Part shown: positions 1 to 33,133 of the stretch, in pieces
Layout of the letters: every line of letters begins with the position of its first letter
Position numbering within the stretch: the stretch's first letter is position 1
Source: an uncultured Anaerolineales bacterium
Lineage (GTDB): Bacteria > Chloroflexota > Anaerolineae > CG2-30-64-16
Assembly: GCA_964647225.1 (NCBI GenBank)
Contig: CAZYHE010000002.1
Span: 1,655 to 34,787 of the forward strand
Length of the DNA stretch: 33,133 nucleotides
Reading direction: 5' to 3'
Notes under the pieces: model-generated
What the model was told of the DNA's origin: nothing
The model's database searches: none
What the model saw: only the letters and a program-made list of their open reading frames with translations
Translations under genes and position numbers: made by a program

Positions 1-126
1 GCACAGATCATCGGCGCGTCGCCCGCGCCGCACACCCTCCTCGCGCCCGGCGGTTCAGCCTATTTCTACGCTCAATGGCTGGTCTGGCAGGAGGAACGGC
101 CAATCCCCTCAGGAGATCACGAATGA
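1..126 (+). CDS. 3' end of an unidentified gene entering from the left edge (partial, 41 codons)
   Basis: Frame +1 is open from base 1 to TGA at 124-126 (...[23 protein letters not shown]). The TGA overlaps the ATG at 123 as ATGA, the same coupling seen at 11815-11818, 14127-14130 and 32361-32364. Too short to assign a family. Confidence 0.3.
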   Translation, partial: AQIIGASPAPHTLLAPGGSAYFYAQWLVWQEERPIPSGDHE

Positions 127-1511
127 CCTTGAACGAATTTTGCCCGCAGACGATCATCGAACCCTTCCGCGTGCGGTCGGTTGAGCCGATCCGGTTTAGC
201 ACGCGCGGCGAGCGGCTGACATACCTGGCCGAGGCGGGCCACAATCCCTTCTTGCTCCATGCCGAGCACGTGCTGATTGATCTGCTGACCGACAGCGGCA
301 CCGGCGCGATGTCCTCGCGGCAGTGGGCCGGCATGATCGCCAGCGACGAGTCTTACGCCGGCGCGACTTCATTCTACCGGTTCGAGGCGGCGGTGCGCGA
401 CATCACCGGCTTCAAACACGTGATCCCGACGCATCAGGGCCGGGCCGCCGAGCACATCCTCTTCGGCGTCATCGCCGGGCCGGGCAAGGTGATGCTCAAC
501 AACACCCATTTCGACACGACGCGCGCCCATGTCGAGAATACCGGCGCGGAGGCGCGCGACCTGGTCATCGCCGAAGGCCGGCAGCCGCGGCTGATCCACC
601 CCTTCAAGGGCAACATGGATCTGGACGCGCTGCGCACCGCCATCCGCGAGATCGGCCCGGCGCGCATCCCGGCCGTGATGATGACCGTGACGAACAATTC
701 GGGCGGCGGCCAGCCGGTGAGCATGGCGAATATCCGGGGGGCCAGCCAGATCAGCCATGAACACGGCATCCCGTTCATCATTGACGCCTGCCGTTTTGCG
801 GAGAATAGCTGGTTCGTCAAGACCCGCGAGGCCGGCTACGCCGACAAGACGCCCATCGAGATCGCACGCGAGATGTTCTCCTATGCCGACGGCTGCACGA
901 TGAGCGCGAAGAAAGATGGCATGGCGAATATCGGCGGCTTCCTCGCGCTGAACGATGACGCCCTGGCCGCGCGCTGCCGCAACGTCGAAATCCTGACCGA
1001 GGGCTTCCCCACCTACGGCGGCATGGCCGGCTATGACCTGGAGGCGATTGCCGTCGGCCTGTACGAGGCGTTGGACGAAGGCTATCTGCGCTATCGCATC
1101 CGCTCCATCGCCTACCTGGGCGAAAAGCTCGTGGCGGCCGGCGTGCCGATCGTGCAGCCCACCGGCGGCCACGCCGTCTATCTCGACGCGCGCGCCATGC
1201 TGCCGCACATCCCGCCGCTGGCCTACCCGGCCTGGTCGCTTAACAACGCGTTCTACCTGGTCGGCGGGGTGCGCGGGGTGGAGATCGGCTCGGTGATGTT
1301 TGGCTTGCAGCCCGACGGGACGGAGCGGCCCGCGGCGAATGAGCTGGTGCGCCTGGCCTTCCCGCGCCGCGTCTACACCCAGAGCCACGTGGACTACCTG
1401 GCCGAGGTGATCCTGGCCGTCCACGCGCAGCGCGACCGCCTGCCGGGCTACCGCATCACCCAGCAGGCGCCGGTTTTACGGCACTTCACCGCCCGACTGG
1501 AACCGATGTAG
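123..1511 (+). CDS. tnaA: Tryptophanase (PLP-dependent beta-eliminating lyase family; tyrosine phenol-lyase not fully excluded)
   Basis: ORF 75..1511 trimmed to ATG 123, with AGGAGA at 111-116. Motifs by eye: [35 protein letters not shown] and the PLP-lysine motif [12 protein letters not shown]. TnaA-type strings: [33 protein letters not shown]. Confidence 0.85.
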
Positions 1512-1576
1512 TTCAGGGCCTTGTGCCCGTCCGTCCGCCCACGAGGGGCTATGCTACAGGTCTGGAGGATGCACCC

Positions 1577-3220
1577 ATGAAAGGGCGTGGCGTTTTCGAG
1601 GGGGTCGCCGGTGCGTACCCGCGGGCGCTCTATCGCGCGATGGGCTTCTCGGATGATGACTTCGAGAAGCCGCTGATCGGCATCGTCAACTCCTGGAGCG
1701 AGGTGGATCCCGGCCATTTCCACCTGCGCGAGCTGGCCGGGTGGGTGAAGGCCGGCGTGCGGGCGGCGGGGGGCGCGGCGGCCGAGTTCAACACGGTCGC
1801 GCCGTGCGATGGGATCGCCCAGGGCCAGGGGATGCACGCGATCCTGCCGCTGCGCGATGTGATCGCCGCCTCCGTCGAGCTGATGGTACGCGCCAACCGG
1901 TTCGACGGCCTGGTGATGCTCTGCTCCTGCGATAAAATCATTCCCGGCATGTTGATGGCCGCGGCGCGGCTCAACCTGCCGACGATCTTTGTGTTGGGCG
2001 GGCCGATGGCAGTTGGCCCATCGAATCTTATCCTCAGCGATGTGAAAGAGGCGATGGGCCGCTACAAGGCCGGCCGGATCAGCGAGGCCGAGTTCTACGA
2101 GATCGAGCGGTGCGCGTGCCCCGGCCCCGGCGCATGCGGCTTCATGGGCACGGCCAACACGATGGCCTGCATCGTCGAGACGTTGGGGCTGGCGCTGCCC
2201 GGCTGCGCGACGCTGCCCGCGCGCGATCCCGATCGGCAGGTGCTGTGCGAGGCGAGCGGCCGGCAGATCGTGGAGTTGGTGCGGCAGGACGTGCGCGCCG
2301 GCGCGCTGTTGACGCAGGCCAGCCTGGAGAACGCCGTCCGGGTGACGCTGGCGCTCGGCGGCTCGACCAACGCGACGTTGCACCTGCCCGCGGTCGCGCA
2401 CGAGGTCGGCGCGGACATCACGCCCGACACCTTCGACCGGTTGGGTCGGACGACCCCGCTGATCGCTAAATTTGCGCCCGCCAGCCGGTTCACCGTGGCC
2501 GACCTGCACCGGGCGGGCGGCATCCCGGCGGTGTTGCACATCCTGGCACCCTTGCTCGCTCGCGACGCGCCAACCGTGGATGGCCGCACGGTGGGCCAGA
2601 TTGCCGCGGCGGCCCGCGTCTCGCGCGAAGATGTTTTGCATGAGCTGGCTGCGCCGCTGGCCCCCGAAGGCGGCATCGCGGTGCTGCGCGGCTCCCTGGC
2701 GCCCGACGGCGCGGTCGTCAAGCAGAGTGCGATCAGCCCGGCGATGCTCCGCCACACTGGCCCGGCGCGCGTCTTCGAGTCGGAAGAAGAAGTCCGCGAT
2801 TCGCTCATGGCGCGGGCAGTGCAGCCTGGCGACATCTTGGTGATCCGCAACGAAGGGCCGGCCGGCGGGCCGGGGATGCGCGAGCTTTCGATCCCGGCCG
2901 CGCTCTTGGTCGGCATGGGGCTGGGCGATTCTGTGGCGATGATCACCGACGGCCGCTACTCCGGCGCGACGCGCGGGCCATGCATCGGCCACGTCTGCCC
3001 GGAAGCCTACGCGGGCGGCCCCATCGCCGCGGTGCGCGAGGGCGATCTGATCGAGATGGACATCCCCGGCCGGCGCCTCGATCTGTGCGTACACGCCGAC
3101 GAGATCGCCCGCCGATTGTCAGCATGGCGGCCCCGCCGGCCCGCCATCACCACCGGCTTTTTGGGTCTCTACAGCCGCATCGTTGGGCCAGCCAGCCGCG
3201 GCGCACTCTTTGGCGGATAA
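1577..3220 (+). CDS. ilvD: IlvD/Edd family dehydratase (dihydroxy-acid dehydratase; a sugar-acid dehydratase role is possible)
   Basis: ORF 1523..3220 trimmed to ATG 1577 (GGAGGA at 1565-1570). Motifs: [23 protein letters not shown], Fe-S cluster region [53 protein letters not shown]. Confidence 0.85.
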
Positions 3221-3231
3221 GTCCGGAAAGG

Positions 3232-5556
3232 ATGAAGCCGATGCGAAAATGGTTTCGCGCCAGGGGGCAACCGCCACCGCCCCCCAGCCAAGACGACGAA
3301 TGCCTGGACGATGTCACGTTGCCGCCCGGCGGCCGCCCGCGACCGGTCCCCGCGACCGAGGATGGCCCGGATCCCTGCTACATAGACCGCTATGGCCGCG
3401 ATCTCCGTATTGACCTGCTACGCGGCTTCTTCGTGGTCGCGATGATCGTGGATCATGTGCGCGGCCCGTCGCCGCTCTATCTGTTGACGGGTGGCAACCG
3501 CTTCTACACGTCGGCCGCCGAGGGCTTCATCCTCACGTCGGGGCTGGTCGCCGGGCTAGTCTATCGCCGGCTGATCGAGCGCAACGGCATGGGGCCGGCG
3601 CTGCTGAAAGTGCTGCAACGCGCCGGCATCCTCTTCCTGCTCACCGTCGGGCTGACCCTGTTCAGCCTGCCTGGCTCCGAAATCCTCAACCTGCCGTGGG
3701 CGCAAGGCATTGACTTGAGCCATCCGATCCGGGTGGTCGTCAGCGTCCTGACGCTTCACCAGACGTACTACCTGGTGGACGTCATGCTGCTCTACACGAT
3801 CCTTTTCATCGTCGCGCCGCTGACTTTTGTCTTCCTGGAGCGCGGGATCACCTGGGTGGTGCTGGCCGCGTCATGGCTGTTGTGGGGGTTATACCAGGTC
3901 TTCCCCGAATACGCTTCGCTGCCGTGGCCGATTGCCGGTAATTACCTGTTCAATTTTTCCGCCTGGCAGGTGCTCTTCTTCACGGGGTTGGTGATCGGCT
4001 ATCGTCAAGATCGGATACCGCTGCTGAGCAAGCGGCTGACACGGGCGCTCCTGGTCCTGACAGGCATCGGCGTGACCGCCCTGATTGTGATCTATTTCAT
4101 CGTTGATCCGCCCACCGCGGTCATGCCGCCCGATCTGGCGGTCGGCGCCACGACCTTTCATGACGTGCGACTGTGGGTCCAAGATTATCTCTTCGCCAAA
4201 GTGGACCTCCGAGTGGGCCGGCTGATCGCCTCGGCGGTGGTGTTCAGCTTTCTGTTTCTTGCCACCACGGTGTTCTGGGGACGGATCCAGCGCCGGATCG
4301 GCTGGCTGCTGCTGCCGTTGGGCCAACATGCGCTCTATGGCTATACTGCGCATGTGATCCTGGTCGCGATCATCGCCGTTGCGGTGGCGCCATTCAAGCT
4401 GGGGTATCCCGGCCCGCAGTGGCTCAACGCCATCATCCAGATCGCCAGCGTGCTGCTGATCTGGGCGCTTGTGCGCTATCGCCTGTTGGCGCCGACCCCG
4501 CGCACCCAGCGCATCTGGTATGCCAGCCCCGTGCTGATTGCCGTGCTGGCGATGGTGGTCATGCGCCTCGACCCATCTCCCGCGGAGCCGGGCCTGGCAC
4601 GCGCGGCGATCCAGGCGCCCGCGCCAGGGGTACGCGTGCCGACCCGATTCGGCACGCCCATCCCGCGCGAGGCCCTGGCGCCGAACGCCGTCGCGGCCGC
4701 GACCCAGTCGCAAGCGACTCCGACCCCCGCGCCGGCCTTGCCGTGGAAGGTGGTCGTCTCTGCTGACGCGCTGACCCGTGTCGGCGAGTACCTGGACATC
4801 ACCGTCGTGGGCAGTCTCCAGGAACGTTGGTTCTACAGCCCGGAGTTGGATCGCGACATGCCCTATTGGCTCTACTTGCCGCCGGACTATGGCAGCACCA
4901 GCCGGCGCTACCCGGTGCTCTACATGCTGCACGGCCTGGGCGGCCATCGAGACGAGTGGGTCGTGTATGGGCTGATCAACACGGCCGACAAGGCGATCCT
5001 CAACGGCGACTTCCCGCCGATGATCATCGTGTTGCCGCAGGGCGACAAGGCGTACTGGACCAATCACACGGCGAACGGGCCGCTTTGGGGTGAATACATC
5101 GAGCGAGACCTGCTCGGGCATATTGACAGCACCTATCGCACCCTGCGCTCGGCCCGATCGCGCGCCATCGGCGGGCTTTCGATGGGCGGCTGGGGCGCGC
5201 TGAGCCATGCCTTCCGCCGGCCCGACCTGTTCGGCGTGGTCGGCGCGCACAGCGTCGCGCTGCGCCCCCTGGATGATGCCTCGCTCAGCTTTCTGGGCGC
5301 CGGCGATGAATTGCGTGGCAAGGAACCGATCACGCTGGCGCGGTCATTGCGGGGCCTGGAACAGCTCCAGATCTGGATTGACATGGCCGAAGAGGATCCC
5401 TGGCTGGAGCGGGCCGAACTGTTGCACGGCATCCTGGCCGGCCGCGGCATCCCGCATATCTGGCAGGTGTATCCGGGCAAGCACGAGTATACCTATTGGG
5501 AGCAACACAGCATTGACTATCTGCGGTACTATGCCAATGCGCTGGCCCGGCAATAG
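3232..5556 (+). CDS. Fusion protein: N-terminal OpgC-like / acyltransferase-3-like polytopic membrane domain plus C-terminal alpha/beta-hydrolase (putative esterase family)
   Basis: ORF 2980..5556 trimmed to ATG 3232 (GGAAAGG upstream); the longer form would overlap ilvD. N-terminal half: RIDLLRGFFVVAMIVDHV followed by about 10 hydrophobic segments. Then a Pro/Ala-rich linker. C-terminal part: YPVLYMLHGLGGHRDEW and the nucleophile elbow GLSMGGWGA, typical of esterase-D-like hydrolases. Confidence 0.7.
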   Translation: MKPMRKWFRARGQPPPPPSQDDECLDDVTLPPGGRPRPVPATEDGPDPCYIDRYGRDLRIDLLRGFFVVAMIVDHVRGPSPLYLLTGGNRFYTSAAEGFILTSGLVAGLVYRRLIERNGMGPALLKVLQRAGILFLLTVGLTLFSLPGSEILNLPWAQGIDLSHPIRVVVSVLTLHQTYYLVDVMLLYTILFIVAPLTFVFLERGITWVVLAASWLLWGLYQVFPEYASLPWPIAGNYLFNFSAWQVLFFTGLVIGYRQDRIPLLSKRLTRALLVLTGIGVTALIVIYFIVDPPTAVMPPDLAVGATTFHDVRLWVQDYLFAKVDLRVGRLIASAVVFSFLFLATTVFWGRIQRRIGWLLLPLGQHALYGYTAHVILVAIIAVAVAPFKLGYPGPQWLNAIIQIASVLLIWALVRYRLLAPTPRTQRIWYASPVLIAVLAMVVMRLDPSPAEPGLARAAIQAPAPGVRVPTRFGTPIPREALAPNAVAAATQSQATPTPAPALPWKVVVSADALTRVGEYLDITVVGSLQERWFYSPELDRDMPYWLYLPPDYGSTSRRYPVLYMLHGLGGHRDEWVVYGLINTADKAILNGDFPPMIIVLPQGDKAYWTNHTANGPLWGEYIERDLLGHIDSTYRTLRSARSRAIGGLSMGGWGALSHAFRRPDLFGVVGAHSVALRPLDDASLSFLGAGDELRGKEPITLARSLRGLEQLQIWIDMAEEDPWLERAELLHGILAGRGIPHIWQVYPGKHEYTYWEQHSIDYLRYYANALARQ

Positions 5557-5598
5557 GAGGCTAACGGCGGATGGCGCGTGGAAGCAGGGCCGGCCCAT

Positions 5599-6171
5599 CT
5601 ACCCGATGCGAAAGTGTCCGATGAGGTCGTCGAGCAGCTCGATACCGATCCCGGGCCGCTCGGGGAAGGCGATGACGCCATCGCTCACCAGCAGGCTCAC
5701 GTCCTGGATCGCCTTGATCTGCGGCGATCAGTAGACCTGGCTGGGCGCGTACTCGATGTACGGTGTGACCGGCGAGATGGCGGCCAGGTGGACGGTGGAT
5801 GCTCCGAGGATTTAGGTTGACCAGTTACCAGGGCAGACGAGCACCCCGCGCGGCTGCGCCAGCTCGACGATCCGCCTGGCCTCGGTCAGCCCGCCGCAGG
5901 TGATCATGTACGGCTGCGCCACCAGGACGCCGCCGCGATCCATCAGGTCGAGGAATTCCCAACGCGTCGTGGTGTGCTCGCCGGCCGCGATGCGGATGCG
6001 CGTCTGCTGAGCCAGCCGGGCGTAGGCGTCCAGCGAATCCACCGGGAAGCGGTTTCCCAGACCCTCCGCGACATCGCGGCTGCGACCGCGGCGGCAAGCG
6101 GCGAATAGATCGTGACGTTGTATTCCCAGGCCTGTCGTAACCATCCGTTTGCTACCAGGTGAACGCGTCAA
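5599..6171 (-). pseudogene. Decayed, N-terminally truncated enolase-superfamily (mandelate racemase / muconate lactonizing enzyme-like sugar-acid dehydratase) gene
   Basis: Minus-strand translation gives ...IRIAAGEHTTTRWEFLDLMDRGGVLVAQPYMITCGGLTEARRIVELAQPRGVLVCPGNWST*ILGASTVHLAAISPVTPYIEYAPSQVY*SPQIKAIQDVSLLVSDGVIAFPERPGIGIELLDDLIGHFRIG*. This is one continuous frame with in-frame stops at 5812-5814 (TAA) and 5728-5730 (TGA). Only the C-terminal half of the barrel is present, and the remnant abuts the AraC stop codon. Confidence 0.7.
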
Positions 6172-7031
6172 CCTGGTAGACCATTGGACGCACGGGAGAT
6201 CCTTTGGTACTGTCCCGGTGTGACGCCCACCACCTGTCGGAATCGCCTTGTCAGGTGGCTTTGATCGGAAAAGCCCGTTTCGGCGGCCACCTGGACGATG
6301 GGGTGTCCGCGCAAGAGCAGGTGTTTGGCATGCCGGATCCGTATCTGGTTCAGATACGCGTGCGGGGGAGCGCCCATTTGAGTCCTGAAGGTGCGTAGCA
6401 GGTGAAAAGGGGTGACGTTCACGGCTGCGGCGATTTGCTCCAGCGAAACGTCCTCAGCGAAGTGCGCTTCGATATAGTCTACTGCCTGCGCGATCCAGCC
6501 CGGACATCGTCCCTCACAACGATCCAGGGTCGTGCTTGCCGTCGAGTGACGCTTGATCAGCCGAGCCAGCACATCGAATAGCCGCGTCTCGCGTTCCAGA
6601 CACGGGGTAGCTTCATCCGCCAGAGTAAGGTGCAACGCAAGAACGAGCTGCGCCAACGTCCCATCCTGGATGCATGAAGCCCGGAAGATGGGCGCGCTGC
6701 AGACGCGGCTGCCAGGTTCCACGGCGATCTTCTGCAGCGTGGATGTCGAAGGATAGAGCATCCGGTAAGCGCAGCCTTGCACGCCGACGGCCTGGCCCGT
6801 GTGCAGTTCATGCGGGTTGATGACCATTACCTCGCCGGAGGCGATGATCTCCTTCTCTTTGCGATAGCTGAATGAGAGCGCGCCGGCCACGACGACGCCG
6901 ATCGCGAAGGTTTCATGCGCGTGCGGTGCGAAGGCGTGTGTGACGTAGCGGGCGGCCAACAGTTCCATGTCGTCGAGATGGGGATCCCGCCACAGGGTGG
7001 CCTGTTCCTGCCCAAGGATCGCTTGCGCCAT
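6168..7031 (-). CDS. AraC/XylS family transcriptional regulator with an N-terminal cupin-like ligand domain
   Basis: The N-terminal HAHETFAIGVVVAGALSF...INPHELHTG resembles the AraC-type sensor domain. The C-terminal part carries a double HTH (LEQIAAAVNVTPFHLLRTFR ... VAAETGFSDQSHLTRRFRQVVGVTPGQY). ATG 7031 is preferred (GAGG about 10 nt upstream); GTG 7049 is the alternative. Confidence 0.85.
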   Translation of the reverse strand: MAQAILGQEQATLWRDPHLDDMELLAARYVTHAFAPHAHETFAIGVVVAGALSFSYRKEKEIIASGEVMVINPHELHTGQAVGVQGCAYRMLYPSTSTLQKIAVEPGSRVCSAPIFRASCIQDGTLAQLVLALHLTLADEATPCLERETRLFDVLARLIKRHSTASTTLDRCEGRCPGWIAQAVDYIEAHFAEDVSLEQIAAAVNVTPFHLLRTFRTQMGAPPHAYLNQIRIRHAKHLLLRGHPIVQVAAETGFSDQSHLTRRFRQVVGVTPGQYQRISRASNGLPG

Positions 7032-7042
7032 ATCGCTATGCC

Positions 7043-7741
7043 TCACCACGCGATGAACATCTCCTGTGTCACCTGGCTACCAGGCGGCACAAGGAGGAAA
7101 TCGTCGCCCAGCCGCAACAGGTCGCCGGGCGCGGCCAGAAGACGCGGCAAGTAGGCTTCCGATCCCAACCTTTCCTCGTAGGTCCAACCCAGATGTCCCC
7201 GCATGAAGTGCGCGATAGTCTGGGCGCGCGACCGGTACGTCTCAAGCTCTTCCTGGTCGCCCGCGATGAAGACGAGCCGGCTGTAGTGGCCATATATCGT
7301 CTGCAAAAGCCAGTTCGCCTGCTCTTCGCCGTAGGCCGCGAGGTGCCTGGCATAGTTGCTCATGGGGTTGTTGGCGCCTTCCAGCCAGCCGGTGGTCAGG
7401 AAGTAGATACCGGGATCGGCCTCCAGTTGGGCGCGTCGCGCGGCCTGAGAGCCAAGGTAGAGTGCGATGCAATCGTCGGCGCGCGGGATGATGAGGGTGT
7501 GACGGCCGCTTTGCAGGCCGTGCAAGCCGTTCCCACACAGGCCGTAGCCGATCAGGACCAGCGATGGTTCAGGCAACGCCTCAAGGGCTGCCTGAAGCGC
7601 CCGGGTGATCTTCTTGGGTGTGTCATGCAGTCCTTGATCCAGAAAAGTGACCGGCGTCGCGCCGAGCCACTTGCAGAGGCTGCTCTCGAATACGCGACAG
7701 GCGATCACTACGACAGGGCGATGCGCTATCTCAGCAGACAT
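7043..7741 (-). CDS. DUF1638 domain protein
   Basis: ORF 7043..7825 trimmed to ATG 7741. The pattern VVVIACRVF...FLDQGLHDTPKKI...LVLIGYGLCGNG...LIIPRADDCIALYLGS...YFLTTGW matches my recollection of DUF1638. Stop at 7043 lies 11 nt before the AraC ATG, or overlaps its GTG. Confidence 0.6.
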   Translation of the reverse strand: MSAEIAHRPVVVIACRVFESSLCKWLGATPVTFLDQGLHDTPKKITRALQAALEALPEPSLVLIGYGLCGNGLHGLQSGRHTLIIPRADDCIALYLGSQAARRAQLEADPGIYFLTTGWLEGANNPMSNYARHLAAYGEEQANWLLQTIYGHYSRLVFIAGDQEELETYRSRAQTIAHFMRGHLGWTYEERLGSEAYLPRLLAAPGDLLRLGDDFLLVPPGSQVTQEMFIAW

Positions 7742-7805
7742 ACACGAATCTCTCTGAAACCCCACTTCGTCATCACGACAGAACGAGGCGATCTTATCAC
7801 AGCAC

Positions 7806-7853
7806 CGCAATATTCTACAAGACACGCGCCGGGCTGTCTTGTAGAATATTGCG
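7806..7853. promoter_or_regulatory. Perfect inverted repeat (19-bp arms, 10-nt GC spacer) in the divergent DUF1638/permease intergenic region; candidate operator and mirror-image promoter pair
   Basis: CGCAATATTCTACAAGACA cgcgccgggc TGTCTTGTAGAATATTGCG. The arms are AT-rich in a GC-rich context. On each strand the palindrome reads AAGACA-17 nt-TAGAAT: plus strand -35 at 7819-7824 and -10 at 7842-7847; minus strand -35 at 7835-7840 and -10 at 7812-7817. Confidence 0.5.
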
Positions 7854-7874
7854 ATCTATCTCTCACGGAACAGG

Positions 7875-9203
7875 ATGCTGATGGCGAACCCACACAGACT
7901 AACGAAGACCCTCGGATTGGCACCAGCGGTCGGCCTGGCGATCACCATGGTTGTGGGCAGCGGCCTGCTCGTGCTCCCCGGCTTGGCCTACGCGCGCAGC
8001 GGCGGCGCCGCCATCTACGCTTGGTTGATCAGCGCACTGGCGGCGGTCCCCATCCTGGTGATCCTGGCGCGGCTGGGCGCCGAGCTGCCGGACGCCGGCG
8101 GCATCGCGGCGTATGTGCGCGCAGCTTTCGGCTGGCGTCTGGGCGCGGCGACCGAGATCCTGATCCTGGGGACGCTGCCCGGCGGCGCGGCGATCATCAT
8201 CGCGGGCGGACAATACTTCGCCGCTATGATCGGCACAGACGCGCGGTGGGTGTCGGTGGGCGCGGCGATCCTCTTGCTCGCGGCCACAGGCATCAATCTC
8301 CTGGGCGTGCGGATCACGGGCAAGGTGCAGCAGTGGCTGGCGGCCGGTCTCGTCCTGTTACTGGCCGGCGCAGCCATCCTGGCACTGCTGTTTGGCGGTC
8401 GGGCGGGCGTGGGAATCGCGCCGCCTGCGCTATGGGCCGCCGGCGTGCCAGCCGTGCCGCTGGTCTTCTTCGCGTTCGTGGGGTGGGAGCTGATGTCTTT
8501 CACCAGCGAGGAGTTCGCCGACCCGGCGCGCGATTTCCCGCGGATGATCGCCGCCAGCTTCGGGATTGTGGTGCTGCTGTACACCCTGGTGGCGGTGGCG
8601 GTGCAGGTCGTCTTGCCGGCCCATGACGCGGCCGCGGCTGCCACGCCCATCGTCGCGCTGGTGGACACCGCGGCGGGCGCGGCGAGCAGCCGGCCGGTCT
8701 CGGTGCTCGGCTATCTGATCGTGGGGGCGAATTTGGTCGGCGTCGTTCTGGCCTTCTCCCGCCTGACCTTTGCCTCGGCACGCGCTGGGCTGCTGCCCCA
8801 GGGGTTGAGCGCCTTGCGTGGCGCGGCGGGGACGCCGGCAGTCGCCATCGTGGCGATCGCGGCGCTGTTTGCTCTCATCGCGGGCGCCTACCTGGCGGGG
8901 CTGATCTCGCACGCGACGCTCTTTGAGCTGGCCGGTGCCAGCTTCTTTCTGGCCTACGTGCTGGCCGCGCTGGCTTATGCGCGGCGGGCGCACAGCCGAC
9001 CGGGCAGGATCTTCGGTTGGCTGGCGACCGCTGTCCTGGTCGTGGTCTTCGGCGCGTTCGGCTTGCGCGCCTTGTATCCTCTCATCGTGCTGATCGGCGG
9101 CTATCTGGTGAGCCGGTGGCGCGACGGTCACCGATCTGAACGGCGTCCACGTGACGTTAGAAAACAGGCCGATCCTCCACGGCATCAACCTGAAGTTGTG
9201 TGA
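7875..9203 (+). CDS. APC superfamily amino-acid permease (YjeH-like)
   Basis: About 12 hydrophobic segments. The N-terminus LGLAPAVGLAITMVVGSGLLVLPGLA...ELPDAGGIAAYVRAAFG resembles APC/YjeH-type transporters. The start may be ATG 7881 (AGGA 5 nt upstream) rather than 7875. Confidence 0.8.
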   Translation: MLMANPHRLTKTLGLAPAVGLAITMVVGSGLLVLPGLAYARSGGAAIYAWLISALAAVPILVILARLGAELPDAGGIAAYVRAAFGWRLGAATEILILGTLPGGAAIIIAGGQYFAAMIGTDARWVSVGAAILLLAATGINLLGVRITGKVQQWLAAGLVLLLAGAAILALLFGGRAGVGIAPPALWAAGVPAVPLVFFAFVGWELMSFTSEEFADPARDFPRMIAASFGIVVLLYTLVAVAVQVVLPAHDAAAAATPIVALVDTAAGAASSRPVSVLGYLIVGANLVGVVLAFSRLTFASARAGLLPQGLSALRGAAGTPAVAIVAIAALFALIAGAYLAGLISHATLFELAGASFFLAYVLAALAYARRAHSRPGRIFGWLATAVLVVVFGAFGLRALYPLIVLIGGYLVSRWRDGHRSERRPRDVRKQADPPRHQPEVV

Positions 9204-9273
9204 GAACGAATTGTTAGCGAGGTGATCCTCATCGCACGCTCCTCCTTGTCAACTCATCCCAGAAGGCTCGCGT

Positions 9274-10605
9274 TCACCTAGGCAGCCCATGATCGTCGAG
9301 CAACTCCGGGGGGATCTTGTTGATGCGGATTTCCGAGGTTTTGTTGGCATACACCACATATGACTCCCCCGCGATCTCGTAGAACTGCGGATAGCAGATC
9401 TCGGTATCCCGGAACGGGCCGCCCGGCACACGGTCGTTGTACAGGATCACCTTGGGCGCGGCGAAATAAAGCCCGGCATTCTCCGACACGCCCGGCGCCT
9501 CCCGACCCACCGCCACCCACAGCGGATCGCGCGGATACCAGCCCGAGCCCTGGGGCACGACGTTATGGAACAACAACACGAAGCGGCCATCGGCCGTCTT
9601 GTGGATGGGGCACGGTGCGCAGGGCTGCGACAGTGGCTCACCGCCTGGGCAATAGCGCAGCACCTCCGGCGCGGCCCAGGTCCGGCCGCGATCCGCGCTG
9701 ACGCTGAAATAGGGATGGCCCTGCCGGGTGCGGAAGACACACAGCAGACGTCCGCCCGACAGGCCAACCACGGTCGCTTCCTGGCCGAAGTGCCGCGCGG
9801 TCTCTGGATAGGGCACCCAGAGTCCGGTATCCCCTTCCGGCAAGCAGCGAAAACGCAGGTGGGCAGGATCGGTCTCGGTCAGGAGGTTCTCGCACTCCAC
9901 GAGCCACGCTTCCGTCTCCCAGGCGTTGGGGCTGCCGCCCTGGATCGGCTCGGGCGCGTTGGCGGGCGCGTCCACCGGGCGGAGCCAGCGGCCCTCTGCG
10001 TCCAGACACCAGCCGGGCGGGAACAGCGTAGACCGCCGGATCTTGTTGAAGGTGAAGATCACCTGCCCGGTGGGCAGCAGCCGCGGCTGGCCGAAGATCC
10101 AGAGGTGGATGTCGCCTCCGGGATCGTCCACCGCGGTGCGCGGCACCCGCAGCTGGTAGCGCTCCGACCAGGTGTAGCCGTCGTCATCCGAGTAGCGGAA
10201 GAACAGGTCGCCGGCATCACGCAACGGCACGCCGTGGATGTTGTAGCCGTAAAAGGTGTAGACGCGGCCGGTGTTCGGCACGACGAAGATGCTGATCCAG
10301 GCCGGCACGCAGTAGGCGCCGGCAGCCTCTTCGATCGCGATCTCCCCGCTCCAGGTATGACCCCAGTCGCTGCTGCGCGCGATGACCACCCGCTGATCGC
10401 GCTCCGCTTCGTGCGAGCCTTGTGTCCAGACGCAGAGCCAGGCGCCGGATCGGGTGACCGCCAGTTGGGCCTGGTAGTTGAAAGCATAGCGCCCCAGCCC
10501 CGGCAGCTTGACGATGCCGTATGCATCGGTCACGTTCATGGACTTGGGGTGCAGAACGTCCTTGGGCAACGGCCCGGTGGGCGGGGCATTGAAAACGACT
10601 CCCAT
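9274..10605 (-). CDS. BNR/Asp-box repeat beta-propeller, sialidase-like glycosidase (family unresolved)
   Basis: ORF 9274..10641 trimmed to ATG 10605 (AGGAGG at 10615-10620 on the minus strand). Three Asp-boxes (SxDxGxTW): SSDWGHTWS, SDDDGYTWS, SADRGRTWA. No signal peptide by eye. Confidence 0.7.
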   Translation of the reverse strand: MGVVFNAPPTGPLPKDVLHPKSMNVTDAYGIVKLPGLGRYAFNYQAQLAVTRSGAWLCVWTQGSHEAERDQRVVIARSSDWGHTWSGEIAIEEAAGAYCVPAWISIFVVPNTGRVYTFYGYNIHGVPLRDAGDLFFRYSDDDGYTWSERYQLRVPRTAVDDPGGDIHLWIFGQPRLLPTGQVIFTFNKIRRSTLFPPGWCLDAEGRWLRPVDAPANAPEPIQGGSPNAWETEAWLVECENLLTETDPAHLRFRCLPEGDTGLWVPYPETARHFGQEATVVGLSGGRLLCVFRTRQGHPYFSVSADRGRTWAAPEVLRYCPGGEPLSQPCAPCPIHKTADGRFVLLFHNVVPQGSGWYPRDPLWVAVGREAPGVSENAGLYFAAPKVILYNDRVPGGPFRDTEICYPQFYEIAGESYVVYANKTSEIRINKIPPELLDDHGLPR

Positions 10606-10618
10606 GTGCGACGACCTC

Positions 10619-11818
10619 CTATTCAGAGCTGCGTATTTCATCCACGGCTTCCACCATCGCCGCGAAGTTCTCGGGCGGGATCGGCGGGTTGATCTCGCTG
10701 GACGTGTCTATGAAGATGCCGCCGCGCTGGAGGGCGTCCGGCTCCCGGATGATGCGGTGGACCTCGTGGCGCACCTGTTCGGGCGTGCCGCGCTCCATCA
10801 GATCCACGCCGTCCACCCCGCCGGCCCAGGTGTGCTGAGGCCACGCCCGGCGCAGCGCGACGATGTCCATCCCCAGCGCCGGCTCCAGGCAATAGAAGCC
10901 GTCCACCCCGCAAGCGACCAGGTCGGGGATCACCTGCTGCCAGTTCCCATCGCTGTGGTAAAGCACCTTCAGCCCGTAGTCGTGCCAGGCCGCGGTCAGG
11001 CGGCGCACGTGCGGGAACAGCTCGCGGCGCAGGAATGCCGGGCTGAAGATCGGCCCGCCCTTCGACGCAAAATCCTCCGCGATCAGCACCACGGGCGTGA
11101 GCGCCGGGTCGGCGATGGCGTGCAGCCGGGCAAGCTCGCAGTCGGTGTAAGCGCCGATGTAGCCGGAGATGACTTCCGGCCAGGCGTCATACAGATAGAT
11201 GAAGGTGTCCAGCCCCAGCCGATACCAGCACTCACAGAACCCAGTCTGGATCGAGAAGTCCACGATGACCGTCTCGCCGATCAGCTTCTGCAGGCCGGTC
11301 ATGTAGCGCCGGTAGTTCTCGCGCTCCTGATCGGCGTCGAAGCTCGCCTGTGCCTCGCGCGCAACCGGGACGATGCCCGGCGGGTAGCCGTAGCCGCCGC
11401 GACGGCCCAACCGCCGCATCCGTTCGGTCTTGCGCAACAGGAAGTCACGCGCACCCGCCAGGTCAGCGAACGGCCGGCGGACGATCATCGAGTGCCAGTT
11501 GTCCTGCTGGATCAGGAAGCCGTCGGCGTCCACGATCTGGCGGACGCCCAACGGCGCGACGGGCGGGAAGCAGGCATCCAGCGTCCGGCGGATGGTCGCG
11601 CAGATGTCCGCGTAGCTGTAGTCGAAGTCGCGGATCCTCTTGCCGGTGTAGCGGGCGATGACGCCGGGATTGTAGCTCAACTGCTCGTGGAGCACGGCGC
11701 GATCCACCGGCTGGTTTGCCAGCGTCCGCTCGACGCGCGCGCGTTTCGAGAGGCGATCGGCCGGAAAGAGCTTCTCGAATGACCCGTCCTGAGCGCAGTC
11801 GAAGGAATCACCGCTCAT
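10619..11818 (-). CDS. Uroporphyrinogen decarboxylase (URO-D)/MtaA-like TIM-barrel family protein, function unknown
   Basis: ORF 10619..12049 trimmed to ATG 11818, which overlaps the GH42 stop as ATGA. The C-terminal half GLKVLYHSDGNWQQVIPDLVACGVDGFYCLEP...GTPEQVRHEV resembles URO-D_like proteins. The N-terminal tail carries a family-A repeat copy (SFDCAQDGS). Confidence 0.6.
   Translation of the reverse strand: MSGDSFDCAQDGSFEKLFPADRLSKRARVERTLANQPVDRAVLHEQLSYNPGVIARYTGKRIRDFDYSYADICATIRRTLDACFPPVAPLGVRQIVDADGFLIQQDNWHSMIVRRPFADLAGARDFLLRKTERMRRLGRRGGYGYPPGIVPVAREAQASFDADQERENYRRYMTGLQKLIGETVIVDFSIQTGFCECWYRLGLDTFIYLYDAWPEVISGYIGAYTDCELARLHAIADPALTPVVLIAEDFASKGGPIFSPAFLRRELFPHVRRLTAAWHDYGLKVLYHSDGNWQQVIPDLVACGVDGFYCLEPALGMDIVALRRAWPQHTWAGGVDGVDLMERGTPEQVRHEVHRIIREPDALQRGGIFIDTSSEINPPIPPENFAAMVEAVDEIRSSE
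11786..11805. repeat. Family-A repeat copy (CTGAGC-N-GTCGAAGG unit) inside the URO-D-like gene
   Basis: GTCCTGAGCGCAGTCGAAGG, translated on the minus strand as SFDCAQDG. Confidence 0.7.
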
Positions 11819-14130
11819 CGTTCCACCACCAGCGCGGCCACATCCAGGCTCTTGACCGTGAGCACGACCTGATCCCCACGCCGCTCGAACGGCTCGCCAA
11901 GCAGGCCCCGGACCTCCCGATAGCCCGCCACATCCACCGACTCGCTGATCTTCTCCGGCGTGGGGTTCGTGAAGAGCCAGGCTTCCCGGTCTCCAGCGAT
12001 CCGCTTGCGTAGGAGCAGCCGACCGGTGTGTTCCGGCAGCACACCGCACTCAGCCAGCAGCACCCGCACCGCCGCCCGCGTTTCTGCATCCCGGTACGCC
12101 GTGCCGTTGTGCCCGACGTAGGTGCCCAGGAGCCAGGCCCGGCCCTTGCCCGCCCACCGAACTGTGCCGGCAGTCGTGGACGCCACGACGGCATCGCCAT
12201 GGCGCAGCAGCGGCTCACAGCCGTCCCCTCCGCGCCCTGAGCCTGTCGAAGGGCCTGCGCTCGGCGAAGGATCGAAAGTCTGGAGGTAAACATTCGCCCG
12301 TATCCGGTGTCCGGCCAGCGGCCCCGCGCCCTCCAGCATGATCGCATCCACGTATTCGCCCCAGGTACGCTCCGGCGGCGACCAGCGCGGCAGGCTGCCC
12401 GGCTCGCGCACCATCGTAAAGCTGCGCTGCGTGACCCCGAACAGGTCGGCCAGGGTTGGCGACAACTCGCCCCGGCGGCAGAAGCCGTGCTCGTCAATGC
12501 GGCCCGGCGCGGCCTCGCTAATCAGGTTGCCGCCGGCCTCGACGTAGCGCGCCAACTCACGCGCTACCTCCTCGGACAGGCTCAGTGGGAAGGGCAGGAT
12601 CAATGCCCGGTAGTCGCCGACGTGCGCTTCGTCCAGTTGGGAGGCTTCGACGAAATCAACCGGGATATTCAGCTCCCACAGCAGCCGATACCACCCGCGC
12701 ACGCTGTAGGCCAGGTGCTCGTGGCCCTGCGCCATCAGTTGGGTGAGCTGGTAGTTCCACTCATCAACCAGGATCGCGACCTGCGCCCAGGGCCGCGTGG
12801 GTTGGCCGAACAGGTCGGGATATTGGTTCAGCGCGTTCCCGATCCGAGCGGCCTCCGCATAGCGCGGGGCGCTGTCGCCCGCGCTGTCCAGCAGGCTGAA
12901 GCCGTTCGCCTCGGCCACGTGGATCTCGGCGCGCGTCACCCAGAACGAAAGCGCGGTGATCCCCGCGCCGACCGCGGTCAGCATCCACCGGCGCATGTCG
13001 GCGGGATCGGGCACGCGGCCCTTGTGGAAGCCGGTGCTCACCGGCCCGCCCTGGAATTCGGCCGCCCAGACCGGGTTTCCCCCCTTCGACGTGCCCTTCG
13101 ATAAGCTCAGGGTGCTGCTCAGGGCGGCGCGGCGGTTGCACGAGCGGATATAGTCGAAGCGCAGCGCCACACCGTCGGCCAACTCGGCCAGGAGGCACGC
13201 GTGGCGCGGCAGCGGTTCGCCAGCCGCAGGGCGGCCGTCGTCCCAGGGCTGGAGCGAGTTCCACGCGGGGTAGCACGATGAGCCGAGGAAATCCTGGCAG
13301 CGGGCATAGGTCCAGTCCTGCCCCGCGCCAATGATGGGCGCGCCCTTGTGCGCAAAGACCGGCCGGCCGAGCGGGTCCGCCTCCCGGATGGCTCCGGCGC
13401 GGGCGCGCAGCACATTGGCGATCTGGACGTTGTCCATGAAGTAGTGCCAGTCAATGTTCCCCGGCTGCGGGTAGCGCACCATCGCCAGCCGGTCGGGCGT
13501 CACCGACTCCCAGTCGCCATAGCGGGTGTTCCAGGCCCGGTTCAGCCCCTCCAGGTCGCCGTAGCGCGCCCGCAGCCACGCCCGGAACGCGGCGAGCGTG
13601 TTCGCGCAATAGCAGACGGGCTGGCCGGCGAACCGCTCGGCCCAGTAGCCGATCTCCTGCCAGGTGTTCCAGCAAACGATGTTCTCGAAGCGGCCCAACG
13701 TCCGCACCAGTTCCCGGATGAAGCGCAGTTGGTCCGCCAGCGCGCCCGGATCGTCGAAGCAGGGGCCGGGCTTGCCGTCGGCCGGGAGGGTGGTCTGCGC
13801 CTCGTAGGCGATGGGCAGGCCGTTGCGGCCGACCATCCGGCAGCCGGGATGCTTGCGCCACAGCCAGGGGGGCGCCTGCTCGCACGTCAGCCCCAGGTAG
13901 ATGCCCAGGTCGAGCCGGGCGGCGTGCTCGATGAGTTCCTCATAGCGCGAGAAGTCGTAGCGTCCTTCCACCGGCTCGTCAATGGCCCAGTGCTCCTGGA
14001 GCTTGATCAGGTTGAAGCCGTGGCGCTTGAGGTTTTCCATGTCCCGCTTGAGTTCGGACATGGGCGGCATTGGCTCGCGGCACAGGTGCGAGCCGATGGG
14101 AAAAAGCTCACCGAAACGTTCGACGTTCAT
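11815..14130 (-). CDS. GH42 beta-galactosidase
   Basis: ORF 11815..14175 trimmed to ATG 14130 (ATGA overlap with the upstream stop). Motifs: KRDMENLKRHGFNLIKL, WAIDEPVEGRYDF, CWNTWQEIGYW. A trimerisation-type middle region and a C-terminal domain are present. Carries two family-A repeat copies. Confidence 0.85.
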   Translation of the reverse strand: MNVERFGELFPIGSHLCREPMPPMSELKRDMENLKRHGFNLIKLQEHWAIDEPVEGRYDFSRYEELIEHAARLDLGIYLGLTCEQAPPWLWRKHPGCRMVGRNGLPIAYEAQTTLPADGKPGPCFDDPGALADQLRFIRELVRTLGRFENIVCWNTWQEIGYWAERFAGQPVCYCANTLAAFRAWLRARYGDLEGLNRAWNTRYGDWESVTPDRLAMVRYPQPGNIDWHYFMDNVQIANVLRARAGAIREADPLGRPVFAHKGAPIIGAGQDWTYARCQDFLGSSCYPAWNSLQPWDDGRPAAGEPLPRHACLLAELADGVALRFDYIRSCNRRAALSSTLSLSKGTSKGGNPVWAAEFQGGPVSTGFHKGRVPDPADMRRWMLTAVGAGITALSFWVTRAEIHVAEANGFSLLDSAGDSAPRYAEAARIGNALNQYPDLFGQPTRPWAQVAILVDEWNYQLTQLMAQGHEHLAYSVRGWYRLLWELNIPVDFVEASQLDEAHVGDYRALILPFPLSLSEEVARELARYVEAGGNLISEAAPGRIDEHGFCRRGELSPTLADLFGVTQRSFTMVREPGSLPRWSPPERTWGEYVDAIMLEGAGPLAGHRIRANVYLQTFDPSPSAGPSTGSGRGGDGCEPLLRHGDAVVASTTAGTVRWAGKGRAWLLGTYVGHNGTAYRDAETRAAVRVLLAECGVLPEHTGRLLLRKRIAGDREAWLFTNPTPEKISESVDVAGYREVRGLLGEPFERRGDQVVLTVKSLDVAALVVER
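12234..12270. repeat. Family-A repeat copy plus a degenerate second unit inside GH42
   Basis: GCCCTGAGCCTGTCGAAGGGC followed by CTGCGCTCGGCGAAGG, translated as ...SAGPSTGSGRG. Confidence 0.65.
13082..13125. repeat. Family-A repeat copy in opposite orientation, with both halves duplicated, inside GH42
   Basis: CCCTTCGAC gtg CCCTTCGATAAGCTCAGGG tgctGCTCAGGGC, translated as ALSSTLSLSKGTSKGG just upstream of the AAEFQGG segment. Confidence 0.7.
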
Positions 14131-15362
14131 CGCATCTCCTTCCAGGCCGAGATCATGGCTTCGACGCTCGACCACGGCGTGTCCGGGAAGAGCGCGTCCA
14201 CGGGCGCAAGGATGAAGCCGGCAGGCCCGAGTGTCGTCAGCGCGTGGCGCACCGCCGCCCGGATTTCATCTGCCGATCCGCTCGCCAGCGTGACGCCGCT
14301 GTTGATCCCGCCCGCGAGGGCCATCCGCCCGCCGAGTTTCGCTTTGACCGCGGCAAGATCGGCCTTGTCCTGCACCGGGTCGGCGTAGTAGAGCACGTCC
14401 ACGCCGGCCGCCAGCAGGTGGTCGGCCATCGCCAGGACGCCGGTCGTCATGGTGTACCCGAACCGGGCGCCGGCCTGATGCGCCATCCGCACGAGGCCGG
14501 CCAACGGCGGCAACAGGAAGCGCTCGAAGAGCCGCGGCGACCAGAAGTCGGTTGAGCTGTACCAACCGCGCTGCATGACCACATCCACACCGCCCACATC
14601 GAGCATCAGCTCCGTGCGGCGCCGGTCGAACGCCGAGACGATTCCCATCAGCTCACCGAAGAAGGCAGGCGCTTGTTTCGCGGCCAGCACAGCCGCCTCG
14701 ACCCCCATCAGCCACACGACCAGATCCATGCCGAACGCGCTCCAGCCCGCCACGGGCACCCCCTCGGCGTCGGCGAAGCGGCGCACGGCGGCCATGCGCG
14801 CACGGTAGGCGGACAGTTGCTCGGCAGTCGGGTCGCACAGCAGGTAGCGCAGCTTCGGCAGGTCATCCGGCCCGACCACCGCATGCCGCACCCCGCGCGG
14901 GATGTTGAAGTCCTCGATCAGCGGGACGTGGTCGGGCTGCACCACCCAGCCGGGCGGCGTCTCCTCGGCGGTGCGGCGCACGATGTGGCGCAGCGGGCCG
15001 GCCGGCGTGTCGTATTCCCGACCGAGCAAGGCGTAAGGCTGGCCGGGGGTTGGCGGTTCCTGCCAATCTCGCACGCGGACGTCCGGGTGGACGCTCCACG
15101 GCGGCGAGACCTCGATCACGTCGTCCACGCCCAGTCGGCGCCAGGCGCGCACCCGCTCGAAATCATCTTCGGGCAGGCGCCACGGCTCTGGGAGGGTGTG
15201 GATGTGTTCCAGGCGACCGGTGAACCAATGGGTCACGGCCCGGCCATCGCGCGTCCACGTCAGGTGTGCGGGCGGCGCGAAGCCGAAACACCAGCAGGTG
15301 AGCGGGACGTGGTCGGGCCGCCCGCCGCGGATGGCGGTCAGGAGGCATTCTCGTGAATTCAT
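14127..15362 (-). CDS. URO-D/MtaA-like TIM-barrel family protein, paralogue of 10619..11818, function unknown
   Basis: ORF 14127..15509 trimmed to ATG 15362 (GGAGG about 6 nt upstream). Strings: ECLLTAIRGGRPDHVP; ...GYTMTTGVLAMADHLLAAGVDVLYYADP...GSADEIRAAVRHAL. The layout parallels the other URO-D-like ORF. Confidence 0.55.
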   Translation of the reverse strand: MNSRECLLTAIRGGRPDHVPLTCWCFGFAPPAHLTWTRDGRAVTHWFTGRLEHIHTLPEPWRLPEDDFERVRAWRRLGVDDVIEVSPPWSVHPDVRVRDWQEPPTPGQPYALLGREYDTPAGPLRHIVRRTAEETPPGWVVQPDHVPLIEDFNIPRGVRHAVVGPDDLPKLRYLLCDPTAEQLSAYRARMAAVRRFADAEGVPVAGWSAFGMDLVVWLMGVEAAVLAAKQAPAFFGELMGIVSAFDRRRTELMLDVGGVDVVMQRGWYSSTDFWSPRLFERFLLPPLAGLVRMAHQAGARFGYTMTTGVLAMADHLLAAGVDVLYYADPVQDKADLAAVKAKLGGRMALAGGINSGVTLASGSADEIRAAVRHALTTLGPAGFILAPVDALFPDTPWSSVEAMISAWKEMR

Positions 15363-15429
15363 GGGACCTCCGAATGAATTCGGGGCGAAGGGGCGTTCCG
15401 CCACGAGGTCGGCCTGCGCCGACCGAATT

Positions 15430-15453
15430 GGGCGTCCATGCAGATGGACGCCC
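15430..15453 (-). other. GC-rich stem-loop (10-bp stem, 4-nt loop) in the 140-nt gap after the isomerase gene
   Basis: GGGCGTCCAT gcag ATGGACGCCC. A second hairpin GGTCGG cctgcg CCGACC lies at 15407-15424, and a palindrome CCGAATgaATTCGG at 15370-15383. No U-tract follows, so the function (terminator, processing or stability element) is unresolved. Confidence 0.35.
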
Positions 15454-15502
15454 GGCGCCGCAGCGCCCATCAGATGCGATTTCAATCGCCCAAACCGATG
15501 CA

Positions 15503-16843
15503 TTAACAACCGACCATCCCCGCCAAATCAGCCAGCGGCTGCCGCAGGTCGCCGTATGCCGCCATCCAATGGTGGCCCAACCCCTCGCGGGCGATCCAGC
15601 CGAAGATCGCCCGGTAGTCTTCCCGGAACCGCACGCGCAGCGGATTGCCAGGAAAGACCATCTCGGTGGCGATGGCCTCGCCGTGCAGGGCGGCCATGCG
15701 ATAGCCGTTCAGACCCGGCACGATGTTGAGCAGCGTCACCGGGCCGGGGCGGGCGGGGAAGAGGCAGCACAGGCCGCGATCCATCAAGCGCACCGGCCCC
15801 AATGTGATCTCTGCCGGGTTTGCGGCCAGGGAGAAGCCGCCGGAGCCGCAATGCGAGAAGACGATGGCGTTCTCGGCCGGGATCGGATCCAGGAGGTCGG
15901 TGTTGTGCACCGGCTGGCCGGTCAGCCTTGTCAGCAGCAACATGCCGAGCGCCGCGTTGATGTCCCCTTCGCACGCCACCGGGATCCCCGCCTCCCCCAA
16001 CAGCGACGCGGCCAGGCAGACCTCGCCCATCAGGTGCGGGTAACAGCCGATGGACACCGCCGAAAGGCCCAGTTCCGCGACCGTGGCGCGCAGGGCATGG
16101 GCCACCTGCAGCGACGCGATGCCGGCATCCGCCGTCGCCGTCACCCGGCCGACCTGCCCGCCGAGCGCCTGCCAATCGGACGCCAGCGGGAGCACGTCCA
16201 CCTGCGCGGCCCGCTCCAGGAAGACTTTCGTGTCCAGCCCGACCACGCGCGGCCCGAAGGTGCGTTTGAGCGCCAGCTCGTGGACGGTGGTCTCGGTCAT
16301 CCCCTCGACGCGATGGCCCAGGTGGCCGATGCGCGCCCGCCGGAGTTGGCGCGCCAGGCTCGCCGCGGCGGCGAACTCCCGCGCCCGCCGCAACCCGGTC
16401 GCTGAGCCTGTCGAAGCGTCAACCAGCCCTTCGACAAGCTCAGGGCGCGGTTCATCGAACAGGAAAACGTAGGGCCGGCCAAGCTGCTTGAGCATGAAAC
16501 ACAACTGCTGCATCCCGCACAGCGCGCCGGTCTCCATGCCGGGACGCGCCCAGGCGACGACTGGGACGGGGCACTCTTCCAGCAGATCGAGCACCAGGTA
16601 ATCCTCGAACCAGGACGCGGCGATGGCGATCACGGCGTCAACGCGCTGGTCGTAGAACGCGCGGCCCGCGGCCACGGCCGCGTCCGGGGTGGTCACAACC
16701 ATGCAGCCGGCGATCTCGATCGGCGGCGAGCCTGGGGCGCGGAACGCCACTTCCAGGCGCGCCAGCAGCGCCGGCGCGTCCCCCGCGCCCACTTCCAGCG
16801 GGCTGGCAACGGCGATCAGGCCGAGACGGATGGGTTGGGACAT
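15503..16843 (-). CDS. L-fucose/L-arabinose isomerase-like sugar isomerase family protein
   Basis: ATG 16843 with AGGAG 6 nt upstream. Motifs: SIGCYPHLMG, PVACEGDINAALGMLLL, FSHCGSGG and a C-terminal domain typical of FucI/AraA-like isomerases. Contains a complete hairpin copy of the family-A repeat. Confidence 0.65.
   Translation of the reverse strand: MSQPIRLGLIAVASPLEVGAGDAPALLARLEVAFRAPGSPPIEIAGCMVVTTPDAAVAAGRAFYDQRVDAVIAIAASWFEDYLVLDLLEECPVPVVAWARPGMETGALCGMQQLCFMLKQLGRPYVFLFDEPRPELVEGLVDASTGSATGLRRAREFAAAASLARQLRRARIGHLGHRVEGMTETTVHELALKRTFGPRVVGLDTKVFLERAAQVDVLPLASDWQALGGQVGRVTATADAGIASLQVAHALRATVAELGLSAVSIGCYPHLMGEVCLAASLLGEAGIPVACEGDINAALGMLLLTRLTGQPVHNTDLLDPIPAENAIVFSHCGSGGFSLAANPAEITLGPVRLMDRGLCCLFPARPGPVTLLNIVPGLNGYRMAALHGEAIATEMVFPGNPLRVRFREDYRAIFGWIAREGLGHHWMAAYGDLRQPLADLAGMVGC
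16401..16446. repeat. Complete family-A element (both orientations, hairpin-forming) inside the isomerase gene
   Basis: GCTGAGCCTGTCGAAGcg tcaaccag cCCTTCGACAAGCTCAGGGC. The arms are complementary with one mismatch. Translated as PELVEGLVDASTGSA. Confidence 0.75.
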
Positions 16844-16852
16844 GAGCGGCTC

Positions 16853-18250
16853 CTACGACCTGATCTCGATAGCATCGAACGTGACCCGGCCATCCTGGCA
16901 GCCGATGAAGAGCCGGTCGCCGCGCACGTCGGGCACGCGATTGACGAGGGTCCGCCGCCGATCTACGCACACGTCAATGATGTCGCCCCGGGCGATCACC
17001 GCCAGTTCGAAGGGCCGGTCCAGCCCCTCGACCTCGTAGATGGCCGCGCGCTCCTGCTCTTGGGCGTCCCCCTGGCGGAACGCCGAGACGCCGGCGCTGC
17101 CAGGACGCAGCCACCCGACCCTGCCACGGGCCGGCTCGAAGCGCAGAACCAGGCCGTCCTGATACGAGCCGGAGCCTCGGAAACCCAGCTCGAAGTTGCC
17201 AGTGCCTGGCTCGGGCCGCACTTGGACGGTCAGGCGCAGGTCGTGCGGCAAGCCCTCAAGTGCAGCGACGGCCATTCCCGCCTGTGCGCTAACATCGAGG
17301 CGGCCGTCATCCCAAGTCAGGCCCTCCGTGAGGGGCGTCACCCGCAACGGCACGGTCTCGCCGCCCGTGAGAGTCATCTCGGCCGGGAACTTCGTGCCCA
17401 AGCTGCCGTCCCCGTGCTGCACGATCTCCCGGAACACGGCGTTACCGGCGTAGGCGTGGGGTGGCTCGCTAGTGAGGAACGCGACCCCCAGGCGCCGGTC
17501 TCCGGTGAAGGCCGCGGTCTTGAGCACGGCCGCCTTCGGCCCATCGAAGATGTCCTGATTGGGGCGCAGCCACGGCCCGAACGGCCCGCGCGAGAAGCGG
17601 TAGCGCGCGACCCCCAGGTGGCTAAAGATCAGATAGTAGAAGCCGCGCCATTCGAAGTAGTCGGCGCACTCCGGCTGATGGCCAATGTTGCCCGGCACCA
17701 AGAACGGCCCTTCGTGCCGCCAGTCGCGCAGGTCGGCGGAGGTCAGGTGAGCCAGGCAGCCCCCACGGCCTGCCAGCGGGTAGTCCGCCAGCTCCGCGGT
17801 CACCAACATGTGGAAGCGACCGGTCTGGGGATCCCGGAATACGCACGGATCGCGGTAAGGGCCTTTGCGGTAGGGTGGCTCCGGCGACGCGAACGGATTC
17901 GGGGACGCTTTGGTGAAGCGGATGCCGTCAGTGCTGGTCGCCACGCTCAGGTGTTCGGTACGGTCGGGCAACCGTGTGGCGTAGAAGGCATAGAACACAC
18001 CATCATGGAAGAAGACCGATCCGGTGCAGATGGAGGCTTCCCACTCGTGTTCTATTGCCAGCGCCAGCGGATGATGCTCCCAATGCACCAGATCGCGCGT
18101 CGACGCGTGCGCCCACTGATGACCGCCCAGCCCGCCCTTGCCCTGGTGATGGCCTTCGTCCAGCAGGTAGTATAGGTGAAAGACGCCCTCATGGTAGAAG
18201 GGCATGCAATCGCCCACGAAGAAGTCGCCTGCGGGTTTGAAGTATTGCAT
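16853..18250 (-). CDS. GH32-like (clan GH-J) beta-fructofuranosidase family protein
   Basis: A five-bladed propeller signature is visible by eye. VGDCMPFYHEGVFHLYY sits at the nucleophile position, with an RDP motif (YRDPCVF) and an EC motif (PECADYF). A C-terminal beta-sandwich-like region is present. GGAG lies upstream of ATG 18250. Confidence 0.7.
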   Translation of the reverse strand: MQYFKPAGDFFVGDCMPFYHEGVFHLYYLLDEGHHQGKGGLGGHQWAHASTRDLVHWEHHPLALAIEHEWEASICTGSVFFHDGVFYAFYATRLPDRTEHLSVATSTDGIRFTKASPNPFASPEPPYRKGPYRDPCVFRDPQTGRFHMLVTAELADYPLAGRGGCLAHLTSADLRDWRHEGPFLVPGNIGHQPECADYFEWRGFYYLIFSHLGVARYRFSRGPFGPWLRPNQDIFDGPKAAVLKTAAFTGDRRLGVAFLTSEPPHAYAGNAVFREIVQHGDGSLGTKFPAEMTLTGGETVPLRVTPLTEGLTWDDGRLDVSAQAGMAVAALEGLPHDLRLTVQVRPEPGTGNFELGFRGSGSYQDGLVLRFEPARGRVGWLRPGSAGVSAFRQGDAQEQERAAIYEVEGLDRPFELAVIARGDIIDVCVDRRRTLVNRVPDVRGDRLFIGCQDGRVTFDAIEIRS

Positions 18251-18253
18251 GGC

Positions 18254-20041
18254 TCACTCCATTCCCCGGTAGATCTCTCTCAGCGCGGCGTAGGCTTGCT
18301 TGCGTTCCCGGTTGTACCCCACGATCCCCTTCAGGTTCAGCCCCGCCCAATAGCTGGTGACATGCTTCGACGGGTCGGGGTAGTCCTGGTAGAGGAACGG
18401 GAACGCGCCGCAGACGTTGGGCGCCGAGCGGAGCACCTCATAGGTCCGCTGCAAGAAGTAGGTCTGGTAGTCCTCCGACCAGAGCGCGCGGTCGGCCGCA
18501 CGGTAGCCGGGCACGGCATCCGCGCCGAACTCGGTCAGGAGGAGCGGCTGGCGGTAGGTTTGCGACTTGGCGGCCAGTTCCTGTTCGAGCCGGGAGAGAT
18601 CCAGCGCGGCGACCTCGACCGTGCGCGCGCCGTCGGCACCCTCGCCGATCTCCCGCAGCAGGGGCCGATCCTTGCCCGGCGCCGCGTTCACCCGGTCGTA
18701 CCAGCCCCAATACTCGTTGACGCCGATGACATCGGGCAACTCGCCCACCTGGCCCATCGTACCGTACAGCGAAGCGTAGCTCAGCAGGCGCGTGGTGTCG
18801 AGGCCGCGGATCGTCTCGGCCAGGCCCGCGAAGAAGGCGGGCGCTTCCGGGTGCGCGACCTTGCACTCGTTGCCCAGGCTCCAAAGGATGATGCTCGGAT
18901 GGTTGTACGCCGTCTGCACCATCTCCCGCAGCATGGCCGCGGCCAGGTCGCGGTAAGCCGGCTGGCTGAATGCGCTGCCGGACGCTTCGTGTGGGTCCAG
19001 GCAGTAGATGGGCACCTCCGACCACACCAGCAACCCGCGGCGGTCGCACTCGGCCAGCATCCGCTCGTGGAGGGGCACGTGGCAGCGGATGGCATTGACC
19101 CCCAGTTCCGCCATGTCGTCCAGGTCGGCGCGCGCGATCCGCTCGTCGTAGGTGATGCCGACCGCCGGATGATCCTCCAGGTAGCAGATGCCCTTCAGCC
19201 AGATCGGCTCGTCGTTGACCAGGATCGTCGCGCCCTCGGTGCGCACCCGGCGGATGCCGAAGGCGGTCGTCACCCGATCCAACACCGCGCCGGCGGGGTC
19301 GAGCAGGCTGGTCTCCAGCGTGTAGAGCGCGGGGGACGCCGGACTCCACGGCTGCGCGGCGGGCAATCGCCAGGGGCAGGCCAACTCGCGCACGCTGCCG
19401 CCCCCGATCATCGTCTCGTCACGCCAGACCTCCTGCCCGGCCGGGTCACGCAGGAGGAGCGCAGCGCGCAGCGGCCGGTCGTCACGCGCCGTCACGCGCA
19501 GCCGGACCTGGCCCTCGGCGCCGGGGCCGGACGGCACGCCATCCACCCCCACCCAATCCAGCCGGCCGCCGCACGCCACTTCGAGCGTCACATCGCGGTG
19601 GATGCCGCCGTAGGTGCACCGGCCCGGGCAGGCCGGCAGCAGGATGCGGTGGCGGCGGTTATCGACGCGCACCGCCAGCGTGTTCTCGCCCGCGTGCAGC
19701 AGGTGGCTGACATCGAGCGTGAACTCGGTGTAGCCGCCCGCGTGTTCGCCGGCCAGTTGGCCATTGACGAAGACTTCGGCCGCGTAGTTGATCGCGCCGA
19801 AGCGCAGCACGCCGACCGCCTCCGGCGACCACTCCCCCAGAGAGAACGAGCGGGCGAACCAGGCGACGCCTTCGTAGATGCGATAGCGTTCGGCGTACAG
19901 GTTCCAGCAGCCGGGCACGGGCACGACCTCCCAGTGCCGCCGGTCCCAGCCGGGCTGTGCGTACTCCGCGCCGGGATGGTATTGCGGCTCCAACTCCGGC
20001 AGGAAGCGCCAGAAACCGTTCAGTTCGATGATTTTTCGCAT
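18254..20041 (-). CDS. GH2 glycoside hydrolase (beta-galactosidase / beta-mannosidase / beta-glucuronidase family)
   Basis: ORF 18254..20302 trimmed to ATG 20041. Motifs: LNGFWRF...WEVVPVPGCW, VNGQLAGEHAGGYTEFTLDVS, NAIRCHVPLHERMLAECDRRGLLVWSE, acid/base ILWSLGNE and nucleophile LLLTEFG. Confidence 0.85.
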   Translation of the reverse strand: MRKIIELNGFWRFLPELEPQYHPGAEYAQPGWDRRHWEVVPVPGCWNLYAERYRIYEGVAWFARSFSLGEWSPEAVGVLRFGAINYAAEVFVNGQLAGEHAGGYTEFTLDVSHLLHAGENTLAVRVDNRRHRILLPACPGRCTYGGIHRDVTLEVACGGRLDWVGVDGVPSGPGAEGQVRLRVTARDDRPLRAALLLRDPAGQEVWRDETMIGGGSVRELACPWRLPAAQPWSPASPALYTLETSLLDPAGAVLDRVTTAFGIRRVRTEGATILVNDEPIWLKGICYLEDHPAVGITYDERIARADLDDMAELGVNAIRCHVPLHERMLAECDRRGLLVWSEVPIYCLDPHEASGSAFSQPAYRDLAAAMLREMVQTAYNHPSIILWSLGNECKVAHPEAPAFFAGLAETIRGLDTTRLLSYASLYGTMGQVGELPDVIGVNEYWGWYDRVNAAPGKDRPLLREIGEGADGARTVEVAALDLSRLEQELAAKSQTYRQPLLLTEFGADAVPGYRAADRALWSEDYQTYFLQRTYEVLRSAPNVCGAFPFLYQDYPDPSKHVTSYWAGLNLKGIVGYNRERKQAYAALREIYRGME

Positions 20042-21204
20042 GGGGTATCTCCAGATCGGCCCCGCCAGAATTGCATGCCGGGGCATTCGCAGAATTGCCA
20101 CGCCACCTCGCCGACCGGCGAATCGGGCCACGCCTGGGCCAGGATCGCCAGGCAGAGCGTGCGGAACCAGGTGGGGAACATCGCCGAGACATCCGGGCCG
20201 GAAGCCATGAGCGGGTGGCCGTAGGCGAAGGGCTGCCCGCGCATGAAGACGAAGCCGCCGTCGGGGTTCTGATTGGACAGCACCCACGGCAGCGCCCGGC
20301 ACAGCGCGGCCCGGATTTCGTCCCCGCGGTGCGGCGTCACCGTGGAGAGCCGCGCCAGCGGGTCAATGGAGTCAATGTCCTCGCATGCGCTCGAATTCCA
20401 CGGGTCGCGGCGGTTGTGGACATCCCAACCGAAGCCCCCGCGCGGATTCTGCGTGCGCAGCACGGTGTCAATCGCCCGTTCGGGGTAGGGCACCGGCACG
20501 TGGTCATAGAAAAAGAGCGGCCAGAAGTGATAGGCCGCCTGCACCTCGTCGGACAAATTGAGCGGGGCGGCCAGATCCTTGTAGCCCCACACCCCCGCGG
20601 CCGCGTCCAGGTGATGGCTTGCCAGCCAGGCCAACAGCCGGCGCATGGCATCCCCGGCCTGAGGGTGTCCCTGGAAGTCGCGCGCGTATTGCAACAGCGT
20701 GCCGACGTTCATCACCTCGTTCCCGGCGAAGGCGGGCGCGTCCCGCCAGGCGCGCTGCGCCAGCCACTCCTCGACCCCGCCGGGCGCGATGAAGGGGTCG
20801 AGCCAGGTCTGCGGCTTCTCGGCTGTCGCGCCCAGGCAGGTGAGGGCCGTGACCACGTGACACGACAGGTGCCGCCGGCCGCACCATTCCGGGTCATCCT
20901 TGTACCACCCCTCGCCGTAGATGGCCGGATCACGGAACAGGCCGTCGTCATCCTGGTGCGCCTGGAGATAGGCGATCCACGCGCGCCGATCGCGGTCGCC
21001 CAGCCCGTCCAGCTCGCCGAACAGGTGGCGCGTCATCGCGGCATAGGCCGAGGCATAGAGCACCGGCTCCGCCATGCCTTCTGCGTAGAGGTAGCGGCCG
21101 TAGGGTTCCCCTGGGGCGCGCATCCGCTCGACGTACGCGAGGGTGGCATCGCGCAGACGCGCGGCTTCTGCGGTCAGGGTACGTTGGGTAGCTTCGGTGG
21201 GCAT
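20020..21204 (-). CDS. Alpha/alpha-toroid protein with prenyltransferase / squalene-cyclase-like repeats, function unknown
   Basis: ATG 21204 (GGAG upstream); GTG 21216 is the alternative. Repeat-like strings: HQDDDGLF, QNPRGGFGW, QNPDGGFVF. The 3' end overlaps the GH2 start by 22 nt. Confidence 0.55.
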   Translation of the reverse strand: MPTEATQRTLTAEAARLRDATLAYVERMRAPGEPYGRYLYAEGMAEPVLYASAYAAMTRHLFGELDGLGDRDRRAWIAYLQAHQDDDGLFRDPAIYGEGWYKDDPEWCGRRHLSCHVVTALTCLGATAEKPQTWLDPFIAPGGVEEWLAQRAWRDAPAFAGNEVMNVGTLLQYARDFQGHPQAGDAMRRLLAWLASHHLDAAAGVWGYKDLAAPLNLSDEVQAAYHFWPLFFYDHVPVPYPERAIDTVLRTQNPRGGFGWDVHNRRDPWNSSACEDIDSIDPLARLSTVTPHRGDEIRAALCRALPWVLSNQNPDGGFVFMRGQPFAYGHPLMASGPDVSAMFPTWFRTLCLAILAQAWPDSPVGEVAWQFCECPGMQFWRGRSGDTPCEKSSN

Positions 21205-21261
21205 GGTTGGCTCCACTTCATCAATTGTAGGAACACAGATGCAATGGGGGAAGTCGCTCCC

Positions 21262-21290
21262 CGTATATCATTCTCCGCCCGCATTGTCAA
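21262..21290 (-). promoter_or_regulatory. Candidate sigma-70-type promoter between GH38 and the downstream genes
   Basis: The minus strand reads TTGACA (21290-21285), then a 17-nt spacer ending in TGA, then TATACG (21267-21262). It lies in a comparatively AT-rich 96-nt gap. Confidence 0.35.
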
Positions 21291-21300
21291 ACAGCGGGGC

Positions 21301-24300
21301 CTACGCACTTGGGCTTCCGCAGGTCGCCAGCAGACCGGTAGCAGGAAACCGCCGCGCCCCGCGACAGCGCACCGTCGTCAGCCCGTGGGCCGCGAGGGAC
21401 GCCTCGAAGGTGTGTGGCGTGCAAGGCAGCCGCGCCTGGTCTTCTTCCACCAGGTTAGTCTGCCACGCCTCGCCGATGTCGAAGTATGGCAGGCGCACGA
21501 TCGCCCGCAGATCCTCGCCCGCGGTCTCGGCCAGACGCAGGATGAGGCCGTCCCCATCCTCCGCGGCCTTCAACGTGAGCAGCACGACGCCGGGCGCGTC
21601 CACGCCGCAAAATGTATCGGATGCCGGCAGCGGGCCGTCCTGTGGGCCGATCACGTAGGCGGTCACGGGGCAGACGGCCGCCTCCCAGCCGAGGGCGCGC
21701 GACCGGGCGCGCTCGTGCTGGCCGTCGTGCGTGGTGATCGCGTAGCGGAAGAGCGCATCGGTCGCCTGCACGGGCTGGAAGTTGGTGCGGAAGTTGTTGT
21801 TCATCACATAGGAGTAGATGTGCCCGTGCCGCAGTTCCTCGGGGGCGCGCAGGAACGCGTGCCCATAGCCGGGCGGGGTGACGCCGTGGTGGGCTTGCGA
21901 GACGTAGCCGGGCCACAGGCCGCCCAGTTCAACGATGGGCGCTTCGAGGCTGCTCCACGCGACCCCGCCGGCCCGGTCGTGCATGCTCACCCAGTGCTGG
22001 ACGGCGTAGGCGTCGGTGTTGGTGCCCGGCAACTGGTCGCGGATCGGCTCGATCACCGCGTTGCTGGCCTCGTAGGCGAAATGGGGATCGTCAAGGGCGA
22101 AGGGGAAGGCCAGGTGCAGTTCGAGCAGCGGCGTGGCATCGCGCAGGATGCGCGTCGCCAGCTCGATCCGCTTCACCCCCTCGAAGAGCGTGATCTCCTG
22201 GGTGATCTGCGGGCAGCCGTGCGCGCTGCTGCGCACGATTAGGCTCGCCGCCACCGGCCCCGCGCTGCCGCGGCGCAGAGCGACGGCGCCAGTGAGGGGA
22301 TCGCCTCTGATGCTTGACTCCTGCCCCCTGACTCCTGCATCCTGACCCCTGGCCCCTGGTGGCTCAACGCCCGTGCGCGGATCGCGGACCACCAGTTGGT
22401 TGAACGGGTGCGGCGCGTGGGCGTCCACCCACTCCCGGCCAAGCTCCTTGTCGAAAATGCTGCGGATCGCACCGGTGGCCGGATCGAGCGCGACCCGGTA
22501 GAAGCGGTTCTCCAGCCAATCCTCGCCGATCCGCAGGCTGCTCGCGAACTCGGGCCAGCGGTCGCAGGGCTTGTCCTGAGCACCGCCGAAGGGCTTGTCC
22601 TGAGCAGTGTCGCAGGGCTTGCCCTGAGCGCCGTCGCAGGGCTTGTCCTGAGCAGTGTCGAAGGGCCGGAGGCGGTAGGCGCGATAGCCGAGCGGTGGGA
22701 GGTCATGGGCCAGGAAAACAAGCTCGCACAGATGGCTCCGCTGGTAGTTGAGCGCGGGATGGCTGTGGGCGTCGGTGTGGCCGAGCGCGTAGTGCTGCGC
22801 GGCCCAGGGTTGCGCAGCCAGCGGGTCGTCCAGGATGTTGACCTGGCACGGGACGACCGCGCCGGTCGCCACGTCTACCAGTTCGACTTGTCCTGAGCAC
22901 CGCCGAAGGGAGGGACGCTCCAACAGCTCGGCCGGCAGGCTGACCCACGGCCGGCCGAGGATCGAGCTGGACACGCGCTGCGCGGGCGCGCCGGGCTGGC
23001 TGCCCGGCCGCCAGTAGAACGGCCGGCTGGCCGGCTCGGCCGCGCTGGCGCGCGCCCGTACGATGGCGTCGCGCGGCCAGTTCAGCGGGTTGAAGACGAC
23101 CAGGTGATAGCCGTCATCTGGCAGCCGGACCTGGTCGGCGATGCGGTGGGCGCTCTTGGTGAGGACATCGTGCGCCAGGGCCGCGCCGCGATAGGCAAGC
23201 TCGCCCTTCTGGCTCCAGCACGCATCCTGGGCCGGCCCGATCGGTTGGGCCATGCCCCAGGTGTGCTCGTCGTAGAGCAGCGCGCAGTCGTAGGCTTCGG
23301 CCAGCGTATCGGCCGGATAGATATAGTCGCTAACCGAAGCGGCGCATGCAGCCAGCTTCTCGGCCGAGCCGAGCAGGTCGTGGGTCAGGCGGTTGACGCC
23401 GGTCTCGCGGGGCGTGCTGATCGCGCCGACCGTGTAGTCGGTGTTCGGGAGGTCGCCGCGCAGCACGGGCAGGCGGTCGCCGGCGGCCCGCTCGAATTGC
23501 TCGAAGAACGCCGTGTTGGTGGAGACGATCAGCCGGGGATAGGCCCAGCGGTCGTTCCATTCGCAGGCGATCCGGCTGAGCCGGACGTCCGGCGGCGCGT
23601 TGTCGCGGTTGGCACCGTGGAACTTCACCCGAACCAGGTCGTGCGGATAGCCGCCCTCGGTCAGCCCGGCGAGGTAGCGCGCGAGGTTGGTCTCGGCCTG
23701 GTCGCAGGTCCACAGCCCCGGCCCGCTGATGGTGCCGCCCGCATACCAGAAGAGCACCCGCTGCCCGTCCGGCCCTTCCCACCAGAACGCGCCGGGCAGC
23801 TTGCGCGGCAGGATCGCCTGCTCGTCCCAGTGCGGATGTACGGTCATGCCCCAGGCGAAGTAGTCGGGGATGCCCGCCGCGAAGTAGCGCACGCCGGCGC
23901 CGGCCAGCACGCTCGCCAGCCCCCAGGAGACACCGGGGATGTCGTTCAGTTCGGCGGAGCGGATGGGGACACCGAAGCGCCGGGCAAGAGCGAACGCGGG
24001 ATAGAGCAGCCGCACCTGCTCCTCGTGCCCGCACAGTTCGCTCGTCTCGTTGCCCAGCAGGGCGGTCAGCTCGATGCGCCCCGCGCGCAGCCAGCGCGCC
24101 AACCGCTCGACGGTCTCAGGCGGCCGGTGTTGGACGTAATGCTGCACCGACCACGCCTGCTCGATCACATAGCGGAAGCGGGCTTCCTCCGGCCAGTCGG
24201 CCGTCTCGTCGCAGCCATCCAGGACGGCATCCAGAAAGGTGTCGTGCTCGCGTAGAACGTTGCTGGGCAGGTCGGTGTAGCCCAGGTCGTGGTGCGAGCC

Positions 24301-24645
24301 ATGCACCAGGTGGACCTGCCACCGCCGCGTGGGCTGCCAGGCCAGTTCCAGCCGGTCGAGCAGCGTCTCCCCGGCCAGGAGACTGAACGTCACGGGGCCG
24401 CTTTCGGCGATTGCGGGGATGAAGACGCGCTGGCGGTTGACGCCCGCGGCGACCGGATCCAGGCGCACCTCCATGCGCTGGCCGGCGAAGGTCACAACCA
24501 CCGCCAGCGTGTCGGCTCCGCGCTCGCAGGAGAGGGTGATGTCCACGGCTTGCTGGAGGCCCGTATTTGTCTGCCGGAAAAACGGCGTCGGCTGGACGGC
24601 GGTCAGGCGACACGCCAGCCGGCCTGCTGGGTCAAGATCATTCAT
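21301..24645 (-). CDS. GH38 alpha-mannosidase family protein
   Basis: ATG 24645 with GGGAGGG upstream. It has a GH38 N-terminal metal-site motif VHLVHGSHHDLGYTD, then LGNETSELCGHEE, and long middle and C-terminal domains. Carries a 24-bp tandem array, a lone 24-mer and a heptamer array. Confidence 0.85.
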   Translation of the reverse strand: MNDLDPAGRLACRLTAVQPTPFFRQTNTGLQQAVDITLSCERGADTLAVVVTFAGQRMEVRLDPVAAGVNRQRVFIPAIAESGPVTFSLLAGETLLDRLELAWQPTRRWQVHLVHGSHHDLGYTDLPSNVLREHDTFLDAVLDGCDETADWPEEARFRYVIEQAWSVQHYVQHRPPETVERLARWLRAGRIELTALLGNETSELCGHEEQVRLLYPAFALARRFGVPIRSAELNDIPGVSWGLASVLAGAGVRYFAAGIPDYFAWGMTVHPHWDEQAILPRKLPGAFWWEGPDGQRVLFWYAGGTISGPGLWTCDQAETNLARYLAGLTEGGYPHDLVRVKFHGANRDNAPPDVRLSRIACEWNDRWAYPRLIVSTNTAFFEQFERAAGDRLPVLRGDLPNTDYTVGAISTPRETGVNRLTHDLLGSAEKLAACAASVSDYIYPADTLAEAYDCALLYDEHTWGMAQPIGPAQDACWSQKGELAYRGAALAHDVLTKSAHRIADQVRLPDDGYHLVVFNPLNWPRDAIVRARASAAEPASRPFYWRPGSQPGAPAQRVSSSILGRPWVSLPAELLERPSLRRCSGQVELVDVATGAVVPCQVNILDDPLAAQPWAAQHYALGHTDAHSHPALNYQRSHLCELVFLAHDLPPLGYRAYRLRPFDTAQDKPCDGAQGKPCDTAQDKPFGGAQDKPCDRWPEFASSLRIGEDWLENRFYRVALDPATGAIRSIFDKELGREWVDAHAPHPFNQLVVRDPRTGVEPPGARGQDAGVRGQESSIRGDPLTGAVALRRGSAGPVAASLIVRSSAHGCPQITQEITLFEGVKRIELATRILRDATPLLELHLAFPFALDDPHFAYEASNAVIEPIRDQLPGTNTDAYAVQHWVSMHDRAGGVAWSSLEAPIVELGGLWPGYVSQAHHGVTPPGYGHAFLRAPEELRHGHIYSYVMNNNFRTNFQPVQATDALFRYAITTHDGQHERARSRALGWEAAVCPVTAYVIGPQDGPLPASDTFCGVDAPGVVLLTLKAAEDGDGLILRLAETAGEDLRAIVRLPYFDIGEAWQTNLVEEDQARLPCTPHTFEASLAAHGLTTVRCRGARRFPATGLLATCGSPSA
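22315..22356. repeat. Heptanucleotide tandem array (6 units, TGNNYCC) inside GH38
   Basis: TGACTCC TGCCCCC TGACTCC TGCATCC TGACCCC TGGCCCC, translated as GARGQDAGVRGQES (7-aa periodicity). Confidence 0.75.
22561..22666. repeat. Tandem array of 4.4 family-A 24-bp units inside GH38
   Basis: Units: GTCGCAGGGCTTGTCCTGAGCACC / GCCGAAGGGCTTGTCCTGAGCAGT / GTCGCAGGGCTTGCCCTGAGCGCC / GTCGCAGGGCTTGTCCTGAGCAGT / GTCGAAGGGC. Translated as PFDTAQDKPCDGAQGKPCDTAQDKPFGGAQDKPCD. Confidence 0.85.
22887..22910. repeat. Lone family-A 24-mer inside GH38, identical to 22570-22593 but read in another frame
   Basis: CTTGTCCTGAGCACCGCCGAAGGG is identical at both sites. Here it is translated SLRRCSGQ; in the array it reads PFGGAQDK. 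Confidence 0.85.
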
Positions 24646-24687
24646 GGGCAGCCCTCCCTCTGGGCGCGTGACGGCCTTCTTCCACGA

Positions 24688-27522
24688 TCACTGACCCGCC
24701 GGGCCAATGCGCCACGATGCCTCAAGCGCCGCGGCCGGGTTCCCCGTCGCGTCCAGGAAGAGATAATCGGTTGGGTCGTCCGGCCGATAGAAGAAAACCT
24801 CGAACCTGTACTTGTCCTGAGCACCATCGAAGGGCCGGCCCGCCGCCGGGGGCACGCGCAGCGTGTGCGTAGTCGTGATGGTCGCCGCACCCTGCCAGTC
24901 GCGCACCAGGTCGCGGCCGCCGCTGAGCGCCCGGTCGTCCTGCGCCGCCATCTGCCCGGCCGCGTCGAGGAGGCGGGCGCTGATGCTGTAGTCGCTCGCG
25001 GGCCGGTCGAGCAGCCGCCAGGGGAGGGTGACGGTGACGGTCTGGCCCCCCGCGACCGCAAGCTCGGCGGTTTCCACTCCAGTTGCAAAGATCATGGCGA
25101 GACCCGTCGTTTGGGTCAAAGCAATCTCGCCCGCCGCGGCCTGAATCGCCAACAACTCCGTCTCATTCATCGCCGCGGTTACCGCCACCTCCTGCACGAA
25201 GGGCGGCGCGGCCACCCGCGCATCATCGGCCGCCAACCGCAGCCGCTGCGCGTGCGCGCCGCCGGCCGGCGGTCGGGGCAGATCGAGGGGGATCACGCTC
25301 CCCGCGTCCACCAGCAGCGGCAGGCGGACGCGCACCTCGAACGACTGGCCGGACGCGCCCCCGGCTGCTTGCCACGCGCCCCGCACGCGCAGCGGCAGCC
25401 CCGGCGGGATCATGATCTCACGCCCACCCGGCGCGGCCAGAAGCAGAAAGGCCTGACCGTCGGCGGTACTCCAAAAACGGCCGGCCACGGGGCCGATGTT
25501 CGGTGACGCCGGCGGCAGCCGATAAACCCATTCCGGGCCAAACTCCCGTTCGAGACGGACGCCGGACATCCCTCGCGTAGCGAACACATCTCGCAGCGCG
25601 GCCGCCCGCCCCGGCGCAAACGCCTCCATCACCGCGCTGTGGACGATCACCCGCTCGACCCCCAGCCCTCCCAGCAGCGCCAACGAGCGCGCGTCCGGGA
25701 AATGCGCCAGCGTCAGCCCCAACTCGCGATGGTGCGGCGGCACGAAGCCGCTGTAACCGTCGGCGGTCGGCTGCCAGTGGCCGGTCTGGAAGTATTGGTA
25801 GCGCAGCAGGTTGTAGTCGGGCCAGGCGAGCGACGACGCTTCGGCAAACCCGACATTCGCTAAGCCTGTCGAAGCGCCCGCCAAGGGCCGCGGCAGCGAC
25901 GCCATTTCCGATGTCAGCGGCAGCTCGATGATCGTCGTGGCTGGCTGCTCCGCCAGCCACGCGTAGAGCGGCGCGGTCGCCTGCCGGGCGGGCGGCATCG
26001 GCTGGACGGCGAAGCGGCCCAGCCCGCCCGCATACTCAGCCAGGATCAGCAGCGCCAGGGCGGCCGTCACAATGTAACGCAATCTGCCAGCTTGCCCGTC
26101 TCCCCGCCGCAATCTAGCAGATTGCGTTACAACGGTGCGCGCGCCCAGCGCCGCCAGCATTGCCAGCGCCAGGAAGGCCGAATTGGCAAAACGCCCCGGC
26201 GCGCGGATGGCGGTCATGCCGGGCACATGCTCATAAAGCCAGCCGAACGGTAGCGCCAGCCCGCCGGGATCCGCCGCGGTGAGCTTCAATTGCGGGCCGA
26301 GCGACAGAATGACCGCGGTCAGCACCAGCAGGAACCAAAAGCCGCGCCCCAGCCCGGTCTGGGGCCGGCTGCGCCGGATCAGCAGTCCCAGTGCGGCCAA
26401 CCCCAGGACGACTACCCCCGGAAACAGCCCGCCCTCAGCCGACGCCCCCCCCGGCAGCGCCCGGTAGAACGGGTTGGCGACGGGCGGCCGCACCCATTCC
26501 GCCAGCGTGGCCGCGTTGCGCAACGTCTCTCCGATCGAACGCTCCAGCCCCAGCTCGCTCCGCACGCGCAAGTAGGGCGCGGCGAATGGCGCGATCAGCA
26601 CGGCGGCCAGCGCGATCCACGGCAGCATGGCGATGAGACGATGTACAATGTAAGATGTACGATGTAGGATGTACGATGTAGGATGTACGATGTAGGATGT
26701 ACGATGTGTGGCCGATGGCTGATTCCTGCCCCCTGCCCCCTGCCCCCTGCCTCCTGACTCCTGACTCCTGCTCACCACCCGCGCCCCCACGTACAACCCC
26801 ACCGCCAACGCGACCTGAAAGCCATAATAGAACGCCGAGAGGGTCTGGAAGGCTGCGCACAGGGCAAAGAGGAAGCCATCCCGCGGCCGGCCGCGCGTCC
26901 AGAAGCGATCCAAGAAGAGCAACGTCAGCGGCAGCCAGGCGATGCTCAGCAGTTGGAGTTGGCTCAGGTGGCCGAACTGATGGGGCGAGAAGGCATAGAT
27001 CAGGCCCGCGAGGCACGCCGGAAGCCGGTGGCTCGTCATCCGCAGCGCCAGCAGGTATGCGCCGAGGCCCGCCAGCGGGAAGGCCGCCAGGAAAAAGAGG
27101 TTGTAGACAAGCACCGGGTTGTCGGTAGCGGCCAACAGCGGCACGGTGAGCGGCGAAATCGGCCAGAGGATCTCGGAGAAGGCCAGCGCGTTCGGCAGGG
27201 GATGGAAGATCGGCGCGTCGAACAGCGCCCACGGCGCGCGCGGGAGAATATGCGCCTGCCAGGCGATGATCCAGGTGTTGAGCGCCGTATCCGAGCGGTC
27301 GTGCAGGCCCGCGCCGAGCTTGGGGAGGAGCGGCGCAAAGAGCAGGAGGGTCAGAGCGATGTAGGTCAGGAATGCCGGGAGCGATCCGCAGATGAGCGCA
27401 GATGGACGCGAAAACAGGCGGCCGGCATGGCCCGGTATCCGGCTTGCTGCTGGTTTTGTGGTATCATCGTGTCGCAACACAACACCTATCCATGAGGTCA
27501 AACCCAATGCCAACCCCATCAC
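24688..27522 (-). CDS. Large polytopic membrane protein (about 11 TM segments plus a ~430-aa C-terminal soluble domain); GT-C-like glycosyltransferase candidate
   Basis: Hydrophobic segments run throughout the first ~500 aa. There is an acidic first loop (GLHDRSDTALNTW), and the C-terminal domain contains GYSGFVPPHH. The start is uncertain: ATG 27522 would overlap the divergent phosphodiesterase start. Heptamer arrays are embedded at 26641-26768. Confidence 0.5.
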   Translation of the reverse strand: MMGLALGLTSWIGVVLRHDDTTKPAASRIPGHAGRLFSRPSALICGSLPAFLTYIALTLLLFAPLLPKLGAGLHDRSDTALNTWIIAWQAHILPRAPWALFDAPIFHPLPNALAFSEILWPISPLTVPLLAATDNPVLVYNLFFLAAFPLAGLGAYLLALRMTSHRLPACLAGLIYAFSPHQFGHLSQLQLLSIAWLPLTLLFLDRFWTRGRPRDGFLFALCAAFQTLSAFYYGFQVALAVGLYVGARVVSRSQESGGRGQGAGGRNQPSATHRTSYIVHPTSYILHRTSYIVHRLIAMLPWIALAAVLIAPFAAPYLRVRSELGLERSIGETLRNAATLAEWVRPPVANPFYRALPGGASAEGGLFPGVVVLGLAALGLLIRRSRPQTGLGRGFWFLLVLTAVILSLGPQLKLTAADPGGLALPFGWLYEHVPGMTAIRAPGRFANSAFLALAMLAALGARTVVTQSARLRRGDGQAGRLRYIVTAALALLILAEYAGGLGRFAVQPMPPARQATAPLYAWLAEQPATTIIELPLTSEMASLPRPLAGASTGLANVGFAEASSLAWPDYNLLRYQYFQTGHWQPTADGYSGFVPPHHRELGLTLAHFPDARSLALLGGLGVERVIVHSAVMEAFAPGRAAALRDVFATRGMSGVRLEREFGPEWVYRLPPASPNIGPVAGRFWSTADGQAFLLLAAPGGREIMIPPGLPLRVRGAWQAAGGASGQSFEVRVRLPLLVDAGSVIPLDLPRPPAGGAHAQRLRLAADDARVAAPPFVQEVAVTAAMNETELLAIQAAAGEIALTQTTGLAMIFATGVETAELAVAGGQTVTVTLPWRLLDRPASDYSISARLLDAAGQMAAQDDRALSGGRDLVRDWQGAATITTTHTLRVPPAAGRPFDGAQDKYRFEVFFYRPDDPTDYLFLDATGNPAAALEASWRIGPAGQ
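24811..24835. repeat. Family-A repeat copy inside the membrane-protein gene (C-terminal domain)
   Basis: CTTGTCCTGAGCACCATCGAAGGGC, two mismatches from the GH38 unit. Translated as PFDGAQDK. Confidence 0.75.
25859..25877. repeat. Family-A half-unit inside the membrane-protein gene
   Basis: GCTAAGCCTGTCGAAGCGC, one mismatch from the left arm at 16401-16418. Translated as GASTGLA. Confidence 0.55.
26641..26710. repeat. Heptanucleotide tandem array (10 units, ATGTASG) inside the membrane-protein gene
   Basis: ATGTACA ATGTAAG then (ATGTACG ATGTAGG) x3, ATGTACG, ATGTGTG. Translated as HRTSYIVHPTSYILHRTSYIVH. AT-rich against the GC-rich background. Confidence 0.85.
26720..26768. repeat. Heptanucleotide tandem array (7 units, TGNNYCC) inside the membrane-protein gene, 9 nt from the ATGTASG array
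   Basis: TGATTCC TGCCCCC TGCCCCC TGCCCCC TGCCTCC TGACTCC TGACTCC, the same unit family as 22315-22356. Translated as SQESGGRGQGAGGRNQ. Confidence 0.85.
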
Positions 27523-28301
27523 CCGTCGTCCTGATCGTCATTGACGGTCTCTGCGCCGCCGCGCCGGAGGCCGCCCGCTGCCCGAATATCGCGACGTTGC
27601 GCGCGGCGGGGGCGTCCACGCTGGCCGCGACCAGCCTGATGCCCTCGATCACGCTCCCGTGTCACATGTCCATCTTTCACAGCGTCCCACCGACGCGTCA
27701 CGGCATCACCACGAACACCTATCAGCCGATGGCGCGGCCGCTGCCGGGGCTGACCGACGTGGCGCACCAGGCCGGGCTGCGCACCGCGGCGATCCACAAC
27801 TGGGAGCCGCTGCGCGATCTGAGCCGGCCGCTCAGCCTCGATTTCAGCCTGTGCCGCAACGACTCGGACACGAACCCCGACAGCGATGAGCGCGTGGCCG
27901 ACGAAGCGATCCGCCACCTGGCGGAGGGCCGGCCCGATTTTGCCTTCGTCTACTTCGGCCGGCTGGATGCGGTCGGGCACGATCGCGACTTCATGTCCGA
28001 CCCCTACCTGGCGCACCTGGAACGCACCGACGCGGCGCTCGGCCGCTTGCTGGCGAGCCTGCCCGGCCCCGCAACTGTGCTGCTGACGACCGATCACGGC
28101 GGGCACGGCCGCGGCCACGGCACGGAGGTGCTCGAAGACATGATCGTGCCCTGGGTCATCGCCGGGCCGGGCATCCGCCGGGGCCACCCCATCGCCGGGC
28201 CGGTGAGCCTCCTCGACACCGCGCCGACGTTGGCGCGCGTCATGGAGCTCCGCCCGCCGCGCGAGTGGGAGGGCCGCGTCGTGGAGGAGGTCTTCGCGTA
28301 A
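27492..28301 (+). CDS. Alkaline-phosphatase superfamily phosphodiesterase / nucleotide pyrophosphatase-like protein
   Basis: ORF 27402..28301 trimmed to ATG 27492 (or 27507). Motifs: VVLIVIDGL, nucleophile region PSITLPCHMSIFHS, PTRHGI, GRLDAVGHD, TTDHGGHG. Confidence 0.75.
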   Translation: MRSNPMPTPSPVVLIVIDGLCAAAPEAARCPNIATLRAAGASTLAATSLMPSITLPCHMSIFHSVPPTRHGITTNTYQPMARPLPGLTDVAHQAGLRTAAIHNWEPLRDLSRPLSLDFSLCRNDSDTNPDSDERVADEAIRHLAEGRPDFAFVYFGRLDAVGHDRDFMSDPYLAHLERTDAALGRLLASLPGPATVLLTTDHGGHGRGHGTEVLEDMIVPWVIAGPGIRRGHPIAGPVSLLDTAPTLARVMELRPPREWEGRVVEEVFA

Positions 28302-28304
28302 GGT

Positions 28305-28331
28305 GTAGGGACGAGGTGACCTCGTCCCTAC
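28305..28331. terminator. 12-bp-stem hairpin between convergent genes (possible bidirectional terminator or REP-like element)
   Basis: GTAGGGACGAGG tga CCTCGTCCCTAC, starting 4 nt after the phosphodiesterase stop and overlapping the CMD-like stop codon. Only a weak T-run (GTTTCC) follows on the plus strand. Confidence 0.4.
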
Positions 28332-28681
28332 GTTTCCGTCGCGGCCAGCACCTCATCCATCCGCGCATACGCGCGGCGCAGGTGCGGGATGACGATCGAG
28401 CCGCCCACCACCAGCGCGACCGCGAACGCCTCTTCGAATTCCGGCACAGTGACGCCGCACCGGGCACACTGGATCACGTGGTAGGTGATGCAGTCGTCGC
28501 AGCGGAGCACCATCGAGGCGACCAGCCCCATCAGCTCTTTGGTTTTGGCCGGCAGCGCACCATCTTCATACGCTTCGCCATCCAATCGGAAGAAGCGTTT
28601 GATGACGCGCTCATCGCCGGAGAGGATGCGTTCGTTGGCGGCCAACCGCTCGGCCTGAAAATCGGCCAGGCTCTTATCCAT
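28328..28681 (-). CDS. Carboxymuconolactone decarboxylase / AhpD-like family protein
   Basis: 117 aa with the CxxCxxxH motif (RCDDCITYH) and LPAKTKELMGLV, typical of the CMD/AhpD fold. GAGGG lies 5 nt upstream of ATG 28681. Confidence 0.8.
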   Translation of the reverse strand: MDKSLADFQAERLAANERILSGDERVIKRFFRLDGEAYEDGALPAKTKELMGLVASMVLRCDDCITYHVIQCARCGVTVPEFEEAFAVALVVGGSIVIPHLRRAYARMDEVLAATET

Positions 28682-28707
28682 GTAACCCTCTTAACCCGGA
28701 CAAACCA

Positions 28708-28779
28708 GAACCGCGAAGACGCCAAGAACGCCAAGCGGAGAAATTTAAAGCCTTTGCGAACTTGGCGTCTTCGCGGTTC
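28708..28779. repeat. Intergenic perfect inverted repeat (19-bp arms, 34-nt AT-rich loop), REP-like
   Basis: GAACCGCGAAGACGCCAAG ...34 nt... CTTGGCGTCTTCGCGGTTC. The loop starts with a direct re-iteration AACGCCAAG. A 7-bp hairpin TTCTTGC/GCAAGAA lies at 28782-28803. Confidence 0.7.
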
Positions 28780-28818
28780 GATTCTTGCTTTCTGTGCAAG
28801 AACTCAACTCGCAAGGTA

Positions 28819-30207
28819 CTACCGCGTCTGCTGGCTGTGCGAACCGGCCCCGGCCGCCGGGTAGGGCGGAAGGACGGGCGCGCGCTGCCCGCTGGGACGC
28901 GGCGGCGCGGGCGTGATCGTCGGGGCCGCCTCGCCCGCGGCGACCATGCGCTCGATCAGCCGCGCCCGCAGCGCATCGGTCACCTCGCGGAACGCGTCCA
29001 CGCCGATGATATTGTTCAGCTCGTAGGGGTCGGCTTGCAGATCATACAGGTATTCTTCGACATAATGATCGGCGCCGCCCACCTGCCAGCCGTGCAGGTC
29101 GGGGGCATAGACGCTGTACTTCCAGCGCGGCGTGCGGATGGCCCGGCCCACCTGTGACTCGCTGATCTGGATGAAAGCCTCTTCCGGCCAGCTCGCGCTG
29201 CGGTCGCGCAGCAGCGGCAGGATGGAGCGGCCATCCATCTCCGGCGGCACGGGCAGCCCCGCGGCATCCAGCAGGGTCGGCGGCAGATCCACCAGGCTGA
29301 CGAGCTGGCGCACCTGCCCGCCCCCCTCGAAACCGGGGCCTCGGAAGGCGGTGGGCGTGCGCACGGCGGCCTCGTGGCACGAGCGTTTGTACTCGGCGTT
29401 GCGCGTCTTGAAGTGCGAGCCGTGATCCGAGGTGTACATCACGATCGTGTCGTCGGCCAACCCCAGGCTCTTCAGTGCGTCGAGCAGCCGGCCCAACGCC
29501 TCGTCCAGCCGCTTGACCATGCCGAAGTAGCCGCCCAGGTGTGCGTGGGCCGAGCCGCCCAGCGCGGCCAGATCGGGCGGGATCCAGCGGCCCGCGTAGC
29601 GTTCACGGTAGCCGTCCGGGGCCACGTAATCATCGAGATGATTCTGATGGTGCGGCTCCAGGTAGGAGATGAAGAGGAAGAACGGCTCGGCCTGATGGTC
29701 GTTGACGTAGCGGATGGCCGCATCGGTCAGCGCATCCACGCGGTAGCCGGGCAGCTTCACCCGCGTGCCCGCGCCGTCGTACATCACCGTGTCATACGCA
29801 TCGGAGGTGAACTCCAACAGGTTCGCGCCCAACCACGATTCATAGCCGCCCTGCTGATCGGCCGGGATGGGGTCGCGGTCGGCCAGGTGCCACTTGCCGA
29901 TGTACGCCGTCCGATAGCCCGCCGCGCCGAAATAGTGGGCCAGGGTCTTTTGATCGCCCGGCAAGGGGATGCCGTTGCGAAAAACCGTGGTTCGGGTCGC
30001 GTAAAGCCCGGTTTGCAGCGATGCCCGCGCCGGCGCGCATACCGGCTGGCAGGTGATCGAGTTGTAGATGTGGGTTCCCCCCTGCGCCATCCGATCAAAG
30101 TTCGGGGTCAAGTCGAGCGGGTTGCCGTGAACGCCGGTGGTGTCCCAGCGCTGCTGATCGGTGAAGAAGACGATCACGTTGGGCCGGTTCGGCCGAGGTT
30201 GGTTCAT
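28819..30207 (-). CDS. Formylglycine-dependent sulfatase (arylsulfatase family)
   Basis: Motifs: NVIVFFTDQQRWD, the exact CxPxRxxxxTG signature (CAPARASLQTG), GKWHL and YTSDHGSH. No signal peptide by eye. Confidence 0.85.
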   Translation of the reverse strand: MNQPRPNRPNVIVFFTDQQRWDTTGVHGNPLDLTPNFDRMAQGGTHIYNSITCQPVCAPARASLQTGLYATRTTVFRNGIPLPGDQKTLAHYFGAAGYRTAYIGKWHLADRDPIPADQQGGYESWLGANLLEFTSDAYDTVMYDGAGTRVKLPGYRVDALTDAAIRYVNDHQAEPFFLFISYLEPHHQNHLDDYVAPDGYRERYAGRWIPPDLAALGGSAHAHLGGYFGMVKRLDEALGRLLDALKSLGLADDTIVMYTSDHGSHFKTRNAEYKRSCHEAAVRTPTAFRGPGFEGGGQVRQLVSLVDLPPTLLDAAGLPVPPEMDGRSILPLLRDRSASWPEEAFIQISESQVGRAIRTPRWKYSVYAPDLHGWQVGGADHYVEEYLYDLQADPYELNNIIGVDAFREVTDALRARLIERMVAAGEAAPTITPAPPRPSGQRAPVLPPYPAAGAGSHSQQTR

Positions 30208-30325
30208 GGATTTTGCTCCTCAGTGGGTTGTGATCTGACCGCGCCATTATACCGCAAGTCGGGGCAGAAGTTTGCTTCCGCGGGTGAGATCGGCTAAGAT
30301 GGGGGCGGAGGTTGGCAGAGAGAGT

Positions 30326-31390
30326 ATGGCGCTGATTCTGGCTATCGAGACCTCGTGCGACGAGACCGCCGCGGCGGTGATCGAGGACGGCCATCGCATC
30401 CGGTCGAACGTCGTCGCCTCGCAGATCGAACTGCACCGGCCCTATGGCGGCGTCTTCCCGGAGATCGCGTCGCGGCAGCACGTGTTCGACATCGTGCCGG
30501 TGATCGAACGCGCGGTGGCAGAGGCGGGCAGCGACTGGACCGATCTGGCCGCGCTGGCGGTGACGCGCGGGCCGGGGCTGGCCGGCTCGCTGCTGGTCGG
30601 CGTGAACGCGGCCAAGGCCGCGGCCTGGGCGCGCGGGCTGCCGATCGTGGCGGTCAACCACCTGGAAGGCCATCTCTATTCCAACTGGCTCGACGAGGGG
30701 GGCAAGATCGGCGCGGCGGCCATCACCCGGCCGAGCCTCCCGGAGCTGGATGCCGCGGGCCGCGCGTTCCCGCTCCTGGTGCTGATCGTCTCCGGCGGGC
30801 ACACCGAGATCATTTTGATTGCCGGCCACGGGCAATATCGCCGGCTGGGCGCCACACTCGATGACGCGGCCGGCGAGGCGTTCGACAAGGTGGCCCGGCT
30901 CCTGGGGCTGGGCTATCCGGGCGGGCCGGCGATCCAGAAGGCGGCGGAAGGGGGCAACCCGGCGGCCTTCGACTTCCCTCGCGCACTGGCGGCCGGCGCG
31001 GAGCATCGCTTCAACTTCAGTTTCAGCGGATTGAAGACCGCCGTGCTGCGCCAGGTGCGCGAGTTGGGCGCGGGGCCGCTGCCGGTGGCTGATCTGGCCG
31101 CCAGCTTCCAGGCCGCGGTCGTGGATGTGCTCGTCAGCAAGACTGCGGACGCAGCGCGCGCGTTCGGCGTGGCCCGCGTCTGCGTGTGCGGCGGGGTGGC
31201 GGCCAACAAAGCGTTGCGCGCCGCGGTGAGCGAGCGCCTGCCCGTGCCGGCCTCGATCCCGCCCTTCTTCCTCTGCACCGACAACGCCGCGATGATCGGC
31301 GCGGCCGCGCACTATCGCCTGCTGCGCGACGGCCCGACCGCGCTCGATTTCGATGTGGAGCCGGATTTGGCGCTCCCGGTCGAGCGTTAG
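30326..31390 (+). CDS. tsaD: tRNA N6-adenosine threonylcarbamoyltransferase
   Basis: ORF 30272..31390 trimmed to ATG 30326. Motifs: ILAIETSCDETAAAV, YGGVFPEIASRQH, GPGLAGSLLVG, VNHLEGH, SGGHTE, GEAFDKVARLLGLGYPGGP, FSFSGLKTAV, GGVAAN. Confidence 0.9.
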   Translation: MALILAIETSCDETAAAVIEDGHRIRSNVVASQIELHRPYGGVFPEIASRQHVFDIVPVIERAVAEAGSDWTDLAALAVTRGPGLAGSLLVGVNAAKAAAWARGLPIVAVNHLEGHLYSNWLDEGGKIGAAAITRPSLPELDAAGRAFPLLVLIVSGGHTEIILIAGHGQYRRLGATLDDAAGEAFDKVARLLGLGYPGGPAIQKAAEGGNPAAFDFPRALAAGAEHRFNFSFSGLKTAVLRQVRELGAGPLPVADLAASFQAAVVDVLVSKTADAARAFGVARVCVCGGVAANKALRAAVSERLPVPASIPPFFLCTDNAAMIGAAAHYRLLRDGPTALDFDVEPDLALPVER

Positions 31391-32364
31391 CGATACCCCG
31401 GCATCTCGATCACGATCTTGACCGCGCCATCGTTTCGGTCGCGCGCCAACTGATAGCCCTGCTGGACTCGGTCGAATGGCAGCCGGTGCGTCAGGAGCGG
31501 CGACACGTCAATCGCGCCACTCGCCACCAGATCCAGCGCCGCGCGGGTGGATTTCAGCCCCGGCTCGAACCCCGCGCCCGCGATGGAGGTGGTGGTGCAG
31601 TACTTGCGGAAGAACATCTCGTAATCGAAGGCGAAGCCATAGGCGCGCGGGATGCCGAAGAAGAGGATGTGGCCGTAGGTCTTGACCAGGGCCGGGGCCA
31701 GATTGATCGAACTCTCCTCGCCCGCGGCCTCGATCACGACATCGGCCATCTGTCCCCCGGTGATCTCGGCCACGGCTTGGACGGCGTCATCGGTCGCGTT
31801 GCAGAGCGCGTGGGTGGCGCCGAACCGCGGCGCGACGGCCGCCCGATGCGCCACGATGTCCAGCGCGATGACCCGCGCCGCGCCCAGCCGGCGGCACATC
31901 GCCGCGAAGAAAAGCCCGGCCGACCCCAGGCCGATGATCGCGACATCCTTGTTGATGAGGCTCGGCAACCGTTGACTGGCGAAGATCACCGTGCCGAGCT
32001 GCTGGGCCATCAGCAGATGGTCGTGCGGCTTGCCGGGCGGCAAAACGAGCACATGCTCGACCGGCGCCAGGAAGTACTCGGCCATCGCCGTGTGGTAGGG
32101 CGCCATCGTCAGCGCGACATCGCCCGGCTTCAGGCCGCAGCCCGGCGCATCCACCGCCTCCACGACCCCGATCATCTCATGCCCCGACGTGCCGCGCGGG
32201 AAGGGGTAGCGATCCGGCGGCTCGTAATAGACCATGTGGACATCGCTGCCGCAGAGCGAGACCAGCCGCGTCTTCACTAGGGCATAGCCCGGCTTCAACT
32301 CAGGCTTCGGCGCTTCGACGAAACGCGGCGCACCGGCCGCGATACATTGGACTGCCTGCATCAT
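31387..32364 (-). CDS. Zinc-dependent medium-chain alcohol/polyol dehydrogenase
   Basis: ORF 31387..32706 trimmed to ATG 32364 (GGAGGA upstream; ATGA overlap with the FemAB-like stop). Motifs: catalytic zinc CGSDVH and SGHEMIG; Rossmann GxGxxG (IIGLGSAGL). Its stop overlaps the tsaD stop convergently. Confidence 0.8.
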   Translation of the reverse strand: MMQAVQCIAAGAPRFVEAPKPELKPGYALVKTRLVSLCGSDVHMVYYEPPDRYPFPRGTSGHEMIGVVEAVDAPGCGLKPGDVALTMAPYHTAMAEYFLAPVEHVLVLPPGKPHDHLLMAQQLGTVIFASQRLPSLINKDVAIIGLGSAGLFFAAMCRRLGAARVIALDIVAHRAAVAPRFGATHALCNATDDAVQAVAEITGGQMADVVIEAAGEESSINLAPALVKTYGHILFFGIPRAYGFAFDYEMFFRKYCTTTSIAGAGFEPGLKSTRAALDLVASGAIDVSPLLTHRLPFDRVQQGYQLARDRNDGAVKIVIEMPGYR

Positions 32365-33133
32365 GTTTTCGATCCTCCACGAAGAAATGACTCGGTTCCA
32401 GACGGACGATGCCGGCCACGCATGAAATCCAGCACTTTTGGCATCGCCACCGTATAGGCCCAGTATGCGGCGCGATTGGTCGGGTAATCCCACGCGCCGA
32501 TCCCCGGCGTGAATTCCCCGCCAAAACCTTGCTTGAAACGGTAGACCCCCCACATCGGGTCGCTCTCCGCCAGCACGTCCGGCGCGCCCCACCAATCGTA
32601 GCGCGTACAGCCCGCGGACTTGGCCCAACGCAGGGCCGCCCATTGCAGCGCGTGGTTGGGCATCAGCTCGCGGCTCTGGTCGGTGGATGCGCCGTAGAAA
32701 TACCACGCGGTCGGTCCGAAGCGAAAGAGGAAGAGCCCGGCGACCGGCTGGCCCGCGACCTCGGCCAGGAGCAAATGACCCAGGTCATCCGCCAGAAAGC
32801 GCGCCCAGATCGCCCGATAATACGCGAACGGACGCACCAGGAATCCGTCGCGACCGCCCGTCTCGGCATACATCGCGTAGAACGCTGGCAGATCGGCCAC
32901 CGCGCCCGGCCGCACAGCCACGCCCCGCCGCTCGGCCAGGCGGATGTTGTAGCGCCACTTGGGCTTCATGCCGGCCAGCAATGCATCTTCGTCGGGGGTG
33001 AGGTCGTTGACCACGGTGTTGCGGTATTGGATCTGCTCGGCGGAGGGGCGCCAGCCGCGGTGCGCCAATATCGCGCACACCTGCCGGCCCGTATCCGTGT
33101 CGGCGCGCACATCAGGGTCTATCTTCACGAAGA
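32361..33133 (-). CDS. FemAB family (FemX-like aminoacyl-tRNA-dependent peptidyltransferase) protein, 5'-truncated by the window edge
   Basis: The frame is open to the right edge (...FVKIDPDV...). Strings: KPKWRYNIRLAERRGV, YGASTD, MPNHALQWAALRWAKSAGCTRYDWWG, GVYRFKQGFGG. Confidence 0.75.
   Translation of the reverse strand, partial: FVKIDPDVRADTDTGRQVCAILAHRGWRPSAEQIQYRNTVVNDLTPDEDALLAGMKPKWRYNIRLAERRGVAVRPGAVADLPAFYAMYAETGGRDGFLVRPFAYYRAIWARFLADDLGHLLLAEVAGQPVAGLFLFRFGPTAWYFYGASTDQSRELMPNHALQWAALRWAKSAGCTRYDWWGAPDVLAESDPMWGVYRFKQGFGGEFTPGIGAWDYPTNRAAYWAYTVAMPKVLDFMRGRHRPSGTESFLRGGSKT

Follow-up and report, generated by a model that had tools for sequence, protein, structure and literature searches.

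A conserved operon-like glycosidase locus with several candidate new carbohydrate-active families

Cytoplasmic, Gram-positive-type glycan operons for xanthan, N-glycans and mannosides combine an ABC importer with a cytoplasmic GH38 enzyme, and in these operons, as in the PULs of Bacteroidota, co-directional and tightly packed genes encode exo-glycosidases of families GH38, GH2 and GH42 that act after import. A cluster of the same general build is present in an uncultured Anaerolineales bacterium, where nine genes form an operon-like locus for sugar breakdown. The cluster occupies positions 9274-24645 of the window, by which we mean the whole 33,133-nt stretch of DNA that was analysed. All nine open reading frames lie on the minus strand, in the order GH38, toroid, GH2, GH32-like, ISO (isomerase-like), UD1 (URO-D-fold protein 1), GH42, UD2 (URO-D-fold protein 2) and BNR. 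The first-pass annotation, made from the sequence alone, had given this order and these families; Pfam, the check it proposed, and NCBIfam agree with both, with one correction, to the type of the GH2 enzyme. On balance, we lean toward reading the cluster as a cytoplasmic locus for the final breakdown stage of imported hetero-oligosaccharides.

GGAG-type Shine-Dalgarno sequences precede the start codons of the cluster genes (GGGAGGG in the case of the GH38 ATG). With starts supported in this way, the junctions in order are a 96-nt gap, a 22-nt overlap, gaps of 3, 9 and 140 nt, two ATGA overlaps and a 13-nt gap, exactly the lengths first reported, and the proposed operon-like packing, with tight junctions on one strand, holds. 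The 96- and 140-nt gaps leave room for two or three transcription units. Direct reading of the 96-nt spacer between the GH38 and toroid genes shows a promoter-like TTGACA-17 nt-TATACG (21262..21290, minus strand). Of the earlier claim of a gap with a candidate promoter, the gap stands; the promoter is a pattern match that a consensus scan did not call at 21290-21262, since its -10 hexamer does not end in T. The 140-nt spacer between ISO and UD1 (15363..15502, minus strand), previously described as containing stem-loops, is predicted to fold into several hairpins (MFE -71.3 kcal/mol, z = -2.96). The corresponding spacer is long in relatives too (172 and 231 nt); in two close relatives only the ribosome-binding site of its sequence is conserved, and it has no Rfam match. 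Neither a signal-peptide-type N-terminal hydrophobic region nor a membrane-like segment was found in any of the nine proteins, which upholds the cytoplasmic location first suggested for them. Pfam detected no transporter or kinase domain in the nine proteins, and no regulator or importer lies inside the cluster within the window. The sole nearby permease is of the APC amino-acid type and is encoded on the opposite strand.

Synteny was the test by which the first-pass annotation proposed to judge the cluster, and the result is favorable: seven of the nine genes are neighbors in relatives, with the non-glycosidase members the most conserved. A close relative (L091) has the identical order GH38-toroid-GH2-ISO-UD1-GH42-UD2, and subsets of these seven genes occur in other orders in Armatimonadota (for example L054), Verrucomicrobiota (L062), Acidobacteriota, Planctomycetota, Lentisphaerota and a SusC/D locus of Bacteroidota (L092). 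The tightest pair is ISO and UD1: of the 40 species loci that could be evaluated, 27 have both genes on one strand and no more than 4 kb apart, and GH38 adjoins ISO in 11 of the 40. The arrangement is thus kept in relatives and is more than chance, and ISO, UD1, UD2 and the toroid protein are conserved partners rather than passengers, recurring beside the same glycosidases across more than ten phyla. Four recurring uncharacterised families beside glycosidases point to undescribed sugar chemistry, and the cluster holds several candidate new carbohydrate-active families.

Relatives also carry importers within the cluster. Two loci read DegT-ISO-XylTIM-SBP-permease-permease-GH38-UD1 (L095) and GH38-SBP-permease-permease-URO-D-URO-D-ISO-UD1 (L097), clusters of Acidobacteriota relatives include a TonB-type outer-membrane receptor, and in Bacteroidota the L092 locus encodes SusC/D together with an MFS transporter. 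A cluster free of transporters and kinases, as noted at first, is confirmed here, but the missing transporter is particular to this window, and the ABC, TonB or SusCD importers of relatives make an imported oligosaccharide the likely substrate.

Two genes fall outside this conserved set. The GH32-like gene (16853..18250, minus strand) encodes a five-bladed propeller of 465 aa (Pfam Glyco_hydro_32N, 85.6 bits) with D, RDP and EC motifs; its resemblance to GH32 entries of the PDB (5e-14) is confined to the N-terminal half. At the end of the cluster, the ninth gene (9274..10605, minus strand) encodes a BNR_2 sialidase-like propeller of 443 aa (Pfam BNR_2, 55.5 bits) with three Asp-box-like SxDxGxTW motifs; no FRIP motif was seen in this protein, and its best PDB match, sialidase 8um0, reaches just 3e-5. 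The GH32-like gene was found in the window's own contigs, and both genes are missing from all other loci compared, including the closest full-length relative; they are additions of this lineage alone. The initial picture of a sialidase taking part in complex-glycan trimming depends on the BNR gene and is not sustained. For the proposed undescribed intracellular oligosaccharide route, the cytoplasmic setting holds, and the word 'undescribed' stays reasonable given that literature searches turned up no relevant account of URO-D-like proteins from sugar loci.

The same comparisons bear on a different explanation, which we consider possible though unlikely: that the locus is a mosaic glycosidase island in which independent modules (ISO-UD1, GH42-UD2, toroid-GH2, GH38, GH32-like and BNR), typically of two genes and serving different substrates, accreted on one strand without forming a single pathway. 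Many Planctomycetota and Poribacteria carry DegT-UD1-ISO with no glycosidase, and GH39-toroid stands alone in a Rhodopirellula MAG, so a single shared substrate is not proven; gene order varies among phyla, the two propeller genes were added in this lineage only, and the two larger gaps could harbor internal promoters. However, the set of toroid, GH2, UD1, UD2, ISO and GH38 and/or GH42 reassembles in at least four phyla in varied orders, which would be difficult to account for if the genes had no functional connection, and the ATGA and 22-nt overlaps indicate translational coupling across module borders.

Family membership suggests which residues the conserved glycosidases would remove. GH38 relates to alpha-mannosidases, GH2 to beta-glucuronidases/galacturonidases and GH42 to beta-galactosidases, and all three score under their NCBIfam equivalog cut-offs. 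The first gene of the cluster (21301..24645, minus strand) encodes the alpha-mannosidase-family protein of 1114 aa, with Pfam Glyco_hydro_38N, 38C and 38C2 above cut-offs. This gene contains in-frame repeat insertions, and its orthologues (39-77% identity) adjoin the isomerase/URO-D pair in 21 loci. The GH42-family protein (771 aa; 11815..14130, minus strand; Pfam Glyco_hydro_42 121 bits, 42M 75.6 bits) is encoded between the two URO-D genes and overlaps each by ATGA; its best PDB match is 9ta3 (1e-26), and orthologues 60-73% identical occur in Chloroflexota, Armatimonadota, Lentisphaerota and a MAG named Candidatus Zipacnadum. The GH2 protein (595 aa; 18254..20041, minus strand; five GH2 Pfam domains) is of the beta-glucuronidase/galacturonidase (GUS) type. 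Its best NCBIfam match is beta-glucuronidase, at 244 bits against a 544-bit cut-off. In the PDB it comes closest to 6d1n/6d89 (1e-60) and to two galacturonidases, 6ncw and 7vqm, and it aligns with them at the NE acid/base, at the nucleophile Glu and across both the NEYWGWY motif and the N-x-K carboxylate-recognition motif. The earlier description of two beta-galactosidase-type enzymes is accordingly revised, as GH2 is nearest to gut beta-glucuronidases/galacturonidases and keeps N-x-K.

The toroid gene (20020..21204, minus strand), which shares its last 22 nt with the start of GH2, encodes an orphan (alpha/alpha)6 toroid of 394 aa with a weak SQHop_cyclase_C match, below cut-off, and no other Pfam match. 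An AF2 model (pLDDT 93.5) is all-helical, a confident six-hairpin barrel. Its best Foldseek matches in the PDB have probability 1.0 and E of 1e-6 to 1e-3, at TM-scores of 0.46-0.53, rmsd of 7-9 A and identities of 11-18%, so that, as modeled, it has no close solved relative. There are at least 1098 homologues, 53-65% identical across phyla, the named ones nearly all 'hypothetical', and in other phyla they adjoin GH2 or GH39.

ISO (446 aa; 15503..16843, minus strand) belongs with the FucI/AraA/SftI-superfamily isomerases and anchors the conserved module. It has no Pfam match, and the NCBIfam model of SftI (sulfoquinovose isomerase) matches it over the full length (3e-32) at 112 bits, below the 700-bit cut-off. 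Its family profile matches L-arabinose isomerase 7cx7 (E = 0.011), with its conserved EGD and HH motifs aligned, and one homologue has weak Pfam Fucose_iso_N1 and Arabinose_Iso_C matches; no solved structure was found for ISO itself. ISO has 921 homologues, the top 120 of which come from Chloroflexota and Acidobacteriota with identities of 61-86%, and the 80 loci recovered span at least 10 phyla. With identities of 42-86% across phyla and its own gene neighborhood, ISO constitutes a family of its own.

The company that ISO and UD1 keep hints at an acidic-sugar theme. Elsewhere, half of the loci that could be evaluated also contain a KdnA-like DegT-family aminotransferase; its gene is absent from this window, which thus shows a partial version of a wider system. 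This neighbor is closest to KdnA 5k8b (1.3e-87, full length), with nucleotide-sugar aminotransferases at 3e-52 or weaker; the substrate of KdnA is a free acidic sugar. Acid-sugar dehydratases of the enolase superfamily are also frequent neighbors. The acidic-sugar idea is built on distant similarities, such as that of ISO to SftI (112 vs 700 bits).

Both remaining proteins have the URO-D fold, and Pfam URO-D scores above cut-off in each. UD1 (411 aa; 14127..15362, minus strand; Pfam URO-D 57.9 bits) gives an AF2 model (pLDDT 90.1) with an extra beta-rich insert that is structurally most similar to MtaA 4ay7 (TM-score 0.60/0.71 for the model); M-T-T aligns with the H-x-C zinc motif of MtaA. UD2 (399 aa; 10619..11818, minus strand; Pfam URO-D 49.7 bits, C-terminal part) is a remote paralogue (hhalign probability 98%, 20% identity) in which H288-S-D290, E312 and E375, at zinc-ligand positions, are invariant or nearly so, and an orthologue 49% identical to it lies in the Bacteroidota SusC/D locus beside the MFS transporter. 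Both are URO-D folds without the H-x-C...C zinc-thiolate ligand set of methyltransferases. One relative (L001-L003) has a split UD1 and a truncated UD2, and the two are therefore dispensable there.

These replacements weigh against a further explanation, in which the two URO-D barrels would be O-demethylases, methyltransferases that cleave methyl ethers. Each would serve one glycosidase by acting on a methylated sugar (4-O-methyl-glucuronate, for example, or methyl-mannose/galactose), with ISO processing the demethylated sugar. Methyl-glucuronate is a common cap and GH2 is a uronidase; several URO-D paralogues each adjoin a different glycosidase (GH95, GH42, GH38, GH2), homologues of MttB-family methyltransferases lie next to the module at 6 loci, and CdmB (9rui) gives a marginal match. 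The UroD superfamily is also dominated by methyl/alkyl transferases, O-demethylases among them (PMC10418091). Yet neither protein retains the H-x-C...C ligand set by which MtaA/MetE activate the thiol or methyl donor, a corrinoid-binding motif scan gave just 2 inconsistent matches in 83 loci, and no activating enzyme or pterin-binding methyltransferase is among the identified conserved neighbor families. Many of the host organisms, moreover, are probably aerobes, and we regard O-demethylation as improbable.

Upstream of GH38 and on the same strand, a gene for a YfhO/PTPS-related multi-pass membrane protein of 944 aa (24688..27522, minus strand; both matches below cut-off, start codon uncertain) stops 42 nt short of GH38 and may share a transcript with the cluster. 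It is not a conserved cluster member. Recycling of the cell's own envelope or sheath glycans from inside, which would account for the missing importer, could draw on this GT-C-type neighbor, on the YfhO, GT2 and GH114 genes near the cluster in L095 and on a window free of sugar transporters, but is improbable given the importers and receptors embedded in relatives' clusters, the absence of a YfhO-like gene upstream of GH38 in L091 and a spread over many phyla with differing envelopes, which favors an external shared substrate.

In the favored reading, that of final breakdown of imported hetero-oligosaccharides, an importer encoded elsewhere in the genome, and in-cluster in relatives, would bring the oligosaccharide into the cytoplasm, where the glycosidases would trim mannosyl, uronosyl and galactosyl residues off its ends. 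ISO would then isomerise one of the freed aldoses to its ketose; the likeliest aldose is mannose, or else a hexose with an acid group or some other modification at C6. UD1 (Thr/Asp) and UD2 (His/Asp/Glu/Glu), their zinc-thiolate ligands replaced, would be sugar-acting enzymes rather than methyltransferases or haem enzymes, and each barrel, paired with a glycosidase or isomerase, may handle a sugar or decoration that classical glycosidases cannot. The toroid protein, translationally coupled to the uronidase, is probably glycosidase-, lyase- or epimerase-like and would act on the uronate-containing part of the substrate.

Several members can be set against known counterparts. GH2 has the catalytic Glu pair, NEYWGWY and N-x-K in common with the gut GUS enzymes of Bacteroides uniformis (6d1n/6d89) and the galacturonidases, while being, by rough estimate, ~35% identical in the displayed alignment columns and below the equivalog cut-off. 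Among the metal-dependent aldose-ketose isomerases SftI, L-arabinose isomerase and L-fucose isomerase, ISO resembles SftI over its full length and has EGD and HH motifs that align with those of L-arabinose isomerase, but it scores far under each family cut-off. UD1 and UD2 have the TIM-barrel fold of the UroD superfamily (uroporphyrinogen decarboxylase and the MtaA/MetE-type zinc methyltransferases), but the zinc ligands of MtaA/MetE are replaced by M-T-T/D/D in UD1 and H-x-D/E/E in UD2, and their genes sit among glycosidases, not in a context of haem synthesis or methylotrophy. The DegT-family partner has its nearest relative in KdnA (8-amino-3,8-dideoxy-manno-octulosonate transaminase) of Kdo8N biosynthesis, whereas its own gene context looks catabolic. 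The toroid protein has the overall barrel of six-hairpin enzymes such as 8paj (single-domain squalene-hopene-cyclase-like), the PL27 rhamnose-glucuronate lyase 5noa, the GH88 unsaturated glucuronyl hydrolase 4q88, GH76 and the N-acylglucosamine/cellobiose 2-epimerases, several of which act on uronate-containing glycans, and its gene is coupled to that of a uronidase; it fits no known GH, PL or epimerase family and no Pfam family at cut-off. Compared with the glycan operons and PULs, this cluster is without importer, regulator or kinase, although its relatives have ABC or SusC/D importers in-cluster, and nearly half of its genes, ISO, UD1, UD2 and the toroid, represent families without a described role in those systems.

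Pfam analysis bore out the nine long open reading frames of the first-pass annotation, all on the minus strand at 9274-24645 and all carrying the domains it had given. In transcriptional order these encode a GH38 protein (24645-21301; N, C and C2 domains), an orphan (alpha/alpha)6 barrel protein, or toroid (21204-20020; a sub-threshold squalene-cyclase-C match only), a GH2 protein (20041-18254; five domains), a GH32-like five-bladed propeller protein (18250-16853; N-terminal domain), a FucI/AraA/SftI-superfamily isomerase-like protein, ISO (16843-15503; without a Pfam match), a URO-D-fold protein, UD1 (15362-14127), a GH42 protein (14130-11815; GH42 and GH42M domains), a second URO-D-fold protein, UD2 (11818-10619), and a BNR_2 sialidase-like propeller, BNR (10605-9274). 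Because G+C content in the window is about 68%, spurious open reading frames are abundant, and we chose those start codons with a GGAG-type Shine-Dalgarno sequence upstream. The junctions are as claimed: GH38 and the toroid are 96 nt apart, the toroid and GH2 overlap by 22 nt, intervals of 3, 9 and 140 nt follow at the next three junctions, GH42 has an ATGA overlap with the URO-D gene on either side, and 13 nt separate UD2 from BNR. Also as described, an N-terminal signal-like region or membrane segment was seen in none of the nine proteins, and none carries a transporter or kinase domain (Pfam). The 96-nt spacer contains TTGACA-17-TATACG; a consensus scan for promoters and terminators called a single promoter-like site where 1.5 were expected, and made no call in the spacers. 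Folding of the 140-nt spacer gives several hairpins (z = -2.96), and a conserved RNA element or riboswitch there was rejected, as the spacer has no Rfam match and its sequence is not kept in relatives.

To ask which of these genes travel together, we compared loci around ISO homologues. A scan of one genome per species yielded 80 loci (L008-L087) from Chloroflexota, Acidobacteriota, Planctomycetota, Poribacteria, Armatimonadota, Lentisphaerota, Verrucomicrobiota, Hydrogenedentota, Latescibacterota, Spirochaetota and WS1. All 80 species-representative genomes with the ISO family are MAGs and none is a cultured isolate, which hampers experimental follow-up. The window proteins were mapped onto the loci and all locus ORFs were clustered, with ORF calling by simple clustering. 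Orthologues of UD1 (45-72% identity) occur in 53 of 83 loci, nearly always directly adjoining ISO. Forty loci extended 3 kb or more to either side of ISO and were evaluable for neighbours, defined as genes on the same strand less than 4 kb away; UD1 lies near ISO in 27 of them, a DegT-family aminotransferase in 20 and GH38 in 11. Across the 83 loci, UD2 was found in 18, GH42 in 10 (60-73% identical across phyla), GH2 in six and the toroid in four. The most faithfully conserved neighbours within the core are the non-glycosidase genes. In a close relative whose ISO is 84% identical (L091), the order is that of the window without the GH32-like and BNR genes, GH38-toroid-GH2-ISO-UD1-GH42-UD2, and these two genes, present in the window's own contigs, were absent from all other loci even when matches up to E = 0.01 were accepted. 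The cluster of nine is therefore made up of seven conserved core genes and two lineage-specific additions.

More distant loci reshuffle the same members. An Armatimonadota locus reads toroid-GH38-UD2-UD1-GH2-ISO, a Verrucomicrobiota locus GH2-UD1...ISO-toroid-UD2, and a Mangrovibacterium (Bacteroidota) locus, L092, SusC-SusD-GH95-x-GH39-toroid-GH2-x-UD2-MFS-GH2, its URO-D gene being a UD2 orthologue (49% identical). The partner sets that emerge from the comparison are ISO with UD1, GH42 with UD2, and the toroid with GH2 or GH39. DegT, xylose-isomerase-like, MttB-like and GFO genes were searched for in the window and none was found, and comparison of uncharacterised neighbours in other phyla (the 564- and 610-aa proteins of L092, a 640-aa protein of L006 and the BNR-like protein of L093) with the window proteins gave no links.

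Several loci depart from this pattern. In another close relative, represented by three independent assemblies (L001-L003), both URO-D genes are altered (locus coordinates 11555-12756 and 14960-15589): two ORFs, of 293 and 103/119 aa, stand in place of UD1, and UD2 is shortened to 209 aa, so that the URO-D genes appear to be decaying in that lineage; ISO, GH2, toroid and GH42 are intact. Upstream of its toroid-GH2-ISO block (1-6746) lie GH95, three more URO-D paralogues, a PfkB kinase, a small SIS-domain protein and a ribulose-phosphate-3-epimerase-like protein, possibly a downstream phosphorylation and isomerisation route absent from the window. Two Planctomycetota loci (L043, 6826-13989; L049, 7478-13972) hold a compact cluster without glycosidases, in the order KdnA-like DegT, UD1, ISO, an MttB-family methyltransferase homologue and a Cys/Met-metabolism PLP enzyme; in related PVC loci an HTH-cupin regulator often precedes the cluster. 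Four Poribacteria loci (L048, L050, L052 and L059) pair ISO with the DegT gene and not with UD1, indicating that ISO and DegT can work without a URO-D protein. The only annotated one of the four, L050, is flanked by SDR, GMC oxidoreductase, PhyH-type dioxygenase, zinc dehydrogenase and ThuA genes.

Around the cluster itself, a gene for a 944-aa YfhO/PTPS-related membrane protein lies upstream, ending 42 nt before GH38, and a gene for an APC-type permease converges on the cluster from downstream; TsaD and a zinc dehydrogenase are encoded farther out. Beyond the permease, an AraC-family regulator and a DUF1638 protein are encoded on the minus strand (6168-7825), and a link between them and the cluster was not found in the other loci. 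Just upstream of the membrane-protein gene are a sulfatase (28819-30207), which has the C-x-P-x-R maturation motif and no signal peptide, and a type I phosphodiesterase-like protein (27402-28301); four PVC/Latescibacterota loci likewise have a sulfatase no more than 10 kb from ISO. Genes for an OpgC-esterase fusion and an IlvD/EDD-family dehydratase adjoin the cluster at 1523-5556 and do likewise in L001-L003 (15562-19675), and in three Poribacteria loci an IlvD homologue is found some 10 kb downstream of ISO. The placement of this dehydratase may be coincidence, or the enzyme may be a sugar-acid dehydratase.

The coding sequences also carry in-frame insertions of a GC-rich short repeat, CTTGTCCTGAGCRCCRTCGAAGGG (plus strand; encoding ..FD[T/C/G]AQDKP..), at 22561-22680 and 22878-22925 in GH38, where there are four tandem 24-nt units, at 24802-24849 in the membrane-protein gene and at about 11774-11818 at the UD2 N-terminus. 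It looks like a dispersed mini-repeat tolerated in protein loops. In-frame simple-sequence arrays lie at 26638-26707 and 26721-26784 (membrane protein) and 22295-22358 (GH38); they include ten copies of the 7-nt unit ACGATGT, giving TSYIVH-type peptide repeats, and 14-nt units of the CCTGCCC / TGACTCC type common to two different genes.

Family assignment of the glycosidases altered one of the earlier calls. The GH2 protein had been taken for a beta-galactosidase-type enzyme, but it is not of the LacZ type. Its five Pfam domains (sugar-binding, Ig-like and TIM-barrel) score above cut-off, its best solved relatives are a Bacteroides uniformis beta-glucuronidase (1e-60) and two beta-galacturonidases, and its top NCBIfam match is beta-glucuronidase (NF007538, 243.9 bits, below the cut-off of 544). 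In the alignment with 6d1n/6d89, WSLGNE and LTEFG fall at the catalytic positions, and the protein retains the acid/base NE, the nucleophile Glu, NEYWGWY and N-x-K, with LNLKG aligned to FNRKG of the B. uniformis GUS. N-x-K is the motif through which GUS-type GH2 enzymes recognise and bind the uronate carboxylate. By these motifs GH2 is a predicted uronidase of the GUS type.

The remaining glycosidase calls vary in depth. GH38 matches PF01074 (53 bits, cut-off 25), PF07748 (49.3, cut-off 25) and PF17677 (42, cut-off 22), and so has both the N-terminal catalytic domain and the C-terminal domains of the alpha-mannosidase family; it matches none of the NCBIfam models, and its alpha-mannosidase activity is putative. 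GH42, of the beta-galactosidase / alpha-L-arabinopyranosidase family, has the TIM-barrel and trimerisation domains (PF02449, 121.1 bits, cut-off 21; PF08532, 75.6, cut-off 25.8) and aligns with GH42 beta-galactosidases in the PDB at E values down to 1e-26; a GlmA-type exo-glucosaminidase was rejected, its matches reaching only 2.7e-5 (GLMA_2nd) and 7e-5 (5gsl) against 1e-26 for true GH42. The GH32-like protein matches PF00251 of the beta-fructofuranosidase family (85.6 bits, cut-off 22.1) over profile positions 15-198 of 307, and the catalytic D, RDP and EC motifs of that family can be read in its translation, the first as GDCMP; its PDB matches are limited to the N-terminal half, Pfam found no Glyco_hydro_32C domain, and its precomputed record holds a faint GH43-related match only. 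BNR matches PF13088 (55.5 bits, cut-off 31.4) and none of the NCBIfam models. It has the six-bladed propeller of GH33 sialidases and three visible SxDxGxTW-like Asp-boxes, but their FRIP motif/arginine triad is not apparent, no RIP motif being seen in the N-terminal region, and the protein is not close to characterised sialidases, the best match being 3e-5 over about 100 residues.

For ISO, the label 'FucI/AraA-like' in the first-pass annotation is probably right at the superfamily level, because the protein matches SftI (NF048012) over its full length at 3e-32, its family profile aligns with AraA 7cx7 (E = 0.011) at EGD and HH, and a homologue has weak Fucose_iso_N1 and Arabinose_Iso_C matches. 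It does not extend to the family level: the SftI score is 111.9 bits against a cut-off of 700, no family-level HMM score for FucI, AraA or SftI is reached, and the second AraA Glu is not aligned. We detected 921 homologues; the best 120 of these are 61-86% identical, and the organism-named ones among those 120 belong to Chloroflexota and Acidobacteriota. The names of the nearest homologues suggest a Chloroflexota host for the window.

Both URO-D-fold proteins match PF01208 well above its cut-off of 23.9 bits (UD1 57.9, UD2 49.7) and are remote paralogues of one another (hhalign probability 98%, 20% identity). The AlphaFold model of UD1 (pLDDT 90.1) has MtaA and UroD as its closest structural matches and shows an additional insert rich in beta structure; Foldseek against MtaA 4ay7 gave E = 2e-13 and TM-scores of 0.60/0.71. 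Unlike MtaA and MetE, neither protein has the zinc ligands H-x-C ... (E) ... C. At the position of H-I-C in MtaA, UD1 carries M-T-T, with D328 and D389, placed from the UD1/UD2 register, at the other two ligand positions; UD2 has H288-S-D290, E312 and E375 at these sites. This substitution bears on the possibility that the URO-D proteins cleave methyl ethers, which is attractive on UroD superfamily grounds and fits with MttB-like genes adjoining the module in six loci. The loss of zinc ligands in both proteins disfavours it, as does a crude motif scan (DxHxxG...SxL...GG) of all ORFs in 83 loci that found no corrinoid protein, its two matches being scattered and none in the window; a zinc/corrinoid methyltransferase is disfavoured on the same two grounds. 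A haem-pathway URO-D (HemE) was rejected, since the alignment is confined to the C-terminal third (profile positions 272-408, E = 1e-4), leaving out the N-terminal Arg/Asp residues that bind the substrate, and the neighbours are all glycosidases. UD1 and UD2 look like neither a thiol-activating methyltransferase nor a haem-pathway decarboxylase. Keyword searches of open full text for URO-D with glycoside hydrolase, GH38/GH42, DegT/isomerase or SusD/PUL found no link between URO-D-like proteins and sugar loci, and similar searches for demethylation of sugars brought up only P450 sugar demethylases and a paper about clusters of MtaA-like genes, in which sugars, DUF1638 and Chloroflexota go unmentioned.

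The toroid model is a confident (alpha/alpha)6 barrel (pLDDT 93.5). Its best PDB matches are single-domain squalene-hopene-cyclase-like proteins, a PL27 lyase, GH88, GH76 and sugar 2-epimerases, with TM-scores of only about 0.5 and 11-18% identity. Homologues number at least 1098 (53-65% identical), and those with a name are nearly all called hypothetical.

The direction of the pathway is suggested by the relatives. Pfam found no importer or regulator in the nine-gene cluster, and both are present in relatives L095, L097, L092, L006 and L009. L095 reads DegT-ISO-xylose-isomerase-like-SBP-permease-permease-GH38-UD1 with a divergent ROK gene, and L097 GH38-SBP-permease-permease-URO-D-URO-D-ISO-UD1. 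In Acidobacteriota a TonB-type receptor and a GntR regulator accompany GH38 or an MGH1-like hydrolase, followed by DegT-ISO-UD1 and then an enolase-superfamily acid-sugar dehydratase, SDR and EamA; the Bacteroidota locus has SusC/D and MFS. Because relatives hold importers within the cluster, the comparison supports import followed by cytoplasmic breakdown. Recycling of the cell's own envelope glycans by these genes is argued against by the same importers, which lie inside the cluster in L095, L097, Acidobacteriota and Bacteroidota.

What is broken down can be approached through the module's relatives. The DegT-family partner, absent from the window, is closest by far to KdnA, which it matches at 1.3e-87 against 3e-52 for nucleotide-sugar aminotransferases. 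KdnA is a transaminase whose substrate, 8-oxo-Kdo, is a free acidic sugar, and the substrate of SftI, to which ISO is closest among named proteins, is a 6-sulfonated hexose. Acid-sugar dehydratases recur near the module in relatives. With the SftI-like ISO, the KdnA-like partner and the putative uronidase GH2, these dehydratases give a hint, every link in it distant, that the module may process an acidic or C6-modified sugar. As single substrates, xanthan-like EPS, arabinogalactan-protein, mannosylglycerate, Kdo/KDN-type acids and amino sugars were considered, and support was insufficient for each. We propose that ISO would serve as an aldose-ketose isomerase for the released monosaccharide, that UD1 and UD2 would be sugar-acting TIM barrels, partners of ISO/GH38 and of GH42, and that the toroid would partner the uronidase as a glycosidase-, lyase- or epimerase-like protein. 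We consider this overall model somewhat probable.

A broader reading, which we hold tentatively and with rather less than even confidence, is that ISO, UD1, UD2 and the toroid represent four new carbohydrate-active families in an undescribed pathway, spread over more than ten phyla, for a modified monosaccharide refractory to ordinary glycosidases and known routes. The monosaccharide might be an acidic or an amino sugar, or carry some other decoration, and ISO and UD1 would often work with the KdnA-like transaminase. If this is true, a branch of the UroD superfamily would have been recruited from methyl transfer or decarboxylation to sugar chemistry. Each of the four families has roughly 1000 or more detected homologues and no structure, and no solved structure of a close relative was found for any of them. 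Glycan-degrading loci are the main route of complex-carbon turnover in Chloroflexota, Acidobacteriota, Planctomycetota, Verrucomicrobiota and related phyla, in soils, sediments, sludge and sponges, and a role has yet to be assigned to many of the genes conserved in them. The window is a compact example, with four orphan families and recognisable glycosidases in one operon, and the comparative data separate core partners from lineage-specific extras, leaving a short list of testable enzyme pairs that might lead to CAZy families not yet described, or to an unrecognised way of catabolising a uronate, an amino sugar or a decorated sugar. The cluster is the same in kind as known glycan-utilisation operons; it differs from them in that four of its seven conserved genes come from families without a described function in the open literature searched.

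Follow-up and report, generated by a model that had tools for sequence, protein, structure and literature searches.

In-frame insertions of a very small, putatively mobile DNA repeat in the genes of a 33-kb bacterial contig segment

The 33,133-nt stretch of DNA analysed here (hereafter the window) carries, inside several unrelated genes, copies of one short sequence that is translated differently from one copy to another. We asked whether these copies represent a peptide motif, a DNA-level element or something else, and how they may have come to lie where they do.

Copies of the unit and the genes that carry them

The first-pass annotation had listed eight loci, each inside a gene. All eight (8/8) were found in the window, and every copy lies within a real gene. 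The units form two subfamilies, type a (GCCCTGAGCYTGTCGAAGGGC) and type b (a 24-mer, CTTGTCCTGAGC-N4-YCGAAGGG). The strict regular expression of that annotation matched 2 sites, the two consensus forms 3 and 7 (0.01 and 0.02 expected from shuffles), and a relaxed unit pattern 11 units per 33 kb where 0.67 are expected; the motif is thus far above chance in the window.

Three of the host genes, all on the minus strand as are the other two, have significant Pfam hits: the URO-D-like gene (10619-11818), the GH42 gene (11815-14130) and the GH38 gene (21301-24645). A Pfam search of the isomerase-like gene (15503-16843) gave no match; in NCBIfam it distantly resembles sulfoquinovose isomerase, with E 3e-32, which falls below the cut-off. 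The YfhO-like membrane protein gene (24688-27522) has sub-threshold Pfam hits only and 272 homologues; the gene caller began this protein only downstream of a repeat. The Logan contig L128 terminates within a heptamer repeat at 26683. The URO-D-like gene truly begins with the ATG at 11818. This start codon and the GH42 stop overlap in the sequence ATGA, and L001 is identical in this arrangement. The copy at 11786 therefore occupies codons 5-12; its placement as intergenic, just past the GH42 stop, was rejected on the conservation of this overlap.

That copy is a 24-nt type-b-like unit (11783-11806, plus strand; CCCGTCCTGAGCGCAGTCGAAGGA) read as SFDCAQDG. The GH42 gene contains two insertions, both slightly longer than the spans first annotated. 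One, of about 42 nt (12217-12258, plus), includes a type-a unit at 12234-12254 and is read ..AGPSTGSGRGGDGC..; most of the adjoining “half copy” (12255-12270) has an ancestral counterpart in the orthologues. The other, of 48 nt (13081-13128, minus), lies in the catalytic domain, is read AALSSTLSLSKGTSKG, and consists of a 24-nt unit nested in the middle of another unit, with GCCGCCCTGAGC, AGCACCCTGAGCTTATCGAAGGGC and ACGTCGAAGGGG following each other on the coding strand. In the isomerase-like gene, an inverted type-a pair (16401-16446, no single strand) is made of 16401-16418 (plus, stem CGCT/AGCG) and 16426-16446 (minus) with an 8-nt spacer, and is read RPELVEGLVDASTGSA. The GH38 gene carries an array of 4.4 tandem 24-nt type-b units (22561-22666, plus), read (PFDTAQDK/PCDGAQGK)n, for which TRF reports a period of 24 x 4.4 and also of 48 x 2.2 at 91%, and a solo 24-nt type-b unit (22887-22910, plus) read SLRRCSGQ. 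In the membrane protein gene, a solo 24-nt type-b unit (24811-24834, plus) is read PFDGAQDK and a type-a unit (25859-25877, plus; GCTAAGCCTGTCGAAGCGC, stem GCGCT/AGCGC) is read GASTGLA.

Translation of the copies confirmed that five of the six frames are read, one giving SFDCAQDG, PFDTAQDK.. and PFDGAQDK, and the others PSTGSG/STGSA/ASTGLA, SLRRCSGQ, LSLSKG and RPELVEG. The copies are found in both orientations relative to transcription, in unrelated genes and at unrelated positions.

The unit had also been called palindromic, a description that applies to one locus. Single type-a units form a 4-5 bp stem at best (-2.5 to -3.7 kcal/mol, z about 0), the same as shuffles, and folding of type-b units gave no fold; the sole strong hairpin is that of the inverted pair in the isomerase-like gene (-13.9 kcal/mol, z -3.2). 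When the window and 11 repeat-rich loci were compared with Rfam at gathering thresholds, a tRNA and an SRP RNA were the only matches, and no family matched the unit. A hammerhead-like reading of CUGA..GAA was rejected by inspection, as it has no G8-A9 core.

Filled and empty sites among orthologues

Each copy is missing from orthologues of 65-88% identity and is found in the window alone or in the window and its closest relatives. Its presence tracks relatedness, copies being confined to the window, shared with L001 or L129, or shared with L129 and L127, and unit density falls off in the same way (11 in the window, 2-3 in L001, 0 in L123 and 0 in L125). Aligning orthologues to define boundaries, as had been proposed, gave mostly precise 24-nt cassettes: insert sizes are 24, 24, 24 and 24 nt (the last in the L001 isomerase-like gene), 48, ~42 and ~39 nt, with a difference of 72 nt in the array.

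The sharpest cases are two solo units. At 22887-22910, L001 and L125 show an exact 24-nt gap (empty site CGTCCCT^TCGAG), and array unit 22570-22593, at a distance of 317 nt, has exactly the same sequence. The membrane protein unit at 24811 is carried by P0121/L129; P0123 and seven other orthologues have a clean gap of 8 aa there, and L127 shows the empty site GGGCCG^GTACA. We looked for a target-site duplication at these two clean empty sites and found none, a pair of sites being too small a sample for a target rule. The GH42 insertion at 13081-13128 is likewise a clean 16-aa gap in 12 of 12 aligned orthologues, including P0001 at 91% identity.

Other insertions are shared more widely. The 24-nt insertion in the URO-D-like gene is common to L001 and missing in L123. 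That at 12217-12258 is present in the window and in P0001/L001, where it has diverged, and missing in P0002, P0003 and all other orthologues. In the isomerase-like gene, about 39 nt are missing in L123 and L125, and L001 retains only a degenerate 24-nt unit. At the site of the GH38 array, L001 has about 1.4 units, 72 nt fewer, and L125 has an unrelated insert in the same loop. The insertion of ~8-11 aa at 25859 is also present in P0121 and P0123, diverged differently in each, and is missing from P0124 onward; this type-a unit is old and decaying. Shared copies diverge like the host gene (118/134 nt, 88%, vs 84-92%): their decay roughly keeps pace with that of the sequence around them and takes a different course in each lineage. 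Reads are deposited under SRR12261224, and relatives under JGI 3300037657 and 3300042261.

In the AlphaFold model of the GH42 protein (pLDDT 90.7 overall), both inserts are low-confidence loops. The insert at 12217-12258 falls in a low-pLDDT loop (residues 621-650 of the model); for that at 13081-13128, residues 337-349 have pLDDT <50 and lie in a loop between helix 309-331 and strand 355-359. The GH42 inserts are predicted to be disordered loops.

The core across bacteria and the origin of the copies

Elsewhere, the core CTGAGC-N3-5-CGAAG is found again in 18 or more bacterial phyla and on viral contigs, and the exact type-a 19-mer in at least 18 phyla; collection scans give lower bounds for occurrence, and many genome matches lie near contig ends. 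Among the matches listed, at least 84 further related cores were counted, spread over 51 of the 120 loci; shuffles gave 4. The flanking stems covary, with at least 4 flanking base pairs in 21% of cores vs about 0.7% of scrambled cores, and boundaries are sharp: conservation ends at -1 (G in 75%) and +24 (C in 59%), beyond which nothing is conserved. Also among the matches listed are inverted doublets at many genome loci and in-frame copies in LeuRS, Mfd, HsdR and an M17 peptidase; in L121 and L301, units are nested within another unit family. Of the type-b units, 18% occupy the apex of a longer hairpin, against 3% of random positions. A rule by which hairpin apices are the target was rejected, as it holds for about 18% of type-b units and for 0 genic sites. 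The first-pass annotation had pointed to similar peptides in hypothetical proteins of Chloroflexota. A GH42 cluster at 76% identity is indeed named Anaerolineae bacterium (NCBI); the family itself is far wider than that phylum.

The absence of intergenic copies from the window had been taken as the opposite of REP or MITE behaviour, a claim that the data do not support. With intergenic DNA making up about 4% of the window (an estimate from the ORF list and Pfam matches), random placement would likewise be expected to leave 0/8 loci there (P ~0.7), so that the absence is uninformative; the roughly 96% coding content of the window explains why all its copies are genic. In other bacteria, among the matches listed, intergenic copies are common, and the 19-mer is depleted from long ORFs (34% vs 70% of random positions; 11% vs 53% in low-GC genomes). 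Extragenic predominance is seen for type a across genomes and weakly for type b (38% vs 60%).

The first-pass view of an element acting at the DNA level, which has spread into coding sequence and is seen there in open frames only, is supported by its absence from all but the closest orthologues, by the reading in five frames and by the gene-like divergence of shared copies. We consider it likely, from these sequence comparisons, that the copies are a very small non-coding, non-autonomous DNA repeat, belonging to a superfamily that spans phyla, copied in trans and sieved by reading frame. The pattern of presence and absence among relatives suggests that the unit is mobile. It would be a cassette of ~21-26 nt (24 nt in the window's lineage) with the core CTGAGC-N3-5-CGAAGG and 4-5 flanking bases that tend to be complementary. 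New copies appear as sharply bounded inserts, with no target-site duplication, at sites empty in close relatives; units can land in the middle of other units, can grow once in place into a tandem array, and afterwards drift like ordinary coding sequence. Copying would take place in trans, by an activity encoded away from the copies, for which a REP-type single-strand (HUH/Y1) enzyme recognising a mini stem-loop is one candidate and template switching or repair copying off existing units another. Among the matches listed, no gene family recurs beside the copies at 120 genome loci, and inspection by eye of 29 unit-flanked ORFs gave no obvious HUH/Y1 transposase and no convincing RAYT candidate. 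A hairpin-recognising mechanism is weakly grounded, because single units fold like shuffles and type b not at all. Selection would then act as a sieve, keeping only those genic copies whose length is a multiple of three, whose frame is stop-free (as five of the six are) and whose position is a surface loop that tolerates 8-16 added residues.

Could the copies be something other than a mobile repeat? It is scarcely credible that an assembly or binning artefact stitched a repeat wrongly into genes. Repeats do break assemblies, as the end of L128 and the matches near contig ends illustrate, but over 11.2 kb the window agrees with an independent Logan assembly (99.89%, 0 gaps), a stretch that includes the copies at 16401, 22561, 22887, 24811 and 25859, relatives from other samples carry several inserts with point differences, and all inserts keep the reading frame. 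Selection for a peptide repeat or linker is highly improbable. The regular 8-residue repeat of the GH38 array and the FDxAQD common to three proteins would suit it, yet one DNA is read in five frames as unrelated peptides, the inserts are predicted to be disordered loops and intergenic copies are common elsewhere. The same peptides at the same positions in distant orthologues were not found, inserts being present only in the closest ones. We also regard as very unlikely a functional DNA or RNA element under selection, be it a protein-binding site, an mRNA structure tuning translation or decay, or a recombination signal. Its case would rest on the core conserved across phyla, the covarying stems and the type-b units at hairpin apices; it is opposed by the decay of orthologous copies at about the gene's rate and differently by lineage, by their occurrence in either orientation and in unrelated genes and positions, and by close relatives that have intact genes without copies.

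The remaining alternative dispenses with dedicated transposition: template switching or repair synthesis from nearby or dispersed units, aided by microhomology, would make the copies, and slippage the arrays. Several observations at GH38 speak for it, namely the identity of the newest insert (22887-22910) to array unit 22570-22593 at a distance of 317 nt, its empty site (TCGA^AGGG on the unit strand), which is an 8-nt match to the unit's 3' end, and the 24- and 48-nt periodic duplication in the array, to which can be added the failure to find a transposase beside copies (120 loci, 29 unit-flanked ORFs). However, the membrane protein empty site, GGGCCG^GTACA, is unlike the unit, sharply bounded identical cassettes with unrelated flanks across phyla and viral contigs are hard to obtain via microhomology alone, and the covarying stems suggest a recognised structure. 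We hold template switching alone to be an unlikely source, with some chance of being right.

The non-autonomous repeat copied in trans has a bolder version, which we put forward tentatively and as doubtful. The window would record one lineage's burst of an undescribed, pan-bacterial superfamily of ~20-26 nt cassettes with the loop CTGAGC...CGAAG and a free, covarying 4-5 bp stem, which would spread within genomes without a linked transposase, insert into hairpin apices, each other and genes, be carried on viral contigs and routinely remodel protein loops, even in essential genes such as LeuRS. If true, this would imply an undescribed, widely shared copying machinery; if the conservation of the core across phyla reflects a shared mobilising or recognising machinery, the 15-nt core would make that machinery directly searchable. 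The copies document cleanly, and several times over, the addition of new loops to enzymes by selfish or neutral DNA, and the filled and empty alleles of close relatives lend themselves to work on how inserted segments are accommodated and recruited by proteins. The units also give rise to spurious “hypothetical proteins” and disrupt assembly and gene calling, so that a family model would improve annotation of metagenome-assembled genomes.

Comparison with known systems

In-frame repeats of this kind are already known, the closest being the RPEs of Rickettsia, intragenic REPs and the SDRs of cyanobacteria. A literal literature search with nucleotide and peptide strings of the unit and its sister units returned only unrelated primers, and a concept search returned REP/REPIN papers, the unit family not being among them. 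Unlike a protein tandem repeat or peptide motif, the unit leaves no conserved peptide at the matching position in distant orthologues. The minisatellite label suits the GH38 array (22561-22666) only, where copy number differs (4.4 units vs ~1.4 in L001). MITEs are 70-300 bp long, with terminal inverted repeats and a target-site duplication, whereas the inserts here measure 24 nt and lack a duplication where the empty site is clean. REPs are imperfect palindromes of 20-40 nt that form a stable stem-loop; here, single units have no such stem-loop and only the inverted pair folds.

REPINs are non-autonomous short repeats whose inverted doublets form hairpins and for which mobilisation in trans has been proposed; each is specific to a lineage, passes down vertically and is linked to a RAYT gene that the repeats flank (Bertels and Rainey 2011, PMC3116915). 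The doublet hairpin in the isomerase-like gene and at many genome loci is alike, but single 24-nt units insert alone here, the core extends across phyla and no RAYT was seen (120 loci, 29 ORFs). REPs of the GTAG/CGTC superfamilies are mostly extragenic; a minority lies in ORFs, among them genes for tRNA synthetases and DNA repair. Some occupy small palindromes as insertions, and REP stems are conserved (PMC3733652). The unit sequence is in neither Di Nocera et al. 2013 (PMC3733652) nor its supplements, and no GTAG or CGTC tag was found in the unit and flank logo. Copies in LeuRS and Mfd and at hairpin apices recall these REPs. The units, however, combine a 4-5 bp stem with a conserved loop of 11-12 nt, whereas in REPs it is the stems that are conserved.

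RPEs are roughly 100-150 nt long, clearly palindromic and not known outside Rickettsia. As PMC3733652 summarises Ogata et al. 2000, an RPE is a non-coding repeat lying in frame in functional genes; the protein gains a peptide segment whose position outside the functional core makes it tolerable; RPE-4 and RPE-6 are short REPs (PMC3733652). In-frame insertion in functional genes, in loops, is common to RPEs and the units, and the differences lie in size (24 nt), in the near lack of self-complementarity, in a core found in at least 18 phyla and in a Chloroflexota-like host.

SDR4-6 are reportedly 21-27 nt long, and SDRs are said to interrupt sequence that is otherwise conserved and to nest within each other. 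According to PMC2884548, the SDRs of Nostocaceae are non-coding repeats of ~20 bp thought to be mobile; the SDR work (Elhai et al. 2008, Genome Res 18:1484) is cited in PMC5861425, PMC2884548 and PMC3116915. The likeness consists in a small dispersed unit, precise presence or absence at orthologous sites and nesting (13081-13128; L121, L301). The family described here differs in being pan-bacterial and, in the window, in lying mainly in coding DNA.

Forms of the repeat unit and its host genes

The window has a G+C content of 68% and carries, between ~9.3 and 27.5 kb, a densely packed minus-strand sugar-utilisation cluster encoding a BNR-repeat protein, a URO-D-like protein (10619-11818), GH42 (11815-14130), a second URO-D-like protein (14127-15509), an isomerase-like protein (15503-16843; no Pfam match, a distant NCBIfam match to sulfoquinovose isomerase, E 3e-32), GH32, GH2, a 398-aa protein, GH38 (21301-24645) and a YfhO-like membrane protein (24688-27522). 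The second URO-D-like gene has a counterpart in the contigs L123/L124 (8803-10004) that is divided into two ORFs (293 and 103/119 aa), which may represent a frameshift or a pseudogene. The GH42 protein has 76% identity to a cluster bearing an Anaerolineae name, by which the DNA probably comes from a member of this class of the Chloroflexota.

All eight loci at which the first-pass annotation had placed a short repeat were found in the window sequence, its strict pattern accounting for 2 matches. Two forms were distinguished: type a, a 19-mer with consensus GCCCTGAGCYTGTCGAAGGGC (3 window matches at ≤3 mismatches versus 0.01 expected), and type b, a 24-mer with consensus CTTGTCCTGAGC-N4-YCGMAGGG (7 matches versus 0.02 expected). 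A relaxed pattern recovers 11 units, compared with 0.67 in shuffles. Translation bore out that one DNA unit is read in five different frames, a pattern that needs no special explanation, since TGA occurs in one of the six frames and only multiple-of-three inserts in tolerant loops survive. The unit had also been described as palindromic; single units are not, as type a (a 4-5 bp stem with an 11-nt loop) folds no better than shuffles and type b is unfolded. The sole significant hairpin is formed by the inverted pair in the isomerase-like gene (-13.9 kcal/mol, z -3.2). Compensated stems are seen in the window copies at 16401 (CGCT/AGCG) and 25859 (GCGCT/AGCGC).

Insertions inside genes and their fate

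As proposed, all eight copies lie inside genes, and comparison with orthologues identified each of them as an insertion. The syntenic relatives compared were L001 (80-91% amino-acid identity to the window) and the more distant L123 and L125. In GH42, the copy at 13082 faces a clean 16-residue gap in all 12 aligned orthologues, including one 91% identical, and that at 12234 is a 14-residue insertion which, in the same alignment, is common only to the window and its closest (91%) relative. In GH38, the syntenic relatives lack exactly the 24 nt of the copy at 22887, which only the window has, and an array comprises 4.4 units in the window versus ~1.4 in L001. The URO-D-like copy (11786) is a 24-nt insertion present in L001 and missing in L123; an intergenic location for it was ruled out, the gene starting at an ATG at 11818 that overlaps the GH42 stop as ATGA, also in L001. 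In the isomerase-like gene, ~39 nt are not found in L123 and L125, and L001 is left with a degenerate 24-nt unit only. In the membrane protein, the 8 residues PFDGAQDK are cleanly inserted, are shared by an 87% relative and are missing in eight others; the copy at 25859, present down to a 78% relative and decaying differently by lineage, is the older of the two. The inserts are not assembly artefacts, because contig L128 of an independent assembly (Logan SRR12261224) aligns to window 15441-26683 without gaps at 99.89%.

At the two cleanest pairs of filled and empty sites, the insertion comprises the 24-nt unit and nothing else, and no target-site duplication is seen; the empty sites read CGTCCCT^TCGAG and GGGCCG^GTACA. 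The sequence of the 48-nt GH42 insert is that of a 24-nt unit split midway by a second one. The newest insert, at 22887, has an identical counterpart in the array, 317 nt distant within GH38; the array itself also repeats with a 48-nt period (91%), which indicates growth by duplication. Once inserted, units behave as ordinary coding sequence, because their divergence is close to that of the surrounding gene: inserts common to relatives are alike at 118 of 134 nt (88%, insert windows being approximate), compared with 84-92% for the gene around them. In an AlphaFold2 model of GH42 (mean pLDDT 90.7, pTM 0.94), the 16-residue insert provides the sole long stretch with pLDDT <50 (residues 337-349), in a predicted loop between helix 309-331 and strand 355-359, and the second insert falls in a low-confidence loop (residues 621-650). 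The comparisons demonstrate copies at the DNA level, precise cassettes lacking target duplication, nesting, an identical local donor, array expansion, location in loops and neutral-like drift.

Other repeats occur in the same genes. Heptanucleotide tandem repeats lie in the membrane-protein and GH38 frames at 26638-26707, 26724-26771 and 22315-22358 (ACGATGT plus a 14-nt period, CCTGCCC and TGACTCC, respectively). The membrane-protein loop at aa 251-296 is hypervariable in orthologues, with other heptamers there, (GTCAGTT)n and (GTCAGTG)n. The repeat at 26638-26707 interrupts the independent Logan assembly, in which the called membrane protein (P0122, window 26683) has 646 aa and starts only past the repeat region; gene calls are truncated by such repeats. 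Different repeat families strike the same loops of membrane-protein orthologues repeatedly: exactly where the window has copy 25859, P0125 carries a tandem repeat of 21 nt, (VEAPVGS)n, and another loop is occupied by (LQPSTLN)n in P0131. The GH38 loop near residue 763 (window 22289-22405) is an insertion hot spot, with heptamer repeats in the window, a type-a unit, CCCTTCGACAAGCTCAGGGC, in L001 (~2990-3030) and neither in L125. Sister unit families of the same stem / GAGC-N-CGA / stem architecture, GTCATTCTGAGC..CAGCGAAGAATCTC and GTCATTGCGAGC..GCAATCTC, are found in the variable GH38 loop of L125 (aligned to window 22530-22720) and in contigs L121, L301, L039 and L085; those in L121 and L301 are split at their centre by a type-a or type-b unit. 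GH42 of L001 has its own 15-nt insertion (GGRGV, against window 12860-12880), which is absent from the window and other orthologues and does not belong to the unit family.

Distribution across genomes

The exact type-a 19-mer was scanned in one genome per species and matched at least 120 loci. Among the matches listed, it is present in at least 18 phyla (counted from record titles); a separate listing has it in IMG/VR viral contigs as well. The genome matches include Bacteroidota, Cyanobacteriota, Chloroflexota, Acidobacteriota, Planctomycetota, Nitrospirota, candidate phyla radiation (CPR) groups, Actinomycetota (with isolates of Microbacterium, Microlunatus and Desertihabitans), Alpha-, Beta- and Gammaproteobacteria (with Sphingopyxis, Sphingobium and Porphyrobacter isolates) and others. 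Further related cores accompany 51 of the 120 listed loci, 84 in total versus 4 in shuffles, and the spread of the family across genomes is not due to chance. Copies share typical contexts, e.g. ccgttcg-unit ... inverted unit-cgaacgg. The conserved part is CTGAGC-YTG-TCGAAG, while the 3-5 flanking bases vary yet remain complementary (CCCT/AGGG, GGGCT/AGCCC, GTGGT/ACCAC and others), at least 4 perfect pairs adjoining the core in 21% of occurrences versus ~0.7% for scrambled cores. Across 122 type-b copies, conservation ends sharply one base outside the 24-mer, and all of them have G at one unconstrained loop position. An apical position on a longer, non-conserved hairpin is seen for ~18% of type-b units, versus 3% of random positions. 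No gene family recurs in the neighbourhoods of the 120 listed loci, no RAYT-like ORF was seen among the unit-flanked ORFs inspected, and Rfam has no family matching the unit. In a Staskawiczbacteria (CPR) contig (L014, 339-432), the 19-mer and a tRNA gene lie on opposite strands, the 19-mer directly abutting the tRNA gene at its 3' end.

The exclusively genic location in the window had been read as the opposite of REP behaviour. With an intergenic share of ~4% (estimated from the ORF list and Pfam-supported gene calls), 8/8 genic loci is what random placement predicts (0.96^8 ~0.72) and argues only against an intergenic preference above ~10-fold. The core of the first-pass annotation is right, but "palindromic" and "opposite to REP behaviour" are wrong. 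Using at least 60 stop-free codons on each side of the unit as a proxy for an open frame, the 19-mer passes in 34% of the listed genome matches versus 70% of random positions, and in 11% versus 53% in low-GC genomes. The 19-mer is therefore mostly intergenic in the listed genomes. Depletion is much weaker for the type-b 24-mer in metagenomes (38% versus 60% random, among the matches listed). Pfam-verified in-frame copies elsewhere lie in the LeuRS editing domain, where the unit reads PFDGAQDK as in the membrane protein, in Mfd, in an HsdR helicase domain and in an M17 peptidase domain of a Saccharibacteria genome.

Origin of the units and comparison with known systems

We infer that units are copied in trans. 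The covarying stem and conserved loop hint that the activity responsible may recognise single-stranded stem-loops of small size, much as REP and IS200/IS605-type HUH enzymes do. Survivors within genes would be inserts of multiple-of-three length, with a stop-free frame, in a tolerant loop. New units could instead be made by template switching or repair copying, to which the identical donor near 22887 in the array and the 8-nt identity between one empty site, TCGA^AGGG, and the end of the unit itself both lend some weight; we consider this origin unlikely and favour copying in trans.

In-gene repeats of such a kind are already known. Rickettsia RPEs are described as in-frame repeats within genes, GTAG/CGTC REPs occur in frame within genes including tRNA synthetase and repair genes, and REPs are inserted in small palindromes of Thermomicrobium roseum, a member of the Chloroflexota (PMC3733652). 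Cyanobacterial SDRs are described as very small mobile repeats of ~20 bp, and no SDR-like repeats are reported from HIP1-enriched cyanobacteria outside Nostocaceae (PMC5861425, PMC2884548). The literature searched yielded no match to the unit or its typical translations, which is not proof of its being undescribed; what appears to be new is this particular family, the way it behaves as a 24-nt cassette and its conservation across phyla. Having neither a tag nor a stable palindrome, the unit falls outside the REP definitions that could be tested, and outside the MITE definition as well; compared by description, its behaviour is closest to that of SDRs.

Follow-up and report, generated by a model that had tools for sequence, protein, structure and literature searches.

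Why should two relatives of uroporphyrinogen decarboxylase (UroD) be encoded on either side of a glycoside hydrolase? The question is raised by a sugar-breakdown operon of an uncultured member of the Chloroflexota, in which two highly diverged UroD relatives, referred to here as A and B, flank a GH42-like gene. The stretch of DNA analysed, 33,133 nucleotides in length, is called the window below. Each is best explained as belonging to its own old orthologous group within the UroD/MtaA/MetE TIM-barrel superfamily, and the two families, which are widespread and uncharacterised, may remove methyl groups from sugars without oxygen.

The operon and its gene boundaries

Gene A (15362..14127, 411 aa, with a GGAGG ribosome-binding site upstream), the GH42-like gene (14130..11815, 771 aa) and gene B (11818..10619, 399 aa) all lie on the minus strand. 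Direct reading of the sequence confirms that the stop codon of A overlaps the start of the GH42-like gene in an ATGA at 14127..14130, and that the stop codon of the latter overlaps the start of B in the same way at 11815..11818, as described in an earlier note on this DNA. The GH42-like protein matches both GH42 Pfam domains above their cut-offs (PF02449, catalytic, 121 bits; PF08532, trimerisation, 76 bits) and its best solved relatives are GH42 beta-galactosidases (E 1e-26), of which it is a distant relative. An assignment as an exo-glucosaminidase, for which the sole basis was a sub-threshold GLMA_2nd match, was dropped.

The earlier note took the overlaps as an argument for a stoichiometric link with the GH42 enzyme. 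A possible NTGA overlap is, however, present in 291 of the 2193 same-strand neighbouring gene pairs of this genome (13%) and other gaps in the operon, of 3, 9 and 13 nt, are equally tight, so that the overlaps are real without being special evidence of a link. In other genomes pairs of GH42 and B orthologues are spaced by approximately 20–90 nt, with no overlap between GH42 and B seen. In addition, a copy of the palindromic repeat CCTTCGACNGCGCTCAGGAC (11786..11805, minus strand), which occurs seven times in the window against 0.04 expected, sits inside codons 5–11 of B, and comparison of orthologue N-termini shows that its insertion has given B an N-terminal extension that is missing from most B orthologues. 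Given ordinary overlaps, wider spacing elsewhere and a repeat among the opening codons of B, there is no indication of a stoichiometric link to GH42.

The other genes of the operon are also on the minus strand. Upstream of A is a gene for a FucI/AraA-like sugar isomerase (15503..16843, 446 aa), the conserved partner of A, with 41–70% identity to the products of genes adjoining A orthologues. Its protein has no Pfam match and reaches no family-model cut-off in Pfam or NCBIfam (112 bits to the NCBIfam SftI model, cut-off 700); one orthologue gives weak Fucose_iso and Arabinose_Iso matches, and the assignment as an L-fucose/L-arabinose isomerase is a family-level resemblance in sequence only. It is followed by genes for a GH32/GH43-like five-bladed propeller hydrolase (16853..18250; PF00251, 86 bits), a GH2 hydrolase with Pfam N-terminal, middle and C-terminal domains (18254..20302, the real start probably lying downstream of the listed GTG), a 398-residue alpha/alpha-toroid protein with weak squalene-cyclase repeat matches (20020..21216) and a GH38 alpha-mannosidase-like protein with both the N and C Pfam domains (21301..24645). 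The GH2 gene recurs in A loci and in B loci, and orthologues of the toroid protein (39–59% identity) are found at six other loci (L050, L067, L069, L071, L078 and L084). The final gene of the string (9274..10605) encodes a BNR/sialidase-like beta-propeller (PF13088, 56 bits, and weak sialidase matches), and such a gene is also directly 3′ of B orthologues at two other loci (L146 and L167). Haem-pathway genes are absent from the window, in agreement with the earlier reading.

Fold and active sites of A and B

PF01208 matches A with 58.4 bits and B with 50.2 bits (cut-off 23.9), placing both within the UroD/MtaA/MetE superfamily, with the matches confined to the C-terminal part of the profile (positions 117–345 for A and 209–345 for B). 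In searches with the AlphaFold models (pLDDT 91.8 for A and 88.1 for B), Foldseek ranked MtaA, the methylcobamide:coenzyme M methyltransferase (MT II) of Methanosarcina mazei, at the top and UroD next for both proteins, each with a probability of 1.00; the best single match was 4ay7 for A and 4ay8 for B. TM-scores to MtaA range from 0.57 to 0.72 over both normalisations and both proteins, at 16–18% identity. As in MtaA the barrel has its active site at the C-terminal ends of the strands and the motif positions align, while A differs in having an extra beta-rich insertion of approximately 100 residues. The closest NCBIfam families are likewise MtaA and CmuA (TIGR01463 and NF040654), although the scores of 24–44 bits fall far below the cut-offs of 235–400.

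The zinc ion of MtaA is held by a His-x-Cys...Cys site that neither protein possesses. At the position of LHICGN in MtaA the alignment confirms YTMTTG in A and YHSDGN in B, and the third ligand, the cysteine of LAPGCG, aligns with Asp389 in A and with Ser-Ser-Glu (373–375) in B. Profile alignment to MtaA thus gives Thr/Met/Thr, Asp328 and Asp389 at the zinc-site positions of A; for B these are His288-x-Asp290, Glu312 and Ser373/Glu375. As a PDB profile search with family B found nothing, the mapping for B rests on the alignment of the 64 URO-D paralogues of this genome together with the fold match. The polar residues at the top of the barrel are invariant across phyla, being Arg265, Trp267, Tyr268, Ser269, Asp328 and Asp389 among 36 orthologues of A, and His288, Asp290, Glu312, Ser373 and Glu375 among 40 of B. 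In a motif census of the 64 paralogues A was alone in having TxT, B was one of 16 with H-x-D and 26 had the classical H-x-C.

A similar substitution emerges from comparison with MetE, in which the zinc site of the Escherichia coli enzyme comprises His-x-Cys, a glutamate 22 residues later and a cysteine about 61 residues further on. His288, Asp290, Glu312 and Glu375 of B, and Thr306, Asp328 and Asp389 of A, follow the same spacing. Unlike in MetE, both cysteines are replaced by oxygen ligands, the proteins are single rather than double barrels and there is no homocysteine or folate context.

The features of UroD itself (HemE) are also lacking. PxWxMRQAGR, the PROSITE-type N-terminal signature of HemE that carries the substrate-binding arginines, did not occur in A, in B or in any other of the 64 paralogues in a regular-expression search, and the C-terminal active-site histidine (His339 in the human enzyme) has Asp389 of A and the Ser-Ser-Glu stretch of B as its counterparts. 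An intact set of UroD or MtaA catalytic residues, which would have overturned the earlier note, was found in neither protein by alignment. It is therefore confirmed that A and B have the UroD/MtaA fold yet are neither HemE nor known zinc methyltransferases.

Conserved neighbourhoods and distribution

Counts for A were taken over 76 of 80 loci, leaving out four high-GC loci at which the gene caller had picked antisense open reading frames (cluster c25). The conserved neighbours of A are the FucI-like isomerase, found within three genes at 49 of the 76 loci, a DegT aminotransferase and a xylose-isomerase-like barrel, and not GH42. The A module consists of DegT, FucI-like isomerase, AP_endonuc_2 and Gfo/Idh/MocA genes, joined in some phyla by a PIG-L deacetylase, an MR_MLE dehydratase and a PfkB kinase, and GH38 orthologues lie within three genes of A at 13 of the 76 loci. 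Only B shows recurrent direct adjacency to GH42, at eight of 79 loci (about 10%); GH42 is missing near most orthologues of both proteins. A linkage to glycoside hydrolase genes in general is thus conserved in other genomes, as the earlier note had anticipated, whereas a linkage to GH42 itself holds for a minority of B loci and the partners of A are the FucI-like isomerase and DegT.

The whole gene set recurs across phyla. There are 143 genome hits for A, and the genomes in which its orthologues were found bear the labels of over a dozen phyla or candidate phyla. In a phylogenetic profile A was found in none of 250 other Chloroflexota genomes, and this patchy distribution suggests gene transfer.

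Corrinoid machinery

Besides its 64 URO-D paralogues, the genome encodes six corrinoid proteins, three RACo activators, two MtmB, five MttB and one Pterin_bind methyltransferase, so that at the level of the genome the set used by three-component demethylases, of corrinoid proteins, reductive activator and pterin-binding MT II, is present. Five other A-bearing genomes have 18–50 URO-D paralogues. B12-binding proteins of the size of corrinoid proteins occur in all nine of the other A-bearing genomes examined, marginally in one (G003), and RACo in all five of those examined for it; the presence of corrinoid proteins in all nine neither refutes nor proves a role in demethylation. Across the Chloroflexota RACo is found in 13 of 13 genomes with at least ten URO-D candidates as against 84 of 251 overall, an association that could be driven by classical H-x-C paralogues, of the kind counted above, together with an anaerobic lifestyle.

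Close to A and B the picture is different. A search model for corrinoid proteins, validated on this genome with its six corrinoid proteins as the positive control, found none at any of 171 orthologue loci (1.89 Mb) and none in the window, and the arrangement of a three-component corrinoid demethylase, with corrinoid protein and MT II beside the substrate-side methyltransferase (MT I), is not seen. Nor are there fusions to B12-binding domains among the 120 closest relatives of A or the 120 closest of B. To our knowledge every characterised MT I is encoded beside its own corrinoid protein and MT II, and those of the UroD superfamily act on aryl methyl ethers or halomethanes; A and B lie instead among sugar enzymes.

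A parallel to B is provided by another H-x-D paralogue of this genome, C562, which represents a CmuA-like family in which URO-D and corrinoid domains are fused. Its gene is directly 3′ of a corrinoid-protein gene and beside a sulfatase gene, a carbohydrate-related setting like that of B. About 45 of its 120 closest relatives carry fused B12-binding domains, with either domain coming first, and FHSDG is kept in the three fused relatives that were read. The C562 family differs from B in being adjacent to or fused with B12-binding domains and in having Ser-His-Ser rather than Ser-Ser-Glu at the third ligand position, and B is outside the ten closest paralogues of C562.

Two further associations involve other genes. 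Four of 18 loci of the MttB family, an unrelated methyltransferase family, have an adjoining DegT aminotransferase gene, in four of the five A-bearing Planctomycetota genomes searched. In the window a DUF1638 gene (7043..7825, minus strand; PF07796, 126 bits) overlaps an AraC regulator gene (6168–7049) and forms a separate transcription unit beside the operon, its link to which is uncertain. DUF1638 has been genetically tied to B12 reactivation (bioRxiv 10.1101/192971). It was not found as a neighbour at other A or B loci, and is a local hint.

Discussion

The fold, the residue substitutions, the conserved neighbourhoods and the corrinoid machinery of the genome have been observed; that methyl groups are transferred, that corrinoid proteins from other loci take part and what the substrate is are inferences. 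With a probability of roughly 0.45, A and B are orphan methyltransferases of the substrate side, which take methyl groups off sugars or amino sugars by way of such corrinoid proteins. Both would be catalytically competent and help to break down, in the cytoplasm, the sugars freed from a complex glycan. As enzymes of the MT I type, each would bind a methylated sugar or amino sugar and methylate the Co(I) of a corrinoid protein whose gene lies at another place in the genome, making the demethylated sugar available to the neighbouring enzymes. For A these would be the FucI-like isomerase and, in other genomes, also the DegT aminotransferase, neither of which could use a blocked hydroxyl or amine. 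In B the ether oxygen would be polarised by a divalent metal ion on His288, Asp290, Glu312 and Glu375, the part played by zinc in MtaB and MetE. A, without such a metal site, would serve as a scaffold for the substrate, its Asp328 and Asp389 donating protons in the manner described for CdmB, which is metal-free.

This assignment as methyltransferases is favoured by MtaA being the closest solved structure to both predicted models and by the best NCBIfam families being MtaA and CmuA, with the sequence scores far below cut-off. CdmB, MtvB, OdmB, VdmB and MtoB, to which A and B are likened by superfamily and proposed mechanism, are substrate-side methyltransferases of three-component demethylases or dehalogenases; some bind zinc, and zinc-free enzymes have been published in CdmB, with a crystal structure, and in MtvB (PMC13222342). 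Given such metal-free enzymes and the fusion of an H-x-D family to B12-binding domains, loss of the cysteines does not exclude methyl transfer. The earlier note's doubt about transfer to a thiol therefore stands, there being no zinc site, but does not extend to methyl transfer in general. The corrinoid gene beside C562, the association of RACo with URO-D expansion, the DegT genes beside some MttB loci and the DUF1638 gene beside the operon also fit demethylation. Against it are the lack of corrinoid proteins at the 171 loci and of B12 fusions among the relatives of A and B, the unusual ratio of 64 paralogues to six corrinoid proteins, and the retention of neither His nor Cys by A at the metal site. 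Moreover, an alkoxide leaves a sugar ether less readily than a phenolate leaves an aryl ether, and the presence of several URO-D genes per locus would be just as compatible with several different chemical steps.

Three other roles were rejected on motif, score and context evidence. That A and B are true uroporphyrinogen decarboxylases, working in the synthesis of haem or a sirohaem-related compound, is next to inconceivable: the Pfam family carries that name and UroD structures are among the Foldseek matches, but the RQAGR motif and catalytic-site histidine are missing, the genes have no tetrapyrrole context and HemE of related genomes scores above 400 bits where A and B score 50–58. A role as methylcorrinoid:thiol methyltransferases of the MtaA/MtbA type, with coenzyme M or another thiol as acceptor, would account for the rank of MtaA among structures and NCBIfam families, and is nevertheless most improbable in view of the missing zinc-thiolate site, the low NCBIfam scores, the absence of an adjacent corrinoid protein and an operon devoted to glycans in an organism that is not a methanogen. 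It is also very improbable that they serve the GH42-like enzyme as non-catalytic partners or as stoichiometric subunits, as the overlaps on both sides of GH42 and the eight B loci adjoining it might suggest, since the barrel-top residues are invariant, GH42 is lacking near most orthologues, this genome has many such overlaps and that between GH42 and B is not conserved elsewhere.

The main rival, which we regard as a realistic possibility, is that A and B are corrinoid-independent enzymes catalysing a different step in which a free sugar or amino sugar is the substrate, for instance sugar-acid decarboxylation, epimerisation, dehydration or deacylation. The UroD barrel would have been put to new use, B having a metal site with oxygen ligands and A an Asp/Asp acid–base pair. 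This would explain why neither corrinoid protein nor MT II is found at the 171 loci and why neither family has B12-domain fusions, and it suits the place of A in a pathway-like module that would need several distinct chemistries. Sugar epimerases and isomerases have metal sites similar to the His/Asp/Glu/Glu set of B, and UroD itself is an example of cofactor-free catalysis by the same fold. On the other hand, the carboxylate-binding motif of UroD is absent, the link to RACo and to corrinoid proteins at the level of the genome, together with the fusion of the sister H-x-D family to B12-binding domains, points the other way, and we know of no member of the UroD superfamily that acts on sugars. 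A more specific version appears rather doubtful, namely that A and B are not methyltransferases and are the first UroD-fold enzymes to convert sugars or amino sugars directly and independently of a corrinoid, with A supplying the missing step of a pathway. That pathway would be catabolic, widespread and undescribed, built on DegT, the FucI-like isomerase and the xylose-isomerase-like barrel, and its substrate would probably be an N-acylated or otherwise modified amino-deoxy sugar.

We know of no oxygen-independent enzyme for the removal of methyl groups from sugars. The literature searched yielded no UroD-fold enzyme acting on carbohydrates and no paper tying PF01208/UroD to glycans, fucose isomerase or methylated sugars. 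Genes of the A and B type are common in glycan-degrading bacteria of uncultured lineages. If A and B are indeed demethylases, they would be part of a hub-and-spoke corrinoid network in which dozens of orphan substrate modules share a few B12 carriers, and models of methyl-sugar carbon flow in anoxic sediments, digesters and peat would change. If they are corrinoid-independent, they would add new chemistry to a fold that has been studied well and would fill a gap in a conserved amino-sugar pathway. In either case, the module of A with the FucI-like isomerase and DegT, and the pair of B with GH42, provide concrete proteins for expression and assay.

Fold and active site of the UroD-like proteins

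As claimed in an earlier note, two UroD/MtaA-like paralogues, here A (411 residues) and B (399 residues), lie on either side of a GH42-like gene, with family and fold confirmed by Pfam, AlphaFold and Foldseek. Both pass the PF01208 (URO-D) cut-off, with 58 bits for A and 50 for B, the profile being matched only in its C-terminal half to two-thirds. Confidence in the AlphaFold models is high (pLDDT 91.8 for A, 88.1 for B) and the top Foldseek match of each is MtaA (4ay7/4ay8), followed by UroD structures. Residue mapping drew on a family A profile against MtaA, on all 64 URO-D paralogues from the same genome aligned together, and on orthologue alignments for A (36 sequences) and B (40 sequences). 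These bear out the reported loss of the MtaA zinc-ligand motif. The His-x-Cys position is Thr/Met/Thr in A (YTMTTG) and His288-Ser-Asp290 in B, while the final cysteine corresponds to Asp389 in A and falls within Ser373-Ser-Glu375 in B. Twenty-two residues past the motif, at what we take to be the site of the glutamate zinc ligand of MetE, are an invariant Asp328 in A and an invariant Glu312 in B. B has a four-residue site with MetE-like spacing, although its ligands are oxygen and nitrogen; A retains just two carboxylates. Further invariant polar residues (Arg265, Trp267, Tyr268 and Ser269 in A; Asp249, Lys253, Cys310 and Asp336 in B) map to the C-terminal ends of the strands in the predicted barrel, which argues for A and B being real enzymes.

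Neither protein is MtaA, as they score 24–44 bits against NCBIfam MtaA models with cut-offs of 235–400, nor HemE, since the UroD signature PxWxMRQAGR is absent; it is found in none of the 64 paralogues. No bona fide HemE was found among the PF01208 matches of this genome, the best of which (222 bits) has an MtaA-like LHICGN...GCE site. In many related genomes HemE scores above 400 bits.

Gene order and junctions

The minus strand of the window carries one long, closely packed gene string that runs from a YfhO-like membrane protein (27522..24688) through GH38 (24645..21301), a 398-residue alpha/alpha-toroid protein (21216..20020), GH2 (about 20302..18254), a GH32/43-like propeller (18250..16853), a FucI-like isomerase (16843..15503), A (15362..14127, with a GGAGG ribosome-binding site), the GH42-like gene (14130..11815) and B (11818..10619) to a BNR/sialidase-like propeller (10605..9274). 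The longest GH2 reading frame (18254–20302) overlaps the upstream toroid-protein gene (20020–21216) by ~280 nt, and its true start is probably near the methionine of MRKIIELNGFW. Tandem 14-nt repeats, GATGTACGATGTAG, in about five copies together with 7-nt CCTGNCC-type repeats fall at 26640–26784 within the long YfhO-like frame, which may be two genes with a repeat-rich spacer.

ATGA overlaps are read in the sequence at exactly 14127–14130 and 11815–11818, as the earlier note had it; they are little evidence, however, for the stoichiometric link to GH42 that it drew from them as one option beside a pathway link. In a whole-genome scan, 291 of 2193 pairs of adjacent genes on one strand (13%) could overlap by 4 nt at NTGA, and the remaining junctions of the operon have gaps of 3–13 nt. 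When orthologues of GH42 and B adjoin each other elsewhere, their alignment ends lie ~20–90 nt apart, with no overlap. In B, codons 5–11 are one copy of a palindromic repeat, CCTTCGACNGCGCTCAGGAC, present seven times in the window against 0.04 expected, and in the orthologue alignment most B proteins start just past these repeat-derived codons. Given this spacing, the repeat and the later starts, the GH42/B overlap looks like a lineage-specific packing accident rather than a sign of stoichiometric partnership. The repeat family has a unit of about 24 nt, GTCGAAGGGCTTGTCCTGAGC and its complement, with a 20-mer in seven copies (0.04 expected). Copies at 22561–22680, 22878–22925, 24802–24849, 12234–12260, 16399–16425 and 11786–11805 are hosted by the GH38, YfhO-like, GH42 and FucI-like coding regions and the 5' end of B.

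Conserved neighbourhoods

A and B each belong to a large family with strong conservation, at 58–96% identity among the 120 best matches of each. The labelled matches include Chloroflexota, Terriglobia, Poribacteria and Clostridia for A, and are Armatimonadetes and Lentisphaeria for B. A has 133 representative clusters at E <= 1e-30. Its distribution is patchy, as no orthologue was found in the 250 other Chloroflexota genomes sampled.

Gene calling, clustering of neighbours and Pfam naming of the clusters were applied to 80 loci of A, taken from species-representative genomes, and 80 of B, taken from metagenomes; the counts refer to 76 A and 79 B loci. A FucI-like isomerase, orthologous to that of the window (41–70% identity), lies within three genes of A in 49 of 76 loci and directly beside it in 31. 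Also around A are a DegT/DnrJ/EryC1 aminotransferase (28/76), an AP_endonuc_2 (xylose-isomerase-like) barrel (17), GH38 (13), GH2 (9), Gfo/Idh/MocA (7) and B (6), typically in the orders DegT-FucIl-APendo-A, DegT-A-FucIl and DegT-A-B-FucIl, where FucIl stands for the FucI-like isomerase. In Spirochaetota the loci also include a PIG-L N-deacetylase and an ABC importer, and in Acidobacteriota an MR_MLE dehydratase, a PfkB kinase and an EamA transporter. The genes most often identified directly beside B are orthologues of the window GH42 (8/79, 50–75% identity) and other URO-D genes (8/79), with GH38, GH2, the FucI-like isomerase, DegT and Gfo/Idh/MocA each within three genes in 7–9 of 79 loci.

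The full set of GH42, B, isomerase, A, GH2, toroid protein and GH38 recurs in Phycisphaerae, Bacteroidales, Omnitrophota, Armatimonadota and others (loci L043, L050, L069, L084, L144 and L155), and linkage to glycoside hydrolase genes is therefore conserved across phyla. The earlier proposal of such a link survives in this respect; however, the specific partner of A is the isomerase-aminotransferase module, and only B is directly and recurrently beside GH42.

Methyltransferase inventory of the genome

The assembly (4.9 Mb, 93% complete, 756 contigs), whose proteins have their nearest named relatives in Anaerolineae and other Chloroflexota, contains 64 PF01208 matches, of which, at the motif position, 26 read HxC, 16 HxD and 12 DxD, with TxT only in A. 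The five examined (A, B, C562, C84 and C321) share about 22–37% identity with their nearest paralogues. There are also six MtaC-type corrinoid proteins, three RACo-type reductive activators, five MttB-family genes, and two MtmB-family genes and a Pterin_bind gene adjoining one corrinoid-protein gene. On contig C396 (78–4839) MtmB-family genes flank a corrinoid-protein gene on both sides with the Pterin_bind methyltransferase gene beyond one, what looks like a complete set of corrinoid methyltransferase genes in a member of the Chloroflexota. Of the 64 URO-D paralogues just two, on contigs C84 and C562, adjoin a corrinoid-protein gene. The C84 string (632–11290) interleaves sensor kinase genes, at least one with an N-terminal DUF1638 domain, with two corrinoid-protein genes (DHHxxG variant) and a full-length URO-D gene reading IHLASG; it may be a corrinoid-based sensing system.

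A possible role in demethylation

Substrate-side methyltransferases (MT I) of the UroD superfamily can be zinc-free, the crystal structure of CdmB showing no metal and MtvB also being without (PMC13222342), and O-, S- and halogen-demethylases are all among its members (bioRxiv 10.1101/2023.07.31.551370). C562:80–3410 carries a row of three genes, for a sulfatase, a corrinoid protein and an H-x-D URO-D protein, the last directly after the corrinoid-protein gene. About 45 of the best 120 relatives of this paralogue are natural fusions with a B12-binding domain, in both domain orders, and the three fused relatives read all retain FHSDG. The substitution seen in B thus occurs in corrinoid-coupled enzymes. 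Each of the nine other A-bearing genomes tested has a B12 protein of corrinoid-protein size, G003 only marginally so, and RACo turned up in each of the five where it was sought. In Chloroflexota, every one of the 13 genomes with at least ten URO-D candidates by a first-look count has RACo, compared with 84 of all 251. That count is permissive, kinship keeps the genomes from being independent data points, and the association may stem from the 26 classical HxC paralogues. Four of five A-bearing Planctomycetota genomes searched have MttB-family genes, at 18 loci. A DegT gene directly adjoins MttB in four (L177, L180, L184 and L188; genomes G256, G260 and G261) and GH38 in one more (L179), placing two unrelated methyltransferase families in a similar genomic niche; no corrinoid protein lies within the 1.5-kb flanks at any of the 18. 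A DUF1638 gene, of a family tied genetically to B12 reactivation (bioRxiv 10.1101/192971), lies 1.4 kb beyond the operon and overlaps an AraC-family regulator gene (6168–7825, minus strand); it is not a conserved neighbour in other loci. DUF1638 is rare (1 of 14 control genomes), with three copies in this genome.

Against a corrinoid link, a corrinoid-protein profile that recovers all such proteins of the genome had no match in 1.89 Mb around 171 A/B loci, and no B12-binding-domain fusion occurs among the 120 best matches of A or of B. Corrinoid-independent sugar chemistry by A and B, which these absences would suit and the H-x-D fusions would not, is the main rival reading and only somewhat less likely than the one we prefer. 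The probability left is shared by a non-catalytic role, set against the invariant residues, thiol methylation, set against the lost zinc motif, and haem synthesis, set against the missing UroD signature. We tentatively prefer, at a probability of about 0.45, to see A and B as orphan modules of MT I type, which would demethylate methylated sugars or amino sugars with the help of corrinoid proteins from other parts of the genome. Fold, residues, gene contexts and genome inventory are demonstrated; which reaction A and B catalyse, on what substrate, and that distant corrinoid proteins serve them, we infer.

No description of UroD-fold enzymes in sugar loci was found in the literature searched. 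New here are the quantified module of A with isomerase and aminotransferase, the rate of B-GH42 adjacency, the absence of corrinoid proteins from the 171 loci, the evidence from H-x-D fusions, the association with RACo and the finding that the ATGA overlaps carry little weight. On the preferred reading, A and B would strip methyl groups from methylated sugars or amino sugars, the methyl would pass via corrinoid proteins whose genes lie elsewhere, and the substrates, once demethylated, would be open to the isomerase and the aminotransferase.

Follow-up and report, generated by a model that had tools for sequence, protein, structure and literature searches.

Bacterial genomes commonly contain very small dispersed repeats, whose origin and movement are a long-standing question. 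Among elements shorter than about 30 nt, we know of almost no case in which the donor, target, empty site and product can be seen together. The SDR1-8 repeats of heterocyst-forming cyanobacteria, which Elhai et al. reportedly described in 2008, are said to have units of 21-27 nt that are dispersed and sometimes tandem or nested, to show insertion polymorphism between related genomes with no known enzyme, and to occur alongside heptanucleotide tandem repeats. Rickettsia palindromic elements (RPE), of 100-150 bp and found in one genus, were reportedly presented by Ogata et al. in 2000 as 'selfish DNA in protein-coding genes'. Intragenic REPs are GTAG- or CGTC-tagged palindromes that lie singly or grouped in known genes, where they contribute between a few and 30 residues that flexible loops are presumed to tolerate, and the CGTC REPs have no dedicated transposase (Di Nocera et al. 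2013, PMC3733652). In PMC5861425, SDRs are reported only from Nostocaceae, and PMC3116915 also cites the SDR1-8 study.

Herein we describe a 24-nt repeat unit within a predicted glycoside hydrolase gene on a 33,133-nt stretch of DNA, the whole of which we refer to as the window. We consider it probable that a tandem array and a solitary 24-mer in this gene are copies of a discrete, putatively mobile 24-nt module that belongs to a dispersed, cross-phylum family. Judged by analogy, the closest counterparts of this family are the cyanobacterial small dispersed repeats and intragenic REPs. Like the SDRs, the 24-nt unit falls in the 21-27 nt range and is much smaller than any transposon, is dispersed, has empty and filled sites between relatives, adopts tandem and nested forms, and has heptamer repeats nearby; unlike them, and as far as a comparison by description only allows, the family is not bound to the Nostocaceae but occurs across more than ten phyla and in the Chloroflexota-like genome described here. 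The resemblance to REPs lies in short repeats inside genes that add residues to loops. However, REPs are mainly extragenic stem-loops with a terminal tag, whereas the 24-nt unit is neither a hairpin nor tagged, forms head-to-tail arrays at an exact period, does not track RAYT genes, and is located inside ORFs in all three of the copies studied here (array, solitary copy and neighbouring gene). With RPEs the module shares in-frame insertion into unrelated genes, at surface positions that leave the protein intact, but it is 24 nt long, non-palindromic and found across phyla.

The host gene is an intact 1114-aa ORF on the minus strand (21301..24645) that contains both the array and the solitary 24-mer. 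Pfam identifies Glyco_hydro_38N, 38C and 38C2 domains in this ORF, and a Foldseek search with the structural model retrieved the bacterial GH38 alpha-mannosidases 5kbp and 2wyi (E about 1e-37, TM 0.59-0.74); a search of the PDB by sequence gave no match at that level. On the basis of its N-terminal, C-terminal and beta-sandwich domains and its modelled fold, we assign the protein to glycoside hydrolase family 38 as a predicted enzyme. Among named sequences, the closest homologues of the host genes belong to Anaerolineae/Chloroflexota MAGs, and the GH38 gene is under purifying selection, with a dN/dS of 0.2 against three relatives. The AlphaFold2 model has a mean pLDDT of 90.6 and a pTM of 0.91, and its sole internal segments with pLDDT below 50 are repeat-derived inserts: residues 661-692, encoded by the array, lie within one such segment, and residues 579-586, encoded by the solitary copy, coincide with another (578-584). 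The third disordered insert, in which residues 767-785 fall below 50, derives from a different class of repeat. It comprises 21 residues, PPGARGQDAGVRGQESSIRGD (22300..22362, minus strand), over a heptamer array detected by Tandem Repeats Finder (period 7/14, 22315-22358), and is common to the window and the related contigs L001 and L002; L004 has another insert in its place, and the alignment places none of this sequence in distant GH38 orthologues.

Tandem Repeats Finder reported 4.4 copies of period 24 at 22561-22666 (score 142), with an alternative solution of period 48 (2.2 copies, 91% match). In the coding sense, four full units (22570..22665, minus strand) can be delineated from this output, the sequence and the codons: U1, CCCTTCGACACTGCTCAGGACAAG (22642-22665); U2, CCCTGCGACGGCGCTCAGGGCAAG (22618-22641); U3, CCCTGCGACACTGCTCAGGACAAG (22594-22617); and U4, CCCTTCGGCGGTGCTCAGGACAAG (22570-22593), all on the minus strand. 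They are followed by a tail, CCCTGCGACCGCTGG (22555..22569, minus strand), that encodes PCDRW and is similar to the start of a unit, and the array translates as PFDTAQDK PCDGAQGK PCDTAQDK PFGGAQDK PCD. The same tail follows the last unit in L001 and L004, while L002 has CCCTTCGACGCATGG; the tail probably retains some of the sequence into which the founder unit was inserted. Copy number at this site forms a ladder among metagenomic relatives, with one unit in L004, two in L002 and L003, three in L001 and four in the window, each of them in frame. Besides the number of units, their sequence differs between near relatives, and the units are mosaic. More distant GH38 orthologues, up to 65% identity, have no array at all, and in two of them this loop holds an insert of unrelated sequence. 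The founder unit is common to lineages separated by a dS of 0.4-0.5 and is therefore old. In its head-to-tail units, a length divisible by three, one to four copies and mosaic structure, the array is like a coding minisatellite or in-frame VNTR, but a VNTR grows from local sequence, whereas the 24-nt unit came from outside, is also present at loci unlinked to the array and can give rise to further solitary copies.

The 24-mer CTTGTCCTGAGCACCGCCGAAGGG occurs exactly at 22570-22593, where it is U4, and again at 22887-22910, at a distance of 293 nt and likewise on the minus strand; 100 dinucleotide-preserving shuffles gave an expectation of 0.00 matches. Translation of the second copy is shifted by one base relative to the array and gives SLRRCSGQ. 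In relatives the site reads CGC CCC TTC GAG, and in the window CGT CCC T[24 nt]TC GAA, such that the insertion breaks a conserved Phe codon (T|TC) and replaces Phe with Val. The site is empty in all five related contigs (L001-L005, representing three lineages at 86-93% nucleotide identity) and in 12/12 aligned orthologues, and because it is empty in these relatives the solitary copy must be a clean 24-nt insertion. Neither target duplication nor microhomology was found at either junction on either strand.

An earlier note on this DNA, prepared from the sequence alone, had described the 4.4-copy array, the exact second copy, its shifted reading as SLRRCSGQ and a GH38 gene as host, and our analyses (Tandem Repeats Finder, shuffles, ORF translation and Pfam, respectively) bear out each of these descriptions. 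Its remark that units of 24 bp leave the reading frame intact however many there are agrees with the four copy numbers seen, and comparisons of the kind it suggested, of copy number at this locus and with GH38 orthologues, produced the ladder and the array-free orthologues given above. In this finding the note made no mention of the third copy in the next gene, of the 1-mismatch copy on another contig or of the weaker family members in the window, all described below. The note also argued for recent duplication or insertion at the DNA level. This holds for the solitary copy and for the changes in copy number, which alone are recent, but not for the founder unit.

A third copy is located in the adjacent upstream gene (24688..27522, minus strand), which encodes a 944-aa polytopic membrane protein with weak Pfam matches to YfhO/PTPS_related and which also hosts two heptamer arrays. 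This copy, CCCTTCGATGGTGCTCAGGACAAG (24811..24834, minus strand), differs from the 24-mer at two positions and forms an insert of exactly eight codons, PFDGAQDK, near the C-terminus. It is shared by the window and the relative L211, and is absent from P0125/L212, where the empty site reads GGC CGG^TAC ACG, and from seven further orthologues. The copy in L211 is identical at 24/24 positions to the single GH38 unit of L004. Elsewhere in the genome, contig C319 carries a copy with one mismatch in an unrelated GGT gene, which rules out strictly local hopping. The GGT insert is missing from 25/31 orthologues, and its presence is patchy and at one identical codon boundary, which hints that the module may be able to leave a site precisely. 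Only these three insertion events (solitary, neighbouring gene and GGT) have defined boundaries, and the ends of all three inserts are CCCT...CARG to within 1 nt, for which the probability by chance is roughly (1/24)^2. Their junctions, CCCT^[..]^TCGA, CGG^[..]^TAC and CAC^[..]^GGC, show no duplication, and no target consensus or conserved tetranucleotide is evident among four insertion sites. Because the further insertions have the same ends, we conclude that the unit is a discrete module with fixed ends and not a product of slippage.

The family to which these copies conform has the consensus CCCTTCGRC-NNN-GCTCAGGRCARG, that is, two conserved halves around a free 3-nt centre, and this fits U1-U4 of the array as well as the solitary and neighbouring-gene copies if K is allowed at position 5. 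This genome contains 33 core copies, and the pattern was found in 12/31 related genomes searched, with up to 52 copies, while a reversed-pattern control gave 0. Two-unit 24-nt tandems occur in more than 117 stretches from more than ten phyla, with hosts that include Acidobacteriota, Methylomirabilota, Proteobacteria, Chloroflexota, Omnitrophota, Verrucomicrobiota, a cyanobacterium and an archaeal MAG. These arrays end sharply, and each has a centre triplet of its own. They are read in five different frames, with 10/79 in no open frame, and the 24-nt period is therefore not the result of coding constraint; the repeat family is non-coding by nature. Units are also nested inside other units. Within the window, further members read from the sequence include CCTTCGACTGCGCTCAGGAC (11786..11805, minus strand), one unit with a partial unit (12234..12270, minus strand), a unit nested in the centre of another (13082..13125, plus strand) and two units face to face, the hairpin form of the family (16401..16446, no strand assigned). 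From these sequence matches, the array unit is not one that was born in the GH38 gene but a member of a dispersed cross-phylum family. The earlier note's reading of duplication or insertion at the DNA level stands, with this refinement as to the source of the unit.

Searches for known families and for candidate machinery linked neither an enzyme nor an RNA family to the unit. Rfam in E-value mode found no family in the window or in six other unit-bearing loci, and a literature search by the peptides and DNA of the unit returned no paper linked to the family. ORF clustering across 117 array-bearing loci identified only two-component-system and repeat-derived ORFs as genes recurring beside arrays. 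Among the 31 genomes, none of Y1_Tnp/RAYT, Y2_Tnp and RVT_1 tracks unit copy number: Y1_Tnp is present in 23/31 whatever the unit count, and RVT_1 is found in 8/9 genomes with at least four unit copies versus 11/22 without, a comparison in which kinship is uncorrected. A genome with 38 copies has no Y1_Tnp, Y2_Tnp or RVT_1, at 87% completeness. Two viral contigs matched the unit, and in the one examined ordinary phage genes lie between units. Terminal inverted repeats long enough to be useful are absent from the module, as its CCCTTCG and CARG ends are not inverted copies of one another, and it differs from MITEs in this and in the absence of target-site duplication. Without useful terminal inverted repeats or a hairpin, the module lacks the handles of known transposons. 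In checking whether local exact repeats are specific to the family, we found that the genome also holds many other local repeats as well as scaffolding artefacts.

These artefacts, together with the fragmentation of the bin into 756 contigs, raise the question of whether reads were mis-joined through the repeated 24-mer. We find this scarcely credible: the insert lies in frame within an intact gene, no k-mer path could make it since the empty site and the array share only 4-nt words, and the same 5345 nt are letter-identical in separate run-level assemblies of SRR12261224 and SRR12261227, so that the array and solitary copy are not artefacts of the bin. The repeat could also be viewed from the side of the protein, with PFDxAQDK as an 8-residue linker or binding motif needed by the enzyme and the second copy as a coincidence of codon usage. 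In favour of this view, four lineages keep the array in frame and free of stops, and two distant orthologues have unrelated inserts in the loop. Nevertheless, the same DNA is read as SLRRCSGQ at 22887-22910, arrays elsewhere occupy five frames or none, the segments are predicted to be disordered, orthologues up to 65% identity do without the array, and near relatives vary in both the sequence and the number of units. We therefore judge a selected protein feature to be very improbable.

The remaining alternatives concern how the DNA was copied. In a generic templated insertion, a nascent strand, in the course of replication or break repair, would have used the nearby array as template for one unit before returning to its own, with no dedicated machinery and with a separate cause for conservation across the family. 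Such an accident would yield what is seen between U4 and the solitary copy, namely an identical donor 293 nt off on the same strand; the target CCCT^TCGA is similar to a unit start, the neighbouring-gene copy that matches the ancestral GH38 unit at 24/24 positions is about 2.2 kb away, and close unit pairs, 48-376 nt apart, are known in related genomes. We nonetheless consider this explanation unlikely, as the junctions lack microhomology and the insert is 4 nt off the register that homology predicts. Neither the shared ends of three independent events nor the 1-mismatch copy in an unrelated gene on another contig is expected from it, and it leaves the 21-base consensus across phyla unexplained. 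A recurrent CCCT|unit|TCGA arrangement was looked for, and among 328 units it was present at the solitary site alone. Movement of a REP/REPIN-type hairpin element as single-stranded DNA by a RAYT (an IS200-like Y1 HUH transposase), with the direct-repeat array as an odd arrangement of such units, appears less probable still. The family does contain head-to-head hairpin pairs such as that at 16401-16446, units in Methyloversatilis lie in the loops of GTAG-tagged hairpins, intragenic REPs in loops are documented (PMC3733652), and the genome has one Y1_Tnp gene. However, this gene, on contig C522, is not flanked by units, the 38-copy genome lacks Y1_Tnp, the unit has no GTAG or CGTC tag, and no tetranucleotide is conserved among its insertion sites. 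A single unit and the array fold no better than shuffles (z +0.5 to +1.2), nor does the solitary copy when folded with its flanks, and we have discarded the hairpin idea for the direct-repeat forms on these grounds.

The comparisons show that an ancestor of this lineage acquired one unit in a permissive surface loop of the GH38 gene, that copy number at the loop now stands at one, two, three or four among relatives, and that in the lineage of the window an exact copy of U4 was inserted, with blunt junctions, at a formerly empty position 293 nt upstream. Arrays presumably grow and shrink through unequal recombination or slippage between units. Under the preferred reading of a discrete module, it would represent a very small non-autonomous mobile element whose copying and pasting follow an end-specific process. 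Intragenic copies would persist only where eight extra residues fall in a disordered loop, and would therefore be tolerated passengers and not a functional peptide. Taken jointly, fixed ends, the lack of target duplication or hairpin, spread across bacterial phyla and end-defined copy-and-paste would make this the smallest mobile DNA element so far documented with proof from an empty site, a reading that we put forward tentatively and regard as doubtful in its full form. We know of no transposon that uses an end-defined copy-and-paste route of this kind. Unit-length single strands freed at a nick site by rolling-circle copying could provide one, as could processed unit-length RNA copied back into DNA at breaks.

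The GH38 locus shows donor, target, empty site and product side by side, with an identical donor at 293 nt, five empty relatives, a ladder of one to four units and two further same-ended insertions. For annotation, such modules add 8-residue blocks to ordinary enzymes and give rise to spurious low-complexity 'motifs' in protein databases, among them PFDxAQDK, LRLRSGQA and SLRRCSGQ. The modules also mark permissive loops of their host proteins. Collectively, the tandem arrays in many phyla and the GH38 locus make the mechanism by which this family is copied testable.

Within the GH38 glycoside hydrolase gene, a single intact ORF of 1114 amino acids on the minus strand (21301-24645) with three Pfam GH38 domains, Tandem Repeats Finder recovered the 24-bp array described in the earlier note at 22561-22666 (period 24, 4.4 copies, score 142; period 48 with 2.2 copies and a 91% match is an alternative reading). 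In coding sense its four units, U1 to U4, are CCCTTCGACACTGCTCAGGACAAG, CCCTGCGACGGCGCTCAGGGCAAG, CCCTGCGACACTGCTCAGGACAAG and CCCTTCGGCGGTGCTCAGGACAAG, followed by the tail CCCTGCGAC, and the codon view gives the peptide already proposed, PFDTAQDK PCDGAQGK PCDTAQDK PFGGAQDK PCD. The exact recurrence of the 24-mer CTTGTCCTGAGCACCGCCGAAGGG was likewise confirmed: a search of the window matched it at 22570-22593 and, as a solitary copy, at 22887-22910, and 100 dinucleotide-preserving shuffles gave 0 matches. The solitary copy is indeed translated in a phase shifted by one base, as SLRRCSGQ. A third copy, differing at two positions, came up in the same search at 24811-24834; it lies in the adjacent upstream gene, which encodes a 944-residue membrane protein (24688-27522, minus strand). 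The identical GH38 protein is on record from two more contigs, one assembled from run SRR12261224 and the other, independently, from SRR12261227, and both run-level 5345-nt stretches are letter-identical to the window, including the array and the solitary copy. Judging by the names of the best homologues of the host genes, the source would be an Anaerolineae-like member of the Chloroflexota. Dozens of exact 55-nt direct repeats on many contigs of the window's own assembly (e.g. C10:7926/8081 and C19:2061/2216) are not biological; their spacing of exactly 155 nt is the sum of the 55-nt repeat and 100 consecutive N, and they are unmerged scaffolding overlaps, an artefact of assembly.

Five related contigs carrying the GH38 gene were obtained by searching with the protein and by a single scan of metagenomes. 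They comprise L001 (93% nucleotide identity to the window over 2100 nt, dS 0.17), L004 (86% identity), and L002, L003 and L005, which represent a single population with 86% identity. The solitary site is empty in all five: L001 has CGC CCG TTC GAG and the other four have CGC CCC TTC GAG, both encoding R P F E; the window reads CGT CCC T[CCCTTCGGCGGTGCTCAGGACAAG]TC GAA. The eight inserted residues are also missing from all 12 of the more distant orthologues in the alignment. The boundaries of the insert are unambiguous, a one-base shift in either direction destroying the match, and comparison of the junctions with the empty sites found no target-site duplication and, at both junctions and on both strands, no microhomology. 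The target, CCCT^TCGA, is similar to the unit start, and the insert is displaced 4 nt from the position expected of homology-guided copying; because of this offset the copy lies in the other frame and an otherwise conserved Phe has become Val. Two window-specific substitutions each lie 5 nt from the insert, one per side.

The array itself varies among these relatives. The copy-number comparison proposed in the earlier note yielded one unit in L004 (PFDGAQDK, then PCDRWPE), two in L002 and L003, three in L001 and four in the window, such that copy number has altered on every branch among the compared relatives. The proposed alignment to GH38 orthologues found no counterpart of the array in distant ones (zero units in orthologues of up to 65% identity), although in two of them that loop holds an unrelated insertion. 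The founder unit is old, because it is common to lineages with dS 0.4-0.5. Comparison of the window with L001 shows mosaic units; for instance, L001 unit 2 matches window U1 in its 5' part and window U2 at its 3' end, a pattern that unequal exchange among units would generate. With the solitary site empty in relatives and the array variable in copy number, the suggested duplication or insertion at the DNA level is supported.

Bounded insertions were also found in two other genes. The upstream gene carries PFDGAQDK in the window and in L211, a relative with about 90% amino acid identity, and lacks it in L212 (78%) and a further seven orthologues. The empty site reads GGC CGG^TAC ACG and the insert is CCCTTCGAYGGTGCTCAGGACAAG, with a boundary ambiguous by 1 nt. 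The L211 copy matches the one GH38 unit that L004 has at 24/24 positions. On C319, another contig of the window's assembly, the gamma-glutamyltransferase (GGT) gene has an unambiguous 24-nt insert, TAT CAC^[CCCTTCGGCGTTGCTCAGGACAAG]^GGC. All three bounded events (solitary GH38, upstream gene and GGT) have the common ends CCCT...CARG, for which the chance of the same register is roughly (1/24)^2; slippage or template switching would give no reason for one register three times. At locus L214 of a related genome one unit, again with these ends, interrupts another at its centre, and a shorter nested form can be read at 13082-13125 of the window. No target consensus was common to the four target sites compared.

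The GGT module (C319:5409-5432 and loci L224-L228) occupies one exact codon boundary in six lineages (77-97% identity), and the site is empty in 25 orthologues interleaved with them. The GGT tree needs five gains or losses, at least two of them forced by well-supported branches, and no flanking direct repeat able to drive precise deletion was found at the site; recurrent insertion, precise excision or recombination are candidate causes of this patchiness. About 100 nt downstream, the same C319 gene holds a second repeat-derived insert, GPSSFDCRSGCSGRG (14 residues), which is a unit with its right half duplicated; three relatives have it, one has a shortened form, and the rest are without it.

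Genome-wide, the 4.95-Mb assembly that holds the window contains 33 matches to the core TTCGRC-NNN-GCTCAGG, some of them arranged as two-unit tandems on two further contigs; the C319 copy matches the full 24-mer with 1 mismatch. Twelve of 31 related genomes contain the pattern CCYTTCGRCNNNGCTCAGGRCA, which reaches 52 copies, and its reversed-pattern control gave 0 in every one of the 31. A stringent two-unit tandem pattern, searched in one-genome-per-species contigs, returned more than 117 stretches among the matches listed, whose hosts span Acidobacteriota, Methylomirabilota, Alpha-, Beta-, Gamma- and Deltaproteobacteria, Chloroflexota, Omnitrophota, Verrucomicrobiota, Bacteroidota, a cyanobacterium, an archaeal MAG and others. 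Among the matches listed, arrays hold 2-7 units and have sharp ends (left edge CCCT; right edge CARG plus usually one C), and the centre triplet, identical in 94/169 neighbouring unit pairs, varies from array to array, with 34 different centres. Ten of 79 arrays among these matches lie outside any open frame of 120 codons, and the longest open frame crosses the remainder in five different phases; therefore, the 24-nt period belongs to the DNA element and not to translation.

Other forms of the unit were also observed. An intergenic composite element, present in three copies in the window's assembly (C3:14950-15100, C36:300-450 and C197:2600-2750; loci L086-L088) and with no Rfam match, places the unit in a hairpin loop (GCGTCCAC...GTGGACGC); a second hairpin (GTCGGCGCAGGCCGAC) comes next, and an outer stem (TCGCGGCTAAGGGGCG...CGCCCCTTCGCC) encloses both. 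Long forms (C4:25560-25600, C84:7180-7230 and C488:3050-3100; loci L089-L091) have a 17-21-nt hairpin in place of the 3-nt centre, e.g. TTCGACTGCG[TCCCGCGAACTACAGCGGGA]CTCCGCTCAGG, and on C488 a stretch of TGACCCC/TGCCCCC heptamers comes after the unit. Loci L102, L123, L134, L161 and L168 of a Methyloversatilis MAG have a GTAG-tagged hairpin (GTAGGCCGGAATAAG ... CTTATCCCGGCCTAC) whose loop holds a two-unit array; in this betaproteobacterium the module thus sits inside a classical REP-type element.

The AlphaFold2 model of the GH38 protein that the earlier note had called for, built with the inserts in place from 64 orthologues, has a mean pLDDT of 90.6 and pTM of 0.91, and resembles bacterial GH38 mannosidases (Foldseek E about 1e-37). 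Its only internal segments with pLDDT < 50, residues 578-584, 667-696 and 767-785, match the solitary insert (579-586), the array (661-695) and a heptamer-derived insert (762-782), respectively. Because of this match, and of the purifying selection evident from a dN/dS of 0.20-0.24 against three relatives, the inserts look like passengers that surface loops of the modelled protein tolerate. Where the window has the heptamer-derived insert of 21 residues (22300-22362), L004 has another one, ETSFDAFGARS (GTCGAAACGTCCTTCGAC...), in which a small palindrome resembles the 24-nt unit's left half; different repeats have therefore struck the same GH38 loop. Two heptamer arrays in the membrane-protein gene (26638-26771, minus strand) were compared with L211, which is ~90% identical. 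The first is unchanged in length and place, with the heptamer replaced throughout (CAGTTGT/CAGTCGT in L211 versus CAGGAGT/CAGGGGG in the window), and the second is three heptamers shorter in L211 (21 nt, 7 residues), so the reading frame is preserved. These differences look like turnover of whole arrays rather than a frameshift switch.

The data establish that a 24-nt module with fixed ends was inserted at the DNA level at three sites with blunt junctions, that the array has changed in copy number, and that the module belongs to a dispersed, cross-phylum family on which the reading frame imposes no constraint. The main rival explanation, a generic insertion templated by the array close by, would fit a donor just 293 nt from the solitary copy and a target similar to the unit, but we consider it unlikely given the fixed module ends, the absence of microhomology and the existence of a near-identical unlinked copy. 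We favour, with some reservation, the reading that the module is a non-autonomous micro-element, which an end-specific copy-and-paste process would spread and whose arrays would be resized after insertion by unequal recombination or slippage. As to a trans-acting gene, Y1_Tnp/RAYT, IS91-type Y2_Tnp and reverse transcriptase did not follow copy number in 31 genomes, the flanks of the window genome's own Y1_Tnp gene do not contain the unit, and no gene recurred beside arrays at 117 loci among the matches listed. An Rfam search matched no family to the 24-nt unit, and unit and array folded no better than shuffles.

The closest analogues of the module are the small dispersed repeats (SDRs) of Nostocaceae and intragenic REPs. 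SDRs, as reportedly described by Elhai et al. in 2008, are 21-27 nt long, mobile, nested and associated with heptamer repeats. PMC5861425 states that no SDR-like repeat was found beyond Nostocaceae. Intragenic REPs (PMC3733652) are the second analogue. The module has neither the stem-loop, the terminal tag nor the RAYT association of a REP. It also lacks the terminal inverted repeats and target duplication of MITEs, and differs in size from Rickettsia palindromic elements (RPEs). A text search for the unit DNA or its peptide readings found no paper in the literature covered. The 24-nt module belongs with the very small dispersed repeats, a poorly understood class of which this locus is a particularly clean case, as a product and its identical donor are seen here together with empty sites, a ladder of copy numbers and fixed ends of the module.

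Follow-up and report, generated by a model that had tools for sequence, protein, structure and literature searches.

The window, that is, the complete 33,133 nt stretch of DNA that was analysed and to which all coordinates refer, carries on its minus strand (24688..27522) an ORF for a multi-pass membrane protein with a GT-C fold (YfhO/PTPS_related-like) and C-terminal beta-sandwich domains. The longest ORF codes for 944 aa; the NCBI gene call (P0121, 930 aa) starts at position 27480 and includes the repeat arrays described below. Relatives of this gene occur in Anaerolineae MAGs, and homologues of 837-1026 aa are full-length and can be aligned end-to-end. The original prediction of a glycosyltransferase-like protein was borne out, as GT-C-like, by Foldseek. 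The best full-length matches to the host model are DPY19 (7zli), STT3 (7oci_F, 6s7o_A, 8b6l_I), and EmbA/B (7bvc), with TM-scores of 0.32-0.36 (query) and 0.45-0.49 (target) for DPY19 and STT3 and lower values for EmbA/B. Profile PF10131 scored 23.4 bits by hmmscan (cut-off 26.4) and 26.7 bits in a six-frame search, the YfhO profile matched weakly (18-20 bits), and no NCBIfam profile matched the host protein. Some of the homologues have PF09586, PF10131, or PF19830. The sequence GLHDRSDTxLNTW, which follows TM1, is conserved across the homologue alignment and is suggestive of the acidic motif in the first extracytoplasmic loop of GT-C enzymes.

Two adjacent heptanucleotide arrays are found within this gene. 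They had been predicted from the sequence as ten ATGTASG units followed, after 9 nt, by seven TGNNYCC units, which proved exact to the base. On the plus strand, array A (26641-26710) reads ATGTACA, ATGTAAG, three times the pair ATGTACG ATGTAGG, ATGTACG, and ATGTGTG, so that seven of the ten units are perfect and three are imperfect. On the coding (minus) strand these are ten ACATCST heptamers, with ACATCGT and ACATCCT alternating, which encode the peptide HRTSYIVHPTSYILHRTSYIVH. The 9 nt spacer (26711..26719) is GCCGATGGC on the plus strand and GCCATCGGC on the coding strand, and the block AGCCATCGGCCAC is kept in the closest orthologue. Array B (26720..26775, minus strand) consists of seven heptamers (26720-26768; on the plus strand TGATTCC, three copies of TGCCCCC, TGCCTCC, and two copies of TGACTCC) and a degenerate eighth unit; its units are AGGAGTC/AGGGGGC on the coding strand and the encoded peptide is SRSQESGGRGQGAGGRNQ. 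Tandem Repeats Finder reported 10.0 copies of period 7 for array A (26638-26707), with 96% matches at period 14, and 6.7 copies of period 7 for array B (26725-26771). A three-unit heptamer pattern had 6 matches, compared to 0.00 expected from 100 shuffles, and the arrays are thus longer than chance would produce. A single continuous 7-nt register through both arrays and the spacer was considered; the evidence is ambiguous and we do not claim it.

Together, the arrays encode host residues ~251-297. They occupy a variable loop of 165 nt between two transmembrane helices (26626..26790, minus strand), which was delimited by flank-anchored extraction from about 25 orthologous loci. In the AlphaFold2 model, the stretch between helices 233-258 and 282-323 has pLDDT values below 50 (residues 256-286), and the next helix is extended to include residues 282-297. 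This agrees with the predicted position of both arrays within ORF 24688..27522 and in a loop, as they coincide with a low-confidence interhelix stretch. The loop is Arg-rich and probably faces the cytoplasm.

A split of the gene at the arrays was also considered and rejected: the 646-aa protein P0002 stems from a Logan contig whose start lies within the array, and the NCBI call spans the arrays. Likewise, the homologues P0013 and P0014 (651-661 aa) are not split by arrays. Their frameshifts are located elsewhere, at a T6 run (L015) and at an indel (L016), and are apparently long-read assembly errors.

The consequences of unit gain and loss were simulated. A change of one or two units leads to a stop at 306-364 aa, consistent with the truncation that had been predicted, and a change of three units keeps the frame (937 or 951 aa). 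The region is indeed open in a second frame across the arrays: the ORF 26435..27232 (minus strand), which is not itself a gene, corresponds to the frame read by a +1 or -2 unit variant, with a truncated product of 357-364 aa. Within the arrays, all three frames of the coding strand are free of stop codons, and each frame of the opposite strand is interrupted by them. The orientation noted in the original prediction is thus confirmed, but it reflects an unavoidable filter rather than a design. As 7 and 3 are coprime, any heptamer array of at least three units is read in all three phases, and therefore only a stop-free strand can survive in an ORF. For other heptamer repeats, it has been reported that the stop-free strand alone can lie within ORFs (PMC4679880).

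The loop was compared among the approximately 25 orthologous loci, which include five array-bearing lineages (at least 12 contigs). A loop of 60 nt, which represents the ancestral state, is found in 12 or more loci from several genera (including L001, L004, L015, L016, L017, L019, L029, L033, L034, and L037). The array-bearing loops have lengths of 165 nt (window locus), 144 nt (L007), 102 nt (L008/L020/L021), 102 nt (L014), and 138 nt (L011), and all of them are in frame and devoid of stop codons. In the lineage of the window, the net insert relative to the ancestral loop is +105 nt, equivalent to 15 heptamers or 35 aa. The net inserts are multiples of 21 nt in four of the five lineages (+105, +84, +42, and +42 nt). 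An identical loop is present in at least seven contigs of one species, and arrays persist at this same loop across lineages of 65-85% identity. Among the species representatives, G000 is the sole member of its own genus.

The nearest relative is L007 (85% aa identity). Its array A has 7 units rather than 10, a difference of 21 nt. Its array B matches that of the window in length and register, but all units are AGTTGTC/AGTCGTC rather than AGGAGTC, which changes the encoded peptide from SRSQESGGRGQGAGGRNQ to VVSCQLSVVSCQLSVVSRQ. This difference indicates that there is no constraint on the loop sequence. A slipped-strand frameshift switch, originally suggested as possible, had been said beforehand to be contradicted by arrays that only ever differ by multiples of three units. 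Among the assembled orthologous loci no out-of-frame loop was detected, the nearest relative is exactly three units apart, and the only differences found are of three units or, in four of the five lineages, of multiples of 21 nt. We thus do not uphold the assignment as a dedicated switch.

The arrays are members of a genome-wide repeat family. The genome has 183 heptamer and 145 octamer arrays with at least 4 copies; at a threshold of at least 3.5 copies, there are 504 arrays with 7- or 8-nt units in 416 clusters. The top heptamer families are ACTCCTG (27), AATGATG (24), AATACGC (21), and ACCCCTG (18), and ACATCGT has 4. The unit of array B belongs to the commonest heptamer family in the genome. 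The pattern (AGGAGTC)3 was found in 12/36 genomes of the family and in 0/24 from other families of the class, and a reversed control pattern had no occurrence in the family.

It had been asked whether such arrays are preferentially genic. The opposite was found: the clusters are depleted from coding sequence, with 22% inside an open coding frame compared to 44% of random positions, the latter value showing that the coding classifier is rough. Essential genes are among those that contain arrays. Clusters are frequent between same-strand frames (28%, compared to 4% for random positions) and very rare between divergent genes (0.3%). An argument based on a 2:1 frame ratio of intergenic arrays was dropped as the random control misbehaved, and the position of the upstream stop was used instead. 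In 90 of the 97 same-strand, different-frame cases, the upstream stop precedes the array or falls within it. Genes contain about 76 in-frame clusters, and arrays A and B belong to this intragenic minority. The array-bearing ORFs cover 158 Pfam families, including class I tRNA synthetases, UvrB, Tex, MgsA, and penicillin-binding proteins, and the heptamer/octamer families also occur in IorA. Adjacent array pairs are inverted in 51 of 88 cases; arrays A and B are not complementary, unlike those pairs, and a hairpin formed by them was rejected.

Arrays A and B are heptanucleotide long simple-sequence repeats (SSRs) which resemble the STRR (short tandemly repeated repetitive) sequences of heterocystous cyanobacteria. 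The likeness pointed out in the original prediction is apt, given a genome-wide heptamer family with a small vocabulary which is mostly non-coding and has units common to related genomes. We consider it likely that the two arrays constitute a single compound STRR-like heptanucleotide SSR, and that they are fast-changing, genome-wide repeat DNA which is tolerated and translated as a floppy loop rather than being a dedicated on/off switch. In an ancestor of the species group, a repeat would have lodged in the GT-C membrane protein, in a short and little-conserved loop that probably faces the cytoplasm. Its transcription and translation would yield a disordered loop of about 44 low-complexity residues that the enzyme tolerates. 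The array would then evolve rapidly, with units probably gained and lost by replication slippage or unequal exchange and with variant units sweeping through the array, as suggested by the concerted unit change in array B. Purifying selection would keep only frame-preserving versions, with total length changing in steps of 21 nt, and solely the orientation that has no stop triplets. The emergence of out-of-frame variants is unavoidable, but they would be purged as a mutational hazard and not be maintained as an on/off device. The loop itself is probably neutral. As a counterpoint to tolerance, array A is long and near-perfect, for which a high slippage rate is physically expected. The persistence of arrays through 65-85% identity could reflect selection for mutability instead of tolerance.

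An alternative is a true contingency locus, in which slipped-strand mispairing reversibly switches the GT-C enzyme off (306-364 aa) and on and thereby alters an envelope glycan, for instance as an escape from phages. The period is not a multiple of three, ten near-perfect units are present, and a change of one or two units truncates the protein while three restore it. As none of the three frames is closed across the arrays, the correct frame can be regained through any later slip. Intragenic heptanucleotide SSRs with frameshifts have been proposed as mediators of phase variation in Haemophilus influenzae (PMC2651432). GT-C genes are enriched as hosts: 9 of the 27 GT-C-like open frames have arrays, with 11 clusters, about 7 of them clearly internal, compared to about 1 expected from the intragenic average (approximately 7-fold enrichment, Poisson P ~8e-5). 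Multi-pass membrane proteins in general make up 22% of array hosts compared to 15% of controls (P = 0.09). On contig C123 of the same genome, a GT39 glycosyltransferase gene is out of frame, differing by a net 28 nt (4 units) from a relative that is 87% identical. Assembly breaks at the arrays are seen in metagenome contigs of the closest relatives (L025, L026) and in the Logan contig L045, but these are expected with any repeat that exceeds the assembler k-mer. At the locus itself, however, none of the five array-bearing lineages is out of frame, and the length steps described above preserve the frame. Furthermore, most arrays are intergenic, the repeat families are also present in genes for which switching cannot have adaptive value (tRNA synthetases, UvrB, and IorA), the tract is located mid-gene (27% along) and away from the 5' end, and the loop is Arg-rich and probably cytoplasmic. 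We thus regard a contingency function of this locus as unlikely. It is similarly doubtful that this Anaerolineae lineage preferentially retains arrays in GT-C loops as contingency tracts which switch envelope glycosylation, with 26641-26768 being one that is currently ON. The benefit proposed for such tracts is, for example, protection against phages in a free-living filamentous bacterium.

The inserted peptide might itself be functional and be kept for that reason, by metal binding through the His/Tyr-rich repeat, by partner binding, or as a spacer. A TSYI(V/L)H repeat is common to the window locus, L007, and L011, with a degraded form in L008, and the modelled helix extension at residues 282-297 also counts in favour. 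Yet most family members have a 20-residue loop without an insert, the number of copies is not constant among relatives (10, 7, or about 5 units), close relatives have unrelated peptides at the neighbouring array, and the same type of peptide arises wherever ACATCST-type DNA is translated. These observations make a peptide function very unlikely.

We see even less chance for a role at the nucleic acid level, such as a G-quadruplex formed by array B or a pause in transcription or translation that assists membrane insertion or expression control. The sense strand of array B has three G5 tracts (AGGGGGC, three copies) flanked by GG tracts, G-rich heptamer SSRs from Xanthomonas and Nostoc form G4 in vitro (PMC4692102), and the arrays are just ahead of a long transmembrane helix. 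However, the long G tracts number only three, the G-rich unit is replaced by AGTTGTC in L007, and other relatives are devoid of arrays. RNA folding predicted no excess stability at the arrays (z = +1.1), which does not support a hairpin or riboswitch-like structure.

Finally, a mis-assembled or chimeric repeat that is absent from the organism is extremely improbable: although the source is a short-read MAG with 756 contigs, repeats commonly break or distort assemblies, and 16% of the array clusters are less than 300 nt from contig ends (compared to 9% of the genome), the independent Logan assembly L045, which starts inside array A, matches its last 45 nt and the flank exactly, homologous arrays occur at the same codon position in independent metagenomes (L007, L008, L011, L014, L020, L021), and the ORF remains intact.

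Heptanucleotide SSRs are a known yet functionally unexplained class, with examples in cyanobacteria, Xanthomonas, Burkholderia, and Beggiatoaceae. We found no published description of them in Chloroflexota. The locus adds a further well-documented example and is a clean natural experiment, with an empty 60-nt site in orthologues, whole-heptamer growth in multiples of 21 nt, and an array-wide unit sweep, and it illustrates the speed with which repeat DNA writes arbitrary loops into a conserved enzyme. Heptamer arrays are also relevant for annotation as they break short-read assemblies and can mislead gene callers. Should the unlikely GT-C contingency loci prove real, the reach of SSR-based phase variation would widen to include free-living Chloroflexota as well as polyprenyl-phosphate-dependent glycosyltransferases.

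STRR heptanucleotide sequences were reportedly described in heterocystous cyanobacteria by Mazel et al. in 1990 (cited via PMC4692102). Their units are CCCCAGT (STRR1), TTGGTCA (STRR2), and CAACAGT (STRR3). Like these, the repeats described here are tandem 7-nt units with a small vocabulary and many dispersed copies, which are mostly non-coding and common to related genera. Contig C630 of the window genome carries CCCCAGT, the unit of STRR1. Unlike the cyanobacterial repeats, they reside in a member of the Chloroflexota (Anaerolineae) with 65% G+C, the units at the locus (ACATCST, AGGAGTC/AGGGGGC) are not STRR1-3, and the window copy lies within a gene, where its translation is in frame. Further differences are an octamer family of equal size and the frequent inverted pairing.

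Heptamers are the commonest class of long SSRs in prokaryotes, according to Mrazek, Guo and Shah (2007) as summarised in PMC4679880. Xanthomonas and Nostoc have abundant heptamer SSRs, most of which are located outside coding sequence and preferentially between aligned ORFs (Rehm et al. 2015, PMC4692102). The repeats in the window genome share with the long SSRs of Mrazek (5-11-nt units) and the G-rich SSRs of Rehm the dominance of heptamers, the bias towards non-coding positions between co-directional ORFs, the rarity between divergent ORFs, and a variable copy number. The G-rich units are GGGGTCA/GGGATCA here and GGGAATC/GGGGAYT in Xanthomonas/Nostoc. Coding copies were treated as rare and excluded in those studies, whereas the in-frame genic clusters number about 76 here, and compound arrays change their unit in concert.

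The TAACTGA heptamers of marine Beggiatoaceae are mostly found just upstream of start codons, and translation control has been proposed (MacGregor 2015, PMC4679880). Both systems are genome-wide, occur within ORFs only in the stop-free orientation, and are translated at permissive positions (as the 7-aa repeat LSVISYQ in Beggiatoaceae). The likeness includes suspected horizontal spread (PMC4679880). Unlike that single unit, many unit families exist here, mostly at gene 3' ends or between genes and often as hairpins.

In H. influenzae, heptanucleotide SSRs are present in the hmw1A/hmw2A promoters and, with frameshifts, within genes as AATTTTG and AACAACC tracts (Power et al. 2009, PMC2651432). 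As in such contingency loci, the unit length at our locus is not a multiple of three, the repeat is inside an ORF where a one-unit change shifts the frame, and the host gene is envelope-related. In contrast to them, no OFF allele is among the recovered loci, and no change was found except multiples of three units. The repeat family also occurs outside surface and restriction-modification genes, the tract lies mid-gene, and the bacterium has a free-living lifestyle.

Rickettsia palindromic elements and similar selfish repeats are discrete elements of ~100-150 bp with a fixed sequence which are found in frame within genes. They resemble the arrays in that repeat DNA occupies permissive loops of many unrelated proteins and is translated, with the hosts being functional. 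Unlike these elements, the insert in the window consists of tandem units, and both its length and its unit sequence are still changing.

Within the called minus-strand ORF 24688..27522 of the window, ten ATGTASG units (array A, 26641-26710; seven perfect and three imperfect) are followed, after 9 nt (26711-26719), by seven TGNNYCC units (array B, 26720-26768) and a degenerate eighth unit. This is exactly the arrangement described for 26641-26768 in the original prediction, and its location inside a membrane-protein ORF is borne out by the public annotation of the contig, where a single 930-aa protein spans both arrays. Tandem Repeats Finder describes array A as period 7 with 10.0 copies (96% matches at period 14) and array B as period 7 with 6.7 copies. 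The three-unit array pattern occurs 6 times (0.00 expected from shuffles).

Full-length homologues of the host protein (837-1026 aa) align across its entire length, which shows that it is encoded by one gene, not two. The Pfam families PTPS_related and YfhO score at or just below threshold. An AlphaFold2 model (mean pLDDT 71) has as its best full-length matches the GT-C glycosyltransferases DPY19, STT3, and EmbA/B, and a GLHDRSDT motif is kept after the first transmembrane helix in the host-family alignment. The arrays encode residues about 251-297; in the model, the pLDDT is below 50 at residues 256-286, between helices 233-258 and 282-323. This agrees with the proposed placement in a predicted loop of a glycosyltransferase-like protein. 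Because the ancestral form of this variable loop is Arg-rich, as are two further loops on the same inferred side, the positive-inside rule suggests that the loop is cytoplasmic.

Repeats also occur elsewhere in this protein family and in the neighbouring gene. A 24-nt insert in the host protein's C-terminal domain (CCCTTCGATGGTGCTCAGGACAAG, encoding PFDGAQDK; 24811-24834) is common only to the window and its closest relative (P0001) and is absent in all others; we assign it to the 24-nt repeat family of the window. The neighbouring GH38 gene carries an array of 4.4 copies of a 24-nt unit (22561-22666, GAQDKPCD peptide repeats) and an in-frame CCTGACT-type array of 42 nt (22315-22358, peptide GARGQDAGVRGQES). 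Other host-family proteins (P0011, P0005, P0034; alignment A1) have 7-aa peptide repeats (TLNLQPS x4, EAPVGSV x5) at other loops, or a hairpin-repeat-like insert, which indicates that different loops have been colonised in different lineages.

Conserved flanks allowed the loop to be extracted from about 25 genomic and metagenomic loci. In every one of them it is in frame and devoid of stops. It is 60 nt long in at least 12 loci, spread over several genera, where it encodes LLVRLVTAPNRNTVRRLTAL or similar; this is the empty site. Array-bearing loops occur in the clade nearest the window: 165 nt in the window, 144 nt in L007 (whose host protein shows 85% aa identity to that of the window), 102 nt in L008/L020/L021, 102 nt in L014, and 138 nt in L011. 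Compared with the empty site, these loops are longer by a net 105, 84, 42, 42, and 78 nt. All of these gains but the last are multiples of 21 and so amount to whole heptamers added in threes. For one species (P0003 and variants), at least seven contigs, obtained from different samples, have identical loops.

The spacer block AGCCATCGGCCAC is common to the window and L007, which differ by three units in array A (ten vs. seven). Array B agrees in length and register, but its units differ throughout, reading AGGAGTC/AGGGGGC in the window, AGTTGTC/AGTCGTC in L007. Such replacement of units across a whole tandem array is the hallmark of concerted evolution. The encoded peptide changes from SRSQESGGRGQGAGGRNQ to VVSCQLSVVSCQLSVVSRQ; constraint on the loop thus applies to its frame and leaves its sequence free.

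The metagenome contigs L025 and L026, which come from the two closest relatives (89% and 86% aa identity), stop 50-70 nt short of the array position, and L045 (a Logan contig of the window's strain) begins inside array A. SRR12261224 also contains this sequence. In two ENA assemblies, homologues are split by frameshifts unrelated to the repeats (a T6 run at L015:4440-4460 and a nearby indel at L016:2480-2500), which are probably long-read assembly errors.

We consider it probable that the locus is a compound STRR-like heptamer array which is translated as a disordered loop and tolerated as such by the host protein; slippage would turn the array over while selection would keep the reading frame. 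The original prediction had instead proposed a slipped-strand switch. The premise holds, as a simulated change by one or two units in either array ends the product at 306-364 aa, while a change by three units yields 937 or 951 aa. The switch itself finds no support at this locus, with all related loci in frame, the window and L007 three units apart, and net gains mostly in steps of 21 nt. Arrays differing solely by multiples of three units had been named beforehand as refuting a switch, and this is the pattern of the related loci. The original prediction had also pointed to the stop-free coding strand. The observation is correct: the coding strand (ACATCGT/ACATCCT x10 in array A, AGGAGTC/AGGGGGC x7 in array B) is open in all three frames, and every frame of the opposite strand is interrupted by stops. 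This orientation is not a matter of design, however: as 7 and 3 are coprime, three or more units are read in all three phases and only a stop-free strand can exist in an intact ORF.

The source MAG (G000; 4.95 Mb, 64.6% G+C) is rich in such repeats. The STRR-like heptamer family recurs genome-wide, with 183 heptamer arrays of at least four copies. Octamer arrays, of which there are 145 by the same threshold, form an equally abundant family (CCAATCTA/TTGGTAGA, GTCACCCT, and others). A looser threshold gives 504 arrays in 416 clusters. Placement was judged by a codon-usage classifier trained on long ORFs of this genome, which is rough, assigning only 44% of random positions to an open coding frame. 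A preference for genes, raised as a question in the original prediction, is contradicted: only 22% of the clusters lie in such a frame. Clusters are found between differing same-strand frames in 28% of cases (random positions: 4%), and between divergent genes in 0.3% (0.4%). The upstream gene stops before or inside the array in 90 of 97 same-strand, different-frame clusters. Among the 88 pairs of neighbouring arrays, 51 are inverted, making long hairpins out of tandem units, mostly between co-directional genes, unlike the pair of arrays A and B, the mRNA of which has no unusual fold. In one inverted pair (G000:C630:1848-1975), the second arm consists of (CCCCAGT)n, the cyanobacterial STRR1 unit; the G+C content of this contig (64%) is the same as the genome's own. 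Clusters within 300 nt of a contig end amount to 16% (9% of the genome), and a MutS2 array on C23 includes a run of N.

The ORFs with the 76 open-frame clusters match 158 Pfam families and include class I tRNA synthetases, UvrB, Tex, MgsA, molybdoenzymes, and penicillin-binding proteins. This range of hosts also speaks against a switch; on/off switching of genes of the tRNA synthetase/UvrB type cannot be the purpose of the repeats. Two DUF2298 membrane-protein matches are among the host ORFs.

Two observations keep a maintained contingency switch from being dismissed outright. First, among 27 GT-C-like (PMT_2/YfhO/PTPS_related-like) open frames (54.9 kb), nine carry array clusters (on C2, C27, C58, C123, C278, C298, C311, C450, and C508). 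Their 11 clusters, about seven of them clearly internal, compare with about one expected from the intragenic average (about 7-10 times that average; P about 8e-5). GT-C loops are thus either unusually permissive for arrays or unusually favoured. For multi-pass membrane proteins in general, the enrichment is not significant (22% of hosts vs. 15% of controls, P = 0.09). Second, heptamer arrays interrupt two genes in this assembly. IorA (indolepyruvate:ferredoxin oxidoreductase alpha subunit) is split at GTCAGGA x8 (G000:C227:5999-6065) into POR_N and TPP_enzyme_C+Fer4 ORFs; its relatives (79-85% identity) are intact, with an in-frame array and about 14 residues (RSPYLRANLERRR) that the C227 copy lacks. 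This gene also has a duplicated 24-nt-type insert (PEPAEGARFDQLSAR x2). A GT39/PMT_2 glycosyltransferase is frameshifted inside a compound array of AGGAGTC-type then ACTACGC-type units (G000:C123:485-556), which is a net 28 nt (four units) longer than in its 87%-identical full-length relative (P0245/L122), with more AGGAGTC-type units and two fewer ACTACGC units. Other arrays occupy the same loop in more distant relatives. Slippage by unit numbers that are not multiples of three thus occurs in this genome, or arises during assembly. Given the in-frame series at the host loop, we regard a maintained switch there as improbable. A role at the nucleic-acid level, a functional peptide, and an artefact share what little likelihood is left beside the tolerated, frame-selected loop and the switch.

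The unit vocabulary is lineage-specific and shared: (AGGAGTC)3 turns up in 12 of 36 genomes belonging to the same family, and 24 other families of its class have none. Such sharing points to particular units being spread or maintained, rather than to independent slippage of random sequence. One other genome (G055) has more than 100 matches to the reversed control pattern CTGAGGA x3, a different heptamer family.

Long heptanucleotide SSRs and STRR are of a known kind (PMC4679880, PMC4692102, PMC6749651), and heptamer tracts within ORFs are known in H. influenzae (PMC2651432). For TAACTGA repeats, MacGregor has made the same stop-triplet argument on strand choice (PMC4679880). The placement relative to genes in G000 agrees with the published picture for heptamer SSRs in Xanthomonas and Nostoc (PMC4692102). 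To these systems, the locus adds a clear orthologous series with an empty site, growth by 21-nt steps, and concerted unit change, together with the over-representation of GT-C genes as array hosts.
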